Sequence record: BK067788.1
Strand: one strand, 5' to 3'
DNA length: 32,443 nt
Shown: one piece after another, positions 1 to 32,443 of the stretch
How positions within the stretch are numbered: position 1 is the first letter of the stretch
Layout: the number at the start of each line of letters is the position of its first letter
The notes under the pieces: model-generated
The model's database searches: none
What the model was told of the DNA's origin: nothing
What the model saw: the letters and a program-made list of their open reading frames with translations, nothing else
Position numbers and translations under genes: made by a program

Positions 1-186
1 CCTGATAGCCTGCATTCTGTTAGATTCTTCTTTTTCCAGTCTTTCCTTCATGGCCTTTAATGATTCAAAGTCTTTTGGGATTCGTTTTTCTTTTATATAT
101 TTGACTAACTTCTTGGCTAGAAATACTGTTAGTGCTTTTAATGCGTCTGCAAGTTCGTCTTTGTTTTGTTGTTTTTTTCTAGTCAT
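1..186 (-). CDS. 5' part of a basic helical protein (62 codons, MTRKKQQNKDELADALK...NRMQAIR), open at base 1; continues in frame at 32443 if circular
   Basis: Manual translation: ATG at 186, exactly 62 sense codons, no stop before base 1. Confidence 0.7.
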   Translation of the reverse strand, partial: MTRKKQQNKDELADALKALTVFLAKKLVKYIKEKRIPKDFESLKAMKERLEKEESNRMQAIR

Positions 187-332
187 AGTGCAGCATATCC
201 TTTTATGATTTGGTATAGCTTCTGATAATCTTCTTTATCTCCACCAAGTCTTATTATTGTCTGGATTGGTCCGTGGTGGCCTACTGTTACTTCGTTGTAT
301 GCCTGTTTCATTTGTTCTTGTGTTAATTTCAT
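183..332 (-). CDS. Small hypothetical protein, 49 aa (MKLTQEQMKQAYNEVTVGHHGP...)
   Basis: Manual translation; stop overlaps the next ATG (ATGA). Confidence 0.6.
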   Translation of the reverse strand: MKLTQEQMKQAYNEVTVGHHGPIQTIIRLGGDKEDYQKLYQIIKGYAAL

Positions 333-422
333 ATCTTCTATACAATACCACTTATCATAAACAATTGTATGTTATTTTGTATTACAAACAAGTTTTGTAT
401 TCCTAGAGTGGAAACAAAGGAC

Positions 423-548
423 TTATCTAAAATAGGCACACTTGCACATTTTGTTTTCATCTGATATATGAGTACAGTATTTTGTGGTTCCTTTATGCTT
501 TGATTCTGGATGATTACAGCCTCGACACTTTAGTTCGTTTAGGTCCAT
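423..548 (-). CDS. 41-aa Cys/His Zn-binding micro-protein (MDLNELKCRGCNHPESKHKGTTKYCTHISDENKMCKCAYFR)
   Basis: Manual translation; same C..H..H..C..CxC..aromatic pattern as the N-termini of 1433..1861 and 26306..26797. Confidence 0.7.
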   Translation of the reverse strand: MDLNELKCRGCNHPESKHKGTTKYCTHISDENKMCKCAYFR

Positions 549-744
549 AATTAAAGCCAATAGACTTTCATGAAATCTTTAGTTTAAAAGTATTTGTGCT
601 TGTCGAGTACAGTTACGCACACACATACACACAAAAATACGAATGTTTCAAAAAATTAATTGTAAAATGTAATATTTAGAAATTATTATTCTAGAATCAG
701 CAACATCTATACTATTCACACAAATTCATTGGTACGGTACTCGA

Positions 745-1251
745 CTATATTTTAGGATGAGAATCATAGCTTGGTTCCCTGCCTTTTACGAAGATATGCA
801 AGTTACCATCAGCCCAAGCTATAGGTTTACTGAATGGTCCTTCCTCAGAACATAATGGTCTTAGATACCGATGGATTGTTTCTGTAGATACCCCCACAAC
901 ATACGCACCACTATCGATGATTTCATCTAAAGCATAATGATAATTGTTTTCGTACATCTTTCCTATTATCCATTGCCTGAAATATGGTTCTTTGATTAGG
1001 TTCTTTTTATGTTCTGCACTTGCATTTTTGGTGTCTATTTTTTCTTTAGATAACTCATCTATACGGTTACAGCTAGGGCAAAGCAGTTTCATGTTTTCTA
1101 TTTTTAATGGTCGTTCATATTTGATTTCATGGATCTGTAATATTGAGACTTCGGATTCAGTCTTTTGGCATAGCTGACAGAAAGCACCATCTCTTTTACA
1201 TAATTCAGGGTAGAAATGATCCCTTTCTCTTTTGTTTAGTTGGCTAGTCAT
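745..1251 (-). CDS. HNH-like nuclease domain with a helical (possibly winged-helix) C-terminus
   Basis: CQLC...IHEI...LLCPSCN His-Me finger pattern followed by a helical region. Confidence 0.55.
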   Translation of the reverse strand: MTSQLNKRERDHFYPELCKRDGAFCQLCQKTESEVSILQIHEIKYERPLKIENMKLLCPSCNRIDELSKEKIDTKNASAEHKKNLIKEPYFRQWIIGKMYENNYHYALDEIIDSGAYVVGVSTETIHRYLRPLCSEEGPFSKPIAWADGNLHIFVKGREPSYDSHPKI

Positions 1252-1436
1252 CGTAGTATCTCTCTCTCATATTGTTTCTGTTTTTGTATATTATCAACCT
1301 CTTGTATTGATTCTGGATGATTAATCTTGTACACTTCATAGCAGATGAAATCATATTCTGTATAAAAGCATTCATCGGAAAAGCCTTTCTCTTTTAATGT
1401 TAAAATGTATTCAGTAGATTGTAAAAAGAAATTCAT
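1248..1436 (-). CDS. Hypothetical protein
   Basis: ORF track; coupled by ATGA overlaps on both sides. Confidence 0.55.
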   Translation of the reverse strand: MNFFLQSTEYILTLKEKGFSDECFYTEYDFICYEVYKINHPESIQEVDNIQKQKQYEREILR

Positions 1437-1861
1437 TGGTATTTCTCCAAGACAAATTGATAAGTAGCATTCTCTTTCATTGCTTTTTCTGTTAATAATT
1501 CTTCATCATCAGGTCCATACTTTTCTCTGTTATGTTGTACTAATAATTGCCTGCAACGCCTGATAGATTCTGGATCATCCAATGTTTTAATAACATCATT
1601 TGATATTATATTCAGTTTTGAAACAAAGTGCCAATATAAGAATACAAAGTCCTTATTTTTTAGGTTCTTTGATTCAGGGATGTTTTCTAATATGTACTTG
1701 ACTTTATCTTCGACTTGCTCTAATTGCTCTAGATATTTTTGGTGTCTTGGAATAACACTTTGATTATCTTTTAGTTCTTCATATTGCATACACCAACAAC
1801 CTGGATATGTACAGACTTGAGTTTCCCAATCATGATTAGAATGTCCACACTTACAAGTCAA
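1433..1861 (-). CDS. Hypothetical protein with N-terminal CxCGH..H..C..CxC Zn module
   Basis: MTCKCGHSNHDWETQVCTYPGCWCMQY. Confidence 0.7.
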   Translation of the reverse strand: MTCKCGHSNHDWETQVCTYPGCWCMQYEELKDNQSVIPRHQKYLEQLEQVEDKVKYILENIPESKNLKNKDFVFLYWHFVSKLNIISNDVIKTLDDPESIRRCRQLLVQHNREKYGPDDEELLTEKAMKENATYQFVLEKYQ

Positions 1862-1977
1862 GCTTTATGACTCCTAGCAAGTACACAGTTCTTAGCTTGA
1901 TCCATCGTATGCCTATCTTTTCTTTTACCGCAATTATCACACATGACAGATTCTTGCAATTCTCTTATCTTTCTCAT
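1858..1977 (-). CDS. 39-aa putative Zn-binding micro-protein (MRKIRELQESVMCDNCGKRKDRHTMDQAKNC...)
   Basis: Manual translation; CxxC..H..C; overlapping stop/start coupling. Confidence 0.55.
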   Translation of the reverse strand: MRKIRELQESVMCDNCGKRKDRHTMDQAKNCVLARSHKA

Positions 1978-2041
1978 ATAAAGTCCTCGTCTGGATCTGG
2001 TTCCATTTCAAAGTCTGGATCATTTTCTTCAATGTCTAACT

Positions 2042-2503
2042 TCATGCCGTAGGTATTCCAACTCTAGCAGTAAGAAATGAAGTTACTAATTCCTTGGTGG
2101 AACGTTCCGTAATACGATCCTTGAATAGTTCCTTACATTCGTTATAATTTACATCTACAACTTCGCAGTATTTACTTAGAATATCTTTTTGGACTTTATC
2201 ATGTTGTGCTTTACCTAATCCTTTAAGTGCTTCTCCATGTCCTTTTCCCTGGATTCTCACGCACACTTTTCTTTGATTAAGTTTGATAAAAATATCTATT
2301 GAACCGTTTTTATGAGGTTGTGAAAGTGTGTCGAACTCGGTCTGTGATATGATCCATTGTATAGGAACCTGCCTGTATATCCCATCATACAAAGGAAATT
2401 GTTTCAGGGTTCGGTATTTTAGGTGTGTAATATTTTTTAATATTTCAAATGCTGCATCCTCTCCATGTCCCACTAGATTATTTGTCTCGTAATCTATTCT
2501 CAT
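2042..2503 (-). CDS. Vsr/DUF559-like PD-(D/E)XK-fold endonuclease
   Basis: GEDAA helix, IDIF strand, VRIQGKGH, HDKVQKDIL pattern as in Vsr/DUF559 nucleases. Confidence 0.5.
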   Translation of the reverse strand: MRIDYETNNLVGHGEDAAFEILKNITHLKYRTLKQFPLYDGIYRQVPIQWIISQTEFDTLSQPHKNGSIDIFIKLNQRKVCVRIQGKGHGEALKGLGKAQHDKVQKDILSKYCEVVDVNYNECKELFKDRITERSTKELVTSFLTARVGIPTA

Positions 2504-2697
2504 GCCTTCACTAAATATGGAGTTGGTAAGCTAAATTTTCTTTTTATCTTCGGTAGTTTATCAGGAACTATTATTTTCTTGGCGATATACTGTCTGTAAT
2601 TATCTAACATGTTAACATAGTTCTTGCAGATTTGGCAATTAGATTCTGATTCGCATTCATGTGGTATGAATTGAGGGATCAAGCATTCATTCTCCAA
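2500..2697 (-). CDS. Small Cys/His-containing hypothetical protein
   Basis: TTG start; HECESESNCQIC; coupled to 2042..2503. Confidence 0.5.
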   Translation of the reverse strand: MENECLIPQFIPHECESESNCQICKNYVNMLDNYRQYIAKKIIVPDKLPKIKRKFSLPTPYLVKA

Positions 2698-2823
2698 GAT
2701 ATTAGAAATGGAAACACAATACCTAAACCAAATATGAAATAGAAAAAGGATTTCATAATACTTTGACTCCTACTTTTCTTTGCCAATATCTAATACGATC
2801 AATTAGCCGTTTTGTTTCTATAG

Positions 2824-3234
2824 TCATACTGTCAACTCCATTAATGGTTTTTTAATATCTCTAAATTCCGTAATCTTATCAAGTAAGGACCAAAGTTCTT
2901 TTGATTCAGGTGTTATCTTTACTTGGTGGATGATTCCTTTCTTCAGATATACTTTTAGAATACGATAAGGTTTTGAACCTCCTTGAACTTTTAATGATAT
3001 AAAAGAGTGTAATCCAACTAGTATTTCTTTATCTTTGTGATTTTTATCATTATTATTTTTATTTGAACATTTTTCACTACAATATTTTTTATTTGGGTGA
3101 CCTGTAACATGATTCCCACATATAGGACAGGTTCTACCAATTCCTTTTAAAAATAAGACTGGTTTTGATACATATTGAATATCATAAACCTTTTTTGACT
3201 CCTTTTCAATTTTTAGAGTATTCAAAAAAAACAT
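2824..3234 (-). CDS. Zn-finger protein (CPIC...YCSEKC)
   Basis: Treble-clef-like CxxC...YCSxxC motif. Confidence 0.6.
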   Translation of the reverse strand: MFFLNTLKIEKESKKVYDIQYVSKPVLFLKGIGRTCPICGNHVTGHPNKKYCSEKCSNKNNNDKNHKDKEILVGLHSFISLKVQGGSKPYRILKVYLKKGIIHQVKITPESKELWSLLDKITEFRDIKKPLMELTV

Positions 3235-3488
3235 CCTCCTAACTCCAAAACTCTAGGAGGATCTAATGGCCTTGACTCAGGGGAATTTAGATTTGTTTGT
3301 GGTCTGGAATGTCTAACAACATTGCCCGAAAGATACTTATTGCATACGATGTGAGGCGTAGGCGTAACTGAGTCAAGGACATTAGCAGTATTTACGAATG
3401 AATAGTTATTAACTTTTGTTATCATTATTATTAATCTCCTTTTTTCTTTGTTCTAAAATTTCCTTTGCGATCTTGCACATTATATGGT

Positions 3489-3593
3489 TCATTGTTTTTT
3501 CACTCCACAGAATCTACATCTATCATCAGCCCAAAACAGATTATTTTTACACTCTTTGCATAACAATAATTCGTTTAATTCTTTTAATTTCAT
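3489..3593 (-). CDS. 34-aa Zn-ribbon micro-protein (MKLKELNELLLCKECKNNLFWADDRCRFCGVKKQ)
   Basis: Manual translation; two CxxC; ATGA coupling. Confidence 0.6.
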   Translation of the reverse strand: MKLKELNELLLCKECKNNLFWADDRCRFCGVKKQ

Positions 3594-3715
3594 TTCTTAC
3601 TCCTATTCCAGTAAGGACTTTTGCAGTTGGCACATCTTAAAGGCAATTCTTCAGTTCTTGGAAGCCATTCATGATTACAAACATTGCACTTGCAAACTTG
3701 TTTTTTTATTAACAT
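3590..3715 (-). CDS. 41-aa Zn-ribbon micro-protein (MLIKKQVCKCNVCNHEWLPRTEELPLRCANCKSPYWNRSKK)
   Basis: Manual translation; CxxC-HxW-PR...CxxC-SPYWN pattern typical of small archaeal Zn ribbons; TATA-like box upstream. Confidence 0.75.
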   Translation of the reverse strand: MLIKKQVCKCNVCNHEWLPRTEELPLRCANCKSPYWNRSKK

Positions 3716-3747
3716 GTAACAAGTGGTGTACACATAAGGTATTTATC
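3716..3747 (-). promoter_or_regulatory. Leaderless-type promoter with a GTAC box
   Basis: Minus strand GATAAATA 25-32 nt upstream of ATG 3715; palindrome GTGTACAC at 3726..3733. Confidence 0.5.
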
Positions 3748-3919
3748 TTTTTTGTAAATCATTTCTTATTTTATTATTATATCATAATCTTGATATTTTT
3801 ACATTATTACCTATCTTGCATTTAGGATGATGAATAGAATAATGCGTATTGCAAGTCTTAGATCTGCAAGTATCACAAGTATTACTAGCGATTTGCTCAC
3901 AGATATAGCATGACATTTT

Positions 3920-4738
3920 CTAATAGCCTTGTTTCTTATATGGATCAGTAAATACACATTGATGTCTTATACAATCAGTAGGACCGTAACCGCCTGATGT
4001 CTTGTTTGTGTTTGTTATGCTATGATTGTTTAGTATGCTCTTTAGATATGATGATTGATGTAATGTACTAAACGGATTATCATATTGCCAAGGGGAAACA
4101 TGTACTGTCTTGGTTACATTGCCATTAAAGTTAGTTGTCTTACAATCTGATAACATATAATGTATGGTATCATTTAGCAATCCTGGAATGCTTGATATGG
4201 TAGCAATATCACAGCCTTGCATGAATCTATCATTAAAATAACTCCATTTGTCTTTTACAATGTTTGCGTTCTTGTCTACAAAGCTATAACTTGTAGGCTG
4301 GATTATGATCTGTTTTGATTCCAGTGTAGATGATATATCAAAGTCACATTCTACACAGATAACTTGATTTCCATATTTATAATATAGCCAGTTGTTTTGT
4401 ACTTGTGGTTTGGTTCGGATAGTATCATTTCCTTGCTTGATGAACATGCCGGAGACATGCTGGTTTGAAGTATCATATTGGATCATGTCAGTAAGTGGGG
4501 TACATCCTTTAATGTGATTCTTAATCATATTTTCACAAGTTTGTGACCAATTGATTAAAAGAACTGGTATGTGAGTAACAGAATGTGTATAATTTGACGG
4601 TAAAACTGGAACTGGACCTGTACTACAAATTCCATTGTTGCAATATTTGGTTATGGTACTAGGATCAGCAAAGGCATTTACTGAAGCTGAAACAAACAAG
4701 ACAGTTAGGATTAAGCTAGGTAGAATTGCCTTATTCAC
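3920..4738 (-). CDS. Secreted Cys-containing glycoprotein of unknown function
   Basis: Signal peptide ending VNAFA; many N-x-S/T sequons; paired Cys. Confidence 0.7.
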   Translation of the reverse strand: MNKAILPSLILTVLFVSASVNAFADPSTITKYCNNGICSTGPVPVLPSNYTHSVTHIPVLLINWSQTCENMIKNHIKGCTPLTDMIQYDTSNQHVSGMFIKQGNDTIRTKPQVQNNWLYYKYGNQVICVECDFDISSTLESKQIIIQPTSYSFVDKNANIVKDKWSYFNDRFMQGCDIATISSIPGLLNDTIHYMLSDCKTTNFNGNVTKTVHVSPWQYDNPFSTLHQSSYLKSILNNHSITNTNKTSGGYGPTDCIRHQCVFTDPYKKQGY

Positions 4739-4953
4739 ATACTAGACTGAAAATCTGGTGTTTATATTTATTGTGTATCTTATTTCATGGTACTATGGCA
4801 TATTGCATATGGGTTGCCATGCTTGTGATATTTCTTTAATGATTTGGTAACACTTCCGATACACTCATCAAACTTTTCTGGTAATTTTATCACCTCGCTT
4901 GTTTGCCAAAAATCCTTTTCCTTTTCCTAGATCGATTACTGTTATTTTAAAGG

Positions 4954-6876
4954 TCATAGTATTCTAGAACGTTTTGATTGTACGAATCTTCCAGTAGATT
5001 GTTTAGATTGTTCGGATTCTGATTTAGATATTGTTCTTTGAGAATAGCTTAGCTCACTTCTTTTATAGGTTCCAATTATACTAGCCTCAGGTACGTTACC
5101 AACAAATTCTCGTCTAAAGCCTCCCTTGCTTACTTTGCCAACTAGCCCCCCTCCTCCACCTACTCCTAAGACTCCTAGATCCGGTGGTCTTTTTTTATCT
5201 GTGGTTGTCTCTCCTGGTGGTGGAGTTTTGGTTGGTGGTGGTGTTGGTTTTGGTGGAGGTGGAGATGGATTACCTGGAATTTTTGTAACTGTCAATAAAT
5301 CAGTTATTCCAATTCCACCCTGATCCTGTTTTTGAGATTGTTTGGTTATAGTTATAGGAACTGGTGGAACTAGAGTTGGAAATGGTTTTGGTTTTTGTTC
5401 TGTTGTCTGTCTTGGTTTTAGAATTGGAACTGGTGGTACTGGTGTTTGTTTTTGTTCTTGCCTTGGCTTTCCAGGTTCTTTAATATATCTTAATCCAGTT
5501 CTTTCTATCAAAGATTGTTCTTGTTTTGCTTTTAATTTTTCTTCTGTCTTTCCAGTTTGTTCAGTCTTTGCTTTCTCCTGATCCTTTAGAAACTGTTCTT
5601 GTTTGGATAATTGTTTCTGTTCAAATTCTGGTTTTTGTTTTTGAACTGTTTTGGTAACTTGTTTTTCTCTTACTATTTGTTCTAATCCTTTTCCGGCTGA
5701 AACTGTCTTTTCTGTTGGAGTTGTAGGAGGTCTGCCAGTTCCTTCTAGGATTCCAGTACCACCCTTGCTACTTGATACTACTTTACCTGGTCCCACTCCT
5801 AACTTTACGGTTATCTCTGGTGTTGGTGTAACTTCTTTGCCTTGTCTTGCCATCTCAGGCGGTGGTGATTTCATCTTTTCATTTATCATTGACTGGATAT
5901 TCTTTTCAGTCCTGAACTTGTCGGTATATTTTGGAACATTAAGGCCAATATCTGAAGTGCCAACTTTGGCACCTGTCTCGGCTGCTTTTGGTGCTTCCTT
6001 TGCAAATGCCTTTGTAAAGAAACTGGATATTTCTTTCCCGGCTGATATTGCACCTTTTTCTAGAGAACCTATTGGTACAAATGCAAATACATCAGCTAGA
6101 CTTGTAGAAGGTACTTCTCCCCCTTGGGCTTTTTGTCCTGAAAATGGAACTTTAAGAAAACTAGATGCTTCACCTGTTTGTTTTTCAGATGTCGGTGTAA
6201 ATGTTTTGAATGTCTTTCCAAACAAAGTTGTTACTCCTGTTTCGCTTTGTGTTGTTTTTGTAGAAGGTACTACTTGGACAGTTGTAACTTTTTCAAGTGG
6301 TGGTAATCCTTGACTTGCCCTTAATGCGTTTGTCTTGTCTAGATTTGCCTGTGTTGCCCTTATTACTGGACTTGGACCTGATTTCAATACTGTTGTAGGT
6401 TGTGAAGTTTTTTCTGTTGTTTGTGGCATTACTGCGGTTCTCATTTGAGATATAGGAGTACCAGACACAGGAGTTCCGAATGATATTCTTCCTCCTCCTT
6501 GTGTCATTGGCAATACTGGTCTTTCCATCCTTTGACCTTGCGATGTAACAAAACTATTTGGCACTGGTGTTCCAAAGGAACCATAAGAAAATGATCCTGA
6601 TTTTATTGCAGCTTCTCTAGCTTGTGCGAATCTGTCATTACTTGAACCTACTCTTGAAACATGCTCTTCTACCATTCTTTGCTGTTCTATCTTTTGTGCT
6701 TCTGCTCTTACTGCTGCCTCTTCCGGTGTACCTGTCTTTATAGCACTAGGAGCTTGCTGTCTTTGTTCTTGTGTTGCCTGGTTTTCTCTTTGTGCAGCTA
6801 AGAGCCGTGCCTGTGCTGCCGCCTTTTCTGTTGGTGATGCGGGCTGAAATTGATTAGAACCTCCATAAGTTACCAT
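4954..6876 (-). CDS. 640-aa low-complexity, Pro/Thr/Gln/Lys-rich, probably disordered protein
   Basis: Long ORF; PPPPKPTPPPTKTPPPG, poly-Gly and EQK-rich segments; no TM or signal peptide seen. Confidence 0.75.
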   Translation of the reverse strand: MVTYGGSNQFQPASPTEKAAAQARLLAAQRENQATQEQRQQAPSAIKTGTPEEAAVRAEAQKIEQQRMVEEHVSRVGSSNDRFAQAREAAIKSGSFSYGSFGTPVPNSFVTSQGQRMERPVLPMTQGGGRISFGTPVSGTPISQMRTAVMPQTTEKTSQPTTVLKSGPSPVIRATQANLDKTNALRASQGLPPLEKVTTVQVVPSTKTTQSETGVTTLFGKTFKTFTPTSEKQTGEASSFLKVPFSGQKAQGGEVPSTSLADVFAFVPIGSLEKGAISAGKEISSFFTKAFAKEAPKAAETGAKVGTSDIGLNVPKYTDKFRTEKNIQSMINEKMKSPPPEMARQGKEVTPTPEITVKLGVGPGKVVSSSKGGTGILEGTGRPPTTPTEKTVSAGKGLEQIVREKQVTKTVQKQKPEFEQKQLSKQEQFLKDQEKAKTEQTGKTEEKLKAKQEQSLIERTGLRYIKEPGKPRQEQKQTPVPPVPILKPRQTTEQKPKPFPTLVPPVPITITKQSQKQDQGGIGITDLLTVTKIPGNPSPPPPKPTPPPTKTPPPGETTTDKKRPPDLGVLGVGGGGGLVGKVSKGGFRREFVGNVPEASIIGTYKRSELSYSQRTISKSESEQSKQSTGRFVQSKRSRIL

Positions 6877-6914
6877 GATTTTATATTATAATGGTTCCAA
6901 ATAAAGAATTGTCA

Positions 6915-7358
6915 CTATAAGGCAGAGTAATCTTTATTGTTTGTTCCTAAAGCACGTTTGAGTTGTTCATAATCCTGTCCACTTGCATCAGTGAAAATCT
7001 TGGAAGGGATCTTAAAGTCAAGCTTTCCAGTCTTGTTCTTTTTCTTCTTGGCTTTGGCTATCTCGATGCGGGCTTCAAGTTCTGCTCTTCTTGCATCTAA
7101 TTCTAATTGTCTTAACATATCAGGCGTGGTTTTGTTCTTTTCTCGTCTTTCATCTCTCCATTTTTCTATCTTTCCAGATATGATACCACGATATTGTTTA
7201 GATTCTTGCTTTGTCTCTGGTTCACCCCTAAAAACAGATTCTTTTAATTCTAATCTGATATTTTCTTTCAAAGATTCTATATCTTCAAGATCCTGATCAG
7301 AAGGATATTGTATCTTCTGTAATTCTTTTAGATGTTCTATTTTTTCTTGTAGATTCAT
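6915..7358 (-). CDS. Charged coiled-coil protein
   Basis: E/K/R/L-rich helical pattern. Confidence 0.7.
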   Translation of the reverse strand: MNLQEKIEHLKELQKIQYPSDQDLEDIESLKENIRLELKESVFRGEPETKQESKQYRGIISGKIEKWRDERREKNKTTPDMLRQLELDARRAELEARIEIAKAKKKKNKTGKLDFKIPSKIFTDASGQDYEQLKRALGTNNKDYSAL

Positions 7359-7570
7359 ATTTTTATTGGGAATATTTGTATACTCATTAAAGTTGGAAGT
7401 AATGCATAATCATACATCATTTCATAAGCCCAAAATTTTATCCAGTAAAACTTTAAGATTCTAATATTCATTTTTGTCTCAAAACTCCTATAAACTTTCT
7501 TCCTTCTCCGCACTTGTCACATACACAGTTTGGATAATGACCGTTGATTGACACACCATCAATTTTCATT

Positions 7571-8149
7571 TTAAGAACCCTGGAATACTACCAATCTATC
7601 TACTGCACCGCCTGAATCTTCTCCTAATACTGCAATATATTTTCCATCTGGACTGATTGCTATTCCTATTTTAAATCCTGTAAACTGTGCTGTATTCAAA
7701 CCAAGTCCTTGAATAAAACTATTATTTTTATAAACTTCAACTGTTCCAGCATTTGTATCTAAAACAATTTTGTATTCTCCTGTCTGTGATTGATCTGTTT
7801 CTTGTGAAGATCCTGGTGTAGTATGTGATGATTCTTCAAATACCTGTGTTCCATTTATGTAAACTATCTTGTTATTATTATCACCATGTGAAATTATAGC
7901 TCCATCATTTCCTACATGTAACTCACCAATCAATGTATCTCTAAACCCTGTTACTGTAGTGTTTAATGCTATTGTATTATAATGTGTAAAACTTCCTTCT
8001 CCTGCTCCACAACCCGTACAAGTACCAGTAACTAGGACATTATTAAAATTGCCTTGGCCTGCTGAAATGGTTCCACTATATGCTAGGACTGAACCAATAG
8101 AACCGATTCCGGCTAGAATGATAATGGCAATCAAGGAACGCTGGTTCAT
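7571..8149 (-). CDS. Secreted or membrane-anchored beta-rich protein
   Basis: N-terminal hydrophobic leader (SVLAYS); Gly/Thr/Asn-rich strands; propeller-blade-like C-terminus IAISPDGKYIAV. Confidence 0.65.
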   Translation of the reverse strand: MNQRSLIAIIILAGIGSIGSVLAYSGTISAGQGNFNNVLVTGTCTGCGAGEGSFTHYNTIALNTTVTGFRDTLIGELHVGNDGAIISHGDNNNKIVYINGTQVFEESSHTTPGSSQETDQSQTGEYKIVLDTNAGTVEVYKNNSFIQGLGLNTAQFTGFKIGIAISPDGKYIAVLGEDSGGAVDRLVVFQGS

Positions 8150-8305
8150 GGTTTAATTATTTCCTCCTTGTTTAAAAACACTTTGGGTTCTGAAAGGCTT
8201 GCTGCAATCTGTAACGCCTTGTAATAGTTTAGTTTTTGGTTCATGTCTTCTATAGAACAATCATCTAGTTCAATGCTTGTCTGTATCATAATGTTACACA
8301 TTAGA

Positions 8306-8488
8306 TTACTTGCCTCCTAACTTGTCATCGAGCAAGAACTTTCCATTCTTCTTGTCGTCAAGAAGTGACTTACCCTTTCGCTGTTTAATTGATTCAAGGA
8401 TCATGAATGATGTGCCAGCAACCATAATCATAAGACAAGTTGGTCCTAAAACATATTCAGATGTAATTTGCCAAAGTATATCACTCAT
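8306..8488 (-). CDS. Small single-TM membrane protein
   Basis: Hydrophobic segment followed by a basic tail. Confidence 0.6.
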   Translation of the reverse strand: MSDILWQITSEYVLGPTCLMIMVAGTSFMILESIKQRKGKSLLDDKKNGKFLLDDKLGGK

Positions 8489-8739
8489 GAACGATCTTCA
8501 CCTTTTGTTAATATAATATCAACGGAAAATGCCCAAGCACATAAAGAAGAAACCCCGAAAACAATTGCAGTTAATCCTAATGCTAATGTTTTTAGAATAA
8601 ATGCTTCATCGGTATGCGTGGGAGTTAATATGTTTGAAAAGAATACAAACCCTGAGATTGTCCCTACTATACTGAACATAATCGTCAACATCAATTTTGG
8701 CATATTGATTTGTTTGTTAATCAAGTAAATTTTCCTCAT
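8485..8739 (-). CDS. Small two-TM membrane protein
   Basis: Two hydrophobic helices. Confidence 0.65.
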   Translation of the reverse strand: MRKIYLINKQINMPKLMLTIMFSIVGTISGFVFFSNILTPTHTDEAFILKTLALGLTAIVFGVSSLCAWAFSVDIILTKGEDRS

Positions 8740-8811
8740 CCATAAGTTCCATAGTACACATTACACAAGTATATCCTTTCTTACATGCACACGGGTAATC
8801 ACTGCCATTGT

Positions 8812-9159
8812 TCATTTCTTATCCTCTTTTTTTCTATACCATACTCCATCACGTTCTTCGTATAGATGTCCGAATAAGGCATTGTGACAACTTTTACAAT
8901 ATACATGACCTTCTTCTAGAGTTGCAGTATCTTCATCCATTTGTAAATTACAATTATAACATTTACCATTTTGTTTTTTATATCCTCTAGTGATTTCACT
9001 TCCTATCCTTTGTAACGGTAAACCAATTCCTAATAACAGGATAGTAGGAGCAATTGAAAGATAAACATACCACGTTCCAGCAAGTATAAAATATGTATAC
9101 AATGTTAGAAATACATCCATACTTCCCATAGATAGCCACATCTTTATCATCGCATTCAT
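8812..9159 (-). CDS. Membrane protein with C-terminal LIM-like Zn finger (CYNC...HVYCKSCH)
   Basis: Hydrophobic N-half; CxxC...HxxCxxC motif. Confidence 0.65.
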   Translation of the reverse strand: MNAMIKMWLSMGSMDVFLTLYTYFILAGTWYVYLSIAPTILLLGIGLPLQRIGSEITRGYKKQNGKCYNCNLQMDEDTATLEEGHVYCKSCHNALFGHLYEERDGVWYRKKEDKK

Positions 9160-9470
9160 GGTTTATCCTCTAGCTTACCAGATTGCGATTTCGTCATTGG
9201 AATACGTTTCATAACTTGGTCAGATAGTATATATGATACCATGTATGCAAATAGAAAAGGAATGAAAACAAATATCGTAAGCCCACAAACTTCTTCTAAT
9301 GTTGTTAGATTCTTTGATACATCTATTACCGTTATAGCAGTATAGATTGAGAGTAACATTGTTCCACCACAAGTAGGAAATCCAATTACAAGTAGTATTA
9401 AGACTTCTGTCCAATAACGTTTAGCTTCTGGTCCTCTAAACCTTTTCAAAAGTTTGTCTACGAGAGTCAT
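9156..9470 (-). CDS. Small two-TM membrane protein
   Basis: Two hydrophobic helices. Confidence 0.65.
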   Translation of the reverse strand: MTLVDKLLKRFRGPEAKRYWTEVLILLVIGFPTCGGTMLLSIYTAITVIDVSKNLTTLEEVCGLTIFVFIPFLFAYMVSYILSDQVMKRIPMTKSQSGKLEDKP

Positions 9471-9712
9471 GGGTTAAGCACCTTGGGTTTTGTTTCTAAC
9501 CAAACAGTTAATTGTTTATTGCAATCTGTACACAGATCAAGACCTAAGCGAGTATATCTAAACACAATAACTGCAATATTAGAACCACTATCGTCAGCCA
9601 TCTTTTGAAAGTTTTGTAATTGAGACAATGACATTATTTTGTAACTAGGTTTATCATCAGTGATAAACACTTGTCCACACCTATCACATGTATAACTTTT
9701 ATTTTCTACCAT
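9467..9712 (-). CDS. Zn-ribbon protein (CDRC...CTDC)
   Basis: Two CxxC pairs. Confidence 0.65.
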   Translation of the reverse strand: MVENKSYTCDRCGQVFITDDKPSYKIMSLSQLQNFQKMADDSGSNIAVIVFRYTRLGLDLCTDCNKQLTVWLETKPKVLNP

Positions 9713-9906
9713 TACTTTCCAGACTCCTGTACAATCTTGTTAGCTAAGTCTTTGTTTAACTGATTTATTTCCTCACCTATTTTGTATATAGTATCTAATG
9801 CTTCGTTTCTTTCTTTGTCTGATAACTTAACTATCTTAATGAATCTAGCAAGTCCTTGTATCTTACCAATCTTGAAAGCAATATCACTTGATAACTCGTT
9901 TAACAT
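9712..9906 (-). CDS. Small helical hypothetical protein
   Basis: ORF track; TAATG coupling. Confidence 0.6.
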   Translation of the reverse strand: MLNELSSDIAFKIGKIQGLARFIKIVKLSDKERNEALDTIYKIGEEINQLNKDLANKIVQESGK

Positions 9907-10009
9907 AATGTAATTCTCCCCAGGTTAACAAGTTCACTATCGTCATAGGACTTCGGCCTACGGTTCATTGAATTACTAATAAACGGCTTGAGTATTTTGT
10001 CGGTGGAAG

Positions 10010-10402
10010 TCAATTCTTACACCCCAATATTGCATAACGTTCTTTCCCTACCTTAAGATCATTATCTTTATCATTAGGAAGCCATTTTTCTGCATTTGCA
10101 CCATCAGCGATTAACATTAGAATATTTTGTTGTAATACATAACAATCTGTACTAGTTGTGACCATGTTGTGTATTCTTGTATTCGTTTCTTCTATTGTCT
10201 GTTGCTCTTGTGTTATTCTATCAATTCCCTTTGTAATATCGTTTGCGTGTGAAAGTAAGAATAGTAAGAATCCAATACAAATAGAGTACCAGAAGATTTT
10301 GTATTTAGCATTCCATAATTCTCTACCAAAATCAATAAAACCATAATATAACTTTGAATGTCTACCTGCTTCTATTCTATTGCTTCTGGATAATAAGCCC
10401 AT
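10010..10402 (-). CDS. Single-pass membrane protein with C-terminal two-Cys helical domain
   Basis: TM helix, coiled coil, DCYVLQQ...YAILGC. Confidence 0.7.
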   Translation of the reverse strand: MGLLSRSNRIEAGRHSKLYYGFIDFGRELWNAKYKIFWYSICIGFLLFLLSHANDITKGIDRITQEQQTIEETNTRIHNMVTTSTDCYVLQQNILMLIADGANAEKWLPNDKDNDLKVGKERYAILGCKN

Positions 10403-10536
10403 TACTTCTTCGCTTCCTCTTTCGATGAAGTGTTAATGGACTTCTTTCTTCTGATTAGAATTAAGGCACTAACAAATCCTATTACTAAGATGTTTACTAT
10501 GATTAACATATCACTACCAGAAGGAAGATTATTCAT
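10402..10536 (-). CDS. 44-aa single-TM micro-protein (MNNLPSGSDMLIIVNILVIGFVSALILIRRKK...)
   Basis: Manual translation; TM plus basic tail; TAATG coupling. Confidence 0.65.
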   Translation of the reverse strand: MNNLPSGSDMLIIVNILVIGFVSALILIRRKKSINTSSKEEAKK

Positions 10537-10558
10537 CTCGACTCTCCAGTAATTTTGT

Positions 10559-10831
10559 TTATGGACATTTCATTGACTCCATCTTGTCTTTAGCAGGCTG
10601 ATTTAATTGATTTTTAGTATCCTGATCTAACCATTGATTATTAGTATAATCTATCTTTTTCTGTAATTCACTACAAGACCAATTACTCTGACTAATAGAA
10701 AATTTAATTGCATCTACTACATCTGCCTTATCTTGTGGTAATTGTACAGTGTAAACATACCAAAGAGCAATAACAGCAAACACGCATATTGTTATTCCCA
10801 TTGGTATTGTAGCATATTCAACTTGACTCAT
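10559..10831 (-). CDS. Single-pass membrane protein with C-terminal two-Cys helical domain
   Basis: TM, then WSCSELQKKI...MKCP. Confidence 0.7.
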   Translation of the reverse strand: MSQVEYATIPMGITICVFAVIALWYVYTVQLPQDKADVVDAIKFSISQSNWSCSELQKKIDYTNNQWLDQDTKNQLNQPAKDKMESMKCP

Positions 10832-11076
10832 TTCGTGGACTCCTTCTGTGAAGTGTTAATGGGAGTATTCCAAGTTTTCCAACAGATATAGAATATGAAG
10901 AGTCCTACACTTGAGATAGGTAACCATCTTACAATAAAGAACGATGCTGGAATGTATGTATAATCTAATGGTAAAATAAAGAACCATGCAATCATTTGGC
11001 CTACTAGAATACCAAATGTAAATGAGAATGTCTTGATTGCATATTTGTAATTTTTAAATTCTTCTTTCAAGTTCAT
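10828..11076 (-). CDS. Small two-TM membrane protein
   Basis: Two hydrophobic helices. Confidence 0.65.
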   Translation of the reverse strand: MNLKEEFKNYKYAIKTFSFTFGILVGQMIAWFFILPLDYTYIPASFFIVRWLPISSVGLFIFYICWKTWNTPINTSQKESTK

Positions 11077-11318
11077 TTTATCTCAAGTCCTGTCATGTAA
11101 CGATTAGCAACTGCGCTCGTATTTGCTTCTTCATCTCTTTTTTGAATATCTTTAAGATAACTTCTCACATGTAAGTTATCCATTTGTAACTTTTCAATAA
11201 ATTCATCCTGTTTTTCTTTATTCATGTGTCTAAAGATGGTAATCATTTCTTTGTTATGTTGGGATAATGATTTACATGCTTCTCTAAACTCTTCAAAAGT
11301 TACATCAAGAACTCCCAT
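11073..11318 (-). CDS. Small helical hypothetical protein
   Basis: ORF track; overlap coupling. Confidence 0.65.
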   Translation of the reverse strand: MGVLDVTFEEFREACKSLSQHNKEMITIFRHMNKEKQDEFIEKLQMDNLHVRSYLKDIQKRDEEANTSAVANRYMTGLEIK

Positions 11319-11560
11319 TAGCTTCTCGACCTCTGTGCATTTGTGTCGGTGAATAACATAGTAAATGGAATACTAGCCCATGCAAAAATAGCACCAAATA
11401 TAGAAATCATTCCTATGTTTACAGAACTTTGGAAACATGGATCATTAACATTATGGCATGATTGGGTTTCTTTATGAAAAAAATATTGCCCTCCTAATAA
11501 AATAGAAATACCAAGTCCTACACAAACTAGCATGACTATTTTTCCTTGTGATTCATTCAT
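11318..11560 (-). CDS. Two-TM protein with a Cys-Cys loop
   Basis: TM-SCHNVNDPCF-TM. Confidence 0.65.
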   Translation of the reverse strand: MNESQGKIVMLVCVGLGISILLGGQYFFHKETQSCHNVNDPCFQSSVNIGMISIFGAIFAWASIPFTMLFTDTNAQRSRS

Positions 11561-11627
11561 ATCTATATTACAACTCCTCTGATAATAGATACTTGTGAGT
11601 TATGAAATGATACAGACAAGTTCAATA

Positions 11628-11921
11628 TCATGTCGATGGAACTCCTGAGTGAGTACATACTAGATACTTAGCTTGTGCATAAGCATAATTAACATCCACA
11701 TCTTTACCAGCACCACGATTAGAATTGTCTATTAACCATTGACCTAAATCTTTACAAGACATTGTCTTTAATTTTGTTTTTTCTTCTGCAAATTCTGGTC
11801 CCCAATAAACTGCATTCATAGTAAAGATAATTATTAAAGCACCAAGACAAAACCATAATGCAGCTTCTAATAATCCACCTTGTCCTTTTCTAAAGAAAAG
11901 ACCGTCTATCACATCACTCAA
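11628..11921 (-). CDS. Single-pass membrane protein with C-terminal two-Cys helical domain
   Basis: TM, then MSCKDLGQWLI...YLVC. Confidence 0.7.
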   Translation of the reverse strand: MSDVIDGLFFRKGQGGLLEAALWFCLGALIIIFTMNAVYWGPEFAEEKTKLKTMSCKDLGQWLIDNSNRGAGKDVDVNYAYAQAKYLVCTHSGVPST

Positions 11922-11961
11922 TTCAATCTCTCCGATAACATGATTAGAATTGTGTCGATGG

Positions 11962-12216
11962 TCATTGTGGTACTCCTAGCTTGATTCGTTTGATTCCAAG
12001 TTCTAATAAGGCTACCTGGAATAACTCGTCAGGATCTTGACCGTCATACTTTCCCATCTTGATTACAAACTTTACTGCTTTGCCTGCAAAGTCTCTCCAT
12101 CCCCATATAGTATAGTTCCACTTGCCGTTTACTGCGTTAAGCTTGATTGTCATAGAACTACCATAGTAAACTTGTCGTGTAGTTAGTTCATGGATTCTTT
12201 GAGATGGAGTTGTCAT
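11962..12216 (-). CDS. Hypothetical protein
   Basis: ORF track; ATGA coupling. Confidence 0.65.
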   Translation of the reverse strand: MTTPSQRIHELTTRQVYYGSSMTIKLNAVNGKWNYTIWGWRDFAGKAVKFVIKMGKYDGQDPDELFQVALLELGIKRIKLGVPQ

Positions 12217-12353
12217 TTCTTTCTCTCCAGCTTGTCAAGCACAAAGTTGACCATCCAATCAATAGAAGTGTTTGGTGCAAACTCTCCATACTTTCTAAGT
12301 CTTTCAATAGTAGTGCATTTGATTTCTGGCCTGACTATTGTTTCTTCTTTCAT
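12213..12353 (-). CDS. 46-aa ribbon-helix-helix-like DNA-binding protein (MKEETIVRPEIKCTTIERLRKYGEFAPNTSIDWMVNFVLDKLERKK)
   Basis: Manual translation; strand-helix-turn-helix pattern with S-x-D-x-x-V-x-x-x-L-D second helix; coupled on both sides. Confidence 0.55.
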   Translation of the reverse strand: MKEETIVRPEIKCTTIERLRKYGEFAPNTSIDWMVNFVLDKLERKK

Positions 12354-12541
12354 TGGTTTCTTTGTCTCCATTCATTGACTTGCTTTAAAGTTGCAAGAGT
12401 GTTTTCTCTTACATATTGTTTGGCCAGTGCCATAGCTTCTTTCTTTGTATGTGTTCCATCCTCAAGGAATACTTTATACGATTCAGTAATTAGCTCCCCT
12501 TTATGATACCACTTTTCATTTAATTCGTCAAACACTTTCAT
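12350..12541 (-). CDS. First gene of the leftward operon, hypothetical
   Basis: ORF track; TATA-like box 24-31 nt upstream. Confidence 0.65.
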   Translation of the reverse strand: MKVFDELNEKWYHKGELITESYKVFLEDGTHTKKEAMALAKQYVRENTLATLKQVNEWRQRNQ

Positions 12542-12641
12542 GTACTCTAGGGTACGTTTGCGTACTATAAGAACTTGTTGTTGTCATGCGTACAGGCGTC
12601 AGACCGATATGTTAATAACGTACGTTCCCGTACACCATTCT
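12542..12641. promoter_or_regulatory. Divergent twin promoter with six GTAC boxes
   Basis: GTAC at 12542, 12552, 12562, 12590, 12620, 12630; TCTTATAG (minus, 12572..12565) and GTTAATAA (plus, 12611..12618), each 24-31 nt upstream of its ATG. Confidence 0.7.
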
Positions 12642-12827
12642 ATGGAAACGTCATTAGAAACAAAACCACTTTCAAATGAAGCAATTGGAGTATTATGTAG
12701 TGAATTATTTTTACAATTAGATTACATTCAAGAATCAGGAAACAAATATGGTAACATTGACCTTGCTAAACAATTAGTAAAAAGATTGAATCAATCCATA
12801 CCAGTTAAGGATAGAATTAGAAAATGA
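12642..12827 (+). CDS. First gene of the rightward operon, 61 aa (METSLETKPLSNEAIG...)
   Basis: Start reassigned from 12540 to ATG 12642 using promoter geometry. Confidence 0.6.
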   Translation: METSLETKPLSNEAIGVLCSELFLQLDYIQESGNKYGNIDLAKQLVKRLNQSIPVKDRIRK

Positions 12828-13060
12828 CTTCCTCAACATCCCCGTCAGACCGTTCACAAGAACCTTCAATGTTTAGAACTATTGATAAGATTGGATTTGT
12901 GTTAATGTCCATTGCAGCTGTAATATTATTTTATAATCTATATACTAATCAAGACTTACCAAGTTATTTAATAATTCCAATGACTATTCTAATATTCATT
13001 AGTTCTTATTTAGTTCTAAATTGGTTCATGCATACACCAAAGGAGATTGTCTCCCATTGA
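12824..13060 (+). CDS. Small two-TM membrane protein
   Basis: Two hydrophobic helices. Confidence 0.65.
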   Translation: MTSSTSPSDRSQEPSMFRTIDKIGFVLMSIAAVILFYNLYTNQDLPSYLIIPMTILIFISSYLVLNWFMHTPKEIVSH

Positions 13061-13194
13061 CCACTAATCCAAGAAGTAAATGTAAGATTAAGGAATGTAA
13101 TGGAACTAATCAGGTTAGAGGTTTTTGTGGTTTGAACCATGAGCAAGCATGGAAGGAAGGTAAACGAAAGGATGGACTTTACTATGACAACTAA
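13057..13194 (+). CDS. 45-aa CCCH Zn-finger micro-protein (MTTNPRSKCKIKECNGTNQVRGFCGLNH...)
   Basis: Manual translation; TTG start overlapping the upstream stop; C-x4-C...RGxC..H motif. Confidence 0.55.
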   Translation: MTTNPRSKCKIKECNGTNQVRGFCGLNHEQAWKEGKRKDGLYYDN

Positions 13195-13354
13195 ACCAAG
13201 ATTTAAAGAAACAATATCAGTTGAAGATGTCAGACAGAGGCATATTGACTTAGAAGTAGCACAAGAAGAACACTTCAAAGCAATTCAAGACATTAGGAAA
13301 GAAATGGGTGAACTATTTGACACCTATTGGGATTTGGTTCATCTTGACAACTAA
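13184..13354 (+). CDS. Small coiled-coil protein (MTTKPRFKETISVEDV...)
   Basis: Part of track ORF 13139..13354; later ATG preferred because of the upstream micro-ORF. Confidence 0.55.
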   Translation: MTTKPRFKETISVEDVRQRHIDLEVAQEEHFKAIQDIRKEMGELFDTYWDLVHLDN

Positions 13355-14231
13355 AATAGACGGTCTGGCACAATACCATATTCGTGAAGAACCAAACCAA
13401 ATAATTGAACGTGCATTAGATTTAGGAAAAACTAATCTATATTGTCTATTTTCAGGAGGGAAGGATTCTACTACTGCTAGTGATTTGGTAGCAACTCAAT
13501 ATCCTGAATATTACAAAGGAAACGTCTATACTATGACTGGAATGTCTCTAAGAGAATCAAGATGGTTTGTTACTCAACAATGCCATGAACAGAATAGACC
13601 TTTGTTTTTTACATGGGCTAAAAAAAACTACGTTGATTGGGTTTTAGAAAATGGATTTGGTGGGCAAGGTGTACATAATATTGTTATGTTCAAACTAAAG
13701 TTTCTTTCTTGGAGAATGTTTCTACGAGGTAAAGAAGATAAATCTGCATTTATCTCAGGAGTGAGAAAAAAGGAATCTGTCAGACGTAGTAACAGATTAG
13801 CATATAAGAATCCAATAGACTTTGATAATAAAACATGTATGATAAAACCAATTTTCTATAAGAATGGTCTTTGGTTATGGGATTACATAGCAAAACAAAA
13901 TCTAAAGGTTTCACCTGTAAATGATATTCTTGGAATATCAGGAGATTGTTTATGTGGATGCTTTGCAGAGAAACATGAGATTAAGTTAATTGAGAAATAT
14001 TATCCATATATGTTCAGTGCTATAAAATGGCTAGAAAAAGAGATTCAAAGACGTGGTAGTAAAACAGCATTAAAACATCCAACTTGGGGATCAGGTGCAT
14101 CATTAGAGGACATTGAAATGCAAACTCAGATTAAGAACTGGTTTGCAGAATGTGAAGAAGATGAAGGTTTGGAACCAAGCACATTATCTATCGAAGAATA
14201 TTGTACGGAATCTTGTTCGGTGACTGTCTAA
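13344..14231 (+). CDS. PAPS-reductase-family (adenine nucleotide alpha hydrolase / PP-loop, DndC/CysH-like) protein
   Basis: LFSGGKDS PP-loop, GVRKKESVRR, KPI...W..I, C-terminal DCLCGCF Cys cluster; likely TTG start at 13344. Confidence 0.85.
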   Translation: MTTKIDGLAQYHIREEPNQIIERALDLGKTNLYCLFSGGKDSTTASDLVATQYPEYYKGNVYTMTGMSLRESRWFVTQQCHEQNRPLFFTWAKKNYVDWVLENGFGGQGVHNIVMFKLKFLSWRMFLRGKEDKSAFISGVRKKESVRRSNRLAYKNPIDFDNKTCMIKPIFYKNGLWLWDYIAKQNLKVSPVNDILGISGDCLCGCFAEKHEIKLIEKYYPYMFSAIKWLEKEIQRRGSKTALKHPTWGSGASLEDIEMQTQIKNWFAECEEDEGLEPSTLSIEEYCTESCSVTV

Positions 14232-14395
14232 TGGAGAAAGAAATTAACCGACTTAGAAAATTAGAGGCGAGGCTTGATAAAGTAATAAAGAAAACTGATT
14301 CAGAGATTCATGGAATTGGAACACCTGAATGTTTAGATGATTTACTATACATAAAACATGGAAAGCATAAAATGTATTTAGGAGACTCTAAATGA
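14201..14395 (+). CDS. Small hypothetical protein (true start probably ATG at about 14231)
   Basis: ORF track. Confidence 0.5.
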   Translation: MYGILFGDCLMEKEINRLRKLEARLDKVIKKTDSEIHGIGTPECLDDLLYIKHGKHKMYLGDSK

Positions 14396-14520
14396 CTCCT
14401 ACTGGATGTCCCTCTTGTCATAAGTTATGTCTTGAACAAAAACAGGATAGGTGGTCAGGTATGATATATTTCAAATGTTCTAACTGTGGTAAACAATACA
14501 GGTTGGTAGAACTTCAATGA
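14392..14520 (+). CDS. 42-aa Zn-ribbon micro-protein (MTPTGCPSCHKL...FKCSNCGKQY...)
   Basis: Manual translation; CPxC...CxxCG; GGAGA upstream; ATGA coupling. Confidence 0.7.
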   Translation: MTPTGCPSCHKLCLEQKQDRWSGMIYFKCSNCGKQYRLVELQ

Positions 14521-14777
14521 TTATTATGCCCAAGATTAATTGGAAACAACTATTATGTTTTCATGACTATATACCTAAAGAAATGATAGGTATTATCAAA
14601 TGTGAAGATGAGGATAAAACACATTTCTACGCACATTGGATTTGTTCATATTGTAATAAATCAAAATGGTATATGTTTATGAAGAAGTGGGATAGCGATT
14701 ATCATAAACAATTACAGATATTTTCAGTTCTACCACATTCTAAACACTTCATAACAATCGGAGATGAGTCTCGATGA
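14517..14777 (+). CDS. Cys/His-containing hypothetical protein
   Basis: LCFHDY...ICSYC motif. Confidence 0.6.
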   Translation: MIIMPKINWKQLLCFHDYIPKEMIGIIKCEDEDKTHFYAHWICSYCNKSKWYMFMKKWDSDYHKQLQIFSVLPHSKHFITIGDESR

Positions 14778-15091
14778 CATCAACAACAAACCGTCATCTA
14801 ATAAGAACTAATCTTATTCTAGGTGGATTATACGGATGCTTCGGAGTATTAGGGTTATTTTTAGATTATACAATATACTATTTTGCTAACAAACCAAGTC
14901 CTTTTGGTCATACTCAAATGGATCCATTACTTCAGGGAATGACGTATTTCGTTATTGTTGTGAGTATTTTCATGTTTTGGTTTGGTTATCATGTCTATAA
15001 AACTGGATTAGCATCAGATAGAAGATTTTGGAATAGTATTGATCATATCGATTCTATGTTAACAAGGGGAGACTCTCGTCAACATGACTGA
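14774..15091 (+). CDS. Two-TM membrane protein
   Basis: Two hydrophobic helices. Confidence 0.65.
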   Translation: MTSTTNRHLIRTNLILGGLYGCFGVLGLFLDYTIYYFANKPSPFGHTQMDPLLQGMTYFVIVVSIFMFWFGYHVYKTGLASDRRFWNSIDHIDSMLTRGDSRQHD

Positions 15092-15239
15092 ATTAGGAAA
15101 AGATTTGATTAGTTTAGCAGGTAAGTTAGAATGGCAAATGAATCATGAAGATGGTCATAACATACCTTCAATCATAAAACAAATGCGAACAAAGTTAACT
15201 CAAATAGAAAAACTCGTCAACAAAGGAGAGGGAATGTAA

Positions 15240-15776
15240 TTGAGTCAAGTAGAATTAATTGACGACCTTCAATTATGGATTAGTCAACGAGAAGGTAAGA
15301 TACCAATAGAGGTTCTTTACCTTCCAAGGCCTGCAAGTGATTATCCTGGGTGTTATCCGCTACACTTTGAGAAGCACTTACCTCGATTACTTGAAACATA
15401 TGATTATGTTCACTTCTTTGGTGGTAAGGCCACCACTGGTTATCGGATAGATACAAACGCAGAAACTAATCCTGACTTGGTTGCAGACGTACAAGAAAGA
15501 TTACCATTCCCAGATAATTACTTTTCAGGCGGAAAAGCAGATCCACCATACAACGAACAATTTGCAAAGGACTTGTATAATTGCCCTTACCCTCAATGGT
15601 CTAAATGGACTCATGAGTTAGTTAGAATAGTAAAACCTGGTGGCCTTATTGCAATAATGAATAACTATCCAGTGCCAAGACTCAAAGGTTGTCAATGGGA
15701 AAAGATTGTAATCATCTTACTTAGAATAAAACAATTTCCTAAAGTCATTACTATACAGAGGAAAGAACATGAATAG
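15240..15776 (+). CDS. Small SAM-dependent amino (m6A/m4C) DNA methyltransferase-like protein
   Basis: HFFGG motif-I variant, RIDT, LVADV, catalytic DPPY, ELVRIVKPGG. Confidence 0.75.
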   Translation: MSQVELIDDLQLWISQREGKIPIEVLYLPRPASDYPGCYPLHFEKHLPRLLETYDYVHFFGGKATTGYRIDTNAETNPDLVADVQERLPFPDNYFSGGKADPPYNEQFAKDLYNCPYPQWSKWTHELVRIVKPGGLIAIMNNYPVPRLKGCQWEKIVIILLRIKQFPKVITIQRKEHE

Positions 15777-15899
15777 AAACATCTGCATACATGAACCAAC
15801 TGAAATAAGATTACGTGAGGGTTGGAATGATGATTATTACTGTCCAGCTTGTAAAGCCTACGTAGGTTACTTTTCTCGTTTAATATGGAGAAAGCCTCA

Positions 15900-16295
15900 A
15901 TGACAAAAGAATCGAAACGTAAACAAATAACAGTTTATGATTACAAGAATAGACCAACTAAACTAGATCTTCCTAAAGAATCATGGTGGTGGTCATGTAG
16001 AATAGGCAATGGTTTAGGTACTCTTCACTGTGTAATATCATGTTATAATACTTCAAATGTATTCTATATCACTCCAAGTAAACTAGCTAGAATCGCATAC
16101 TGTGATTCACATGCAGAATGTAGAATAATGAATACCATGCTAACAGGCCAATTAGAACAAGGCATATGGTGTATTGCCAATAACGGTAAATTAAAAGCAC
16201 ATTGGTTTTATCAGAGATATTTTCCTTATATGCAGAAAACTTATCCTAAACAGGCACGTAAATTAAAACAAAAGATAAAGGAGATTTTATCGTAA
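15900..16295 (+). CDS. Hypothetical protein (start likely ATG 15900)
   Basis: Track ORF 15885..16295; a 44-aa ORF at 15769..15903 couples to ATG 15900. Confidence 0.6.
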   Translation: MTKESKRKQITVYDYKNRPTKLDLPKESWWWSCRIGNGLGTLHCVISCYNTSNVFYITPSKLARIAYCDSHAECRIMNTMLTGQLEQGIWCIANNGKLKAHWFYQRYFPYMQKTYPKQARKLKQKIKEILS

Positions 16296-16630
16296 TGACC
16301 GAAGAATGTAAGGAGTGTTTTGAGTGGTTCAAGAATAAGAAGCAATATGAAGCACATTACAATCGTTTTCACAAAGCACCTACATGGAATCCAGATGGAA
16401 CCATTCAGCTTAATGCCAGTGATCAGATACGATTAATCTTAAAAGATATGGCTGGGTCTTGGGAGAAATACCTAGAGAGCTTCCCAAAGAAGAAACGAAT
16501 GACTTTAGACTATCGAGATTCAGTTAAACTAATGCAGTTCGAACTTGATAATAATTTAGAGTTTGTAGTATGTGGTAGTGAAGTAAAGGAATATCGTAAG
16601 TATGAAAGCCCAGGAGTTGCGTTGACTTAA
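16295..16630 (+). CDS. Protein with N-terminal C2H2 Zn finger
   Basis: CKECFEWFKNKKQYEAHYNRFH. Confidence 0.7.
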   Translation: MTEECKECFEWFKNKKQYEAHYNRFHKAPTWNPDGTIQLNASDQIRLILKDMAGSWEKYLESFPKKKRMTLDYRDSVKLMQFELDNNLEFVVCGSEVKEYRKYESPGVALT

Positions 16631-16935
16631 TGACACAACAAAAGAAACGTCTGTATTGTCTACTAGTAAATTATAAAACAATTCAAGGTGGTGAAATGTC
16701 TAGTAAACTAACAAGTAAATACTGTTGCTCTCGATTACAAAAAGAACTTGAGAAGGAACCATTCAAGAAGAAAGTAAGACAATCAATAGGTGGAATACAT
16801 TTAATGGATAAAGAAGGTGATAATAATTGGTTAAAGATCTGCCCTTACTGTAAGGCAAAAATAAAGAAACTTACTATAGTAATCGATTCAATACCATATA
16901 ATTTCATTCAACAAATGGAGATTGCTAACATTTGA
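16630..16935 (+). CDS. Zn-binding hypothetical protein (YCC...ICPYC)
   Basis: CC...CPxC motif. Confidence 0.6.
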   Translation: MTQQKKRLYCLLVNYKTIQGGEMSSKLTSKYCCSRLQKELEKEPFKKKVRQSIGGIHLMDKEGDNNWLKICPYCKAKIKKLTIVIDSIPYNFIQQMEIANI

Positions 16936-17132
16936 AAGACTCGCAGACCAAAGTAACGAAATGTAATAGATGTGAATTGGGATTTAATAGCATTAATGAA
17001 ATGGTAATTGTTAGACCGTTATATCCAATCTCTAAAGCATTTACAGAGTATTATCATGCTACTTGCTATAACTATAATCGATATAAGATATTACCAAAAA
17101 ACTATCCTTCAACATTAGGAAATAGTTGTTAA
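16932..17132 (+). CDS. Small Zn-finger-like protein (CNRC...YHATC)
   Basis: CxxC...HxxC. Confidence 0.55.
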   Translation: MKDSQTKVTKCNRCELGFNSINEMVIVRPLYPISKAFTEYYHATCYNYNRYKILPKNYPSTLGNSC

Positions 17133-17273
17133 TATGACTAGAGAGAAAGACGCTAAGGAAATTCTAAAGATTGTTGAGAAGTACAAAGACGGCTATCCAA
17201 CTTCAATGTATAACGCCATCCAAGAATATTATTACAAGAAGTCTCATAAACCTTCTAACAGGGATGTCGAGAA

Positions 17274-17957
17274 GTGAAAGTCCTCAATCTCTATTCTGGC
17301 ATAGGTGGCAATCGGAAGTTATGGAAGGATGTAGAAGTTACAGCAGTAGAAATTAATCCAGAAGTGGCCTCTATCTATCAAGATCTTTATCCACAAGACA
17401 AAGTAATCGTTGGAGATGCACACCAATATCTATTAGAACACTTCAAGGAGTTTGACTACATTTGGTCTAGTCCTTCATGCCAAAGCCATTCTAAGTTTAG
17501 AAAGAATGTAGCATGTCAAGTTAGGAATGATAATCCAGGTGGGCGATATGCAAAGCCAGTTTATCCAGACTTGCATTTATACGAAGAAGTAATATTCTTA
17601 CAGCATTACTTCAAAGGAAAGTATTGTGTCGAGAATGTTGTGGCCTATTATGAACCGTTAATCAAGCCTCAATTAATACAGAGGCATTGGTTCTGGGCTA
17701 ACTACCATATTGAAGATAAACACTTTGAACGTGATAATATTGCTAGAGGTTCACAGAAAGAACATGAGAATAGAATAGGAGTTGACTTGTCAAAGTACAA
17801 GGTTAGTTCAAGGAAGAAAGGTCAGAGTAGAAGTGAAGTATTAGAGAAGGACCAGATACTTCGTAATTGTGTAGATCCTTTATTGGGCTTGCATGTCTTT
17901 GAATCCTCGTTTACAAAACAAGTTATCTTATCAACGCTTGGGTTTGAAAGTCCATGA
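17274..17957 (+). CDS. Short C5-cytosine DNA methyltransferase-like protein
   Basis: LNLYSGIGG (motif I), AVEI (II), GDA (III), SSPSCQ (IV), VENV (VI), QRH (VIII). Confidence 0.8.
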   Translation: MKVLNLYSGIGGNRKLWKDVEVTAVEINPEVASIYQDLYPQDKVIVGDAHQYLLEHFKEFDYIWSSPSCQSHSKFRKNVACQVRNDNPGGRYAKPVYPDLHLYEEVIFLQHYFKGKYCVENVVAYYEPLIKPQLIQRHWFWANYHIEDKHFERDNIARGSQKEHENRIGVDLSKYKVSSRKKGQSRSEVLEKDQILRNCVDPLLGLHVFESSFTKQVILSTLGFESP

Positions 17958-18211
17958 GTGAATACCCACAGACTAGAAAACAGAAAATATCTTATTGGTG
18001 GTTTTGCAATAACGCATTAATCTTAATGATCATAACTTCGGTTCTTATGGTCTATGATGTGTTTCCTGTCTTAACATCAATATTTACATTGGATTTTATT
18101 TTCAATCCTAATCATATCGTTCATAACGTGTGGCATTGGTACATAACAATTCCTTTAGGTATTGCATGGATGTTTTTCTTTATGAGATGGTTAGGTCCAT
18201 CACCTTTCTAA
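17954..18211 (+). CDS. Two-TM membrane protein, last gene of the rightward operon
   Basis: Two hydrophobic helices. Confidence 0.65.
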   Translation: MSEYPQTRKQKISYWWFCNNALILMIITSVLMVYDVFPVLTSIFTLDFIFNPNHIVHNVWHWYITIPLGIAWMFFFMRWLGPSPF

Positions 18212-18237
18212 GTCTCGATTACATTTGATTCTTCTTG

Positions 18238-18672
18238 TTATGAAGGATAATCTATTTCAGGATGCATTATCTTAAGGTCTGCCGTATGCTCAAAGCCTAG
18301 AAAATGTCCTAGTTCATGTTCTAACACTTGTTCTGTAAATCTATATTGAGAATCATGTACGATACAATATGTGTATATGTTAATAACATGACTAGTTTTG
18401 TTAAAGCTTCCCATGATATCACCATTGCATATATTATTTAATGTTATAATAACTTCGGGATTGATTTTTGAATATTTTAAATGATAGCCGTAATTTTCCC
18501 AATAATTTGCAGAGGTTTTTATCAATGTCATGTTTGTTAGTTTATTTGGTGTTACATAATAGGTATGTATGCCAGTTGGATAATCCTTTAGACTGGAAGC
18601 GTTTACAGAAAATGAATGGTATGGAAGTAATATAATAGAAAATAAAAATAAAAATAATAGAATCTTATTCAT
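18238..18672 (-). CDS. Secreted metzincin (matrixin/M10-like) zinc metalloprotease
   Basis: Signal peptide; HELGHFLGFEH = HExxHxxGxxH; Met-turn KIMHP. Confidence 0.85.
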   Translation of the reverse strand: MNKILLFLFLFSIILLPYHSFSVNASSLKDYPTGIHTYYVTPNKLTNMTLIKTSANYWENYGYHLKYSKINPEVIITLNNICNGDIMGSFNKTSHVINIYTYCIVHDSQYRFTEQVLEHELGHFLGFEHTADLKIMHPEIDYPS

Positions 18673-18673
18673 T

Positions 18674-20407
18674 TTAGCTTATTTGTTTTATAATTCCATC
18701 TATATTATAGGTAATTGCAGTATATGTTCCGGCTGGATCTGTTCCTATTGATATAGTTGTTCCGGCTTTAGCTCTTATTGATAAAGACTGTCCATCCCCA
18801 ATAGGTCCGTTAGTATTTGTGAATGTATTTTGTATAGCTGCGGTAGGAGTACTAAAAGGCATTTTAACAGTTCTTGCTACTGATGTATCATCTGTATAGT
18901 TCATTAAAATACTAAATGAATATGTAGTCGATGTTGTTGCATGAATATTAAATGATACTTCAAAATCTCCGTCACTGGGACCAACTGTATAACTTGTTAC
19001 TGTTCCACTAGCTCCTGTTAGTCCTGTTAATCTTCCTGATCCGTATATTGCGGGTATTCCCCATCCCTTAGTATTGATTGAATTATATTGCGTTATTTTT
19101 GTCTTGAATAAAGTATCTACATAATTGGTAATACTAGTTTGTGCCATCTGCATTACTTGTATTAGATTTAAAGACCCACCTTTAGCAGTTCCAGTATTAC
19201 CATCAGATATATCAAATTCAATACCCTGAGTTAATGATGAGCCTCCTTGCATTTGAATATGTGAACCACCCCCTCCTTGGCGTGATTTCCAACCTGATGA
19301 ATAATACAGATTTTGGTCAACATCAGTGTAAAAGCTTGGGGGTGAACCGATTGCAAAAAAATCTAAAATATTAAATGGTAAACCGTCAGTGTTTGTACTT
19401 GTTCCTAAGTTTGCTTGATTAATATTATTTATATTGTTATTATTTACATTAATATTTGAACCTGACATGGTTATTCCACCACTGAATGTTTTTCCACCTG
19501 TTGCAGTTTGTGTTCCGTTTAACTCCATAACTCCGGCTGCATCTATTCCAACTTTGATGTTATTGGTGCTGTTTGTTATTGTAGTATAGCTTGGCTGTCT
19601 GATTACAGATATTGACGGTCCTGTCTGACTGTTAACGGAAGTGATTGCGGATAAGATACCAGTATTTGAGATGGTTCTAGAATTACCTGAACCTGATATG
19701 CCTATGCCTGAACCAGCTACCAGAGTATCTAAAACCTGTTTACCATTCTGAAAGAATCTGGTTCCATTCACATCTGCTAATCCGGTAAAATTCTTATTTC
19801 CTCCGGCTGCATTACCACCTAAAGTTAGTGCGTTTAGTGTAAGACCTTTAGTTATAGTCTGAGTTGATCCACCAGTAACTACAACATTATAAGCCGTATT
19901 GACTGTTATGGTATTTCCTCCGGTATTTGTACATGTAGTATTACCAGAGACACAGGCAATAGTCAGGGCACCTGTCAAGGCATTAAGTGAAGATACTCCG
20001 CTGGATGTTCCTGTCGCTGATACAGTTACGTTAATCTGGTTTCCTGAACCTGAATTTTTTAGATTCACTGTGGCACCTGTTCCGTTTATGAAATTGATCT
20101 TGTAACCGCCAGAGTTTATGTTTACGTTATTGGCCTGAGTTGTGTTATAGGTTCCAGAAGCTTGTGATATGCTGGAAGATATTTGTAGAGTGTGGGTAGC
20201 ATTGTTTGATTTTACTTGGATGCCTGATCCTCCTGATACAGTTAGTGGCATTGAAAAGTTAACTGCGGATATTGTACCGTTGTCAGAATGGATCTTATCA
20301 AAGGCGTTTGTAGGAGGCACGTTCATGTATGGTCCTTCATCTGCAAATGTTGTATTAGGAATTATCAGGATTGATATAAACAGTATAGATAAGATAATCT
20401 TCTTCAA
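18674..20407 (-). CDS. Fibre/adhesin-like virion glycoprotein, 577 aa
   Basis: Signal peptide (TTFA); G/S/T/N-rich beta repeats; VSSLNALTGALTI and ITSVNSQTGPSI tail-fibre-like motifs; many sequons. Confidence 0.7.
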   Translation of the reverse strand: MKKIILSILFISILIIPNTTFADEGPYMNVPPTNAFDKIHSDNGTISAVNFSMPLTVSGGSGIQVKSNNATHTLQISSSISQASGTYNTTQANNVNINSGGYKINFINGTGATVNLKNSGSGNQINVTVSATGTSSGVSSLNALTGALTIACVSGNTTCTNTGGNTITVNTAYNVVVTGGSTQTITKGLTLNALTLGGNAAGGNKNFTGLADVNGTRFFQNGKQVLDTLVAGSGIGISGSGNSRTISNTGILSAITSVNSQTGPSISVIRQPSYTTITNSTNNIKVGIDAAGVMELNGTQTATGGKTFSGGITMSGSNINVNNNNINNINQANLGTSTNTDGLPFNILDFFAIGSPPSFYTDVDQNLYYSSGWKSRQGGGGSHIQMQGGSSLTQGIEFDISDGNTGTAKGGSLNLIQVMQMAQTSITNYVDTLFKTKITQYNSINTKGWGIPAIYGSGRLTGLTGASGTVTSYTVGPSDGDFEVSFNIHATTSTTYSFSILMNYTDDTSVARTVKMPFSTPTAAIQNTFTNTNGPIGDGQSLSIRAKAGTTISIGTDPAGTYTAITYNIDGIIKQIS

Positions 20408-20431
20408 TGTATATTTTTCAAAGTCAATAGG

Positions 20432-20447
20432 TTTTAAAGTTTACTTG
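20432..20447 (-). promoter_or_regulatory. Putative promoter CAAGTAAACTTTAAAA (copy 1)
   Basis: TATA-like CTTTAAAA about 25-32 nt upstream of TTG 20407; exact 16-nt copy at 26851..26866. Confidence 0.5.
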
Positions 20448-20449
20448 TA

Positions 20450-20857
20450 TTATAGTTCACTTTCTTCTGATACTCCCTGTCTTGCAGGCTTGGTAAGTAA
20501 GAACATTATTTGCTGGAATATATAGAAAGATAGTATGATAAATAACATTCCATGAAAAGGAATCCATACATTGTTTGCCAAGACAATTTGATTAGTCTGC
20601 GTTGTAGCTTCAGTCCAAACTTGAGTTGTGTTTACTGATCTTGTGATACTATTTGTTGCTATTGTAGATACATCAATATGTATTCCAGAACTTGCCAATA
20701 TACCACATGCTATTACAGAAGGTATTAGAAATATTGCCCTGACTAATGCAAGTGAACGGGTAATAGGAACTTCTTTTATCACTGAAACAATGAGAACCAG
20801 AACGCCTGCATATCCTATCAGCCCGTATGTAATGAACTCGGCAATCGATATATCCAT
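20450..20857 (-). CDS. Three-TM structural-module membrane protein
   Basis: Three hydrophobic helices; N-x-S/T loop. Confidence 0.75.
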   Translation of the reverse strand: MDISIAEFITYGLIGYAGVLVLIVSVIKEVPITRSLALVRAIFLIPSVIACGILASSGIHIDVSTIATNSITRSVNTTQVWTEATTQTNQIVLANNVWIPFHGMLFIILSFYIFQQIMFLLTKPARQGVSEESEL

Positions 20858-20860
20858 ATT

Positions 20861-21277
20861 CTAAATACCTCGTAAGATTGCTATAACAGTTCTGATTAAT
20901 AGAAAAGTATACAGACCAATGAATCCCATTACAAATATCGTTGGCACTCCAAAGTCAACCATTACTGCAAATATGTAAAATCCAGTTGTAAGCAAGATAA
21001 GGTTCCAAGCTATGTTTGCAGCATATCCTAGATATGTAATAGGATCGCTTGCCTTGTTTCGACATTGATCAGTTGTACATGTAGAATTCACCTGGACTTG
21101 ATTTAATGTATTGGTATGAATTGCAGTTATCAATCCGTTCTTTACTGGCACTCCTTGAAAGTTTGTCATTGGAGTATGGAATACATCTGATAAGACAAAT
21201 TGTACTCCTAGCATTGAAAAGGAAACTGCATAGACGAACATTACGGCAATTGTTGATTTTTCTTGTAGGAATGCCAT
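20861..21277 (-). CDS. Multi-TM structural-module membrane protein
   Basis: N-terminal and C-terminal hydrophobic helices, Cys pair in the loop. Confidence 0.75.
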   Translation of the reverse strand: MAFLQEKSTIAVMFVYAVSFSMLGVQFVLSDVFHTPMTNFQGVPVKNGLITAIHTNTLNQVQVNSTCTTDQCRNKASDPITYLGYAANIAWNLILLTTGFYIFAVMVDFGVPTIFVMGFIGLYTFLLIRTVIAILRGI

Positions 21278-21280
21278 TAC

Positions 21281-22701
21281 TCAAAAACCGCCACTCTTGC
21301 GTGTTGAGAGGATAGCTATTAACACACCTATCGTTACAGCACCTGCTATAAAAGTAGGAAGTGCAATGAATCCAAAGAAGGCACAAGCTCCTATTATCGC
21401 TACGGAAAATATTACTCCTACTGTTTCGTTTACTCTATTAAACCCGATCATGGATATTATTATGATACCAATGGTAACAAAATCTAATATGCCTATCTGT
21501 CCATGAGTTCCATATGTTCCGTTTCTAAGATTCTGAACCTGTTGCTGGAATGGAAACGTACTTTGAGTCAATACATATTTTGCATTAGAACCTGTCAAGG
21601 AATCTGTACAAAGAACATTGACTATCTCGTTATTGAGGTTATGAAACTTGAAAGAACTGTTTGAATTTGATATATCAAAAGGAACTGAAGGCAATGGCGG
21701 TCCATATGTATTATTTGTCATGGCAAATGTATAATTCATGTTACATTCCATGCTCATGATATTTGGATATATTACTGAAAGCCTTGTGTCTGTTGTATTT
21801 AGATCAGTTCTTACAAAGTAAATAGGAACCACATTATTGTTTGTAAAGTTAAAGTTTAGGTTTCCTGTCACGAAACTTCCATAATCCAATACAACATGGT
21901 TTGTCGTTACAAGACTAATTCCTGTTGATGTCTGTAATATTGCCTGTTCGTAATAAGTCTGTATTCCTGTTGGCTGTGAATTATCCTGTAATGATACTGG
22001 TATGCTGGTTTGTATTCCGGCTGTTAACTGGACTGGATTGCTGGTAAGATCCTGAAACGATACTAGATTGCCGTTTGTGTTCCATAGTAACAATGCCGTA
22101 ACGTTTGCAGTTGCCGGAGTTGCTAGCTTGATACTTGGATCATTAAAGATGCCATTGTTTGCCAAGACATAACCTGTAACATTAAAGTTTGATGTAGTTA
22201 TGGTTCCACCACCCCATGATAGAAACATGTCAAGATGAGATCCTACATTTATAGTAGTACAGACCAATCCATTACAAGTTCCATAATTCCAAGTAGAACC
22301 AAATGGTTGATCTGTTCCATCTAGCTTTACCTGTTGCAACTGTCCAAGTACGGTCATGGTTACTCCACCAGTTCCCAAGTCAGTAATATGAGCAGTAAAA
22401 TTATCACCTTCATTGAACCCTGTTATGTTTGCATTTATCTGGTGTCCAGACCAAGCAAGATCATAATATGGACTACCCAAAAATATATCAGTAGAATTTG
22501 CTATAATACTTGTGACATTAAAGTTTGGTGAAACATCTGCGGTATAATTTACGTTTCCGTTTCCAATAGTGGTTCCAGGGTATACGGTTACAGCATATGC
22601 ATTTTGTGATATGAAAAGACTAACTATGATACCAGTCAGTAGAAAAAAAAAAATCTTTGCTTGTTCAACAAGGAATGTCTTATGGTATCTTTATTAAACA
22701 T
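21281..22701 (-). CDS. Large membrane-anchored virion glycoprotein (~473 aa), interrupted by a 1-nt frameshift in a T11 run
   Basis: ATG 22701 frame (MFNKDTIRHSLLNKQRFFFFY*) and downstream frame (LLTGIIVSLFISQNAYA-VTVYPG...) join into one signal peptide with 12 or 9 T; beta-rich ectodomain with sequons; C-terminal TM helices. Confidence 0.7.
22643..22653 (-). repeat. Homopolymer A11 (+) / T11 (coding strand)
   Basis: Read directly: ag-aaaaaaaaaaa-tc. Confidence 0.9.
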
Positions 22702-22707
22702 TTATGG

Positions 22708-22977
22708 CTAGTCCTGGCCCTTCACGCTCGCAGTCATAAGGACCTTTATGATCAATATGAAAAGTCCTATGGTAGGTATCAATGGAACTAGGAACTGTGT
22801 CGTACTAAGGTTTTGATTATAGATAGCCTGCCAATCAGAAGACAAGGGTGCCGTCTGGTTGTATGCTGCCAATGTAGTAAAGAAGTGGCCTAGAATACTT
22901 GGAACGATAAGAAACATTATACCATATACTATGATAAACATGATTACAGAGAATGCAAGAAAAACTAATGATGACAT
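22708..22977 (-). CDS. Putative minor capsid protein (VP3-like helical hairpin)
   Basis: Two hydrophobic helices joined by an N-x-T/S-bearing loop; LVPLIPTIGLFILII resembles helix 2 of spindle-virus capsid proteins. Confidence 0.6.
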   Translation of the reverse strand: MSSLVFLAFSVIMFIIVYGIMFLIVPSILGHFFTTLAAYNQTAPLSSDWQAIYNQNLSTTQFLVPLIPTIGLFILIIKVLMTASVKGQD

Positions 22978-23091
22978 TTACTTTTTACCTCCCATATCTT
23001 CAAAGTCTGATCTGTGATGCAGTTTCTTGGTTTTCTTAAGAATCTCTCCGGCTATTCCAACTTCGATAGCAAGACCAATCAGGCCACTCAT
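22978..23091 (-). CDS. 37-aa micro-protein (MSGLIGLAIEVGIAGEILKKTKK...)
   Basis: Manual translation; stop abuts ATG 22977. Confidence 0.55.
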   Translation of the reverse strand: MSGLIGLAIEVGIAGEILKKTKKLHHRSDFEDMGGKK

Positions 23092-23207
23092 AGGGAAAAA
23101 TCCTTCTTGCCTTTCTTGTATTTTTTAGAAGCTTTCTCTACGTCTTTTAATTGGGATAAATACACGCTTTGAATGGTATGTATTTAAAGATAAAGTTTTG
23201 GGTTTGT

Positions 23208-23810
23208 TTACTGTTTATGTGGGCATATTCCTTTATTAATCTGTCTTGCACAATTACAATTCCAACAGAGAGTTTGATATCCTTCGGGATAATTCTGCTT
23301 TTTTAACAAAGCCCATAATCTAACACCTGATTTTTTATTTGGATTTCTTCCTCTATCATTTTCTTCTCTTCCATTAATATGATCGAGAGTTAGAAATGCT
23401 ATTCCTTCTTGTTTACAACAAATACATTGTAATTTTCCATTCCCATAATGAGTTAAAACTTCAATCTTTATTTCAACTTTATATATTTGAAAACGTTGTT
23501 TTTGTTTAATAATATATCTATCTCTATTTTTGTGCCATCTTTCCCTATTTTTTTGTTGCAATACCTCTTTATTTTGCTGATAATAGTCTTTATCATAATT
23601 TGGTTTGCTTTTCTTCCATGTTGATTTATAATCTTTCCACGATTGAGTTTTGTTTTTTATTCTTTGTCTTTCTGCTCTGCACTTTTTACATGCTCGTTTA
23701 CCAATTGATAATTCATATTGTAATAAATTATCTTCATTTAATTCATGACCATTCTTACAATGAGTTTTCTTTTTGTTTTCATTAGGAAGTGAGATTTTAT
23801 TTTCATCCAT
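23208..23810 (-). CDS. HNH endonuclease with an N-terminal THCKxGH Zn module
   Basis: KTHCKNGH...RACKKC; CICC...LTLDHING...LCWNCN. Confidence 0.8.
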   Translation of the reverse strand: MDENKISLPNENKKKTHCKNGHELNEDNLLQYELSIGKRACKKCRAERQRIKNKTQSWKDYKSTWKKSKPNYDKDYYQQNKEVLQQKNRERWHKNRDRYIIKQKQRFQIYKVEIKIEVLTHYGNGKLQCICCKQEGIAFLTLDHINGREENDRGRNPNKKSGVRLWALLKKQNYPEGYQTLCWNCNCARQINKGICPHKQ

Positions 23811-23880
23811 ATATCACAATTAATATTACTTTATTTAAACATTGTTGTGATACTAATTGCTACATATCTAACTTTAAATA

Positions 23881-23896
23881 CAAGAAAAAAGAAAGG
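23881..23896 (-). terminator. U-rich archaeal terminator after the major capsid gene
   Basis: Minus strand CCTTTCTTTTTTCTTG about 20 nt after the stop. Confidence 0.6.
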
Positions 23897-23915
23897 AATG
23901 TCGTTGTAATACTAA

Positions 23916-24227
23916 TCAGAGTAATCTTACAACAAACAATATGGCTACGGCAGCTATCACAATGAGAATTACTCCCAATAATGTGTATGCAGACTGTGAA
24001 CTTGTGTTCTGGTTAAGACATTGTAGTGCCCAGCCTGAATACTTGCCGTCTGTGTTAGTCAGTGACCAACCAGTAGAGACGGTTGTTCCAGTGCTGTTAA
24101 AACCAGGCAGAGAGTTACAGTTTGTTCCTGTTTGCACGTTGCCAAGTATTTGGACTCCTATGGATAGCATGATAGCGATTGCGATGAATGCTCCAACTAA
24201 CCCCATAATTGTCGAACTTTCGGCCAT
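23916..24227 (-). CDS. Putative major capsid protein, spindle-shaped virus type
   Basis: N- and C-terminal hydrophobic helices (IMGLVGAFIAIAIMLSIGVQIL; AYTLLGVILIVIAAVAILFVVRLL), polar loop with NST/NTS sequons; own strong promoter and terminator. Confidence 0.8.
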   Translation of the reverse strand: MAESSTIMGLVGAFIAIAIMLSIGVQILGNVQTGTNCNSLPGFNSTGTTVSTGWSLTNTDGKYSGWALQCLNQNTSSQSAYTLLGVILIVIAAVAILFVVRLL

Positions 24228-24247
24228 GCGTGGATTTTGATTTTTTA

Positions 24248-24260
24248 ATATATAAGCCCG
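24248..24260 (-). promoter_or_regulatory. Strong TATA promoter of the major capsid gene
   Basis: Minus strand CGGGC-TTATATAT, 21-28 nt upstream of ATG 24227. Confidence 0.7.
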
Positions 24261-24300
24261 TGTCGTTTAGTCGGACAAGTATTTATTAACTAATGATTCA

Positions 24301-24786
24301 TTATTTAATATCTCGTTTTTTGCATACATTGTTTCTCCATCTCCATTGATTATGAACCAAATTTCTATGATCTTTAACTTCTCTAGTAGCATTTTTTCTT
24401 CGTATGCTCTGACTTTGATTTTTACATTTAAGACAACGTCTATGACCTTTTGTTAAGGCATATTTTTCTAGATTATCACCTGATAATTCATGACCTCGTT
24501 TACAATGAGTCTTCTTTGCGTTTTGAGCAGCTAAACCATTTCCACGTAATGTATTCTCCTGTTGCGTTACAGCTTCTAAATGCTCAGGATTGAAACAATT
24601 TCTTTCACTACAAAGATGATCTATAACCAATCCTTTAGGAATTTGACCTTTGAATAATTCAAACATTAATCTGTGAACATTAACAACTGCATATCCATAA
24701 CGGTCTATTCTTCCAGTCCACTTCCAACAATTACCTTCTTGTTTAAAATACTCTAATTGCTTTACTATCTTCTCTAACTCTTTCAT
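24301..24786 (-). CDS. HNH homing-type endonuclease (HNH_3-like) with a C-terminal THCKRGH module
   Basis: CWKWTG...GY...VHR...IDHLC...CFNPEHLEAVTQQEN; KTHCKRGH...RRCLKC. Confidence 0.85.
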   Translation of the reverse strand: MKELEKIVKQLEYFKQEGNCWKWTGRIDRYGYAVVNVHRLMFELFKGQIPKGLVIDHLCSERNCFNPEHLEAVTQQENTLRGNGLAAQNAKKTHCKRGHELSGDNLEKYALTKGHRRCLKCKNQSQSIRRKNATREVKDHRNLVHNQWRWRNNVCKKRDIK

Positions 24787-24817
24787 AAAAATTTCAGAAA
24801 ATACTAATTAAAATACT

Positions 24818-25198
24818 TTATTGTTCCGCTGTTTGCGATACCTTAATATACCATATCAAAATTCCAAATCCTAATCCTACCATTACAAAGGCAAAGTTGA
24901 GAAATGGAACCGGAAATACGAAGTACGATAATGGCAGCAAGAATATTCCTATGACAATTGGATAAACCATTTTATGATATTTGATATAACTGAACATGAC
25001 AAAGATAGCAACTAGGATCATGGAGAAATTTCCTCCTGTTATCCATTGCCAGCCAATCAAGGAACCGGTTAGAAAGTCTTTACCTAGACCGCAAGCTTGC
25101 CAGGTGTTTGAGGCTGTGTAATTGAGAAAGCACGGAGTCGTGGAGTTTACTATGATTGTTTGTAGTGTTACTAAATGTAACAGCAAATAATCAAGCAT
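24818..25198 (-). CDS. Multi-TM structural-module membrane protein
   Basis: About three hydrophobic helices; N-terminal Cys pair and sequons. Confidence 0.75.
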   Translation of the reverse strand: MLDYLLLHLVTLQTIIVNSTTPCFLNYTASNTWQACGLGKDFLTGSLIGWQWITGGNFSMILVAIFVMFSYIKYHKMVYPIVIGIFLLPLSYFVFPVPFLNFAFVMVGLGFGILIWYIKVSQTAEQ

Positions 25199-25234
25199 GA
25201 TATTATTTAACTTCCTTTTTCTTATCTTTTTGTC

Positions 25235-25378
25235 TTAGAATCGTGATTTCCAGTCCTTCCTATGGGATCGGTCCTCTTGTTTCTTTTGTCGATTTTTATA
25301 ATATCTTCTGCCGTATACAATCATGAAAATTCCTATTACGGCACTTGCATAAATTATCTGAGCTGTATTGAATATCAT
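25235..25378 (-). CDS. 47-aa single-TM micro-protein with a basic tail
   Basis: Manual translation MIFNTAQIIYASAVIGIFMIVYGRRYYKNRQKK...; ATGA coupling. Confidence 0.6.
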   Translation of the reverse strand: MIFNTAQIIYASAVIGIFMIVYGRRYYKNRQKKQEDRSHRKDWKSRF

Positions 25379-26304
25379 TGTGCCGGAATTGGTGGCTTGT
25401 AGGAATTAGCCATCTTTTGCATGTTAGGGGATAACTGGTTCATCTGTACGTCACCTTTGGCTAGAGCATCATGCAGCTTTTCGGGTGTTGGATATTGTGC
25501 AAAGACCTGTTGATCCGTAAGTTTTCCGTTTGGTGTACTTGTGGTTGGTGTGTTCCCTGGTAAGCTTGGCAAGATTCCGCTTAATGGATTTCCTCCACCT
25601 CCGTTTGATATTAGATAGAATCCCATGAATCCGATTGCACCTACGATAGCAACTAGGGCAATTATAATCATCCAAGGTTTTTTGGCGTCTGTCTTTACGT
25701 TTGTTACCTTCTTTGCTACAAAATCCGTTCTTTGTATTGCGTTGTAAATGTCACCTAGATATTTAGGATCTGTACCTACAAAGTCATCTTCTAGAAACTC
25801 AGTCGTATCTTTTACAGGCGTTATTACTTGTTCAACGGCTATGTTTTTGAAATAAGTTTCAATGTTTTGGGCTTGGGAACTGTAATTCTTTCCTCCGCTT
25901 GAAATTGCAGTTACTATCTCTTGTACATTATGGGATTCAAATGCCTTTTGTTGTTTCTCTCTCTGTGATAATATCTTGAATACTCCGAACATTGTCATGT
26001 TGACTCGTGGTAATCCATTTGTTTCTAATAGATCTTCTAGTTTTTTGGTATGGTCTGGTGACATTGGTTTGTAATGTTTAGTTGAATAGAATAGAATACG
26101 AATAGACCTTGCAGCAGTTTCTTTGTATGTTATGATACGGGAATCTTCAATCTTGAAACAATAAACCTGTTTATCTATGTCAGTAACAAAATAATCACCT
26201 ATTGTGTGTTTTATTGGTACAAAATGACCTCTACCTGATGAATCTCGTATGATTGCGGTAATGTATTTTGGACTAAAGACGTCACGATGGCTAATAACAC
26301 CCAA
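25375..26304 (-). CDS. Single-pass membrane protein with a large N-terminal soluble domain
   Basis: TM near residues 210-232; Pro/Gly/Thr linker. Confidence 0.75.
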   Translation of the reverse strand: MGVISHRDVFSPKYITAIIRDSSGRGHFVPIKHTIGDYFVTDIDKQVYCFKIEDSRIITYKETAARSIRILFYSTKHYKPMSPDHTKKLEDLLETNGLPRVNMTMFGVFKILSQREKQQKAFESHNVQEIVTAISSGGKNYSSQAQNIETYFKNIAVEQVITPVKDTTEFLEDDFVGTDPKYLGDIYNAIQRTDFVAKKVTNVKTDAKKPWMIIIALVAIVGAIGFMGFYLISNGGGGNPLSGILPSLPGNTPTTSTPNGKLTDQQVFAQYPTPEKLHDALAKGDVQMNQLSPNMQKMANSYKPPIPAQ

Positions 26305-26305
26305 A

Positions 26306-26797
26306 TTAAGATTTTACCTCCGTTGTATTTCTTAATTTTTCCCAACCAGTTTCATAAATTAAACCGCAAACCGTCATTAGAACAATTGCACCAACTATAT
26401 AAAATGTAAATCCGATAGTTCCGATTGTTAGAGTTGATAATAGAACATCAAAATTCGAACTTGGTGTGTCATTAATTTTAGTTTCAGTCCCGTTATTATA
26501 TTTAACATAGTAGGTATTTTTCGGTGTAATGTCGTATGAGTCATGTACTGCTGATAATAACATTGGAAATACAAAACACACTATTACAAATGATATAACA
26601 AATACACCAAAAATTATAATTCCGTAAAGAAGCGTTTTCCTTAAAACATTATCTCTTGCATTTTTTGACTCTTCATTGGCTCTGTATTTTTTACACTTAC
26701 AATCTTTATTTTTACAGTTATGAACTGATTTATCTCGTGAATTTGTCGAACCTTCATGATCTTTTCTTGGGTGTTCACATTCACAAGTAAGAATCAT
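26306..26797 (-). CDS. Two-TM protein with an N-terminal CxC-H..H..C..CxC Zn module
   Basis: TCECEHPRKDH...NCKNKDCKCKKY; two TM helices. Confidence 0.7.
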   Translation of the reverse strand: MILTCECEHPRKDHEGSTNSRDKSVHNCKNKDCKCKKYRANEESKNARDNVLRKTLLYGIIIFGVFVISFVIVCFVFPMLLSAVHDSYDITPKNTYYVKYNNGTETKINDTPSSNFDVLLSTLTIGTIGFTFYIVGAIVLMTVCGLIYETGWEKLRNTTEVKS

Positions 26798-26850
26798 TTC
26801 TTGGCATTTCCTCCTAAACTTGGCACTATCATAAACAAAAACTCAATGGT

Positions 26851-26866
26851 TTTTAAAGTTTACTTG
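26851..26866 (-). promoter_or_regulatory. Putative promoter CAAGTAAACTTTAAAA (copy 2)
   Basis: Identical to 20432..20447; upstream of ATG 26832 (12-aa uORF coupled to 26797). Confidence 0.45.
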
Positions 26867-27156
26867 AATGTTTCTCTTAATCTCTGTTCAAATTCTTCCT
26901 TGGTTTCTACTGGAACTATAAGTGTAATACTTCTTAGTCTTTTCTTAAAATCATAAGGTGATTCTCCTGGGGTTGGTTCAAAGACAGAATAATGTGTCTT
27001 TAGTTCTTTTAGTTTGATAGATTCAAGCCAATTTTTTTTATATTCAGTATAGGTTAATCCGATTGCTCTTTGATCAGTTCTGTATTGTTCACCTAAAATT
27101 CTATCAATTTCTCTGTTTTTTTGCTTGTTTTCTCTATTGGTATTTAGAGACTCCAC
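26860..27156 (-). CDS. Charged hypothetical protein
   Basis: ORF track, GTG start. Confidence 0.6.
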   Translation of the reverse strand: MESLNTNRENKQKNREIDRILGEQYRTDQRAIGLTYTEYKKNWLESIKLKELKTHYSVFEPTPGESPYDFKKRLRSITLIVPVETKEEFEQRLRETFK

Positions 27157-27219
27157 GTATTGTTTTTAGAAAAATGTCATACATAAAGCTTTAGTAATGG
27201 TTGATTATTAGTCATATTA

Positions 27220-27693
27220 GTGCCATCGATTCCAGAAAGTGACAAGACTATAACGGATATGGTTGATGTGGTCTTAGAATCATGGAAAGAACCACAAAAG
27301 ATAGAAACTGAAGATGGAAAGTTTAGAACAGAACGTGTAATAAACGAAAGGCGTGCTTGGTGGCAGACTCACCACATAGGAACAAGATCATTAGGTGAAT
27401 TGGCAAAAGAATTAGAAAATCTTAGGAATTTATTCAAAAGTGCAGGTTATCACATGACGGCATACAGAGCAGATGTTTTACAGAAACAAGGTGCTATGTT
27501 ATGCCAAGTTTATGATTATATGGTAGATGCAAAGAGTTCAGAATCATTAAGAGATGAAAATAATACAAATCTTACATTACTTGCAATGTTAGCCAAGGCC
27601 AAGACAGAAAGACAATTTAGTGTCAAGGGAGAGTTGAACAAATCTGTCATGGATGGCATATTAGGCAGAAAGGCTAACGAACAAGCAGGCTAA
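27220..27693 (+). CDS. Hypothetical helical protein
   Basis: ORF track, GTG start. Confidence 0.7.
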   Translation: MPSIPESDKTITDMVDVVLESWKEPQKIETEDGKFRTERVINERRAWWQTHHIGTRSLGELAKELENLRNLFKSAGYHMTAYRADVLQKQGAMLCQVYDYMVDAKSSESLRDENNTNLTLLAMLAKAKTERQFSVKGELNKSVMDGILGRKANEQAG

Positions 27694-27725
27694 ATACTTT
27701 TAATCTACCAGTCCAATATTATTTC

Positions 27726-27869
27726 ATGTTAAAATCAGAAAGGAAAATGCTAACTAGAGAATCACCAGAAGGTAAAACGGAATATTTAGGAAGTTTTGAA
27801 ACCGAAGAACGAAAAGTAGAATTGATTGAAAAAGATAGAAAGACAAGAGCAGTTCTAGGTTTGGATTAA
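27726..27869 (+). CDS. 47-aa charged micro-protein
   Basis: Manual translation; TAATG coupling to 27869. Confidence 0.55.
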   Translation: MLKSERKMLTRESPEGKTEYLGSFETEERKVELIEKDRKTRAVLGLD

Positions 27870-28291
27870 TGAGAAAAGACAAGTACCGACCAGAGGAAAA
27901 GCGTTTATGCCAAACTCAAGAACAATTAATCATAGAACACACTAATCAATGTCATATCTGTAAAACAAGCTTTAAAGAATACAAACATTTTGGCGTCTCA
28001 CATACCCCACCTTGTAAAGACTTTACTAATCAATTAAGAAAGCATATTGATAATTGCGGTATTTGTGGAACTGCAAACAAGAAATGGAATGAAGATGCCA
28101 TAAATATCACACCAGAAATGAGACAGATCACAGGTGAATTAATCAAGGGTAAGATTCCAGATGTAGGCTTGTTGAAAAAAGTCGCTAGTCATTTGTTTGG
28201 TGAATTGCAAATGTCATCAGATGAAATTCATGACATGTCTGCAAAAGCAGAGAATGAAGTGAAAAAATCCTTAGAAACTGACGAAAAGTAA
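27869..28291 (+). CDS. Cys/His Zn-binding hypothetical protein
   Basis: HTNQCHIC...PPC...HIDNCGIC. Confidence 0.65.
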   Translation: MRKDKYRPEEKRLCQTQEQLIIEHTNQCHICKTSFKEYKHFGVSHTPPCKDFTNQLRKHIDNCGICGTANKKWNEDAINITPEMRQITGELIKGKIPDVGLLKKVASHLFGELQMSSDEIHDMSAKAENEVKKSLETDEK

Positions 28292-28292
28292 T

Positions 28293-28412
28293 TTATTCTT
28301 CTTTTTCTTCTTCAGGATGCCTGGAACGATAGACCTTTTCTTCGATAGAGTTCTTTGCGTCTTCAGCTTGATACCCTATCTTATCTCTAAGCTCATTAGC
28401 TCGCTTATGCAT
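28293..28412 (-). CDS. 39-aa charged micro-protein
   Basis: Manual translation MHKRANELRDKIGYQAEDAK...EEEKEE. Confidence 0.45.
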   Translation of the reverse strand: MHKRANELRDKIGYQAEDAKNSIEEKVYRSRHPEEEKEE

Positions 28413-28414
28413 CG

Positions 28415-28570
28415 TTATAGCATCTCAGAGTGATGTTTCTTTCCATGAAGGTGTGATCCTTCTATTTCATGGAGTTCTTTATGTGAAATTCCGCTATGCT
28501 CATGCATTGGGCTTTCTGAGTGATGAGACGTTCCCATCTTGTCTAGATGTGATTTTGCTTTTTCGTGCAT
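28415..28570 (-). CDS. 51-aa His-rich peptide
   Basis: Manual translation; 12 His and 4 Met; TTTTAATA upstream. Confidence 0.6.
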   Translation of the reverse strand: MHEKAKSHLDKMGTSHHSESPMHEHSGISHKELHEIEGSHLHGKKHHSEML

Positions 28571-28618
28571 GTCTTTTCAAGAGTAATTACAGTATTAAAA
28601 TATTTGTCTTGGATTGAC

Positions 28619-28635
28619 CAAAAAAGAAAAAAGGG
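28619..28635 (-). terminator. U-rich terminator closing the ATPase operon
   Basis: Minus strand CCCTTTTTTCTTTTTT directly after the stop at 28637. Confidence 0.6.
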
Positions 28636-28636
28636 A

Positions 28637-28801
28637 TTAGGATGTAGATGTAGGTTCATCCTTTGGTTTGTTTTTCTTATCCTGTTGTTCCTTGTATTTT
28701 CTTGCCAATCTCTTCTTATGTGACATTATAGCAGCCATCAAAAGGCCACCCATAGCCACACAGATTTCTATTGTTGTGGTCCAGTTTGGTACAAATGGCA
28801 T
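28637..28801 (-). CDS. 54-aa single-TM micro-protein with a basic tail
   Basis: Manual translation MPFVPNWTTTIEICVAMGGLLMAAIMSHKKRLARK... Confidence 0.6.
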   Translation of the reverse strand: MPFVPNWTTTIEICVAMGGLLMAAIMSHKKRLARKYKEQQDKKNKPKDEPTSTS

Positions 28802-28944
28802 TATTTGTTCACTCTCCTACTCAGATTGAGCAAGTAGACAAGAAATTCTTCACCTGTCATTTTAAGCCCTTTGGCTTTCTTTAGACGGTATCTTTCATCG
28901 TTGAACTGATCAAGCGTACCATCTGACACGGTAATCGTTGTCAT
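28801..28944 (-). CDS. 47-aa RHH/CopG-like DNA-binding protein (MTTITVSDGTLDQFNDERYRLKKAKGLKMTGEEFLVYLLNLSRRVNK)
   Basis: Manual translation; MTTITVS strand, helix, then T-x-EEF-L-x-x-LL helix typical of archaeal RHH proteins. Confidence 0.65.
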   Translation of the reverse strand: MTTITVSDGTLDQFNDERYRLKKAKGLKMTGEEFLVYLLNLSRRVNK

Positions 28945-28949
28945 ATTAA

Positions 28950-30083
28950 TTAATTAGTTATATCATTATTTAATTGTTCTGTCGGTAATAATTGATCAAT
29001 AGGCGTGGTTTTATCATCGTCAGACAATACTCCATCAAGCATTTTTTTAAGCTTGGTTCTTGTTATTTTGAACCCATAATGAGTAGCTATGTCTTCTAGT
29101 GATATTTCCTTCTTATCTAATGCCTTGTATAGATACTTTTTGCATGTAACAATAGGCTTTGAATAAACATTAATGCCATTTTCCATCATTATTAGCTTGC
29201 ATGTTGCTCTAACTACATATTCAGTGAATTTCTTATTTGTTTCGTTAATGAACTGATCTACTGGAATTTCACTAAAATATAATTTTTTATTGGCTAGGCT
29301 GCAAATAGAGCATATTTTATCAATCCATTCCCTAACAGGAAATATAACATATCTTAACGAACTGTTATTAAAAAACAGGCATACCACGAATGGGTTCTTG
29401 TAATTGTATATGAAAAAGCCTTTAGCTGCAAAGGCAAATGTACATTTCTGTTTTGATGTCATTTCTACATATTTTTTCTCAAAATCTTCTATTTTGCTTG
29501 TGTATCTAGTTCCAACTATATTTATCATGTTTTCCTTCTCACTTGAACCAATAGAGGTAAAAAATCTAAAATTTGCTTGTCTTAGATACTTGTCAAGACC
29601 TAACGTATAATGATAATCATAAATTAGGATGATCTTGTAATCTCCATTTTTCAGGTGTCGTATTTTGGTTACTGCATTTTTTACTTCTTCTATGGCCTTT
29701 TTGTTTGCCAGGAAAGATAGGTCATGAAAATACAAAATATAGTTTGCTGGATCTAGAGCTTCCAGAGTTCCTTTCATATCATAAAACTCTTCCTCTCCAA
29801 ATTCTCTATAAGCAAAAGGTACGCATCCTAGAGACTCACTCATTTTATGGATCAGATGTGCGCATGTTTTAGCCAATGAAGTTTTACCTGTTGAAGGTTC
29901 GCCCACTATACCTACCTTTACAACATCCAGGGATTTTGTAGTATTGAGTATTTCAGTTATAGCAGCTCGTAGGCTATGGTTCCTGATCATATCACAGCCT
30001 TTCCATTTTATTACAGTTGGTGCATTCTTCTTGGATAGATGATCGGGGTTTTGTAATTGAACCTCAACATGTCTGATAACCAT
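28950..30083 (-). CDS. P-loop ATPase (viral AAA-like; packaging or replication role unresolved)
   Basis: Walker A GEPSTGKT, Walker B ILYFHD; C-terminal CSIC and HTH-like SLEDIATHYG. Confidence 0.8.
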   Translation of the reverse strand: MVIRHVEVQLQNPDHLSKKNAPTVIKWKGCDMIRNHSLRAAITEILNTTKSLDVVKVGIVGEPSTGKTSLAKTCAHLIHKMSESLGCVPFAYREFGEEEFYDMKGTLEALDPANYILYFHDLSFLANKKAIEEVKNAVTKIRHLKNGDYKIILIYDYHYTLGLDKYLRQANFRFFTSIGSSEKENMINIVGTRYTSKIEDFEKKYVEMTSKQKCTFAFAAKGFFIYNYKNPFVVCLFFNNSSLRYVIFPVREWIDKICSICSLANKKLYFSEIPVDQFINETNKKFTEYVVRATCKLIMMENGINVYSKPIVTCKKYLYKALDKKEISLEDIATHYGFKITRTKLKKMLDGVLSDDDKTTPIDQLLPTEQLNNDITN

Positions 30084-30673
30084 TATGTATCTAATTCCTC
30101 TCCTGTCTTTCCTTCAAGTTGTTCTAATTCTGATCCATCCTTGGGAGTATAATCACGCCTGAACTTTGCAGCCTTGGCCTCCAATTCATCTAGTAACTTC
30201 CAGCACCAATTCTGGAATTTAATATCAAACTGTCTGCGGTCTGTAAGACTGTCCTTTCGTTCTGGTGGCTTTGGTACTATCCCTAAGAAGCTAGGTTCTT
30301 CAAGTTGATACTTTATCATCTCAGTTTCTACCAGACGGTTTACATGGTTACACTTGCCACAATGCCAAACCTTGTCATACTTTTCTTTGGTGAATACTCC
30401 AATGATTAATGGATTTAGAAGCTTCTCAATCTGCATATCTTTAACCTCTATCTCTTCATCACAGTACGGACATTTGGCGTTTAGCTTCTCTTGTGTCTTG
30501 GCCTCATATTCTATTGTGGATATTTTAACTCTATAATCTTCAGGCAAACATCCGTTGAAAGCATACAAGGAACCTACTGCGGCATCATATCTTCCATTTT
30601 CCATATTGAAGATAGCCTGATTTCTATACTTGATGAAAGCGGTATTAATATCAGGTAAAGACGCTTGTGGCAT
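30083..30673 (-). CDS. Zn-ribbon-containing protein co-transcribed with the ATPase
   Basis: KCPYC...WHCGKC; TAATG coupling. Confidence 0.7.
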   Translation of the reverse strand: MPQASLPDINTAFIKYRNQAIFNMENGRYDAAVGSLYAFNGCLPEDYRVKISTIEYEAKTQEKLNAKCPYCDEEIEVKDMQIEKLLNPLIIGVFTKEKYDKVWHCGKCNHVNRLVETEMIKYQLEEPSFLGIVPKPPERKDSLTDRRQFDIKFQNWCWKLLDELEAKAAKFRRDYTPKDGSELEQLEGKTGEELDT

Positions 30674-30674
30674 T

Positions 30675-31133
30675 TTATGAAATCCACTCCAAAGTCATAG
30701 ATTTTCTAAATGGTCTTAAGCGTTGATTTTTATTAAAACATATTCTACAAGCTCTTTTACCTCTACTAATTTCATATTTAATAAGATTATCACCTTCCAA
30801 TAAATGACCACTTGGACAATACTTTTTTGCTTTGTTTATTGCTGAGAATCCGATTCCTCTACTAGCATTAACTCCTTGTGTAACTGCTTCCAAATGATCT
30901 GGATTTACACACGAGTAATTACCACACAGGTGATCTATAACCAATCCCTGAGGTATCTCACCTTTGAATAACATATAAGATAGTCTATGGGCAAAGAAGA
31001 ACTTACCTCTTACATATAATACTCCATATTGTAACCAGTTCTTTGCACCTATCCATGACCAACAATAAGTATCTTCATCAAATCTAATCTTAGATAGTAA
31101 TTGATTAGGTAAGATGGCATATCCCTTTTGCAT
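30675..31133 (-). CDS. HNH homing-type endonuclease (HNH_3-like), paralog of 24301..24786
   Basis: CWSWIG...AHR...GEIPQGLVIDHLC...CVNPDHLEAVTQ; KYCPSGH...RACRIC. Confidence 0.85.
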   Translation of the reverse strand: MQKGYAILPNQLLSKIRFDEDTYCWSWIGAKNWLQYGVLYVRGKFFFAHRLSYMLFKGEIPQGLVIDHLCGNYSCVNPDHLEAVTQGVNASRGIGFSAINKAKKYCPSGHLLEGDNLIKYEISRGKRACRICFNKNQRLRPFRKSMTLEWIS

Positions 31134-31190
31134 AATGTTCCTTCTGACCTATAGATAAAAAGATTTTCTTTCTTGAGAGAACCCTTACCT

Positions 31191-31228
31191 ATCCCTAAAA
31201 TGTTAAACAATCCTTAAAATGTTAAAAT
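31191..31228 (+). repeat. Two tandem 19-bp imperfect repeats (ATCCYTAAAATGTTAAA..)
   Basis: atccctaaaatgttaaaca / atccttaaaatgttaaaat. Confidence 0.8.
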
Positions 31229-31246
31229 CATGCCTAAATTAATTCA

Positions 31247-31276
31247 TTTATCACATTGTACCAACAATGTTAAAAA
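31247..31276. other. Candidate recombination core site (12-bp arm, 6-bp spacer, 12-bp arm)
   Basis: TTTATCACATTG-TACCAA-CAATGTTAAAAA; 10 of 12 positions pair; 21 nt upstream of the recombinase ATG. Confidence 0.45.
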
Positions 31277-31297
31277 CATCCTTGATTATTCCATTAC

Positions 31298-31912
31298 ATG
31301 CAAGCTAGAACCAACTACATAACCCCTGATCAGTTCAAACAATTGATTGATGGAGTAGATACATTAGAACTTAAGAAGTTTAATCATGAGGATGTAAAGA
31401 TGTTATTCAAAGTTTGTTATTGGATGGCACTTAGGATAGGAGAAGCTTTGAAGATTAATGTGGAAGACTTTGATTTTGAAGTTATGCAAGTATATCTAGG
31501 AAAGACCAAGACAGAGAAACAAGGATTTGCCAAGATACCAGAGGTATTTAGATTAGAGTTATTGGAATACCTACTAGATAAGAAAGGTCCATTGTTTCCA
31601 GGCATGAATAGATTTATTGTTTCTTATTGGTTAAAGACTCTAGGTAAGCGTTACAAGATAAAGGCTTTGACTACTTCACAAGAAGATACCGAAGAAAAGA
31701 CAATCACCCACATCTTTAGAAAATCAATGGCTAAGGATATGTTCTATGGTATACATGGAGAGAAAGCACCTTTGACCTTTGTTTCTGATACTTTAAGACA
31801 TAAGGGTAAGAATAGACTTGCAGCTACACAGGAGTATCTTAAGATAACAGGCGAAGATCTAGATGATTTTTGGAAGCGTATAGCTAAGAAAGAAGAAGAA
31901 TCTCAGGTATGA
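31298..31912 (+). CDS. int: Minimal tyrosine recombinase/integrase
   Basis: Catalytic set R (ALRIGE), K (KTK), HxxR (HIFR), H (LRH), Y (TQEY); 204 aa. Confidence 0.9.
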   Translation: MQARTNYITPDQFKQLIDGVDTLELKKFNHEDVKMLFKVCYWMALRIGEALKINVEDFDFEVMQVYLGKTKTEKQGFAKIPEVFRLELLEYLLDKKGPLFPGMNRFIVSYWLKTLGKRYKIKALTTSQEDTEEKTITHIFRKSMAKDMFYGIHGEKAPLTFVSDTLRHKGKNRLAATQEYLKITGEDLDDFWKRIAKKEEESQV

Positions 31913-32169
31913 AAGTAATCAAACTTGTTATCTCTTCTCTTTAGTCTTTGCTCTGTTAGATACCTAGCAATACGATACAGGCCATTGAACTTTACTCCCC
32001 ATATCAGGAATACGCCTAGACCAATGTTTAGAAAGTCTTGCCAGTTCCAATGAAACCAAGGAACGATAAAGTTTAGGCTTGACATGACAATCATAAAGCC
32101 TGCACCGATTAGGTATAGTCTGGAATGCTTGATCTTGATGTTTTCATTGTCTTTCCACTTTCTAGTCAT
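31903..32169 (-). CDS. Two-TM membrane protein, convergent with the integrase
   Basis: Two hydrophobic helices; 10-nt 3' overlap with int. Confidence 0.65.
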   Translation of the reverse strand: MTRKWKDNENIKIKHSRLYLIGAGFMIVMSSLNFIVPWFHWNWQDFLNIGLGVFLIWGVKFNGLYRIARYLTEQRLKRRDNKFDYFHT

Positions 32170-32290
32170 TATCTATACCTCAATCTAACATCTGATTTTT
32201 TCTTTTTGGTTTCTTTACTATAATCTATTGTAATTATAACAGCCATCTCTTACTTGTTTCACTGTTCCAGTAATGATAAGTATTTCTATT

Positions 32291-32443
32291 TCAGTTTACC
32301 AGGTCTTCAATTGTATTTCGTTGTTCAATCCATGTCTTATAAGGCAAGTGCAAGACTTTCTTAACTTTTCTTATGCGGTCCTGTCTTTCCCAAACTTGTC
32401 TTTGTTTCTTTTTCAATAGTAACAGTCTGACTTGTTCATGCAT
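32291..32443 (-). CDS. 3' part (50 aa) of the protein starting at 186 if circular, or a standalone small ORF
   Basis: MHEQVRLLLLKKKQRQVWERQDRIRKVKK...DLVN*. Confidence 0.6.
   Translation of the reverse strand: MHEQVRLLLLKKKQRQVWERQDRIRKVKKVLHLPYKTWIEQRNTIEDLVN

Follow-up and report, generated by a model that had tools for sequence, protein, structure and literature searches.

The window, meaning the whole stretch of 32,443 nucleotides that we analyzed, appeared to be the complete circular dsDNA genome of NTM1, an uncultivated spindle-shaped virus of Nitrosopumilaceae with the predicted biology described below (we put the probability of this reading at about 0.85). The window matched BK067788.1 as an exact string, with 100% identity over all 32,443 bases, and the same record was also recovered by tblastn at 100%. 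BK067788.1 is the exemplar of Terrafusivirus michiganense, family Nipumfusiviridae (ICTV table, PMC12451623). Ni et al. 2024 (PMC10866085) introduced this family, whose member viruses fit none of the older families, which is why it was erected; ICTV ratification followed in March 2025 (PMC12451623). Thus, the NTM1 genome, whose source was Michigan rhizosphere metagenomes, is already published and classified and represents no new lineage. The first-pass annotation had proposed a probably new lineage, which is contradicted by this identity: at the genus level the window clusters with a described virus, being Terrafusivirus michiganense itself. The biology read at that stage was otherwise largely correct, except for the temperate lifestyle discussed below.

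The GenBank record lists 81 ORFs and gives no functions. The main text of PMC10866085 contains no discussion of the recombinase found in all but one of the 11 published genomes, of the primase-helicase present in other genera and missing from Terrafusivirus, or of the HNH endonuclease genes flanking the capsid gene.

Circularity of the genome

The genome is circular, which had earlier only been inferred. In the source contig (IMGVR_UViG_3300025915_000012), a direct terminal repeat of 99 bp is the only addition to the window, and separate assemblies yielded four matching contigs of 32.5-32.8 kb. The junction of the window ends was spanned at 100% identity in three independent assemblies (three aligned across the junction), with no extra sequence in any of their aligned stretches. 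A 112-aa gene cut by the window ends was called whole in three other assemblies, and is split in BK067788.1 into ORF1 and ORF81. Moreover, the related genomes NTT1 and NTT2 differ only in their starting point: once rotated, they align over 30,340 bp with 0 mismatches. No inverted termini were found in the window. The terminal overlap, the junction-crossing assemblies and the NTT1/NTT2 rotation together establish a complete circle of 32,443 bp, in agreement with the size of ~32 kb first proposed.

Gene content

The features of the genome are listed in Table 1. Ten genes form the family core: those for the capsid protein, the second hairpin protein, five other membrane or anchored proteins, g64, the ATPase and the zinc-ribbon protein; amino-acid identity over shared genes was 36-49%. 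Among the 66 ORFs that we retained as likely genes, 25 contained hydrophobic segments.

Table 1. Features of the NTM1 genome (positions in the window).
Position	Strand	Feature	Evidence or remark
1..186	-	Junction gene, N-terminal (5') part	112-aa gene cut by window ends
745..1251	-	HNH endonuclease, 168 aa	Pfam HNH 9.4e-5; 40% identity to NTT1 protein
4954..6876	-	640-aa low-complexity P/T/Q/K-rich protein	Among compared genomes only in Terrafusivirus
13308..14231	+	PAPS-reductase-like PP-loop protein	Pfam PAPS_reduct 1.2e-6; PHROG 424 1.7e-11
15240..15776	+	DPPY DNA methyltransferase (N6-adenine or N4-cytosine type)	PHROG DNA methyltransferase 2.6e-11
17274..17957	+	Short C5-cytosine methyltransferase-like protein	Pfam DNA_methylase 3.8e-7; PHROG 363 1.7e-15
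18238..22480	-	Secreted/membrane-anchored operon	Signal peptides, TM segments, N-x-S/T sequons
18238..18672	-	Small secreted metzincin-like protein	HELGHFLGFEH (HExxHxxGxxH), signal peptide
18674..20407	-	Secreted 577-aa Gly/Thr/Asn-rich fibre-like protein	13 sequons
20450..20857	-	Core 3-TM membrane protein	TM prediction
20861..21277	-	Core 3-TM membrane protein	TM prediction
21281..22480	-	399-aa sequon-rich core protein	11 sequons, C-terminal double membrane anchor
22708..22977	-	Second two-helix membrane hairpin protein, ORF60, 89 aa	Layout as in capsid protein (hydropathy)
23208..23810	-	HNH endonuclease, inserted downstream of capsid gene	PHROG HNH endonuclease 5.5e-9
23916..24227	-	Putative major capsid protein (MCP), GenBank ORF63, 103 aa	Two hydrophobic helices
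24301..24786	-	HNH_3 endonuclease, inserted upstream of capsid gene	Pfam HNH_3 1.2e-16
24818..25198	-	g59, core membrane protein	Conserved in all four compared genomes
within 24818..26304	-	47-aa ORF between g59 and g61	Core morphogenesis-module region
25375..26304	-	g61, core 309-aa protein, one TM	Conserved in all four compared genomes
27220..27693	+	g64, core 157-aa soluble protein	28-62% identity, all four compared genomes
28950..30083	-	P-loop (ASCE) ATPase, family-defining, C-terminal CxxC domain	Walker A and B
30083..30673	-	Core zinc-ribbon protein	Weak Zn_ribbon_15 match; translationally coupled to ATPase
30675..31133	-	HNH_3 endonuclease, paralogue of 24301..24786	Pfam HNH_3 2e-13
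31298..31912	+	Minimal tyrosine recombinase, 204 aa, catalytic domain only	Pfam PF00589 (Phage_integrase) 3.5e-9
32291..32443	-	Junction gene, C-terminal (3') part	In frame with 1..186

The helices of the putative capsid protein were placed at residues 3-33 and 66-102 by an AF2 model (pLDDT 67), with which the hydropathy scan agreed, and are linked by a Cys-Cys loop bearing sequons. Its identity to the counterparts in four other family members was 47-74%, and at least 709 homologous clusters were found in metagenomes. Searches of Pfam, PHROG, PDB sequences and Foldseek gave no match, and no sequence or profile similarity was detectable to solved structures including SSV19 entry 7XDI; neither a tie to the capsid proteins of SSV, His1 or NSV1, proposed for comparison in the first-pass annotation, nor a specific one to SSV19 VP1 emerged from structure and profile searches. 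ORF60, possibly a minor virion protein, was kept in all four compared genomes (44-70% identity), and in NBD1 and NBC1 its homologue adjoins the capsid gene. Two two-helix proteins are present as first described, whereas their pairing as capsid proteins is unproven, no homology between them being detectable (hhalign probability 0.06%).

Within the secreted/anchored operon, the 399-aa protein has TM segments at residues 326-395, and its conserved part matched giant proteins of NYM1, NBD1 and NBC1. The two 3-TM proteins were found in all four compared genomes (33-58% identity). The 577-aa protein has a signal peptide if read from the TTG at 20407 and is probably an adhesin or tail fibre; its NTT1 counterpart (NTT1 ORF60, 31% identity) is 1012 aa long. 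The metzincin-like protein matched Pfam Peptidase_M10 at 2.5e-4, below the curated cut-off, and had no NTT1 homologue. Thus, the operon with its fibre-like protein stands as first annotated, and the term glycoprotein reflects sequon counts only. Profile scans gave no family match for the 399-aa and 577-aa proteins, g59, g61, g64 or the 640-aa protein. The latter was 34% identical to NTT1 ORF36 over 151 aa. A 636-aa protein lies in the same neighbourhood in a further relative, L018, a likeness of size and position.

The ATPase, with homologues in 262 clusters, has invariant G61, G66, K67 and D121, and its AF2 model (pLDDT 76) showed an ASCE P-loop fold; this fold and the conserved Walker A/B motifs confirm the original assignment. 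The Foldseek matches were all weak (E no better than 2.5e-4; TM-scores of 0.20-0.33 when normalised to query length) and comprised AAA+ proteins (ORC, FtsH, NSF), HerA and B204, the packaging NTPase of STIV2; such a match of a modelled fold cannot decide between replication initiation and packaging. The zinc-ribbon protein was 30-41% identical across all four compared genomes, and its gene is listed as a core gene in PMC10866085.

Three predicted DNA-modification genes were confirmed. The PAPS-reductase-like protein has homologues in NBD1 and NBC1, the translation of the DPPY methyltransferase contains GGKADPPY, and the Pfam match of the C5-methyltransferase-like protein covers the N-terminal 78 residues only. 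In addition, the window contains four HNH endonuclease genes. NTT1 has none at either capsid-flanking position. The HNH_3 gene located between the recombinase and the zinc-ribbon/ATPase pair shares a 51-nt repeat with positions 24607-24657, and is missing from L018, whose ATPase is 83% identical.

Replication and the tyrosine recombinase

No polymerase, primase or Rep was recognised when all ORFs of at least 130 aa were scanned against Pfam (most large ORFs also against PHROGs and/or NCBIfam), and the primase-helicases of the family, used as tblastn queries, found nothing in the window (E > 1), which bears out the initial reading. A D5/P4-like primase-helicase (D5_N/DUF5906) is present in NBD1, NBC1, NYM1 and at least four further family records (the three listed are all Marefusivirus), that is, in at least 7 of the 11 published genomes, all in the three genera other than Terrafusivirus. 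It was absent from both NTM1 and NTT1 by tblastn. Terrafusivirus lacks the family primase-helicase, and its circular episome would therefore be left entirely to the host replisome.

The tyrosine recombinase was also confirmed. Residues 7-180 align to positions 2-165 of the 172-position PF00589 profile, the PHROG integrase match was 6e-18, and all catalytic residues (R46, K71, H138, R141, H168 and Y180; R-K-HxxR-H-Y) were intact and invariant in 15 homologues. A recombinase of ~200 aa occurs in every published family genome except NYM1, which has a different, XerD-like one. Most likely, the enzyme would keep the episome monomeric by Xer-like resolution, or it would mediate only rare integration, a call that depends on negative evidence.

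Alternatively, NTM1 might be temperate, with an integrase that would insert the viral circle into the chromosome of its host in the manner of fuselloviruses. Passive copying of the prophage would explain the missing replication genes and tolerate a genus without the family primase-helicase. The recombinase, which is intact, evolves under purifying selection and is present in most of the family, the XerD-like enzyme of NYM1 fits the same picture, and circular archaeal viruses with comparable tyrosine recombinases, such as Fuselloviridae, commonly integrate. However, an ATPase-profile scan of 185,579 species-representative genomes, in which MAGs and short contigs can conceal proviruses, revealed no integrated copy; its only matches were three short viral fragments that had been mis-binned into MAGs. 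The 271 listed ATPase, capsid and recombinase clusters, many on genome-length contigs, all lay on contigs of at most 34.6 kb. Neither a tRNA gene nor a tRNA-like att fragment was found in the window, no tRNA match was reported in PMC10866085, and the recombinase has no core-binding or arm-binding domain. The first-pass annotation had deduced a temperate lifestyle from the recombinase alone; with no provirus, att site or contig of >35 kb carrying a core gene, we consider integration a serious yet less favored alternative to an episome resolved by the recombinase, and a stable lysogenic state of NTM1 unlikely.

Virion shape and host

The spindle shape follows the published prediction, Nipumfusiviridae virions being known from genomes alone; one member, NYM1, came from the <0.2-um fraction of a virome. 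NTM1 might instead have a bacilliform shell like that of APBV1, form a pleomorphic membrane-bounded particle or be a vesicle-exported plasmid. Two-helix hairpin capsid proteins are common to rod-shaped, bacilliform and spindle viruses, a rod shape was also considered in PMC10866085, and both the abundance of hydrophobic segments and the missing capsid link to SSV19 VP1 are compatible with such forms. We regard a non-spindle form as improbable.

With regard to the host, TATA-like boxes were found ~25-35 nt upstream of operon-leading genes (~25 nt for the capsid gene), an archaeal layout that supports the promoters noted at first reading. The compositional prediction in PMC10866085 (iPHoP 0.55-0.67, no CRISPR or tRNA match) tentatively points to Nitrosopumilaceae; the initial guess of Nitrososphaeria agrees with this prediction, which is itself weak. 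A bacterial virus wrongly assigned to archaea might be suspected from the related loci L015 and L016 in bacterial MAGs (Flavobacteriales and Saccharibacteria). However, these contigs are 2-8 kb long with 32-34% GC, and carry only viral core genes without host flanks, which is typical of mis-binning; together with the promoter layout, the known restriction of such hairpin capsid proteins to archaeal viruses (PMC10866085) and BLASTp best matches to Nitrosopumilaceae proteins, this makes a bacterial host very improbable. Finally, the linear label and partial ORF1 of the GenBank record could suggest a piece of a larger element with a polymerase elsewhere, but this is refuted by the 99-bp overlap joining the ends, the four contigs of matching size and the three assemblies across the junction.

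Comparison with other archaeal viruses

The closest relatives belong to Terrafusivirus tennesseense (NTT1, BK067791; NTT2, BK067783) in the same genus, with 19 shared genes at a mean identity of 48%. NTT1 resembles NTM1 in the gene order of the capsid/hairpin/glycoprotein module, in the recombinase, zinc-ribbon and ATPase block and in lacking the primase-helicase; it differs in its size (30.3 kb), its capsid gene free of adjacent HNH genes and a D12-class Dam-like methyltransferase in place of the NTM1 set. Yangshanfusivirus NYM1, Baiafusivirus NBD1/NBC1 and Marefusivirus have the ten-gene core in common with NTM1 (capsid protein 47-59%, ATPase 32-47% identity) and, apart from NYM1, the short recombinase. 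Unlike NTM1, which came from soil, these genera were from aquatic samples and possess the primase-helicase and giant structural proteins of about 1,400-2,200 aa; NBC1 also has an STT3/AglB homologue.

As first proposed, NTM1 fits neither Fuselloviridae nor the linear, PolB-encoding Thaspiviridae and His1 with their inverted terminal repeats. Fuselloviridae (SSV1, SSV19) are likewise circular dsDNA viruses that lack a polymerase and follow a replication logic dependent on the host replisome, and they too encode a hairpin capsid protein, a conserved ATPase and a tyrosine recombinase. However, their genomes are about 15-25 kb, and their integrases are about 335 aa and split upon integration, whereas NTM1 has 32 kb, a recombinase reduced to the catalytic domain with a canonical HxxR box, and a mesophilic host. 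No counterparts of the SSV19 tail proteins were found in PMC10866085. His1 (Halspiviridae) shares the spindle-virus class and a small hydrophobic capsid protein with NTM1, but infects haloarchaea and is linear with a protein-primed PolB. Thaspiviridae NSV1 resembles NTM1 in predicted host group, genome size and DNA methyltransferases, and, by description, in its small capsid protein, which has two hydrophobic helices (PMC8491892). Its genome, however, is linear, ends in inverted terminal repeats of 176 bp and encodes PCNA and a protein-primed PolB (PMC8491892), whereas NTM1 is circular and has neither PolB nor PCNA; almost no proteins are common to Thaspiviridae and Nipumfusiviridae (PMC10866085).

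Proposed biology of NTM1

In the reading that we prefer, the methyltransferases and the PAPS-reductase-like protein would probably shield the episome from host restriction. The hairpin protein would assemble into a helical shell with little or no lipid, belonging to the spindle or bacilliform class as do those of SSV19, SMV1 and APBV1, and the sequon-rich secreted or anchored proteins, including the fibre-like protein, would form its host-binding end. The virions would then leave a Nitrosopumilaceae-like ammonia oxidiser without lysis.

Identity and classification of the genome

The ATPase and the capsid candidate encoded in the window matched 11 records in the phage and archaeal-virus collection (tblastn), all of which were titled "Nitrosopumilaceae spindle-shaped virus". 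Among these, BK067788.1 (32,443 bp) was 100% identical to both queries, and string comparison revealed that the window is this record base for base. BK067788.1, whose annotation is third-party, is the assembly of isolate NTM1, of rhizosphere origin; its 81 ORFs are named just ORF1 to ORF81. In the ICTV 2025 summary, BK067788 is the exemplar of Terrafusivirus michiganense in the family Nipumfusiviridae (PMC12451623), a family that Ni et al. introduced in 2024 (PMC10866085). The first-pass annotation had proposed a probably new lineage; since the window is itself the exemplar of a species in a described family, the genome not only clusters with a described virus but is one, and no new lineage is gained. 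The features listed in that annotation (TATA promoters, hairpin capsid candidates, an ATPase, a tyrosine recombinase, DNA-modification genes, a membrane glycoprotein operon with a fibre-like protein, and no recognisable polymerase, primase or Rep) are all present, as is the circular genome that it inferred, and its reading of the biology was right; its claim of novelty was wrong and the term "temperate" is unsupported.

Sequence relationships agreed with this placement. First, the capsid candidate matched all 10 other family records at 43-68% identity (tblastn), or 47-74% by blastp to the compared capsid proteins. Second, the ATPase also matched all 10 of them, at 33-47% identity over 68-94% of its length. 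Third, mean identity to the window was 48.5% for NTT1 (Terrafusivirus tennesseense), 38.8% for NYM1 (Yangshanfusivirus), and 40.9% and 37.6% for NBD1 and NBC1 (both Baiafusivirus), values that cover shared genes only and come from a method not exactly that of the ICTV authors. Finally, the extra core genes recommended by Ni et al. (PMC10866085) encode one zinc-binding protein plus three of unknown function, and the window genes g71 (Zn ribbon), g51, g52, g54, g59, g61 and g64 were kept in all four compared genomes. Ten genes were common to the window and these four relatives (g51, g52, g53, g54, g59, g61, g64, the capsid gene, the ATPase gene and its zinc-ribbon neighbour). Public metagenomes contained at least 709 capsid clusters and at least 262 ATPase clusters (at 90% identity); the family far exceeds 11 genomes.

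Coordinates of features in NTM1 and of primase-helicase genes in relatives
Feature	Coordinates	Strand	Description
HNH endonuclease gene	745-1251		one of four
Low-complexity protein	4954-6876	-	640 aa, P/T/Q/K-rich, poly-Gly stretch
Candidate control or origin region	12542-12608		GC 46% vs 34% overall
Glycoprotein operon	18238..22480	-	metzincin-like, 577-aa, two 3-TM and 399-aa proteins
Metzincin-like secreted protein	18238-18672	-	144 aa, HExxHxxGxxH motif, adjoins fibre-like gene
Second hairpin protein	22708..22977	-	89 aa, two-helix, kept in 4/4 compared relatives
HNH endonuclease gene	23208-23810		flanks capsid gene
Capsid candidate	23916..24227	-	103 aa, two long hydrophobic helices
HNH endonuclease gene	24301-24786		flanks capsid gene
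AAACTTTAAAA box	26839-26869		31 nt, upstream of gene 26306-26797
ATPase	28950..30083	-	ASCE P-loop fold
HNH endonuclease gene	30675-31133		paralogue of a capsid-flanking HNH gene
AATGTTAAA boxes	31199-31275		three copies
Tyrosine recombinase	31298..31912	+	204 aa
Primase-helicase, L005	14635-16530		D5_N/DUF5906
Primase-helicase, L006 (NBC1)	21353-23464		D5_N/DUF5906
Primase-helicase, L004	32023-34068		D5_N/DUF5906

Genome topology

The genome assembles as a circle, and the molecule is circular. The IMG/VR source contig (32,542 bp) consists of the window plus a terminal 99-bp copy of window positions 1-99. At least four other datasets yielded the same virus, 100% identical to the window, and three of the contigs concerned cross the window ends directly; in these three, a 112-aa ORF cut by the window ends (186->1 joined to 32443->32291) is called as a single gene. 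The two genomes of the sister species, NTT1 and NTT2, were identical after rotation and reverse complementation (0 mismatches over 30,340 bp). Because the ends close into a circle, the window is not a piece of a larger element, a possibility that we rejected, and it has no inverted terminal repeats. The word "circular" appears nowhere in the main text of Ni et al. (PMC10866085).

This organization sets the virus apart from Thaspiviridae, whose genomes are linear with terminal inverted repeats, whereas the window ends, aligned as inverted repeats, shared 24% identity; the polymerase and PCNA that characterize Thaspiviridae had no family match among window ORFs of at least 130 aa. Fuselloviridae likewise have circular dsDNA genomes. 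The gene of their SSV-type integrase holds attP and is split upon integration; the window recombinase is a 204-aa protein with a canonical HxxR box, for which neither an att site nor a provirus was found.

Capsid candidate and predicted surface proteins

An AF2 model of the capsid candidate (pLDDT 67) placed its helices at residues 3-33 and 66-102, and the loop between them carried two invariant cysteines as well as sequons. In NBD1 and NBC1, the second hairpin gene and the capsid gene are neighbours. The paired helical-hairpin proteins of the first-pass annotation are both present as two-helix proteins, but no mutual homology was detected and we rejected the idea that they are paralogues (hhalign probability 0.06%). 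The capsid protein had no meaningful match in Pfam or PHROGs, and a profile (HMM) built from five capsid proteins matched none of the PDB sequences at E <= 10. Foldseek, which is poorly suited to bare helical hairpins, found nothing better than E = 2 for the AF2 model in PDB and BFVD, an outcome that speaks neither for nor against an SSV-like capsid assignment. Sequence, profile and fold searches gave no link of the 103-aa protein to the capsids of SSV19, SMV1, APBV1, His1 or NSV1, the last of which was not compared directly. The family has no isolate, and Ni et al. call its spindle morphology hypothetical (PMC10866085).

The glycoprotein operon encodes a secreted, Gly/Thr/Asn-rich, fibre-like protein of 577 aa with 13 sequons, alongside a 399-aa protein that is C-terminally anchored and has 11 sequons. 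As annotated in GenBank, the fibre-like gene starts at ATG 20326 (550 aa) and leaves out a clean signal peptide; this is regained when the gene is read from TTG 20407 (577 aa), a codon about 30 nt downstream of a AAACTTTAAAA box (window 20326-20450). The metzincin-like protein had no homologue in NTT1 and might aid breach of the host surface layer. The low-complexity protein had no family match; it also occurs in NTT1, and a 636-aa protein lies in the same neighbourhood of L018, a relative with an 83%-identical ATPase. In NBC1 (9580-11373), an STT3/AglB-type oligosaccharyltransferase (Pfam 7e-28) suggests that one family member may direct N-glycosylation itself.

Two of the four HNH endonuclease genes flank the capsid gene on both sides; NTT1 has no equivalent of them there. 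A third, which separates the recombinase gene from the Zn-ribbon/ATPase pair, was absent from L018. The HNH genes look like a homing-endonuclease invasion of the NTM1 core modules.

Replication genes and the ATPase

Comparison of window ORFs of at least 130 aa with Pfam (all) and with PHROGs and/or NCBIfam (most large ones) revealed no polymerase, primase, Rep, MCM or PCNA. On the other hand, a D5_N/DUF5906 primase-helicase was present in NBD1, NBC1 and NYM1 and matched in at least four further family records, the three listed belonging to Marefusivirus (see also the supplement of PMC10866085). No trace of it was found in NTM1 or NTT1 (tblastn E > 0.7). Since both Terrafusivirus genomes lack the gene and the other genera have it, the absence of polymerase, primase and Rep is, as judged from these genomes, a genus trait rather than a family trait. 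That all recognisable replication genes have been lost from Terrafusivirus, while a catalytic-domain-only recombinase of about 200 aa was kept and the other genera carry D5/P4-type primase-helicases, is a tentative reading to which we give a probability of about one in four. Neither replication-gene loss nor the recombinase is discussed in the published main text (PMC10866085).

In NBD1, the primase-helicase gene overlaps the end of a PAPS-reductase-like gene; NTM1 keeps the latter gene and the helicase is absent. The PAPS-reductase-like protein, a DPPY methyltransferase and a short C5-methylase-like protein are all encoded in the plus-strand block of NTM1. The intergenic region that separates the two largest, divergently oriented transcription blocks is unusually GC-rich, lies at the minimum of the cumulative GC skew and may serve as a control or origin region.

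The ATPase has invariant Walker A and Walker B residues. Its profile matched the P-loop and nothing beyond in PDB sequences, Pfam and NCBIfam were uninformative, and PHROGs gave a weak clamp-loader match (E 0.004). Foldseek matches were weak and about equal to AAA+ proteins (ORC1, FtsH, NSF), HerA and STIV2 B204, so that the AAA+ and FtsK/HerA classes appeared indistinguishable by this method. The genome-packaging NTPase STIV2 B204 was the sole target covered end to end (TM-score ~0.5 normalised to target length). Because the ATPase is kept even in genera with a separate primase-helicase, it seems at least as likely to act in morphogenesis or genome delivery as in replication initiation.

Recombinase and viral lifestyle

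The recombinase matched Phage_integrase (Pfam) and a PHROG integrase family, and R46, K71, H138, R141, H168 and Y180 were kept in all 15 aligned homologues, each of which consisted of the catalytic domain alone. Recombinases of about 200 aa were found in 10 of the 11 published family genomes; NYM1 has a different, XerD-like recombinase, given in the supplement only (PMC10866085). The words integrase, recombinase, temperate and provirus do not occur in the main text of Ni et al. (PMC10866085).

We prefer the view that NTM1 is an episomal virus, produced chronically, whose recombinase would resolve multimers or integrate rarely. The rival view, in which the recombinase is an integrase and the virus is stably lysogenic, draws on the intact site-specific recombinase found here, but the evidence on integration was negative across a broad range of searches. 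No host-flanked integrated copies or host-matching att site were found. An ATPase-profile search of 185,579 species-representative genomes yielded three small contigs of viral core genes, a 17-residue match (L017) that we rejected as due to chance, and no provirus. The three short contigs (NYTT01000055.1, CAYQNM010000060.1 and DUJB01000067.1) consist purely of Nipumfusiviridae core genes and were binned with Flavobacteriales, Saccharibacteria and Nitrosopumilaceae, respectively, the first two assignments being almost certainly mis-binning. Among the matches listed, the contigs that carry the 271 ATPase, capsid or recombinase clusters measured 34.6 kb at most, and several clusters lay on contigs of 25-35 kb. 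The window contained no tRNA gene, no tRNA-like (T-arm-like) fragment above chance and no long inverted repeats, and no dif-like palindrome lay beside the recombinase. With no provirus, att site, tRNA-like fragment or, among the matches listed, contig above 35 kb to its credit, "temperate" is not borne out, and this broad negative evidence leads us to rate stable lysogeny as unlikely, at a little under one chance in three.

Three AATGTTAAA copies immediately precede the recombinase gene, and the same box occurs about 30 nt upstream of the recombinase in NBD1; it is predicted to be a promoter or protein-binding site.

Host and implications

TATA-like boxes stand 25-35 nt upstream of operon-leading genes, an archaeal promoter layout, and Shine-Dalgarno-like GGAGG motifs stand ahead of several internal genes; an Rfam scan of the window found no RNA family. 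The published BLASTp matches are to Nitrosopumilaceae, and the published host prediction, which its authors called limited (PMC10866085), names the same family. The earlier guess of a Nitrososphaeria host agrees with that prediction. The GC content (32-40%, ~34% overall), archaeal promoter layout and published matches are consistent with a Nitrosopumilaceae host.

Ammonia-oxidising archaea are drivers of nitrification in soils and oceans and, to our knowledge, very few viruses that infect them have been described. Beyond the published description, our analysis adds circular genomes, a near-universal intact minimal tyrosine recombinase in the family, a primase-helicase that the aquatic genera have and the soil genus lacks, and homing-type HNH genes inside the NTM1 core modules, all of which bear on viral persistence in slow-growing hosts. 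What remains of interest is the recombinase, the homing endonucleases and the fact that this genus in particular has no replication genes; these are concrete experimental targets. Integration of the genome by the recombinase would make NTM1 the first spindle-type virus of ammonia-oxidising archaea with a temperate lifestyle; resolution of multimers would instead make the recombinase an unusually small virus-borne Xer-like system.

Follow-up and report, generated by a model that had tools for sequence, protein, structure and literature searches.

The intergenic DNA between ORF35 and ORF36 of the Nitrosopumilaceae spindle-shaped virus NTM1 (Terrafusivirus michiganense, BK067788) is best read as a conserved bidirectional regulatory cassette of 106 bp, a putative genetic switch of an ordinary kind, and it is the first such switch traced in the Nipumfusiviridae. 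We think it probable that the small protein encoded by ORF34, most likely an RHH-type dimer, binds the phased GTAC palindromes of this cassette, and that it would thereby keep down transcription of its own operon and, in most cases, of the variable genes on the divergent side.

The window analysed, 32,443 nucleotides long, is the whole genome of NTM1, an archaeal virus from soil that belongs to the family Nipumfusiviridae. A divergent regulatory cassette had been proposed in the preliminary description of this DNA, and the conserved bidirectional layout, with putative operators between TATA box and start codon, bears this out. To our knowledge, there is no earlier account of how viruses of ammonia-oxidizing Thaumarchaeota regulate their genes, and the paper describing these genomes makes no mention of promoters.

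Two predicted back-to-back core promoters

The 100 bp between ORF35 (12350..12541, minus strand, 63 aa), with which the leftward operon begins, and ORF36 (12642..12827 with its revised start, plus strand, 61 aa), which opens the rightward arm, are best explained as two back-to-back archaeal core promoters for predicted leaderless mRNAs. On each side an A/T-rich 8-mer is found, centred about 26-27 nt upstream of the start, as in archaeal TATA core promoters. The TATA-like box on the left (12566..12573, minus-strand sequence TTCTTATA) abuts the third GTAC box and ends 24 nt before the ATG at 12541, and the right one (TTAATAAC, 12612..12619, plus strand) abuts the fourth and ends 22 nt before the ATG at 12642, so that the phased boxes do lie between TATA-like box and ATG on both sides, as first described. 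NTM1 promoters as a rule have a TATA-like 8-mer about 27 nt ahead of the start codon (a dozen other gene starts), and the SSV1 record has the same geometry of box A, start site and ATG. Given this norm, the GTAC boxes are placed downstream of the TATA box. The geometry is the same in all relatives, all of which have an A/T-rich 8-mer at the left TATA position. From this spacing we infer the transcription start sites.

The start of ORF36 at 12642, used in the preliminary description and different from the deposited one at 12609, is backed by conservation: the ATG is conserved and CTATGG is kept in all variants, whereas the deposited start is not conserved, and is out of frame or interrupted in NTT2. 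An arrangement in which each TATA box serves the distal gene, the boxes lying in 5' UTRs or at BRE positions, was rejected, because two loci (L149 and L154) have the three boxes and the upstream TATA box with no divergent partner, and because throughout the genome TATA boxes typically stand at -27 from the ATG.

Phased GTAC boxes

Six GTAC sites are present, at 12542, 12552, 12562, 12590, 12620 and 12630, all as originally reported; they include groups of three and two at a 10-bp phase, and five of the six read CGTAC on one or the other strand. The putative left operator OL (12542..12565) holds three of them (12542-45, 12552-55 and 12562-65) and fills the interval from the left TATA box to the ATG of ORF35; its second and third boxes form the palindrome GTACGTTTGCGTAC. 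The putative right operator OR (12620..12633) is the palindrome GTACGTTCCCGTAC, that is, two boxes 10 bp apart. With three boxes on one side and two on the other, the layout lacks mirror symmetry, and the term near-symmetric has to be dropped.

The sixth box, at 12590, is indeed centred at 12591.5, the midpoint between the ATGs at 12541 (minus strand) and 12642 (plus strand), but it is not conserved, whereas the five others are invariant. Of the 10 close variants only three contain it, namely the window, L070 and L143, and in L143 it is displaced by 2 bp. On comparative grounds it belongs to a separate conserved dyad-like element (12586..12599, ATGCGTACAGGCGT), which lies midway between the two TATA boxes and is kept, with the family consensus RTGCST-N2/3-ASGCAY, in 13 of 14 divergent cassettes. 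The functional candidates are thus the five boxes only.

Six GTAC sites per 100 bp were reached in 0 of 1000 dinucleotide-preserving shuffles, and a phased triple in 1 of 1000. No other 100-bp stretch of the window contains three or more GTAC sites, and the 14-bp palindrome GTACG-N4-CGTAC is found in the genome only at 12552 and 12620 (0.11 expected). No phased GTAC pair was found at other viral promoters, and in NTT2 such pairs are likewise confined to the cassette locus. A repetition of the layout at the 3715 promoter, suggested initially, was not recovered: there is a single GTAC there (3728), with no phasing, and since seven other GTAC sites are intergenic, chance alone would put a lone site into one of the roughly 20 promoters. 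The Zn-ribbon gene at 3715 has no homolog in the relatives.

Could the palindromes act otherwise than as operators? They might form RNA or single-strand hairpins (GUACG-N4-CGUAC, in 5' leaders), or be methylation or restriction targets of ORF53; we hold this to be very improbable. The 14-nt palindromes do fold into 5-bp stems (-4.6 and -5.0 kcal/mol, z about -3.5), but the region as a whole shows no significant structure (z = -1.7 and 0.14) and matches nothing in Rfam, and an RNA element was rejected on these grounds. Moreover, the G/C extension of the stem is lost in distant relatives, while GTAC and the 10-bp phase are kept, and the boxes are probably not transcribed, since the TATA boxes abut them. 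ORF53 is C5-methyltransferase-like, with a C5 DNA methylase N-terminal domain; however, GTAC is not strongly avoided genome-wide (77 sites observed in the window, 80-101 expected).

Conservation in related loci

The comparison covered 17 distinct related loci, including 10 close variants. Most were retrieved via ORF34 homologs, and the co-occurrence of boxes and ORF34 is therefore partly built in. A TATA box followed directly by GTAC-N6-GTAC-N6-GTAC stands right before the start of an operon with an ORF34 homolog in 16 of the 17 loci; conservation in relatives had been named as a check in the preliminary description. In the 10 close variants all 20 bases of the five boxes are invariant; variation is seen in the spacers within each operator and in the 50-bp middle, and non-homologous genes take the place of the flanking first genes. 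The three OL boxes also precede the operon of the ORF34 homolog in L149, L154, L155, L156, L157 and L159. Two of these (L149 and L154) have ORF34 homologs of 46-53% identity and unalignable flanking DNA, with the three boxes kept. In L150, whose ORF34 homolog is distant, the middle OL box reads GATC. OR is found in 14 of 15 loci with a divergent partner gene (it is missing in L157); its GTAC sites and flanking G/C are invariant, and its four central bases vary.

That the cluster arose by chance, or is conserved through plain kinship with no function, has a practically negligible probability. Many of the loci are close relatives (78-100% ORF34 identity), but the boxes persist where spacers, middle region and flanking genes have diverged, and they recur in loci that cannot be aligned; together with the shuffles, this effectively refutes chance clustering.

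In the reverse direction, a metagenome scan with the full cassette returned more than 120 loci. Among the matches listed, the promoter-like cassettes (L067, L070, L078, L080, L113 and L143) all encode an ORF34 homolog. The others are unrelated GC-rich tandem GTAC arrays, which dominate the output and make the cassette pattern less specific than estimated. The exact right-operator pattern gave one unrelated chance match in viral contigs (L016, within a gene), and in genome contigs 12 bacterial chance matches and no archaeal provirus. NBC1, a member of the Nipumfusiviridae with no ORF34 that served as a negative control, has no such cassette. A search for related loci with ORF40 matched only NTM1's own contig.

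Both arms, described earlier as accessory, are indeed accessory and variable. NTT2, L013 and L015 lack ORF35, and L014 has a different gene in its place. For the right arm NTT2 has no homolog whatever, and non-homologous genes stand at the position of ORF36 in relatives.

The same DNA might be a replication origin or a partition (centromere-like) site, its boxes being iterons for a Rep or centromere-binding protein and promoter control being secondary. Small centromere-binding RHH proteins, ParG and omega among them, do recognise short-repeat arrays within the promoters of their own genes, and the cumulative GC skew has its minimum at 12-13 kb. The skew, however, follows the coding strand at every strand switch and gives no independent origin signal; as it merely tracks gene orientation, the replication-origin reading was rejected. 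Neither a Rep nor a ParA gene lies beside the cassette, the only P-loop ATPase (ORF76) being 16 kb off, and the boxes are just three plus two, always exactly between TATA box and start, a geometry defined by the promoter. We consider an origin or partition site improbable.

ORF34 as the candidate repressor

The small gene at 12213..12353 (minus strand, 46 aa) is not unannotated, as had been stated: it is ORF34 in BK067788, with no function assigned there. It is the second gene of the leftward operon, its start overlapping the stop of ORF35, and in every locus it is the first to third gene of the three-box operon. It is also the most conserved protein common to NTM1 and NTT2 (82.6%). Its family has 15 members, in which R8-P9-E10-I11-K12, T15, L19, D32 and N36 are invariant, the N-terminal RPEIK being found in 15 of 15 homologs. 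The earlier suggestion that a neighbouring small protein is the regulator is thus upheld to the extent that ORF34 is the best candidate binder.

The RHH-like character attributed to it fared less evenly: the predicted topology is consistent with it, but the searches by sequence and by fold all came out negative. An AlphaFold2 monomer model (pLDDT 81.6) has an extended segment (6-12) and two helices (13-20 and 31-45); this strand-helix-helix order fits the RHH topology, with the strand unpaired in the monomer model and a predicted inter-helix loop of 10 residues, longer than in canonical RHH proteins. The alternating invariant R8, E10 and K12 are compatible with a predicted RHH-type strand. ORF34 and its homologs gave no significant RHH match in Pfam, PHROGs or NCBIfam (the last returned nothing), the only Pfam match of ORF34 being DUF6718, below the cut-off (E = 0.02). 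PDB sequence and profile searches found nothing relevant, and Foldseek against PDB and BFVD gave no match at E < 1, a search of low power for a 46-residue monomer model. Alignment with hhalign gave a probability of 0.5% against SSV1 E51 and was not significant against the 28801 ORF. All that an exhaustive HMMER search returned was a pair of distant small homologs and a leucine-rich-repeat protein, the latter a spurious match.

The 28801 ORF (28801..28944, minus strand, 47 aa), correctly described as unannotated, had been put forward as a second RHH-like protein. Its predicted topology is again strand-helix-helix (AlphaFold2 single-sequence model, pLDDT 81.9; extended 1-7, helices 8-25 and 31-45), but sequence and fold searches were non-significant: Pfam, NCBIfam and PDB sequences gave no match, and its top Foldseek matches, RHH-type ones among them (TCP domain, pCXC100 ParB, ParD2), all have E > 3. 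For ORF34 and the 28801 ORF alike, an RHH fold is thus a prediction from topology only. As the 28801 ORF has no homolog outside the NTM1 genome, hence none in any relative that keeps the boxes, it cannot be their conserved binder, and it is probably not part of the switch.

It is unlikely that the boxes are operators for a binder other than ORF34, namely a transcription factor of the ammonia-oxidizing host, ORF33 or the 28801 ORF. ORF34 has no DNA-binding domain recognisable by sequence, and promoters of archaeal viruses are known to be regulated by factors of the host, Sta1 for example (PMC5569661). ORF33 (11962..12216, minus strand, 84 aa) follows ORF34 in most relatives and so co-occurs with the boxes in most loci; it is, however, weakly conserved (32-97% identity) and was not detected in four loci (L149, L150, L154 and L157), whereas ORF34 and the boxes are near-invariant. 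The 28801 ORF fails for want of homologs in relatives that keep the boxes, and the restriction of phased GTAC pairs to this one viral promoter region also counts against another binder.

Proposed mechanism

With ORF34 as the binder, one dimer would occupy each GTAC box, which fits the odd number (three) of palindromic 4-bp boxes at a 10-bp phase; dimers on adjacent boxes would share one face of the helix and cooperate in binding. The protein being most likely an RHH-type dimer, the strand with the invariant R8-x-E10-x-K12 would make the contacts in the major groove. With the stretch from about -22 to +1 occupied, the TATA box would stay accessible, but RNA polymerase recruitment or promoter opening would be blocked. 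Blocking this interval would result in repression of ORF34's own operon and, in most relatives, also of the divergent arm of variable accessory genes. Because the candidate repressor is encoded inside the operon that it would repress, the control would be a negative autoregulation, unlike that exerted from a separate lysogenic transcript. The part in the lysogeny/induction decision suggested at first is a mere possibility: an integrase is encoded, but this self-repressing layout suggests homeostatic control rather than a bistable switch.

Known systems

Regulators of archaeal viruses are mostly small autoregulating repressors, many of them RHH proteins acting on repeated sites (PMC5569661, PMC9608457). 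In SSV1, the RHH repressor F55, of ~50 aa, binds repeated sites in the T5, T6, Tind and Tlys promoters, its own promoter included (PMC9608457). SSV1 (Fuselloviridae) and NTM1 are both spindle-shaped archaeal viruses with an integrase; in NTM1 this is ORF79 (31298..31912, plus strand), a tyrosine recombinase (Pfam PF00589, E = 3.5e-9, above the curated cut-off), which provides context for a possible temperate lifestyle. Both have repeated short sites in divergent early promoters whose transcripts carry a variable gene pool, and as with F55, the repeated sites of NTM1 (three plus two boxes) lie in divergent promoters including that of the candidate repressor. However, F55 comes from its own lysogenic or carrier-state transcript, whereas ORF34 lies within the three-box operon, one of those controlled. 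The F55 site is an 11-nt tandem repeat (ATAGATAGAGT) and not a set of 4-bp palindromes at a 10-bp phase, and the hosts differ (Sulfolobales for SSV1, mesophilic ammonia oxidizers for NTM1). ORF34 has no detectable sequence similarity to the SSV1 RHH protein E51, F55 itself being outside this comparison. SvtR of SIRV1 and AvtR of AFV6 are also small autoregulating RHH repressors, which recognise imperfect inverted repeats and form oligomers along the DNA (PMC5569661). They act on long, AT-rich sites that often lie away from the promoter, whereas the NTM1 boxes are short, contain G/C and lie strictly between TATA box and start.

In the immI region of phage P22, Arc (~50 aa) is an early product of one of the two divergent operons (Pant/Pmnt); its cooperating dimers bind neighbouring subsites, about one helical turn apart, inside promoters that overlap each other, and repress both, including its own. 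The likeness to NTM1 is an analogy of layout, with no homology shown: P22 is a bacterial phage with sigma-70 promoters and one 21-bp operator, NTM1 has archaeal TATA promoters and two operators 58 bp apart. The archaeal repressors MDR1, LrpA and Phr act downstream of the TATA box, at operators over the transcription start, and block RNA polymerase recruitment after TBP/TFB binding. They are cellular proteins of larger folds (DtxR, Lrp and wHTH), whereas for NTM1 such a mechanism is suggested by the position of the operators. Since SSV1, SIRV1 and phage P22 already show this design, our analysis carries an established principle over to another lineage and introduces no new one.

Significance

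For the sequence record, the analysis yields one corrected start codon and two unannotated small genes. A bolder possibility, which we regard as doubtful, is that ORF34 founds a new family of minimal repressors (41-53 aa) reading a 4-bp palindrome at a strict 10-bp phase, the 106-bp cassette being the master early or lysogeny switch of Terrafusivirus and a bidirectional 'expression platform' for swapped non-homologous accessory genes. If true, ammonia-oxidizing archaea, which lack genetic tools, would thereby gain their first defined repressor/operator/promoter module. Such a module could serve as an orthogonal regulatory part for organisms with no genetic system. For the virus family, a compact candidate repressor-operator pair with two defined, predicted leaderless promoters, backed by comparative genomics, offers a directly testable model of early-gene control in the Nipumfusiviridae.

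GTAC boxes at a divergent promoter

All six GTAC tetramers listed in the preliminary description are found between the divergent start codons of ORF35 (ATG 12541, minus strand) and ORF36 (ATG 12642, plus strand), at positions 12542, 12552, 12562, 12590, 12620 and 12630. Genome-wide, 77 GTAC are observed for 80 to 101 expected under Markov models, so that the tetramer is not strongly avoided, and outside this 106-bp cassette no 100-bp stretch of the window has three. Of 1000 dinucleotide-preserving shuffles, 694 reached at most three GTAC in any 100 bp, 81 reached four, 7 reached five and none reached six; the phased triple GTAC-N6-GTAC-N6-GTAC arose once. The 14-bp palindrome GTACG-N4-CGTAC, formed by boxes 2-3 and again by boxes 4-5, has two genomic occurrences (0.11 expected), both in the cassette. 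The cluster is therefore real and highly non-random, and chance is excluded as an explanation.

TATA-like boxes are present at both promoters, as previously claimed, each abutting the first GTAC box: on the minus strand at 12566-12573 (TTCTTATA, ending 24 nt before ATG 12541) and on the plus strand at 12612-12619 (TTAATAAC, ending 22 nt before ATG 12642). Some 12 other gene starts in the window likewise have an A/T-rich 8-mer whose centre lies about 27 nt upstream of the start codon; leaderless archaeal transcripts show this geometry, among them T3, T4 and T9 as annotated in the SSV1 record. With TATA at about -27, as in such transcripts, the GTAC boxes would fall downstream of the TATA box and ahead of the predicted start site. 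A recurrence of this layout at the 3715 promoter was not borne out: a single GTAC lies there, 12 nt before a genuine, though unannotated, 41-aa zinc-ribbon gene (CxxC...CxxC; 3590-3715, minus strand) with its own TATA box at -27. One coincidental match of this kind is expected, as the genome has seven further GTAC sites between genes and about 20 promoters; no homolog of this gene was present in any of the relatives compared.

The deposited start of ORF36, at 12609, would place the right-hand TATA box and the two GTAC boxes next to it within coding sequence. ATG 12642 lies inside CTATGG, kept in all relatives, and is the likelier start, because in NTT2, the second Terrafusivirus genome, a stop closes the frame upstream of the conserved ATG. 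The start in the record is probably wrong.

Conservation of the cassette

Related loci were gathered via homologs of ORF34 (46 aa; 12213-12353, minus strand, leftward operon), the NTT2 genome and exact DNA-pattern scans. Ten distinct close variants of the cassette were obtained, with a CAT-to-ATG span of 106 to 108 bp in every one. Conservation in relatives holds for five of the six boxes (12542, 12552, 12562, 12620 and 12630), which are invariant in 10/10 close variants, but not for the midpoint box at 12590. Equally invariant are the G/C bases flanking the palindromes, both TATA boxes and the motif CTATG where the rightward gene starts. Variation is seen at the four bases in the centre of each palindrome, in the spacer that separates box 1 from box 2, and over the 50 bp in the middle. 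On the left, some relatives have ORF35; NTT2, L013 and L015 lack it, and in L014 a zinc-ribbon gene stands in its place. On the right, the first gene differs among relatives, with at least five unrelated ones in this position, and NTT2 has no homolog of any part of the rightward arm (ORF36-54). Since the boxes are invariant while the directly flanking genes are not conserved, the cassette is constrained much more strongly than its surroundings.

The rightward first genes of all relatives begin alike, over 12-15 nt (ATGGnAnnGTCA; window 12642-12656), even though they are non-homologous in the rest of their length. The shared beginning could act as an initially transcribed signal or mark a boundary of recombination at which genes are swapped beside the cassette. 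In NTT2, the first gene behind the right promoter is an unannotated zinc-ribbon ORF of about 51 aa (CxxC...CxxC; 3350-3505, plus strand).

Remoter ORF34-family proteins (46-66% identity) came from profile and exhaustive searches. Although the DNA around their genes is not alignable to the window, a TATA-like box is each time followed by GTAC-N6-GTAC-N6-GTAC and, 0-2 nt on, by a start codon. This is the case in L149 (boxes 337/347/357, ATG 363), in L154, a 27-kb groundwater contig, and in L155, L156, L157/L158 and L159; in L150, the middle box is GATC, and the divergent partner has a two-box operator. Altogether, a perfect three-box operator precedes the operon of the ORF34 homolog in 16 of 17 distinct loci, and 14 of the 17 have a two-box operator at the divergent promoter; two lack a divergent gene, and L157 has one without boxes. 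Conversely, among at least 120 metagenome matches to the full-cassette pattern, every promoter-like (non-array) one encoded an ORF34 homolog. No such cassette exists in NBC1 (L160, BK067786), of the same family, another genus and without an ORF34 homolog, where one phased GTAC pair is found for 0.2 expected by chance. Judging from these comparisons, the cassette is a conserved operator-bearing bidirectional promoter, tied to the small orphan protein family ORF34. That the boxes act as RNA hairpins or methylation targets is very unlikely, as there is no Rfam match and no significant fold, and the stems are lost in distant relatives.

Tandem arrays of at least ten units of 10-bp GTACG-N4-C occur in GC-rich metagenome contigs that are unrelated to this virus (SDBT/SDBV..., 55-62% GC; L029, L031, L045, L055, L057, L061, L068, L081, L087, L088 and many more), some units being exactly the window's GTACGTTCCC. 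These contigs encode no homologs of window proteins. Further metagenome contigs carry arrays of the 5-bp unit GTACn, or repeats bordered by 'ttcacactgc'.

The central element

The midpoint GTAC (12590) does not belong to the box set, being found only in the window, L070 and L143, with a 2-bp shift in L143. It sits within a separate conserved element of partial dyad symmetry, RTGCST-N2/3-ASGCAY (window 12586-12599), midway between the two TATA boxes. The element occupies the same place in L002 (NTT2), L007, L013-L015, L078, L080, L143, L155, L156 and L159; in L143 its symmetry is perfect (inverted repeat GTGCGT-AC-ACGCAC). Another factor, for example an activator or a host protein, may bind this element.

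NBC1 has a stretch of 947 bp without annotated genes (2940-3885), between divergent ORF9 and ORF10. It carries GTACACGCCTGTAC, which has ACGCCTGTAC in common with the central element, probably by coincidence.

ORF34 as the candidate binder

Behind the three-box operator, the ORF34 homolog is always operon gene 1, 2 or 3. ORF34 is the most conserved protein common to NTM1 and NTT2 (82.6%, versus 30-74% for the other 24), and R8, P9, E10, I11, K12, T15, L19, D32 and N36 are invariant in 15 family members. An AlphaFold2 model (9-sequence alignment, pLDDT 81.6) has an extended segment (6-12), a helix (13-20), a 10-residue loop and a second helix (31-45). This predicted strand-helix-helix order is that of ribbon-helix-helix (RHH) proteins, and a ribbon that reads DNA would be expected to show such an alternating R-x-E-x-K pattern. 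The RHH label given earlier is compatible with the predicted topology, but sequence and profile searches (Pfam, NCBIfam, PDB), Foldseek (PDB, BFVD) and hhalign against an annotated SSV1 RHH protein (E51) were all negative, with no statistical support for membership, and we therefore call ORF34 RHH-like by topology only. From its co-conservation with the operator, we infer that ORF34 is a DNA-binding protein. The odd number of boxes in the left operator (OL; 12542, 12552 and 12562) fits one twofold-symmetric ribbon reading each 4-bp palindrome and a spacing of one helical turn between dimers. The main rival explanation, binding of the boxes by a different protein, host or viral, we consider unlikely. 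The second RHH-like ORF of the preliminary description (28801-28944, minus strand) is indeed present and missing from the annotation. Homologs of it were not found outside this genome, while NTT2 and other relatives keep the boxes, so that it cannot be their conserved partner.

The genome record

Nitrosopumilaceae spindle-shaped virus isolate NTM1 (BK067788.1), to which a 3-kb test stretch of the window is 100% identical, is of rhizosphere origin, its genome being assembled from a metagenome. It is presently classified as Terrafusivirus michiganense, family Nipumfusiviridae (PMC12451623); the genome paper deals with capsid proteins and host prediction, and leaves promoters and integrases unmentioned (PMC10866085). 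All 81 genes of the record are labelled merely 'ORFn'. Functions absent from it include three HNH endonucleases, ORF3 (745-1251), ORF64 (24301-24786) and ORF78 (30675-31133), all on the minus strand, and a PAPS-reductase-like protein, ORF40 (13308-14231, plus strand). ORF53 (17274-17957, plus strand; only 227 aa) has the N-terminal part of a C5 DNA methyltransferase. ORF1 (1-186) and ORF81 (32291-32443), both on the minus strand, are probably a single gene that was cut when a circular or terminally redundant genome was linearised: the low end of ORF1 is open and the ATG of ORF81 falls exactly on the last base of the window. The IMG/VR contig exceeds the record by 99 bp. Across the window, CGCG is depleted (4.5 expected, none observed), as is GCGC (8 expected, 2 observed), GATC, AATT and TATA are moderately under-represented, and GC skew changes sign with the coding strand at 12.5, 18.2, 27.2 and 28.3 kb.

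Proposed regulation

In the mechanism that we propose, two leaderless promoters point away from each other, and 46 bp separate the starts of their TATA boxes. OL would span -24 to -1 of the leftward promoter, and the right operator (OR; 12620 and 12630) -22 to -9 of the rightward one. A bound repressor would block RNA polymerase recruitment or promoter opening, leaving the TATA box unoccluded; cellular archaeal repressors that bind downstream of the TATA box act in this way. As ORF34 is located in the OL-controlled operon, it would form a negative autoregulatory loop, which would also throttle the divergent accessory arm. The last OL and first OR boxes are 58 bp apart, start to start (about 5.5 helical turns), and thus on opposite helix faces, which makes OL-OR looping unlikely. 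A replication origin or partition site at the cassette is very improbable: the GC-skew minimum at 12-13 kb merely tracks gene orientation, as at every strand switch, and no Rep or ParA gene adjoins the cassette.

A temperate lifestyle is plausible, since ORF79 (31298-31912, plus strand) is a tyrosine integrase (Pfam PF00589, E = 3.5e-9). Scanning genome contigs with the right-operator pattern revealed no integrated copy. In SSV1, F55 is made from its own, separate lysogenic transcript (PMC9608457), whereas the layout proposed for NTM1 is self-repressing. That the cassette is a lysogeny switch, as had been suggested, is doubtful.

Circuits of the kind proposed are already known from SSV1 F55, SvtR and P22 Arc; what would be new is the presence of such a circuit in a virus family without previously described regulation.

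Follow-up and report, generated by a model that had tools for sequence, protein, structure and literature searches.

Accessory DNA-marking genes as a proposed reading of three enzymes in one gene chain of the archaeal virus NTM1

Why should a small archaeal virus carry three different enzymes of apparent DNA-modification type in a single chain of genes? The window, i.e., the whole stretch of DNA that was analysed (32,443 nucleotides), is GenBank BK067788.1, Nitrosopumilaceae spindle-shaped virus NTM1, in which all coding sequences bear only labels of the type "ORFn". NTM1 is a temperate, spindle-shaped virus of soil archaea, and its host group is the ammonia-oxidising archaea. A first-pass annotation had placed a PAPS-reductase-like protein, a DPPY amino-methyltransferase and a C5-cytosine methyltransferase in one early operon; profile matches and motifs confirmed the three genes as ORF40, ORF46 and ORF53. 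Since each of them is a member of a large conserved family, they are real genes and not chance reading frames. Their positions are as follows:

12609..18211, + strand: transcription unit of 19 coding sequences, ORF36 to ORF54, which holds ORF40, ORF46 and ORF53 (GenBank CDS table)
13308..14231, + strand: ORF40, 307 aa, PP-loop ATP pyrophosphatase of the PAPS-reductase fold, from a mostly viral clade (Pfam PF01507, AF2, Foldseek, alignment A1)
15240..15776, + strand: ORF46, 178 aa, class-I methyltransferase with DPPY motif (phrog_3816, alignment A2, AF2)
17274..17957, + strand: ORF53, 227 aa, mini C5-cytosine methyltransferase (PF00145, alignment A3, M.HhaI alignment)

The operon itself was borne out by the GenBank CDS table, in which the distances between neighbouring coding sequences range from -47 to +1 nt, so that all 19 overlap or lie at most 1 nt apart. 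The three enzyme genes are spaced by 5 and 6 small ORFs, and small zinc-finger and membrane ORFs share the chain with them. An early timing of ORF40 should not be assumed, since its distant homologue in HFTV1 is a late gene; a search for RNA runs that contain the window returned none.

We consider it an even chance that the trio represents accessory DNA-marking genes, the methyltransferases serving anti-restriction and ORF40 acting as a nucleic-acid modifier. As to substrate, product and biological effect, we infer that the three genes would be co-transcribed as accessory DNA-marking genes of NTM1, and that ORF53 (at cytosine C5) and ORF46 (at an exocyclic amino group) most likely methylate the viral genome, which would then not be cut by host restriction enzymes. 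ORF40 would most likely adenylate an oxygen of some nucleic acid, presumably DNA, and exchange it for sulfur or another nucleophile; its product may be a second kind of mark, or an aid to the methyltransferases. DNA-disguising genes of this kind are already known; the chemistry of ORF40 is the unsolved part.

ORF40 matched Pfam PAPS_reduct (PF01507) with 29.1 bits (cut-off 22.5). Its start is a GTG at 13308 in GenBank and was a TTG at 13344 in the first-pass annotation; the conserved region begins downstream of both. The family alignment A1 contains 18 invariant residues, and the following motifs were located:

13452..13469, + strand: PP-loop SGGKDS, the ATP alpha-beta pyrophosphatase signature, nearly invariant in alignment A1
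13758..13778, + strand: GVRKKES motif
13938..13964, + strand: cysteine motif SGDCLCGCF, with Cys214 and Cys216 invariant in alignment A1
14202..14216, + strand: C-terminal CTESC, with Cys299 and Cys303 invariant in alignment A1, second half of a putative four-cysteine metal or Fe-S site

The PAPS-reductase-like PP-loop protein with a DCLCGCF cysteine cluster is thus present as first described. The four invariant cysteines are probably ligands of an Fe-S cluster or of zinc, and could simply bind zinc. The cysteine motif begins just past the end of the family-profile alignment to APS reductase 2goy, and SGDC stands presumably at the place of the Fe-S CxxC of APS reductases, a lead drawn from the end-point of that alignment. 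The AF2 model of ORF40 had a pLDDT of 79, with low confidence for the C-terminal tail that carries the CTESC pair.

Viral homologues have been interpreted in the literature as sulfur-assimilation genes (bioRxiv 10.1101/2021.07.29.453957; PMC2920897), and following this usual reading ORF40 would be an auxiliary metabolic gene, a working PAPS/APS reductase (CysH) which boosts host sulfur assimilation during infection. The Pfam name and the fold fit, and the best Foldseek matches of the model were PAPS/APS reductases of yeast, E. coli and plant, together with TilS and TtuA; the best solved structures were 2oq2, 1sur and 2goy, with TM values of about 0.45-0.50 by query. However, ORF40 keeps the canonical ATP-splitting PP-loop, which is degenerate in true CysH proteins (the equivalent positions read "sfGiqaav" in CysH alignments), and it lacks their catalytic tail, the C-terminal ECGLH (ECG[LI]H as a motif). 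Scores with the NCBIfam models for CysH, APS reductase and PAPS reductase were 15.6-17.8 bits against cut-offs of 154-254 (cysH, 17.8 against 165), neither a thioredoxin nor a cys partner turned up, and the clade is tied to DNA methyltransferases, a primase-helicase, ArdC-N and Sp-DndD (see below). A true sulfate-assimilation enzyme, the reading which would have overturned the first-pass view, is supported neither by the motifs nor by the curated models, and we regard it as highly improbable.

Curated models rejected ORF40 as CysH, DndC, SspD or BrxP. The sulfurtransferases of DNA phosphorothioation, DndC, SspD and BrxP, act on DNA; like ORF40, they combine an intact PP-loop and conserved cysteines with the PAPS_reduct fold. 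ORF40 gave weak HMM matches to BrxP (22.1 bits; the profile has 779 positions, and ORF40 with 307 aa is far shorter) and to SspD (21.2 bits), whereas the DndC models matched 12-14 of 21 members of the ORF40 family but not ORF40 itself. The phosphorothioation partners DndA/IscS, DndD/SspC and DndE/SspB are not present in NTM1, nor was any ssp gene found there. The earlier label "DndC-like" is too specific, as no DndC model matched and SspD, BrxP and archaeal relatives with PUA and Fer4 domains score equally well or better. The statement that no restriction enzyme, dnd or cys gene is linked agreed with our scans: Pfam and PHROGs yielded no restriction enzyme among ten proteins of the 13.3-20.4 kb region, most of the intervening small ORFs included; dnd and cys families were absent from the ten longest other ORFs, and ParB and Sp-DndD from the whole virus.

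A closer name is provided by the viral "PAPS reductase-like domain proteins" of PHROG 424/2302, which, like ORF40, are encoded by stand-alone viral genes and showed 26-30% identity over 62-79% of ORF40 in tblastn (phrog_424, E 1.7e-11). They occur in Haloferax tailed virus 1, Halorubrum tailed virus 29, Sulfolobus monocaudavirus SMV2, Acidianus tailed spindle virus and in phages of Rhodococcus, Mycobacterium and Arthrobacter. Since no member has been characterised, the match names ORF40 without explaining it. ORF40 differs from the others in belonging to a subclade that is marked by SGDCxCG and a C-terminal CxxxC (or CxxC), and in having neither a PUA nor a ParB fusion.

A profile of the ORF40 family retrieved 6241 cluster representatives. 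Nearly all members of the clade come from viruses or metagenomes, with 2 loci only across 185,579 species genomes, and links to DNA methyltransferases and replication genes recur in it. In 5 of 20 lineages (11 loci) the PAPS-like gene has a DNA methyltransferase gene as neighbour at 0-122 bp; these neighbours belong to two classes (N6_N4 and C5) and stand on either side. With the seeds used, no methyltransferase was near it in 12 of the 20 lineages. In the related virus NBD1 the PAPS-like gene overlaps a gene for a D5-like primase-helicase, which is followed by a Dam-like methyltransferase (PF05869). Some clade members are fused to the ssDNA-binding domain ArdC-N, and one to Sp-DndD. Because of the curated models, the adjacency to methyltransferases and these fusions, an ATP- and cysteine/Fe-S-dependent modification of nucleic acid is favoured as the putative function of ORF40 over sulfate assimilation.

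The nucleic acid could perhaps be RNA, if ORF40 thiolated a base of tRNA or rRNA in the manner of TtuA, NcsA or ThiI-type enzymes and so retuned translation. The best NCBIfam matches of ORF40, archaeal PRK08557, PRK13795 and PRK08576, point in this direction, as do its neighbours in the Atlas (TM 0.66-0.70), archaeal PAPS_reduct proteins with PUA (RNA-binding) and 4Fe-4S ferredoxin domains, and the presence of TtuA and TilS among the structural matches. The viral clade, however, is devoid of PUA or other RNA-binding domains, the window contains no tRNA gene, and the neighbours and fusions described above are directed to DNA; action on RNA is therefore judged unlikely.

It might also be asked if the three genes have nothing to do with each other in function and merely ride in one accessory chain, without forming a joint "layered" system. 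The small ORFs between them would be in accord with this, as would the distribution of the mini methyltransferase families of ORF46 and ORF53, which occur in none of the other PAPS-like loci; relatives of NTM1 possess the PAPS-like gene without them, and soil metagenomes contain copies of both genes, 85-90% alike, in other flanks, like mobile cassettes. Yet under random placement the PAPS-like clade would adjoin a DNA methyltransferase far less often than it does, which makes it likely that function or selection links the two kinds of enzyme, even if the partners vary; mere passengers would appear quite unlikely.

Returning to the marking of DNA, the catalytic motifs of the two methyltransferases are:

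15540..15551, + strand: DPPY of ORF46, motif IV of amino-methyltransferases; ADPPY is invariant in alignment A2
17469..17492, + strand: SPSCQSHS of ORF53, motif IV with catalytic Cys69, which is invariant in alignment A3

Both belong to large, uncharacterised, mostly viral families and are nearly bare catalytic cores. ORF53 scored 30.3 bits with Pfam DNA_methylase (PF00145; cut-off 22), and its homologues, of about 195-240 aa, number at least 7997. Its family profile aligned to residues 13-136 of M.HhaI (E 2e-14), and Cys69 corresponds to the PCQ motif of M.HhaI and DNMT2. In common with the type II enzymes M.HhaI and M.HaeIII it has motifs I, IV, VI, VIII and X and a motif IX-like remnant, but it is shorter (227 against about 330 aa), has no cognate endonuclease, and retains only about 20-25 residues in place of the usual target-recognition domain, from motif VIII to the IX-like stretch. 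The assignment of motif VI is ambiguous; HMMER and MAFFT chose LYEEV, which puts the invariant VENV in motif VIII. No conserved partner gene was found in 79 IMG/VR loci with the mini C5 enzyme.

ORF46 matched phrog_3816, "DNA methyltransferase" (E 2.6e-11), but no Pfam DNA-methyltransferase family, N6_N4, D12, MT-A70 and PF05869 included. It has a motif I-like FFGGKA ahead of DPPY and no target-recognition domain, and resembles in size, catalytic motif and lack of such a domain the small adenine methyltransferases of phages such as T1 and HP1 (PF05869 Dam family; about 130-190 aa, (D/N)PPY), of which true members occur in relatives of NTM1. In a 90-kb phage the ORF46 family stands among other small DNA methyltransferases and genes of nucleotide metabolism. 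The closest solved folds to its model (pLDDT 82) are the tRNA m2G methyltransferases Trm11 (Z 13.4) and TrmN (Z 13.0), which, unlike ORF46, carry a THUMP RNA-binding domain; RNA is a possible substrate.

Both enzymes are solitary orphan methyltransferases, which fits anti-restriction. Could they serve viral regulation or replication instead, or the DPPY enzyme act on RNA, as its closest folds may suggest? The divergent promoter at 12542-12633, where one of them might methylate GTAC, contains six GTAC sites, so that no other 100 nt of the genome are as rich in them, and a GTAC methyltransferase (m5C) is predicted for Nitrososphaera viennensis, an ammonia oxidiser of soil (PMC11033074). Against this, the genome-wide number of GTAC sites in NTM1 is ordinary (77 observed, 101.5 expected; ratio 0.76), like those of GATC and ACGT, which speaks against the earlier notion of a methylation-sensitive GTAC operator. 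Moreover, five relatives with the same structural genes lack both ORF46 and ORF53, so that a core regulatory role is unlikely, and methyltransferase content differs between all relatives, as expected for accessory genes in an arms race. A role in regulation or on RNA is considered very unlikely.

Site counts clearly place this group of viruses under restriction pressure: three relatives without a C5 methyltransferase have no GGCC at all (0 observed against 39.8, 49.6 and 12.4 expected), and some are poor in GCGC, CCGG and AGCT. For ammonia-oxidising archaea, methyltransferases are listed that act on GGCC (m5C), AGCT (m4C), GATC (m6A) and, by prediction, GTAC (m5C) (PMC11033074). NTM1, the sole carrier of a C5 methyltransferase among six viruses, has 26 GGCC sites (36.7 expected), and this contrast makes GGCC a candidate target of ORF53. 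The link rests on one carrier, as NBC1 tolerates GGCC (31 observed, 43.5 expected) with no cytosine methyltransferase detected, and NBD1, which has a PAPS-like gene, avoids it wholly. The first-pass proposal of layered protection or an unknown modification is supported in part, by the orphan methyltransferases, the restriction pressure, the non-CysH nature of ORF40 and the links of its clade to DNA methyltransferases and replication genes; the DndC label and the GTAC operator find no support. For ORF46, a site of host type, e.g., AGCT or GATC, would be a candidate target.

The three enzyme genes reported by the first-pass annotation were confirmed in place by Pfam, PHROGs and motif coordinates:

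13308-14231, plus strand: ORF40, PP-loop protein of the PAPS-reductase fold
15240-15776, plus strand: ORF46, DPPY methyltransferase of 178 aa
17274-17957, plus strand: ORF53, mini C5-cytosine methyltransferase of 227 aa

The genes are not adjacent, and all are part of one chain of 19 plus-strand CDS (12609-18211), in which each CDS overlaps the next or is separated from it by 1 nt at most. It is therefore reasonable to assume a single transcription unit, as had been proposed in calling the three genes one operon. The window, identical to BK067788.1 (Nitrosopumilaceae spindle-shaped virus isolate NTM1), represents a complete virus and has direct terminal repeats; according to GenBank, where each of its 81 CDS is labelled only ORFn, it derives from a rhizosphere metagenome. 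The describing paper (PMC10866085) names no more than an 'MTase', for the type genome, and does not speak of a PAPS reductase. The statements that neither a linked restriction enzyme nor other dnd genes are present also held. No restriction endonuclease was recognised by Pfam and PHROGs among the ten proteins scanned between 13.3 and 20.4 kb, no dndA/iscS, dndD or dndE family was found in the Pfam-scanned ORFs, and Sp-DndD was absent across the whole virus, as was ParB, which had been considered as a partner like that of Burkholderia phages. The ten longest other ORFs, when scanned, yielded just HNH, an integrase and weak matches. A number of the small ORFs that separate the three enzymes (14517-17132) are Cys-rich or zinc-finger-like, with a weak C2H2 match in ORF49 and CxxC pairs in ORF43, ORF50 and ORF51; these are typical archaeal-virus small proteins.

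ORF40 matched PF01507 (PAPS_reduct) with 29.1 bits and has the alpha/beta fold of that family. A PP-loop, SGGKDS (with K52 and D53), and four invariant cysteines, C214, C216, C299 and C303, were located in it by motif search; in the family alignment of 21 sequences SGGKDS is nearly invariant and is accompanied by a GVRxxESxxR block, while SGDC.C and a C-terminal Cys pair are invariant. An AF2 model (pLDDT 79) matched PAPS/APS reductases, which were the top Foldseek results, as well as TilS and TtuA. The C-terminal catalytic motif ECG(L/I)H was not found in ORF40 by a regular-expression search, the C-terminus being CTESC in a different context, and the CysH, APS- and PAPS-reductase models TIGR00434, TIGR02057, TIGR02055 and PRK02090 gave 15.6-17.8 bits against cut-offs of 154-254. 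The description of ORF40 as DndC-like was not borne out either: neither TIGR03183 nor the PADLOC DndC model matched it at E <= 0.1, although weak matches were obtained in 8-14 of the 21 family members (best E-values 1.7e-5 and 4.2e-8). The SspD and BrxP HMMs reached just 21-22 bits, and their partner genes (SspABC; BREX type 4) are absent from the virus. A host IscS could serve in place of a viral DndA. Over the whole family the best matches were the archaeal 'hypothetical' models PRK08557, PRK13795 and PRK08576, followed by CysH, SspD and BrxP, with DndC last, and all of them were far under the curated cut-offs. The structural neighbours in the Atlas were of two sorts: PAPS_reduct proteins of a viral cluster, at TM 0.74, and proteins of archaea or bacteria to which PUA and 4Fe-4S ferredoxin domains are added. 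Taken together, HMM scores, motifs and structural neighbours place ORF40 within the PAPS-reductase/PP-loop superfamily in a clade without a name of its own, here called PAPS-like, which on sequence criteria is outside CysH, DndC, SspD and BrxP. Structure searches for a split between DndC-like and CysH-like proteins returned the generic PP-loop/PAPS fold alone.

PP-loop enzymes carry out an ATP-dependent adenylation of an oxygen, which is followed by substitution. By analogy, ORF40 should use the same chemistry, and its four cysteines, as they appear in the alignment, suggest sulfur or Fe-S chemistry, perhaps with a ligated [4Fe-4S] cluster as in DndC. The neighbouring ORF41 (14231-14395) was considered as a detached tail of ORF40 and as an equivalent of Sp-DndD; blastp showed no likeness to the tails of the homologues, and PF20306 did not match.

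A profile of the PAPS-like clade recovered 6241 cluster representatives (50% identity) at E <= 1e-3, 500 of which reached 1e-30. Among prokaryotic contigs from one genome per species there were just two such loci, both from Thermoplasmata. Homologues are annotated in the cultured archaeal viruses HFTV1, HRTV-29, SMV2 and ATSV and in actinophages; the family is therefore already known and named, and in the literature its function is either called unresolved or taken as sulfur metabolism. The distant homologue in HFTV1 is reported as a late gene. None of the RNA runs searched contained the stretch, and early expression of the operon is a supposition. What is new is the exclusion of the clade from the CysH-type metabolic genes and its repeated coupling to DNA methyltransferases. 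The gene context was surveyed at 34 PAPS-like loci, which group into 20 lineages when a limit of 70% identity is applied. In five of these lineages (11 loci) a DNA methyltransferase was situated 0-122 bp from the PAPS-like gene, N6_N4 enzymes being upstream and C5 enzymes either downstream (loci L011 and L012) or upstream (locus L042); at locus L004 the N6_N4 and PAPS-like genes overlap. In three further lineages, among them that of the window, a methyltransferase shared the operon or was no more than 3 kb away. These counts are lower bounds, since the detection of methyltransferases was seed-based. In the related spindle virus NBD1 (BK067787.1) three genes overlap in one operon at 14252-17369:

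minus strand: ORF30, PAPS-like gene
minus strand: ORF29, D5-like primase-helicase (DUF5906 and D5_N)
minus strand: ORF28, PF05869 Dam-family methyltransferase of 128 aa

The D5-like helicase of the relatives had no match in the window by blastp. Fusions within the clade, seen among three proteins (P0356, P0358 and P0385), involve an ArdC N-terminal ssDNA-binding domain or an Sp-DndD small domain; one member contains an insert of LAGLIDADG type, which is probably an intein.

The methyltransferase and helicase neighbours, together with the ArdC-N and Sp-DndD fusions, point to a clade which acts on DNA and not in sulfate assimilation. RNA is a live alternative as the target, in view of the PUA-bearing cellular relatives of ORF40. 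In virome studies, viral 'PAPS reductase' genes are routinely counted among the auxiliary metabolic genes for sulfur. Motifs and gene linkage of the PAPS-like clade argue against this reading and for an activity directed at nucleic acids, which would change the scoring of such genes in ecological surveys; the clade may also represent a DNA-modifying enzyme that needs no partners.

That both methyltransferases are near-minimal cores is a further new point. ORF53 matched PF00145 with 30.3 bits (cut-off 22) and contains motifs I, IV (with the invariant Cys69), VI, VIII and X as well as a remnant of motif IX; motifs I, IV and X are conserved in its family alignment as LYSGIGG, SPSCQSHS and RNCV. 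The target-recognition domain (TRD) between motifs VIII and IX is missing, about 20-25 residues being present as against about 130 alignment columns in the full-length enzyme of locus L011. Pfam and PDB alignments end at residue 78 with the single ORF53 sequence and at about profile position 123 with the family profile. The position of motif VI is ambiguous; both HMMER (against M.HhaI) and MAFFT (against the full-length enzyme) placed it at LYEEV, and in our own reading the invariant VENV...Y..P would then fit the LNAxxYGxPQ part of motif VIII. Homologues of ORF53 form at least 7997 (about 8000) clusters at 90% identity, and those listed have 195-240 aa and are 52-82% identical. The mini C5 enzyme was present on at least 577 IMG/VR contigs and in phages of Vibrio, Gordonia and Flavobacterium. 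No conserved partner gene or nuclease was found beside it at 79 loci; the idea that an endonuclease or a recognition subunit encoded separately is its partner was rejected, the commonest real neighbours (at most 25 of the 79 loci) being zinc ribbons or unknowns.

The family of ORF46 consists of proteins of 150-190 aa, with a few longer ones, and shows an invariant LPRP...Y.G.YP, a motif I-like FF.G, and an invariant ADPPY, which corresponds to motif IV, (D/N/S)PP(Y/F/W), on a class-I SAM-binding fold. Modelled with pLDDT 82, ORF46 has nothing beyond the class-I methyltransferase core with its Rossmann fold (Z 10-13 to many methyltransferases); closest to it in fold are Trm11 (Z 13.4) and TrmN (Z 13.0), which are tRNA m2G enzymes. 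The family belongs to none of the Pfam DNA-methyltransferase families N6_N4, D12, MT-A70, PF05869 Dam and N6_Mtase; the sole consistent match, obtained with 9 of the 21 members, was to the generic Methyltransf_11, and the label 'DNA methyltransferase' stems from PHROGs alone. GenBank phage isolates contained no homologue. In a 90-kb phage a relative of ORF46 is located amid two N6_N4 methyltransferases, an Eco57I-like protein, dCTP and dCMP deaminases, a primase and a ribonucleotide reductase, a context which favours DNA as the inferred substrate. The two mini methyltransferase families are very abundant; being uncharacterised and devoid of normal recognition domains, they are attractive for enzymology and as tools.

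Palindromic sites were counted in six related spindle viruses and expressed as Markov-corrected observed/expected numbers.

Table. GGCC sites (observed/expected) and methyltransferases of six spindle viruses.
Virus; GGCC; C5 methyltransferase; methyltransferases found
NBD1; 0/39.8; none; Dam
NMP1; 0/49.6; none; none
NTT2; 0/12.4; none; D12 and Dam
NYM1; 13/53.4; none; MT-A70
NBC1; 31/43.5; none; Dam
NTM1 (window); 26/36.7; ORF53; mini C5 and DPPY

The complete lack of GGCC in the whole records of NBD1, NMP1 (BK067782.1) and NTT2 (BK067783.1) means that restriction sites are strongly avoided by these viruses of ammonia-oxidising archaea; NMP1 is also without CCGG (0/26.8) and GCGC (0/9.2). The set of methyltransferases was different in every genome compared, and a cytosine-C5 enzyme was found only in NTM1. 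For ammonia-oxidising archaea, a REBASE-derived table (PMC11033074) contains methyltransferases for GGCC (m5C), AGCT (m4C), GATC (m6A) and GTAC (m5C, predicted). Site counts, methyltransferase sets and this table together show that restriction shapes the virus group, and the GGCC pattern over six viruses shows an influence of restriction-modification on viruses of ammonia-oxidising archaea. They also make GGCC, a new and concrete candidate, a reasonable target of ORF53; the proposal rests on one carrier and is a lead only, since some non-carriers keep GGCC too, such as NBC1, which tolerates the site without a detected cytosine methyltransferase. MGE-like contigs with mini C5 enzymes of 58-75% identity keep GGCC (9/24, 22/31 and 15/27), which is consistent with a GGCC target and not decisive. 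The PAPS-like gene gives no general protection at GGCC, as NBD1 possesses this gene and yet avoids the site.

GTAC had been suggested as the target of one methyltransferase, which would have made an operator at 12542-12633 sensitive to methylation. Six GTAC sites are indeed clustered there; nothing ties either enzyme to GTAC, and its genome-wide frequency is ordinary (77 observed, 101.5 expected). The first-pass observation is correct and the cautious half of its interpretation is supported; the GTAC idea is not. Relatives with the same structural genes as NTM1 are without both ORF46 and ORF53. CpG depletion was considered as a sign of CpG methylation (CpG O/E 0.50 in the window, TpG/CpA 1.18); the four to five relatives compared, none with a C5 methyltransferase, had CpG O/E values of 0.41-0.53 with an excess of TpG/CpA. 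The depletion is a lineage trait which occurs whatever methyltransferases are present, and is thus uninformative.

The module is of an ordinary kind, consisting of orphan anti-restriction methyltransferases and a 'viral PAPS reductase' from three uncharacterised families; a characterised member of any of them was not found in the literature. A more far-reaching reading, which we hold to be rather improbable, would be that the PP-loop/Cys4 enzymes of this large clade, which stand alone and are almost all viral, mark viral DNA in a way that depends on sulfur or adenylation and needs no Dnd or Ssp partners, often working beside a DNA methyltransferase, and that both mini methyltransferases truly lack a TRD, their specificity, e.g., for GGCC, being read by the catalytic core alone.

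Outside the chain, the largest ORF, which has no Pfam family, is located where the GC content of the genome is highest (0.40 vs 0.33), with a second ORF opposite:

4954-6876, minus strand: largest ORF, 640 aa
5651-6313, opposite strand to the 640-aa ORF: ORF of 220 aa

The virus NTM1 was present in several DNA data sets from rhizosphere and soil. Contigs from these data sets were 85-90% alike to window positions 15250-15730 (DPPY gene) and 17275-17660 (C5 gene), with unrelated flanks beyond; both methyltransferase genes apparently move as cassettes between elements that occur together.

Follow-up and report, generated by a model that had tools for sequence, protein, structure and literature searches.

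Gene content of the locus

The window analysed here is the whole stretch of 32,443 nucleotides from record BK067788.1, the published genome of Nitrosopumilaceae spindle-shaped virus isolate NTM1, which is of rhizosphere origin. The IMG/VR copy of the genome (32,542 bp, with direct terminal repeats) is rated complete, and several soil metagenomes contain contigs that are near-identical to it. Within the window we focused on ORF55, a small gene that directly follows the fibre gene ORF56 (Table 1). GenBank labels it as "ORF55" only, with no functional annotation, and the protease is nowhere mentioned in the paper describing the eleven genomes that include NTM1 (PMC10866085). A sequence-only reading of the window had claimed a signal peptide, a complete HExxHxxGxxH motif and a Met-turn at 18238-18672, in a gene starting 2 nt after the fibre stop. 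We found all three elements on the minus strand, the only strand on which the frame is open (the plus-strand translation is full of stops), and the ATG indeed begins at the second base past the TAA.

Table 1. Positions of ORF55, ORF56 and their features in the window
Feature	Position	Strand	Remarks
ORF55, predicted exported mini-metzincin, 144 aa	18238..18672	minus	mature part approximately residues 26-144
Signal peptide codons, residues 1-25	18598..18672	minus	from sequence; probable cleavage after V-N-A
Zinc-binding consensus HExxHxxGxxH (HELGHFLGFEH), residues 119-129	18286..18318	minus	aligned by HMMER to the MMP motif
Met136 of the Met-turn I-M-H-P	18265..18267	minus	7 residues past the third His; aligned by HMMER with the MMP Met-turn
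Stretch between Cys82 and Cys103	18364..18429	minus	pair conserved in 9/12 family members
ORF56, fibre/adhesin gene, probably 577 aa with signal peptide	18674..20407	minus	TTG start, TAA stop
Fibre C-terminal tip module, residues 425-577	18677..19135	minus	found together with the protease gene
TAAAATG junction: fibre stop, one base, protease ATG	18670..18676	minus	identical in contig L010
16-nt promoter-like element with TATA-like TTTAAAA	20432..20447	minus	25 nt upstream of the fibre TTG

Both GenBank and the metagenome gene callers put the start of ORF56 at the ATG at 20326 (550 aa). Initiation at the TTG at 20407 adds 27 residues, which form a typical signal peptide. We favour this longer form because of the added signal peptide and the TATA-like element 25 nt upstream, and the 577-residue protein is probably the real ORF56. 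An identical copy of the 16-nt element lies upstream of ORF68, another structural unit (approximately 26850-26866, minus strand), and its sequence suggests a promoter role. With this spacing between the element and the TTG, the fibre mRNA would have almost no leader, and the protease would be its second and last cistron. The transcription-unit analysis around ORF55 found no bacterial-type terminator. Downstream, 26 nt separate the ORF55 stop from the end of the convergent neighbour ORF54 (17954-18211, plus strand), which encodes a small membrane protein of 85 aa with two to three hydrophobic segments. The earlier placement of the protease at the end of the adhesin transcription unit is therefore plausible, given the TATA-like element before the fibre and the position of ORF55 as the last minus-strand gene before a convergent one, and the two genes are presumably co-transcribed.

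ORF55 is very probably a truncated metzincin

ORF55 contains both the extended zinc motif and the Met-turn that are criteria for metzincins. The Pfam model Peptidase_M10 (PF00413) matched the protein over the motif region only, with an E-value of 2.5e-4 and a score of 21.4 bits that does not reach the gathering cut-off of 24; among nine relatives scanned, the cut-off was passed only by L054 (30.7 bits). A profile of the ORF55 family matched MT1-MMP (E 6e-5), and PHROGs contained no family for ORF55 or its relatives. A single-sequence AlphaFold prediction was unusable (pLDDT 43) and the alignment-based model was used instead (pLDDT 82, pTM 0.73). In this model a strand is followed by helix A, four strands, the active-site helix and two short turns. 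The top Foldseek matches were all metzincins, namely myroilysin, karilysin, MMPs, snapalysin and archaemetzincin, while the closest ESM Atlas clusters were bacterial matrixins of 138-172 aa, with a Nitrososphaerota M10 cluster as one structural neighbour. Taken together, these results make it very probable that ORF55 is an enzyme of the metzincin clan; it is matrixin-like and closest to the matrixins, but lies under the Pfam threshold.

The upper-domain fold of the metzincins is present in ORF55, with its five-stranded sheet, helix A and active-site helix B. Structural alignments extend through the Met-turn, the geometry of which comes from the predicted model only, and end near residue 243 of MMP-12 or residue 111 of snapalysin, so that helix C of the lower domain is missing. 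The chain stops 8 residues after Met136 and 15 after the third His. To our knowledge, the C-terminal helix is present in all characterised metzincins, and because ORF55 lacks it, its activity is not assured. There is likewise no cysteine-switch propeptide, no unpaired N-terminal Cys, and no structural zinc/calcium loop, the cluster of His and Asp residues being absent between strands 3 and 4. ORF55 is thus a truncated metzincin variant of approximately 118 mature residues, and is new in a virus group without annotated metzincins.

The N-terminus resembles a Sec-type signal peptide, in that a short charged stretch leads into a hydrophobic core of 13 residues and V-N-A precedes S-S. In the model it forms a helix (residues 2-14) followed by a low-confidence linker (residues 21-27), and the domain begins approximately 8 residues past the predicted cleavage site. 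Judging from these features, ORF55 is likely to be exported, and we regard it as a predicted Sec-exported zinc endopeptidase with presumed catalytic activity. Cys82 and Cys103 would probably form a disulfide across the beta sheet.

The ORF55 family is conserved and ORF55 is under purifying selection

An exhaustive homology search with ORF55 against 1.84 billion representatives returned 12 matches. Two of these, P0008 (2761 aa, with ankyrin-type repeats) and P0014 (1715 aa, a repeat protein), were rejected as relatives since their scores were sums of weak repeat matches. The true small relatives number ten, in addition to one variant 84% identical to ORF55, and are 107-170 aa long. In the family alignment of 12 sequences, W58, G88, H119, E120, G122, H123, G126, H129 and M136 are invariant, and all sequences terminate 3-17 residues past the Met. 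Every full-length relative has a hydrophobic segment at its N-terminus that ends at a small-x-small site, and the alignment shows recurrent N-x-T sequons at positions 44/47 and 91. The signal peptides, the Cys pair and the sequons would suit a protein folding on the outer side of the membrane.

The 84%-identical variant lies on an independent contig (L010), and its comparison with ORF55 gave dN 0.071, dS 0.48 and dN/dS 0.15, demonstrating that ORF55 is under purifying selection. The ten small relatives, the invariant residues and this ratio show that ORF55 is not a chance ORF. The claim of a secreted metzincin of 144 aa is well supported by the motif, the invariant catalytic residues, the signal peptides, the Cys pair, the sequons and the purifying selection. 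The database protein for the L010 gene (P0003, 132 aa, ending in W; L010:169-605) is a miscall with an internal Met start and a TGA read as Trp; the true gene encodes 144 aa and has the same start as in NTM1.

Other searches had different reach. A word-based protein search with ORF55 found the 84%-identical relative only, and a scan of IMG/VR with the single ORF55 protein gave no match. Among the matches listed for a genome-collection scan there were only distant bacterial multi-domain MMP-like proteins, and among those listed for a metagenome scan there were mostly members of the marine family described below, Acidobacteria-type proteins of 400 aa and one copy of P0007. Four DNA sequencing runs yielded scattered short contigs only, none of them on the protease gene.

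A related lipoprotein family occurs in marine phages

Scanning IMG/VR with the ORF55 family alignment identified 45 loci, mostly marine. The encoded proteins (approximately 170-190 aa) have lipobox N-termini, HE.GHALGW.H and H-I-M-H-P, and in all but one of them 19-36 residues follow the third His (52 in L055). An hhalign comparison showed the ORF55 and marine families to be homologous over 109 columns (99.4%, E 7e-22). In 39/44 loci the marine gene follows an endolysin with Amidase_2 and PG_binding_1 domains, usually by 0-30 nt (L013:5035-6528; L014-L057); the five remaining loci had no informative neighbours. The phage that carries the marine metzincin encodes DnaE, RNR and DnaB. Since the amidases of these loci are 69-100% identical and thus represent a single phage lineage, the adjacency to the endolysin counts as one observation. 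The marine family had no match in PHROGs or among GenBank phages. Its members may be outer-envelope lysis factors.

Linkage to fibre genes is recurrent and not obligatory

We examined the neighbourhood of the protease gene across the ORF55 family. In 5/10 family contexts, all of them on AT-rich contigs like NTM1, a fibre gene with a homologous tip adjoins the protease gene at the 3' end of the fibre, and it does so in two orientations. The two genes are co-directional in NTM1, L010 and L009. The fibre end and the TAAAATG junction of L010 are the same as in NTM1, and in L009, where the protease is 35% identical, the homologue of the fibre tip ends 6 nt upstream. In L012 (protease 29% identical) and in L011 (35% identity across the aligned part), the genes are convergent: they lie on opposite strands, and the fibre-tip homologue meets the protease gene tail to tail.

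The other half of the family has no fibre gene next to it and sits among small early-type ORFs. Upstream of P0004 the available 391 nt contain no fibre, and SSB-like and ATPase-like genes follow it; P0005 and P0007 have small ORFs, methyltransferases or an HTH gene as neighbours; and P0006 and P0009 have no adjoining fibre. Furthermore, no homologue of ORF55 was found in the ten other published relatives of NTM1. In the closest of these, NTT2, the fibre has an unrelated tip and is followed by an unrelated secreted Cys-rich protein of 104 aa. The NTT2 fibre (BK067783.1; L101/L102) is split across the record ends (28773-30340 and 2-1844, ORF67 and ORF1; approximately 1000 aa), and the 104-aa protein, which has a signal peptide, occupies the place of the protease after it.

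The fibre tip module was also found in two tailed-phage-like contigs that have no protease gene, so that the archaeal virus and tailed viruses have a receptor-binding tip in common. The long fibre proteins that end in this module are encoded on a GC-rich contig (L103:1072-3474) and on a contig with a terminase gene (L104:2581-3420). The core of the module reads N-x-I/M-x-T-x-G-x-G-V-P-x-I-Y.

The sequence-only reading had called for a check of fibre-protease linkage in other archaeal viruses and had named merely sporadic linkage as evidence against its proposal. The five contexts with an adjoining fibre uphold the linkage; the fibre-free half of the contexts and the absence of the gene from ten published relatives show that the pattern is in part sporadic. 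The linkage is thus recurrent, beyond the shared ancestry of one operon, and is not obligatory.

Possible roles of ORF55

We tentatively favour, as a possibility well short of certainty, that ORF55 acts on a host envelope protein, either the S-layer or a receptor, in egress or entry. Both the host of NTM1 and its envelope are predicted. The protease would be made late, most likely on the same transcript as the fibre, and would either be exported into the gap that separates the S-layer from the cell membrane or leave with the particle. At this presumed location it could cut its presumed substrate, the S-layer lattice or a surface receptor, and such cutting would open or remodel the protein wall that the virus crosses when leaving or entering the cell. 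The recurrent adjacency to fibres, the position of the marine homologues after an endolysin and the precedent of Listeria Mtz make an envelope target plausible; the missing C-terminal helix, the ten published relatives without the gene and the fibre-free half of the contexts weaken it. A more specific version is doubtful: ORF55 would be the first S-layer protease known from a virus, exported together with the fibre of an archaeal spindle-shaped virus or riding on it, and would cut the host's protein wall to let the particle in or out. If it were true, the marine phage lipoproteins would have a comparable task at the outer envelope of bacteria, next to the endolysin.

The association with one fibre-tip module also bears on other roles. 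The protease might clip, on the producing cell, the receptor recognised by the neighbouring fibre tip, so that progeny would be spared loss by re-binding and rival viruses would be kept out. The same logic applies to phage T5, whose Llp is encoded next to its receptor-binding protein. Such receptor destruction or superinfection exclusion would account for a protease that accompanies one tip module in two orientations, as expected for a shared target, and agrees with the predicted export of the protein and with the budding, chronic lifestyle that spindle-shaped viruses infecting this host group are assumed to have (PMC10791045). We nevertheless think it unlikely, as the same module occurs in tailed-phage contigs without the protease and half of the protease family lies away from fibres. 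These two observations also bear on a maturation protease that would act outside the membrane, where it would trim ORF59, another virion glycoprotein or the fibre, in the last case perhaps a C-terminal assembly region. The tight stop-start junction, conserved in L010, the fibres adjoining the protease in five contexts and the signal peptides on both proteins are what such a role would predict. The homologous tips on phage contigs and the fibres of sister viruses, however, manage without the protease, the convergent layouts of L011 and L012 break co-translation, and some family members are far from any fibre, which makes maturation improbable. A complex prediction for the fibre tip (residues 425-577) and the mature protease gave no verdict (score 0.00) and speaks neither for nor against binding.

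The sporadic distribution, the truncated scaffold and the Pfam score under the gathering cut-off could alternatively mean that ORF55 is an accessory gene, encoding either a zinc-binding scaffold that became inactive when the C-terminal helix was lost or a protease with a target other than the envelope, for instance one directed against competitor proteins or host defence or serving nutrient release. The catalytic residues, including Glu120 and Met136, are nevertheless invariant, and with a dN/dS of 0.15 they point to a preserved active site; we therefore give this explanation little credence.

With regard to an envelope target, a 2024 review knows of no archaeal virus with an identified S-layer-degrading enzyme and calls S-layer crossing a mystery for most of these viruses (PMC10791045). 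ORF55 is a small, easily expressed candidate for such an enzyme. In addition, it defines a metzincin scaffold of approximately 118 residues without the C-terminal helix, which bears on the minimal requirements of the clan, and it leads to the lipoprotein mini-metzincins of abundant marine phages, a family not described before.

Comparison with known systems

Compared with the matrixins (MEROPS M10A, PF00413), which include karilysin and the small matrixins of Bacillota, ORF55 scores below the family cut-off (21.4 bits against 24) and lacks the cysteine-switch propeptide, the ligands of the structural zinc/calcium loop and the C-terminal helix, with only 15 residues after the third His; its Cys pair is specific to its own family. 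Snapalysin (M7), the small neutral protease of Streptomyces (132 aa), has Asp as its third zinc ligand. Its alignment with ORF55 ends at chain residue 109-111 of 132, and the approximately 20 further C-terminal residues have no counterpart in ORF55. Reduction to a minimal scaffold is known for Asp- and Glu-zincins, in the mini-zincins or minigluzincins of approximately 110 residues such as Acel_2062 (PMC3890501). ORF55 is similarly a zincin pared down to a minimal scaffold, but the third ligand of the mini-zincins is Asp or Glu and they lack a Met-turn, whereas ORF55 has the full metzincin motif and the Met.

Among viral proteins, the marine family (alignment A2, from uncultured IMG/VR contigs) shares with ORF55 the W-x-x-[LY]-G motif, Cys, HExxHxxGxxH, H-I-M-H-P and a short C-terminal tail. 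The two differ in anchoring and context, as the marine proteins have a lipobox and are encoded after an Amidase_2 endolysin in a DnaE/RNR phage, whereas ORF55 has a predicted cleaved signal peptide and lies beside a fibre gene. Listeria Mtz (LMRG_00713) is a Sec-exported metzincin of phage origin that is often encoded downstream of the holin-lysin genes in prophages; it cuts its partner, the lipoprotein Tim, changes the wall, and raises phage-mediated lysis and virion release (PMC8235301). Like Mtz, ORF55 is a small, predicted Sec-exported, accessory viral metzincin near envelope-related late genes. In the bacterial system, the TIMP-like lipoprotein substrate is encoded directly downstream of Mtz; downstream of ORF55 we looked for a partner gene, TIMP-like or otherwise, without success, and the gene that comes next is the convergent ORF54. 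Finally, the wall of the Mtz host is peptidoglycan, whereas that of the ORF55 host is predicted to be a protein S-layer.

Follow-up and report, generated by a model that had tools for sequence, protein, structure and literature searches.

How can a gene for a conserved surface protein be expressed if its start codon and the greater part of its coding sequence lie in different reading frames? This question is raised by a locus in the spindle-shaped virus NTM1 of Nitrosopumilaceae from rhizosphere (BK067788.1), classified by ICTV as Terrafusivirus michiganense in the family Nipumfusiviridae (PMC12451623). The window analyzed here (the whole stretch of 32,443 nucleotides) is identical to the GenBank record and is essentially a complete 32.5-kb viral contig with direct terminal repeats. 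The paper describing this virus infers ammonia-oxidizing archaea as hosts and does not mention any frameshift, signal peptide or homopolymer (PMC10866085). The initial annotation noted that a T11 tract shifts the frame of a "core structural glycoprotein" inside its signal peptide, and proposed either phase variation or programmed transcriptional or ribosomal slippage. Our analysis confirms the layout and supports the interpretation in its programmed-slippage variant, while the classical ON/OFF phase variation appears weaker.

Anatomy of the locus

The gene is encoded on the minus strand. Its ATG start codon (22701-22699) lies 6 nt after the stop of the upstream ORF60 (22708-22977, minus strand) and opens a 0 frame of 16 codons (48 nt), of which the 15 codons after the ATG (22698-22654) specify a signal-peptide n-region with a net charge of +3. 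This frame runs into the T11 tract (22653-22643), which encodes four Phe residues, and after a TAC codon it is terminated by TGA (22638-22636), which would yield a 21-aa product. The remaining 17 codons of the signal peptide (22642-22592), comprising the h- and c-regions and ending with an A-x-A motif, are in the -1 frame, as is the mature protein of 436 aa (22591-21284). This downstream frame is open from 22693 to the stop codon at 21283-21281, but it has no ATG, GTG or TTG before the TTG at 22480-22478, which leaves 54 codons without a start. As stated in the initial annotation, one extra T (or a -1 shift) gives a pre-protein of 473 aa (16+4+453). Curiously, the GenBank annotation includes only the leaderless 399-aa ORF59, which starts from this TTG, probably not the real start. 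The T11 tract is the only homopolymer of 9 nt or more in the genome; A/T runs of 8 nt or more are otherwise fewer than expected from a first-order Markov model (4 observed against about 8), which fits a general avoidance of slippery runs in this genome of 66% A+T.

The predicted surface protein

Searches of Pfam and PHROGs revealed no similarity of this protein to known families. Searches for related loci among viral contigs (with the single protein and with the alignment) and among genome contigs, as well as a length-tolerant DNA pattern search among viral contigs, also found nothing, but forty homologs were identified in metagenomes. The family exhibits a strongly conserved cleavage region, a sequon-rich ectodomain (14 N-x-S/T sites in the reading frame after the run in NTM1) and a conserved C-terminal block of hydrophobic helices, predicted to form a multi-helix membrane anchor (about 21296-21505 in NTM1). 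The AlphaFold model (mean pLDDT 68) shows an N-terminal helix, an all-beta ectodomain and four C-terminal helices, while Foldseek returned only generic tandem Ig/FN3-like sandwiches with low TM-scores, which supports a surface adhesin-like protein and nothing more specific. The C-terminal anchor domain occurs in 10 deposited records of Nipumfusiviridae (one of them NTM1 itself). In the marine and freshwater relatives (BK067792, BK067790, BK067786, BK067789, BK067784, BK067782) it is fused to ectodomains of 930 to about 2900 aa, while proteins from the soil clade are compact (about 450 aa), which points to modular exchange of the outward-facing part. Thus, the labels "core" and "glycoprotein" proposed in the initial annotation are reasonable inferences, and the protein is a conserved, membrane-anchored surface protein, which we infer is plausibly an attachment or terminal-structure component.

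In close soil and marine relatives the gene directly follows a homolog of ORF60, a small membrane protein with a conserved C-terminal motif, so the two are probably co-transcribed. In many other soil relatives the gene directly upstream encodes a different protein of about 190-200 aa, which ends in a conserved I-x-Q-G motif and lies 2-6 nt before the ATG of the recoded gene. The operon context therefore differs between sub-clades while the slippery leader is kept.

Conservation of the run and of the frame relation

We read the DNA upstream of the homologs and classified 19 lineages of the gene family (designated below by L numbers or isolate names). Thirteen of them possess a start codon, a 7-49-nt leader and a homopolymer, and then need exactly +1 nt to enter the gene frame: NTM1 (T11), L002-L008, L010, L009, L015, L018, L022, L023 and L024 (all T10), L011 and L017 (A9), and L012 and NTT2 (BK067783; A10). 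Five lineages (L013, L014, L025, L042 and the marine NYM1) carry T10 or T11 in frame, one (L016) has no run, and none needs the opposite correction. Further marine genomes that we inspected by eye (NMM1, NBC1, NMH1, NMC1, plus NMP1) have ordinary run-free leaders. The tract is thus conserved in position, length class (9-11 nt) and frame relation across relatives down to about 40% protein identity, although the lineages are phylogenetically related and thirteen lineages do not represent thirteen independent events. In L009, L011, L012 and NTT2 a stop codon in the gene frame lies at or a few codons (in L009, eight) before the run, so no alternative start is possible. L015, however, also has an in-frame TTG that would give an acidic n-region, and L024 relies on TTG as its start. 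The unshifted 0-frame products in the relatives are only 6-24 aa long and are not conserved.

Interestingly, the A-runs encode the Lys cluster of the n-region, while the T-runs encode the Phe cluster that opens the h-region. According to a simple rule-based check (rather than a trained predictor), after a conceptual -1 shift every lineage yields a leader with a net charge of +1 to +4, a hydrophobic core of 15-20 residues and an A-x-A site, as expected for a Sec-type cleavable signal peptide. In the maximum-likelihood tree the out-of-frame state spans both major clades, across starred branches of 0.2-0.6 changes per site, and A-run and T-run forms are interspersed: L017 (A9) is sister to L018 (T10), and L011 and L012 are placed beside L015. 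The in-frame members with a run form one derived clade.

The start-less segment is under purifying selection. Most pairs of lineages are saturated at synonymous sites (pS above 0.5), so only the closest pair is informative: compared with L010 (99.6% identical after the run), the 54 start-less codons of NTM1 carry 6 synonymous and 0 non-synonymous differences. In NTT2 the start-less stretch reaches 134 codons, and it contains invariant residues of the family. NTM1 and L010, otherwise near-identical, exhibit a local divergence hot-spot at about 22621-22800 (80-85% identity against 95% or more elsewhere), which covers the 3' end of ORF60 and the leader n-region, ends at the run, and could reflect relaxed constraint, run-associated mutagenesis or a recombination patch. 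Within it, a change from A3 to A4 in the leader is offset by a change from T11 to T10 in the run, so the phase is preserved.

Mechanism of expression

Based on these results, we propose that this is a conserved, selected recoding site, in which full-length pre-protein is made only from the fraction of expression events where one extra nucleotide is effectively read at the run. In the absence of read, RNA or protein data, the molecular route, its efficiency and its purpose are inferred; we consider it somewhat more likely than not that archaeal RNA polymerase slips on the run and adds one U (or A) to the mRNA, possibly with a contribution from a -1 slip of the ribosome, which would result in a fixed low output of this protein relative to its operon neighbors. 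The one-directional bias is what either route predicts, but two observations favor the polymerase. All runs are 9-11 nt long, although 7 nt would suffice for a ribosomal shift, and 9 nt is the length at which productive transcriptional slippage, and selection against such runs, become evident in prokaryotic genomes (PMC1088944). Moreover, in the 80 nt downstream of the run in 14 lineages we found no significant or shared RNA structure (z-scores from -1.3 to +2.2); a short 8-bp hairpin that starts 2 nt after the T-run in NTM1 (22640-22617, minus strand), with similar ones in L023 and L024, is not significant against shuffled sequences and is absent from the A-run lineages. Archaeal RNA polymerase pauses and terminates in vitro at runs of five or more T, and UTP concentration modulates this effect (PMC2253867). 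In the T-run lineages the tract should therefore also attenuate transcription, and T10-T11 might even terminate most transcripts, but A-run lineages would lack this effect, so attenuation cannot be the conserved function.

Purely ribosomal -1 programmed frameshifting on a faithful mRNA is an unlikely alternative that cannot be excluded. Every run contains a canonical X XXY YYZ heptamer in the 0 frame, poly-U and poly-A are the classic shifty P/A-site pairs, and the one experimentally shown archaeal case, Sulfolobus fucA1, uses an A-rich heptamer (PMC8211752). In these respects the ribosomal route fits equally well, and both routes may act, but seven nucleotides would suffice for it, the runs are always of 9-11 nt and are expected to make RNA polymerases slip regardless, and the search for a downstream stimulatory structure in 14 lineages was negative. 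DNA-level phase variation, in which a minority of ON genomes would supply the protein, possibly in trans within a cell, is less likely still. Long 5'-proximal homopolymers are the classic design of contingency loci, run length differs between lineages, and one clade (L013, L014, L025) is in frame and evidently viable, so the out-of-frame state is not obligatory. However, as far as can be judged from assembled contigs, close relatives are always in the same OFF phase: the NTM1-like strains read T11 in three independent JGI sample assemblies (with two more places reported as similar), and the 91%-identical relative reads T10 in seven. No in-frame form of the close relatives was found in a collection of 15 billion proteins, where all five members of the NTM1-like cluster are leaderless calls. 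The opposite OFF phase is never seen, the phase is held by compensating changes and over saturated synonymous divergence, and a virus whose majority genotype lacks a conserved structural gene would not persist without rescue at the level of expression.

Two further possibilities are very unlikely. Homopolymers of 10-11 nt are the commonest site of sequencing indels, and an error in the consensus has been evaluated here without raw reads; nonetheless, the tract length is identical among the independent assemblies mentioned above, the out-of-frame layout recurs in JGI, ENA/MEGAHIT and Logan assemblies and also at A9 runs, which are sequenced reliably, assemblers do return in-frame T10/T11 in other lineages, and the bias is strictly one-directional (13 to 0). 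It is also possible that the leader is dead, and that the real product is the leaderless ORF annotated in GenBank and by all gene callers, or that the gene is a decaying pseudogene. This is contradicted by the conservation of the start-less codons at the protein level, by the need of a sequon-rich ectodomain with a C-terminal anchor for a signal peptide, and by the positions of internal starts, which in the relatives fall at different, non-homologous places from 2 to 134 codons after the run. A role of the T-run as a promoter for a downstream leaderless start was rejected, because there is no in-frame start within 54 codons.

Comparison with known recoding systems

Programmed slippage at homopolymers is known from IS elements, dnaX, mxiE, Ebola GP and potyvirus PIPO. 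In the Ebola virus GP gene, polymerase stuttering on a 7-U template run adds the nucleotide required to make a membrane glycoprotein, the unedited product is a different, truncated protein, and the device limits the glycoprotein load (PMC5009743). We regard this site as a functional analog, but there an RNA virus uses its own RdRp and the mid-gene site yields two functional proteins, whereas here a dsDNA archaeal virus presumably uses the host RNA polymerase, the site lies in a cleaved leader, and the unshifted peptide is not conserved. In Shigella flexneri mxiE, IS-element transposases and Thermus thermophilus dnaX, a conserved run of about 9 A or T lets non-templated insertion fuse two ORFs (PMC1088944), but these bacterial cases concern cytoplasmic regulators, transposases or replication proteins, and none of them sits in a signal peptide. 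Frameshifted genes of Buchnera and Blochmannia are likewise rescued by polymerase infidelity at long A/T runs (cited in PMC5009743), which is interpreted as tolerated decay in tiny AT-rich genomes; here, maintenance of the phase across deep divergence, by A/T run swaps and by compensating changes, implies selection. Bacterial contingency loci also place a homopolymer near the 5' end of a surface-protein gene, but in the viruses studied here ON and OFF genotypes are not both sampled within strains and only one OFF phase exists.

In Archaea, the reviews that we consulted list only the -1 frameshift in fucA1 of Saccharolobus solfataricus, the tail-chaperone shifts of haloarchaeal tailed viruses and a putative Mg-chelatase case, with no programmed transcriptional slippage (PMC8211752, PMC5009743), and our literature searches found no report of a frameshifted gene in spindle-shaped archaeal viruses. 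Both fucA1 and the halovirus genes require a -1 shift on an A-rich slippery site. However, fucA1 encodes a cellular enzyme and combines a heptamer with a putative stem-loop, the halovirus cases are the bacteriophage-type G/GT chaperone shift, and neither uses runs of 9-11 nt or involves a secreted protein. It is possible, although we consider it slightly less likely than not, that the locus represents the first programmed transcriptional slippage described in the archaeal domain or its viruses, in which one short tract (in its U-run form also a pause site or terminator for the archaeal RNA polymerase) would both attenuate the operon and meter a virion surface protein.

Implications for Nipumfusiviridae

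The public annotation of at least two deposited genomes should be corrected: ORF59 of NTM1 (21281-22480) omits the leader and 54 further codons, and ORF64 of NTT2 (BK067783.1, 26552-27931) is annotated about 130 codons downstream of where similarity begins, because of the same kind of frameshift at A10. A frameshift placed inside a cleaved leader is invisible to proteomics of the mature protein and to gene callers, and similar cases may be systematically misannotated as leaderless ORFs in AT-rich archaeal viruses. The natural T10, T11, A9 and A10 runs also offer a simple template for testing slippage by archaeal RNA polymerase. We infer that a cleaved signal peptide is the one place where homopolymeric Lys or Phe is functionally acceptable and that length heterogeneity (for example from +4 slips) is harmless there and is removed with the leader, so that the recoding leaves no scar on the mature protein. 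Recoding is barely documented in Archaea, and the present case, which comprises many lineages of a recently defined family of viruses of ammonia-oxidizing archaea, predicts how these uncultured viruses set the dose of a probable attachment or anchor protein, which is probably needed in few copies or is harmful in excess.

Follow-up and report, generated by a model that had tools for sequence, protein, structure and literature searches.

A conserved repeat array beside a catalytic-domain-only tyrosine recombinase gene in the archaeal spindle-shaped virus NTM1: a candidate divergent control region overlapping the recombinase promoter

In the window, that is, the whole 32,443-nt stretch of DNA analysed here, a 164-bp gap (31134..31297, no strand assigned) separates a rightward tyrosine recombinase gene, ORF79 or int (31298..31912, + strand), from a leftward replication module, an arrangement taken from the ORF list, the record annotation and the alignment. 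The leftward operon (28950..30673, - strand) comprises the Zn-ribbon protein ORF77 (30083-30673) and the P-loop ATPase ORF76 (28950-30083), which both belong to the core gene set of the virus family, and in relatives the int gene is likewise divergent from this conserved operon. In NTM1, a gene for an HNH homing-type endonuclease, ORF78 (30675..31133, - strand), is inserted between the leftward operon and the operon's promoter; it is absent from near-identical strains in three other metagenome runs, which carry the joined form 30672 to 31146, and from relatives (L003, L004 and L054). The ATPase/Zn-ribbon operon has been tied to genome replication in spindle viruses (PMC10866085), and the published replication-linked genes would, by synteny, correspond to ORF76 and ORF77 of NTM1.

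Over all 32,443 bases the window agrees without a difference with GenBank BK067788.1, the record of Nitrosopumilaceae spindle-shaped virus NTM1, which originates from a rhizosphere metagenome; because direct terminal repeats are present on the IMG/VR copy, the genome is regarded as circular and complete. The virus bears the ICTV name Terrafusivirus michiganense and belongs to the family Nipumfusiviridae (PMC12451623). This family was created in 2025 from metagenomes, for viruses of ammonia-oxidising archaea, and almost all of its genes are without assigned function. In the paper describing the virus, the words "integrase" and "recombinase" are both absent, and no tRNA, spacer or sequence match links the virus to host genomes (PMC10866085).

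ORF79 is a complete, catalytic-domain-only tyrosine recombinase of 204 aa that is related to the Xer type, as judged from Pfam, alignment and a structure model. Its only Pfam match is PF00589, at 37.1 bits (cut-off 27.1), with residues 7-180 aligned to positions 2-165 of the 172 in the profile, and it also matches phrog_216 and phrog_1, both named "integrase". An N-terminal domain is missing, and all six catalytic residues are present (R46, K71, H138, R141, H168 and Y180); the R-K-H-R-H/W-Y residues and the catalytic fold of the tyrosine recombinase superfamily are thereby both found in ORF79. A word search returned 31 homologues, and in the 29 that were aligned these six residues are invariant. 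Since every homologue, including about 40 from metagenomes, measures 180-207 aa, the catalytic-domain-only form is a family trait and not a truncation; the gene occurs in ten Nipumfusiviridae GenBank records (NTM1 counted) and in 41 metagenome contigs. The best superpositions of the AlphaFold model (pLDDT 92.6) are with the P2 and HP1 integrases (catalytic domain in isolation) and with XerH and XerA (C-terminal domain), in keeping with a preliminary description of this DNA in which the enzyme was called little more than a catalytic domain.

The closest curated family is archaeal XerA, NF040815 (E 9e-11, over positions 93-260 of the 263 in the model), and among solved structures the sequence of Pyrococcus XerA (PDB 4a8e) is closest. 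However, ORF79 lies outside the XerA family proper, as it reaches 41.8 bits against a cut-off of 220, is matched by the catalytic half alone and lacks the roughly 90-residue N-terminal domain of XerA. The signature of SSV-type integrases was absent in a family scan, where the best relatives were Xer-type, so that the enzyme is indeed unlike SSV-type integrases, as had been proposed. The FimB and FimE recombinases, at about 200 aa, likewise consist of little beyond a catalytic domain, but they invert a segment between two inverted sites, whereas NTM1 has one site per molecule in place of the inverted pair that such a switch uses.

The gap itself contains two direct repeats, a short block and an imperfect palindrome. 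Direct repeat 1 (ATCCCTAAAATGTTAAACA, 31191..31209, + strand) carries the core AATGTTAA at 31199-31206, at -101 from the int ATG, which is invariant in 6/6 close-clade genomes, and direct repeat 2 (ATCCTTAAAATGTTAAAAT, 31210..31228, + strand) carries the core ATGTTAAA at 31219-31226, at -82, which is retained in five of the six. The two 19-bp tandem units agree at 94 % over 17 nt, and the word AATGTTAAA stands in direct orientation at 31199, 31218 and 31266, so the earlier observation that the tandem repeats contain the right-arm word of the palindrome is correct. One more copy occurs elsewhere in the 32.4 kb, which places three of the four within 76 bp; with three of its four genomic copies in the 164-bp gap, AATGTTAAA was rejected as a genome-wide promoter word. 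Next to the repeats lies a CATGCCT block (31229..31235, no strand assigned), at whose aligned place most relatives have the reverse complement AGGCATG, and TAGGCAY at about -70 is widely retained in the recombinase family. A small leaderless ORF starting from the ATG at 31230 was also rejected, because this ATG is missing in L008, L054, L055 and L006.

Read with 12-nt arms, the palindrome consists of TTTATCACATTG (31247-31258), the spacer TACCAA (31259-31264) and CAATGTTAAAAA (31265-31276), and 10/12 positions are complementary; these letters and this count are those first described. The 6-bp spacer, however, is one choice among several cuts, because a repeat finder extends the palindrome to 13-nt arms (31247-31259 and 31264-31276, 85 %) around a 4-nt ACCA, and an imperfect 13-4-13 structure at 31247-31276 is the best description. 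The inner palindrome is perfect in NTM1 as 7-4-7 (ACATTGT-ACCA-ACAATGT). The left arm (31247..31259, - strand) carries the motif at -48 in inverted and degenerate form, reading TTATCACAT in NTM1, and is followed by the centre (31260..31263, no strand assigned). Folded as single-stranded DNA, the palindrome reaches -5.9 kcal/mol (z = -2.6), and only six palindromes of the same kind occur in the whole NTM1 genome. Chance was gauged by dinucleotide shuffling of the 164-bp gap (5000 replicates): in 8 % of the replicates an inverted repeat appeared that paired at 10/12 positions or better around a spacer of 4-8 nt, so the palindrome alone is not significant, and a three-copy 9-mer appeared in 0.5 %. 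An iterated palindrome like the CTGTACAG of marine relatives was not found in NTM1, and the exact composite pattern of the three direct motifs gave 0 matches in IMG/VR. Similarly, no tRNA was detected by ARAGORN in the 32,443-nt stretch and no Rfam family in 30000-32443 at E up to 1, which agrees with the reported lack of a tRNA fragment.

The right arm of the palindrome, CAACAATGTTAAAAA (31262..31276, + strand, -36 to -22 from the ATG), fits the BRE/TATA promoter of int, from which a leaderless mRNA is predicted. A consensus of ACAA[TG]-N-TTTAWATA at -36 to -22 before start codons is shared by at least 12 further NTM1 genes preceded by a gap (e.g., AACAATGTTTAAATA at ORF62, ACAATAAATATAAAC at ORF11 and ACAATTCTTTATTTG at ORF13), and the int element occupies the same place. 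In archaeal leaderless-mRNA promoters, a purine-rich BRE accompanies an A+T TATA element whose centre lies some 26-30 nt upstream of the start point; at the predicted int start, the position of the element, its consensus and its conserved distance all agree with this core-promoter geometry. By a matrix built from twelve other NTM1 promoters, with int left out, 31262-31278 ranks 100 of 64,886 positions and best in the 164-bp gap, direct repeat 1 ranks 544, and direct repeat 2 and the left arm fall outside the ten best positions of the gap. When 17 recombinase-family loci are aligned at the ATG, the information content is highest at -35 to -32 (A-rich) and at -28 to -23 (T.AA.A), and the distance from the end of the promoter element to the ATG stays at 21-24 nt despite divergence of the intervening sequence. 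The part of the repeats that is conserved best is thus the promoter of int.

A second BRE/TATA-like element, a putative leftward promoter (AAAATCTTTTTATC, 31154..31168, - strand), is located 20 nt before the ATG at 31133, a spacing like that of other NTM1 promoters, and the block TATAGATAAAAAGATTTT at this promoter is conserved in all close relatives. Because the right arm reads as a promoter, the inner ACAAT/ATTGT of the palindrome may represent two back-to-back BRE-like words; a palindromic back-to-back TATA pair is found elsewhere at 27184-27193 (TAAAGCTTTA), between ORF69 and ORF70. The comparison made earlier with the XerD arm of E. coli stands as far as the arm is concerned, TTATGTTAAAT being confirmed in the dif literature, but its likeness to the NTM1 word ATGTTAAA amounts to 8/11 in A+T-rich DNA and coincides with the TATA box, to which the resemblance is therefore best attributed.

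The gap was aligned for NTM1 and five relatives (L003, L053, L008, L054 and L055; Int identity 67-84 %), and motif copies were scanned with the ten-mer at -34 at a cut-off of 8 of 10. In this set, ATGTTAA lies at fixed places from the ATG, namely -101(+), -82(+), -48(-) and -34(+). The direct copies at -101 and -34 are present in 6/6 genomes, the copy at -82 has been lost in L008, and the inverted copy at -48 falls below the cut-off in L054 and L055; altogether, ATGTTAA is unchanged at 17 of the 18 direct sites, in six genomes whose Int differs by up to 33 %. The inverted copy reads TTAACAT in L003, L053 and L008 and is degenerate in NTM1 and in L054 (TATCAC). Between the inverted heptamers TTAACAT and ATGTTAA, the length is fixed at 10 nt, whereas the sequence varies (TGTACCAACA, CTTATCGACA and CATATCGACA). 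The perfect inner palindrome is confined to NTM1 and L003; in L053, L008, L054 and L055, 3-6 of the 10 central bases differ from NTM1 while the outer ATGTTAA/TTAACAT is retained. As 12-nt arms with a 6-nt spacer, the palindrome scores 10/12 in NTM1 and 11/12 in L003, and inner arm bases differ in the other four relatives. Because the motif copies hold fixed positions in relatives, the alignment indicates that the repeats form a real array of cis-elements under selection, whereas the perfect inner palindrome of NTM1 is not. In relatives at 45-55 % Int identity, the four-copy array is missing upstream of int and the -30 element is retained; some distant relatives have instead an inverted repeat, GTCTATT-N22-AATAGAC, around the TATA box.

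Proviruses, for which the preliminary description had proposed to look, were absent from a family-specific peptide scan of one genome each for 185,579 species, whose sole match was a 7.8-kb viral-type contig binned with a Flavobacteriales MAG, and from family-profile scans of viral and metagenome contigs. All 41 metagenome contigs with the int gene are virus-sized, at no more than 33 kb. No virus-host joint or loose end at 31240-31280 is listed among the contigs of four metagenome runs, Logan contigs being of a kind that drops rare forms. In the circularised genome, no second core was found at up to 8 mismatches in 25 nt, except for the palindrome's own reverse reading, and no credible heptamer pairs at 6-12 nt were found elsewhere. 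The two flanking modules have discordant identities, 83 % for the Zn-ribbon protein against 67 % for Int between NTM1 and L054, and 46 against 75 % between NTM1 and L008, and the Zn-ribbon and Int trees disagree. Despite this discordance, site-specific exchange between lineages is not claimed, since the 40-nt sliding identity is a patchwork mosaic with no single switch at 31256-31264. An inversion of a 640-aa gene in L003-L005 was considered as a product of the recombinase and rejected, because no motif repeats flank that gene.

The reading preferred here, with a probability of roughly 0.5, makes the 164-bp gap a divergent control region and takes the additional copies of the motif as operator or promoter-like sites. 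The gap would control divergent transcription of the replication and recombination module: the right arm would act as the int core promoter, with transcription predicted to start at or beside the ATG and to yield a leaderless mRNA, and the BRE/TATA element at the other end would direct transcription of the Zn-ribbon/ATPase operon. The tandem pair and the single inverted copy of ATGTTAA(A) would then provide additional docking sites, through which int expression is adjusted in level or timing. Their partner may be the host TBP/TFB, docking on tandem or back-to-back promoter-like elements, or a hypothetical regulator; such a regulator would be sequence-specific and compete with TBP/TFB at the TATA box, making the repeats an operator array. 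An autoregulatory operator had already been named as an alternative, and of this the operator part fits best, with the recombinase as a possible binder.

The observations can be explained without any DNA exchange at the array. A control region is favoured because the central bases drift, the array is specific to a subclade and the distance of the -30 element is constant, and also because the searches above revealed neither a second core nor a joint at the core nor a provirus. F55, a small repressor of the spindle-shaped archaeal virus SSV1, has as its binding sites tandem repeats overlapping promoter elements. SSV1 offers a precedent, its integrase operon being expressed from an early promoter and down-regulated by this virus repressor (PMC8371274); in contrast to NTM1, where no F55 homologue was identified, SSV1 integrates and uses an integrase of another type that splits its own gene. 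Counting against the control-region reading, the retention of ATGTTAA letter for letter in 17/18 sites points to a sequence-specific reader and not TBP alone, as a plain TATA box would be free to drift; moreover, the matrix score of direct repeat 1 is modest, and the layout is that of the Tn4430 IRS.

Alternatively, the four-motif array may also be the target of the recombinase, that is, a resolution site with autoregulation resembling the TnpI-IRS of Tn4430/Tn5401, a reading that is possible but tentative. Two recombinases on the inverted pair would exchange strands across the centre, two on the direct repeats would form a topological filter favouring conversion of genome dimers to monomers, and a protein bound at the right arm would silence transcription of int. 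Site and tnpI promoter overlap in Tn5401, and this promoter is repressed by TnpI, a protein of about 284 aa with an N-terminal DNA-binding domain. In the IRS of Tn4430, IR1 and IR2 measure 14 bp each and flank a 4-bp spacer, the two cuts are separated by 6 bp, and DR1 and DR2 share a 9-bp motif with the inverted pair (PMC2847244); NTM1 resembles this site, in sequence layout, by having a site of ~100 bp directly before the recombinase gene, in which an inverted core of 13-nt motifs with a 4-nt centre is joined by two direct accessory repeats sharing one 9-bp word. The enzymes differ in that NTM1 has a 204-aa catalytic domain only, and the settings in that an archaeal virus with a promoter-like right arm is compared with a bacterial transposon. 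As the enzyme is intact and widely kept and integrated copies are lacking, it is expected to have a non-integrative job, e.g., multimer resolution of the circular genome, and dimer resolution would explain why the gene is kept in ten records. A resolution site is also consistent with a Xer-like enzyme whose catalytic residues are conserved in 29 sequences, with the core-site pattern of conserved arms, variable centre and fixed spacing, with the discordant histories of the left and right modules, and with the strict conservation of ATGTTAA, which exceeds the needs of a TATA box. Single-recombinase Xer systems, moreover, have a site linked to the gene, as the NTM1 array would be, for instance XerS/difSL (PMC2731167) and XerH/difH (PMC3325230).

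The likeness to Xer/dif extends to XerA as the best sequence and structure relative of the ORF79 catalytic domain and to a palindrome in a circular replicon, but the 11-6-11 geometry of dif is only loosely present in NTM1 and appears not to extend to relatives, dif is without accessory direct repeats, and in Thermococcales dif is not adjacent to xerA (PMC2958812). Against a resolution site in particular, the promoter role fully explains the right arm, no comparable array stands upstream of int in relatives at 45-55 % identity, and the conserved heptamers are 10 bp apart, with the 6-bp-spacer palindrome limited to NTM1 and L003. Of the motif copies in NTM1, that in the left arm is the weakest; identity along the region forms a mosaic without a single switch at the core, one site is present per genome, and a bare catalytic domain is without known precedent for partner-free specific binding to four sites. 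The recombination-site interpretation given earlier is thus partly supported, by the Xer-type enzyme, the lack of a tRNA piece and a layout like that of the IRS, and weakened by the promoter in the right arm, the drifting central bases and the absence of the array in distant relatives. The more specific proposal that a ~200-aa "mini-Xer" of Nipumfusiviridae acts, in the NTM1 lineage, on a TnpI/IRS-like site overlapping its own leaderless promoter, such that a single protein with ~90 bp of DNA would both resolve multimers and provide self-regulation, is put forward as doubtful.

The other explanations are weaker. The repeats could be replication-origin iterons bound by the neighbouring Zn-ribbon protein or ATPase, with the palindrome as an unwinding or loading element; the gap does adjoin an operon that is replication-linked in spindle viruses (PMC10866085), and origins typically combine direct repeats with a palindrome in A+T-rich DNA. 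Such an origin is nevertheless unlikely, given only two or three short repeats, the absence of a clear GC-skew switch at the gap (the skew tracks gene orientation), the absence of the array in distant relatives that keep the same operon, and the coincidence of the motif with a promoter element. Very unlikely, in turn, is a palindrome serving as the attP core for integration into a short, non-tRNA, dif-like chromosomal site of an ammonia-oxidising archaeon, even though integrases usually adjoin their attP, the tRNA piece is absent and thaumarchaeal att sites go down to 8 bp and are intergenic in 15/68 cases (PMC8371274; PMC6563490). Neither a provirus in 185,579 species genomes nor a listed joint or loose end in four runs speaks for it, the 41 contigs are all of at most 33 kb, and the describing paper reports no host-genome sequence match (PMC10866085); because the central bases differ among close relatives, this reading would furthermore demand different host sites. 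Integrated copies with att repeats were not found, the evidence on a host attB being the absence of proviruses, and integration, which the preliminary description had envisaged at a dif-like site, is the least likely use of the array. Repeats acting as "arms" in the lambda sense are likewise not supported, as these need an arm-binding domain that is absent from the 204-aa protein, in which no domain could recognise arm-type sites apart from core sites. Finally, chance similarity in an A+T-rich spacer, with no function beyond a single promoter, would suit the 8 % of shuffles that equal the palindrome and the mutual likeness of A+T-rich promoters, but is extremely improbable in view of the three-copy 9-mer in 0.5 % of shuffles, the three of four genome copies within 76 bp and the fixed copy positions in six diverged genomes.

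For the biology of these viruses, three points emerge: ten records, NTM1 included, keep an intact, catalytic-domain-only recombinase beside the replication operon, no integrated copies were found, and the genome reveals a promoter consensus, ACAAT-N-TTTAWATA, at a distance of 22 nt from the ATG. These points provide a concrete starting point for the biology of viruses that infect globally important nitrifiers. If the repeats are the enzyme's site, they would constitute a compact resolution-plus-autoregulation module with a minimal recombinase of possible value as a tool; if they are not, a well-defined viral operator would be available for finding a regulator. Should the mini-Xer reading be true, archaeal viruses would gain their first resolution module of this type, and a tyrosine recombinase would be shown to work without a core-binding domain.

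The HNH endonuclease gene (ORF78, 30675-31133, minus strand) of the spindle-shaped virus NTM1 is a presence/absence polymorphism, as was found by comparing metagenome contigs that lie on its flanks: in contigs from three other metagenome runs, position 30672 is joined to 31146 with 14 other nucleotides, and the relatives L003, L004 and L054 are likewise without the gene. The start codon of the Zn-ribbon gene (ORF77, 30083-30673, minus strand) and the promoter of that gene flank the insert exactly, a placement that, judged from sequence, is as would be expected of a homing-type insertion. The region -36 to -22 relative to many NTM1 start codons yielded the promoter consensus ACAA[TG]-N-TTTAWATA about 22 nt upstream of the ATG; it marks genes predicted to be leaderless, and other NTM1 genes have GGAGG-type ribosome-binding sites instead. 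Between ORF69 and ORF70, TAAAGCTTTA (27184-27193) forms a palindromic back-to-back TATA pair.

Within the 164-bp divergent control region upstream of the tyrosine recombinase gene int (31134-31297), the block that is most widely kept besides the TATA elements is TAGGCAY, roughly 70 nt upstream of the int ATG. Its distance from the end of the first direct repeat (31191-31209), some 30 nt downstream, places it at the expected start point of any transcript driven by that repeat. Positions 31229-31235 read CATGCCT in NTM1 and CACGCCT in L054; at the aligned place most relatives (compared: L003, L053 and L008) carry AGGCATG, to which the NTM1 heptamer is exactly reverse-complementary.

Marine and bay relatives in the Nipumfusiviridae carry many iterations of an 8-nt palindrome, CTGTACAG, often within the divergent promoter adjoining int; L010 has seven copies in 7.8 kb, and L011, L020, L024-L026, L030 and L042 have four each. 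The NTM1 genome contains neither an exact copy of CTGTACAG nor any other over-represented palindrome. The contig L010 (NYTT01000055.1, 7.8 kb) is assigned to a Flavobacteriales MAG, yet it has a gene for the recombinase as well as the CTGTACAG repeats of marine Nipumfusiviridae, and most likely represents mis-binned viral sequence.

The matches from a fold search with the model of the 204-aa recombinase include, at rank 47, the phage phi3T repressor SroF (PDB 9rgl). This match illustrates that proteins of this fold can serve as pure DNA-binding regulators, although the NTM1 enzyme retains all catalytic residues.

Gene order around int also differs among relatives. In L003-L005, a gene of 636-640 aa and its small downstream neighbour have the opposite orientation to that in NTM1 and are about 0.7 kb from int (L003, 4286-6288; L004, 3541-5543; L005, 1608-3610). 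In NTM1 (4868-6876) the pair is about 5 kb from int, with about ten small genes intervening; no repeats of the ATGTTAA motif were seen on its flanks. In comparisons with L003, L008 and L054, similarities of the Zn-ribbon protein and the recombinase (31298-31912) are discordant: 83 versus 67% between NTM1 and L054, and 46 versus 75% between NTM1 and L008. From 31219 to 31255, NTM1 and L054 have 36 of 37 nt in common, with divergence beyond. The discordant protein similarities indicate that the Zn-ribbon and recombinase modules have been exchanged among lineages and that the exchange boundaries fall within the control region or close to it.
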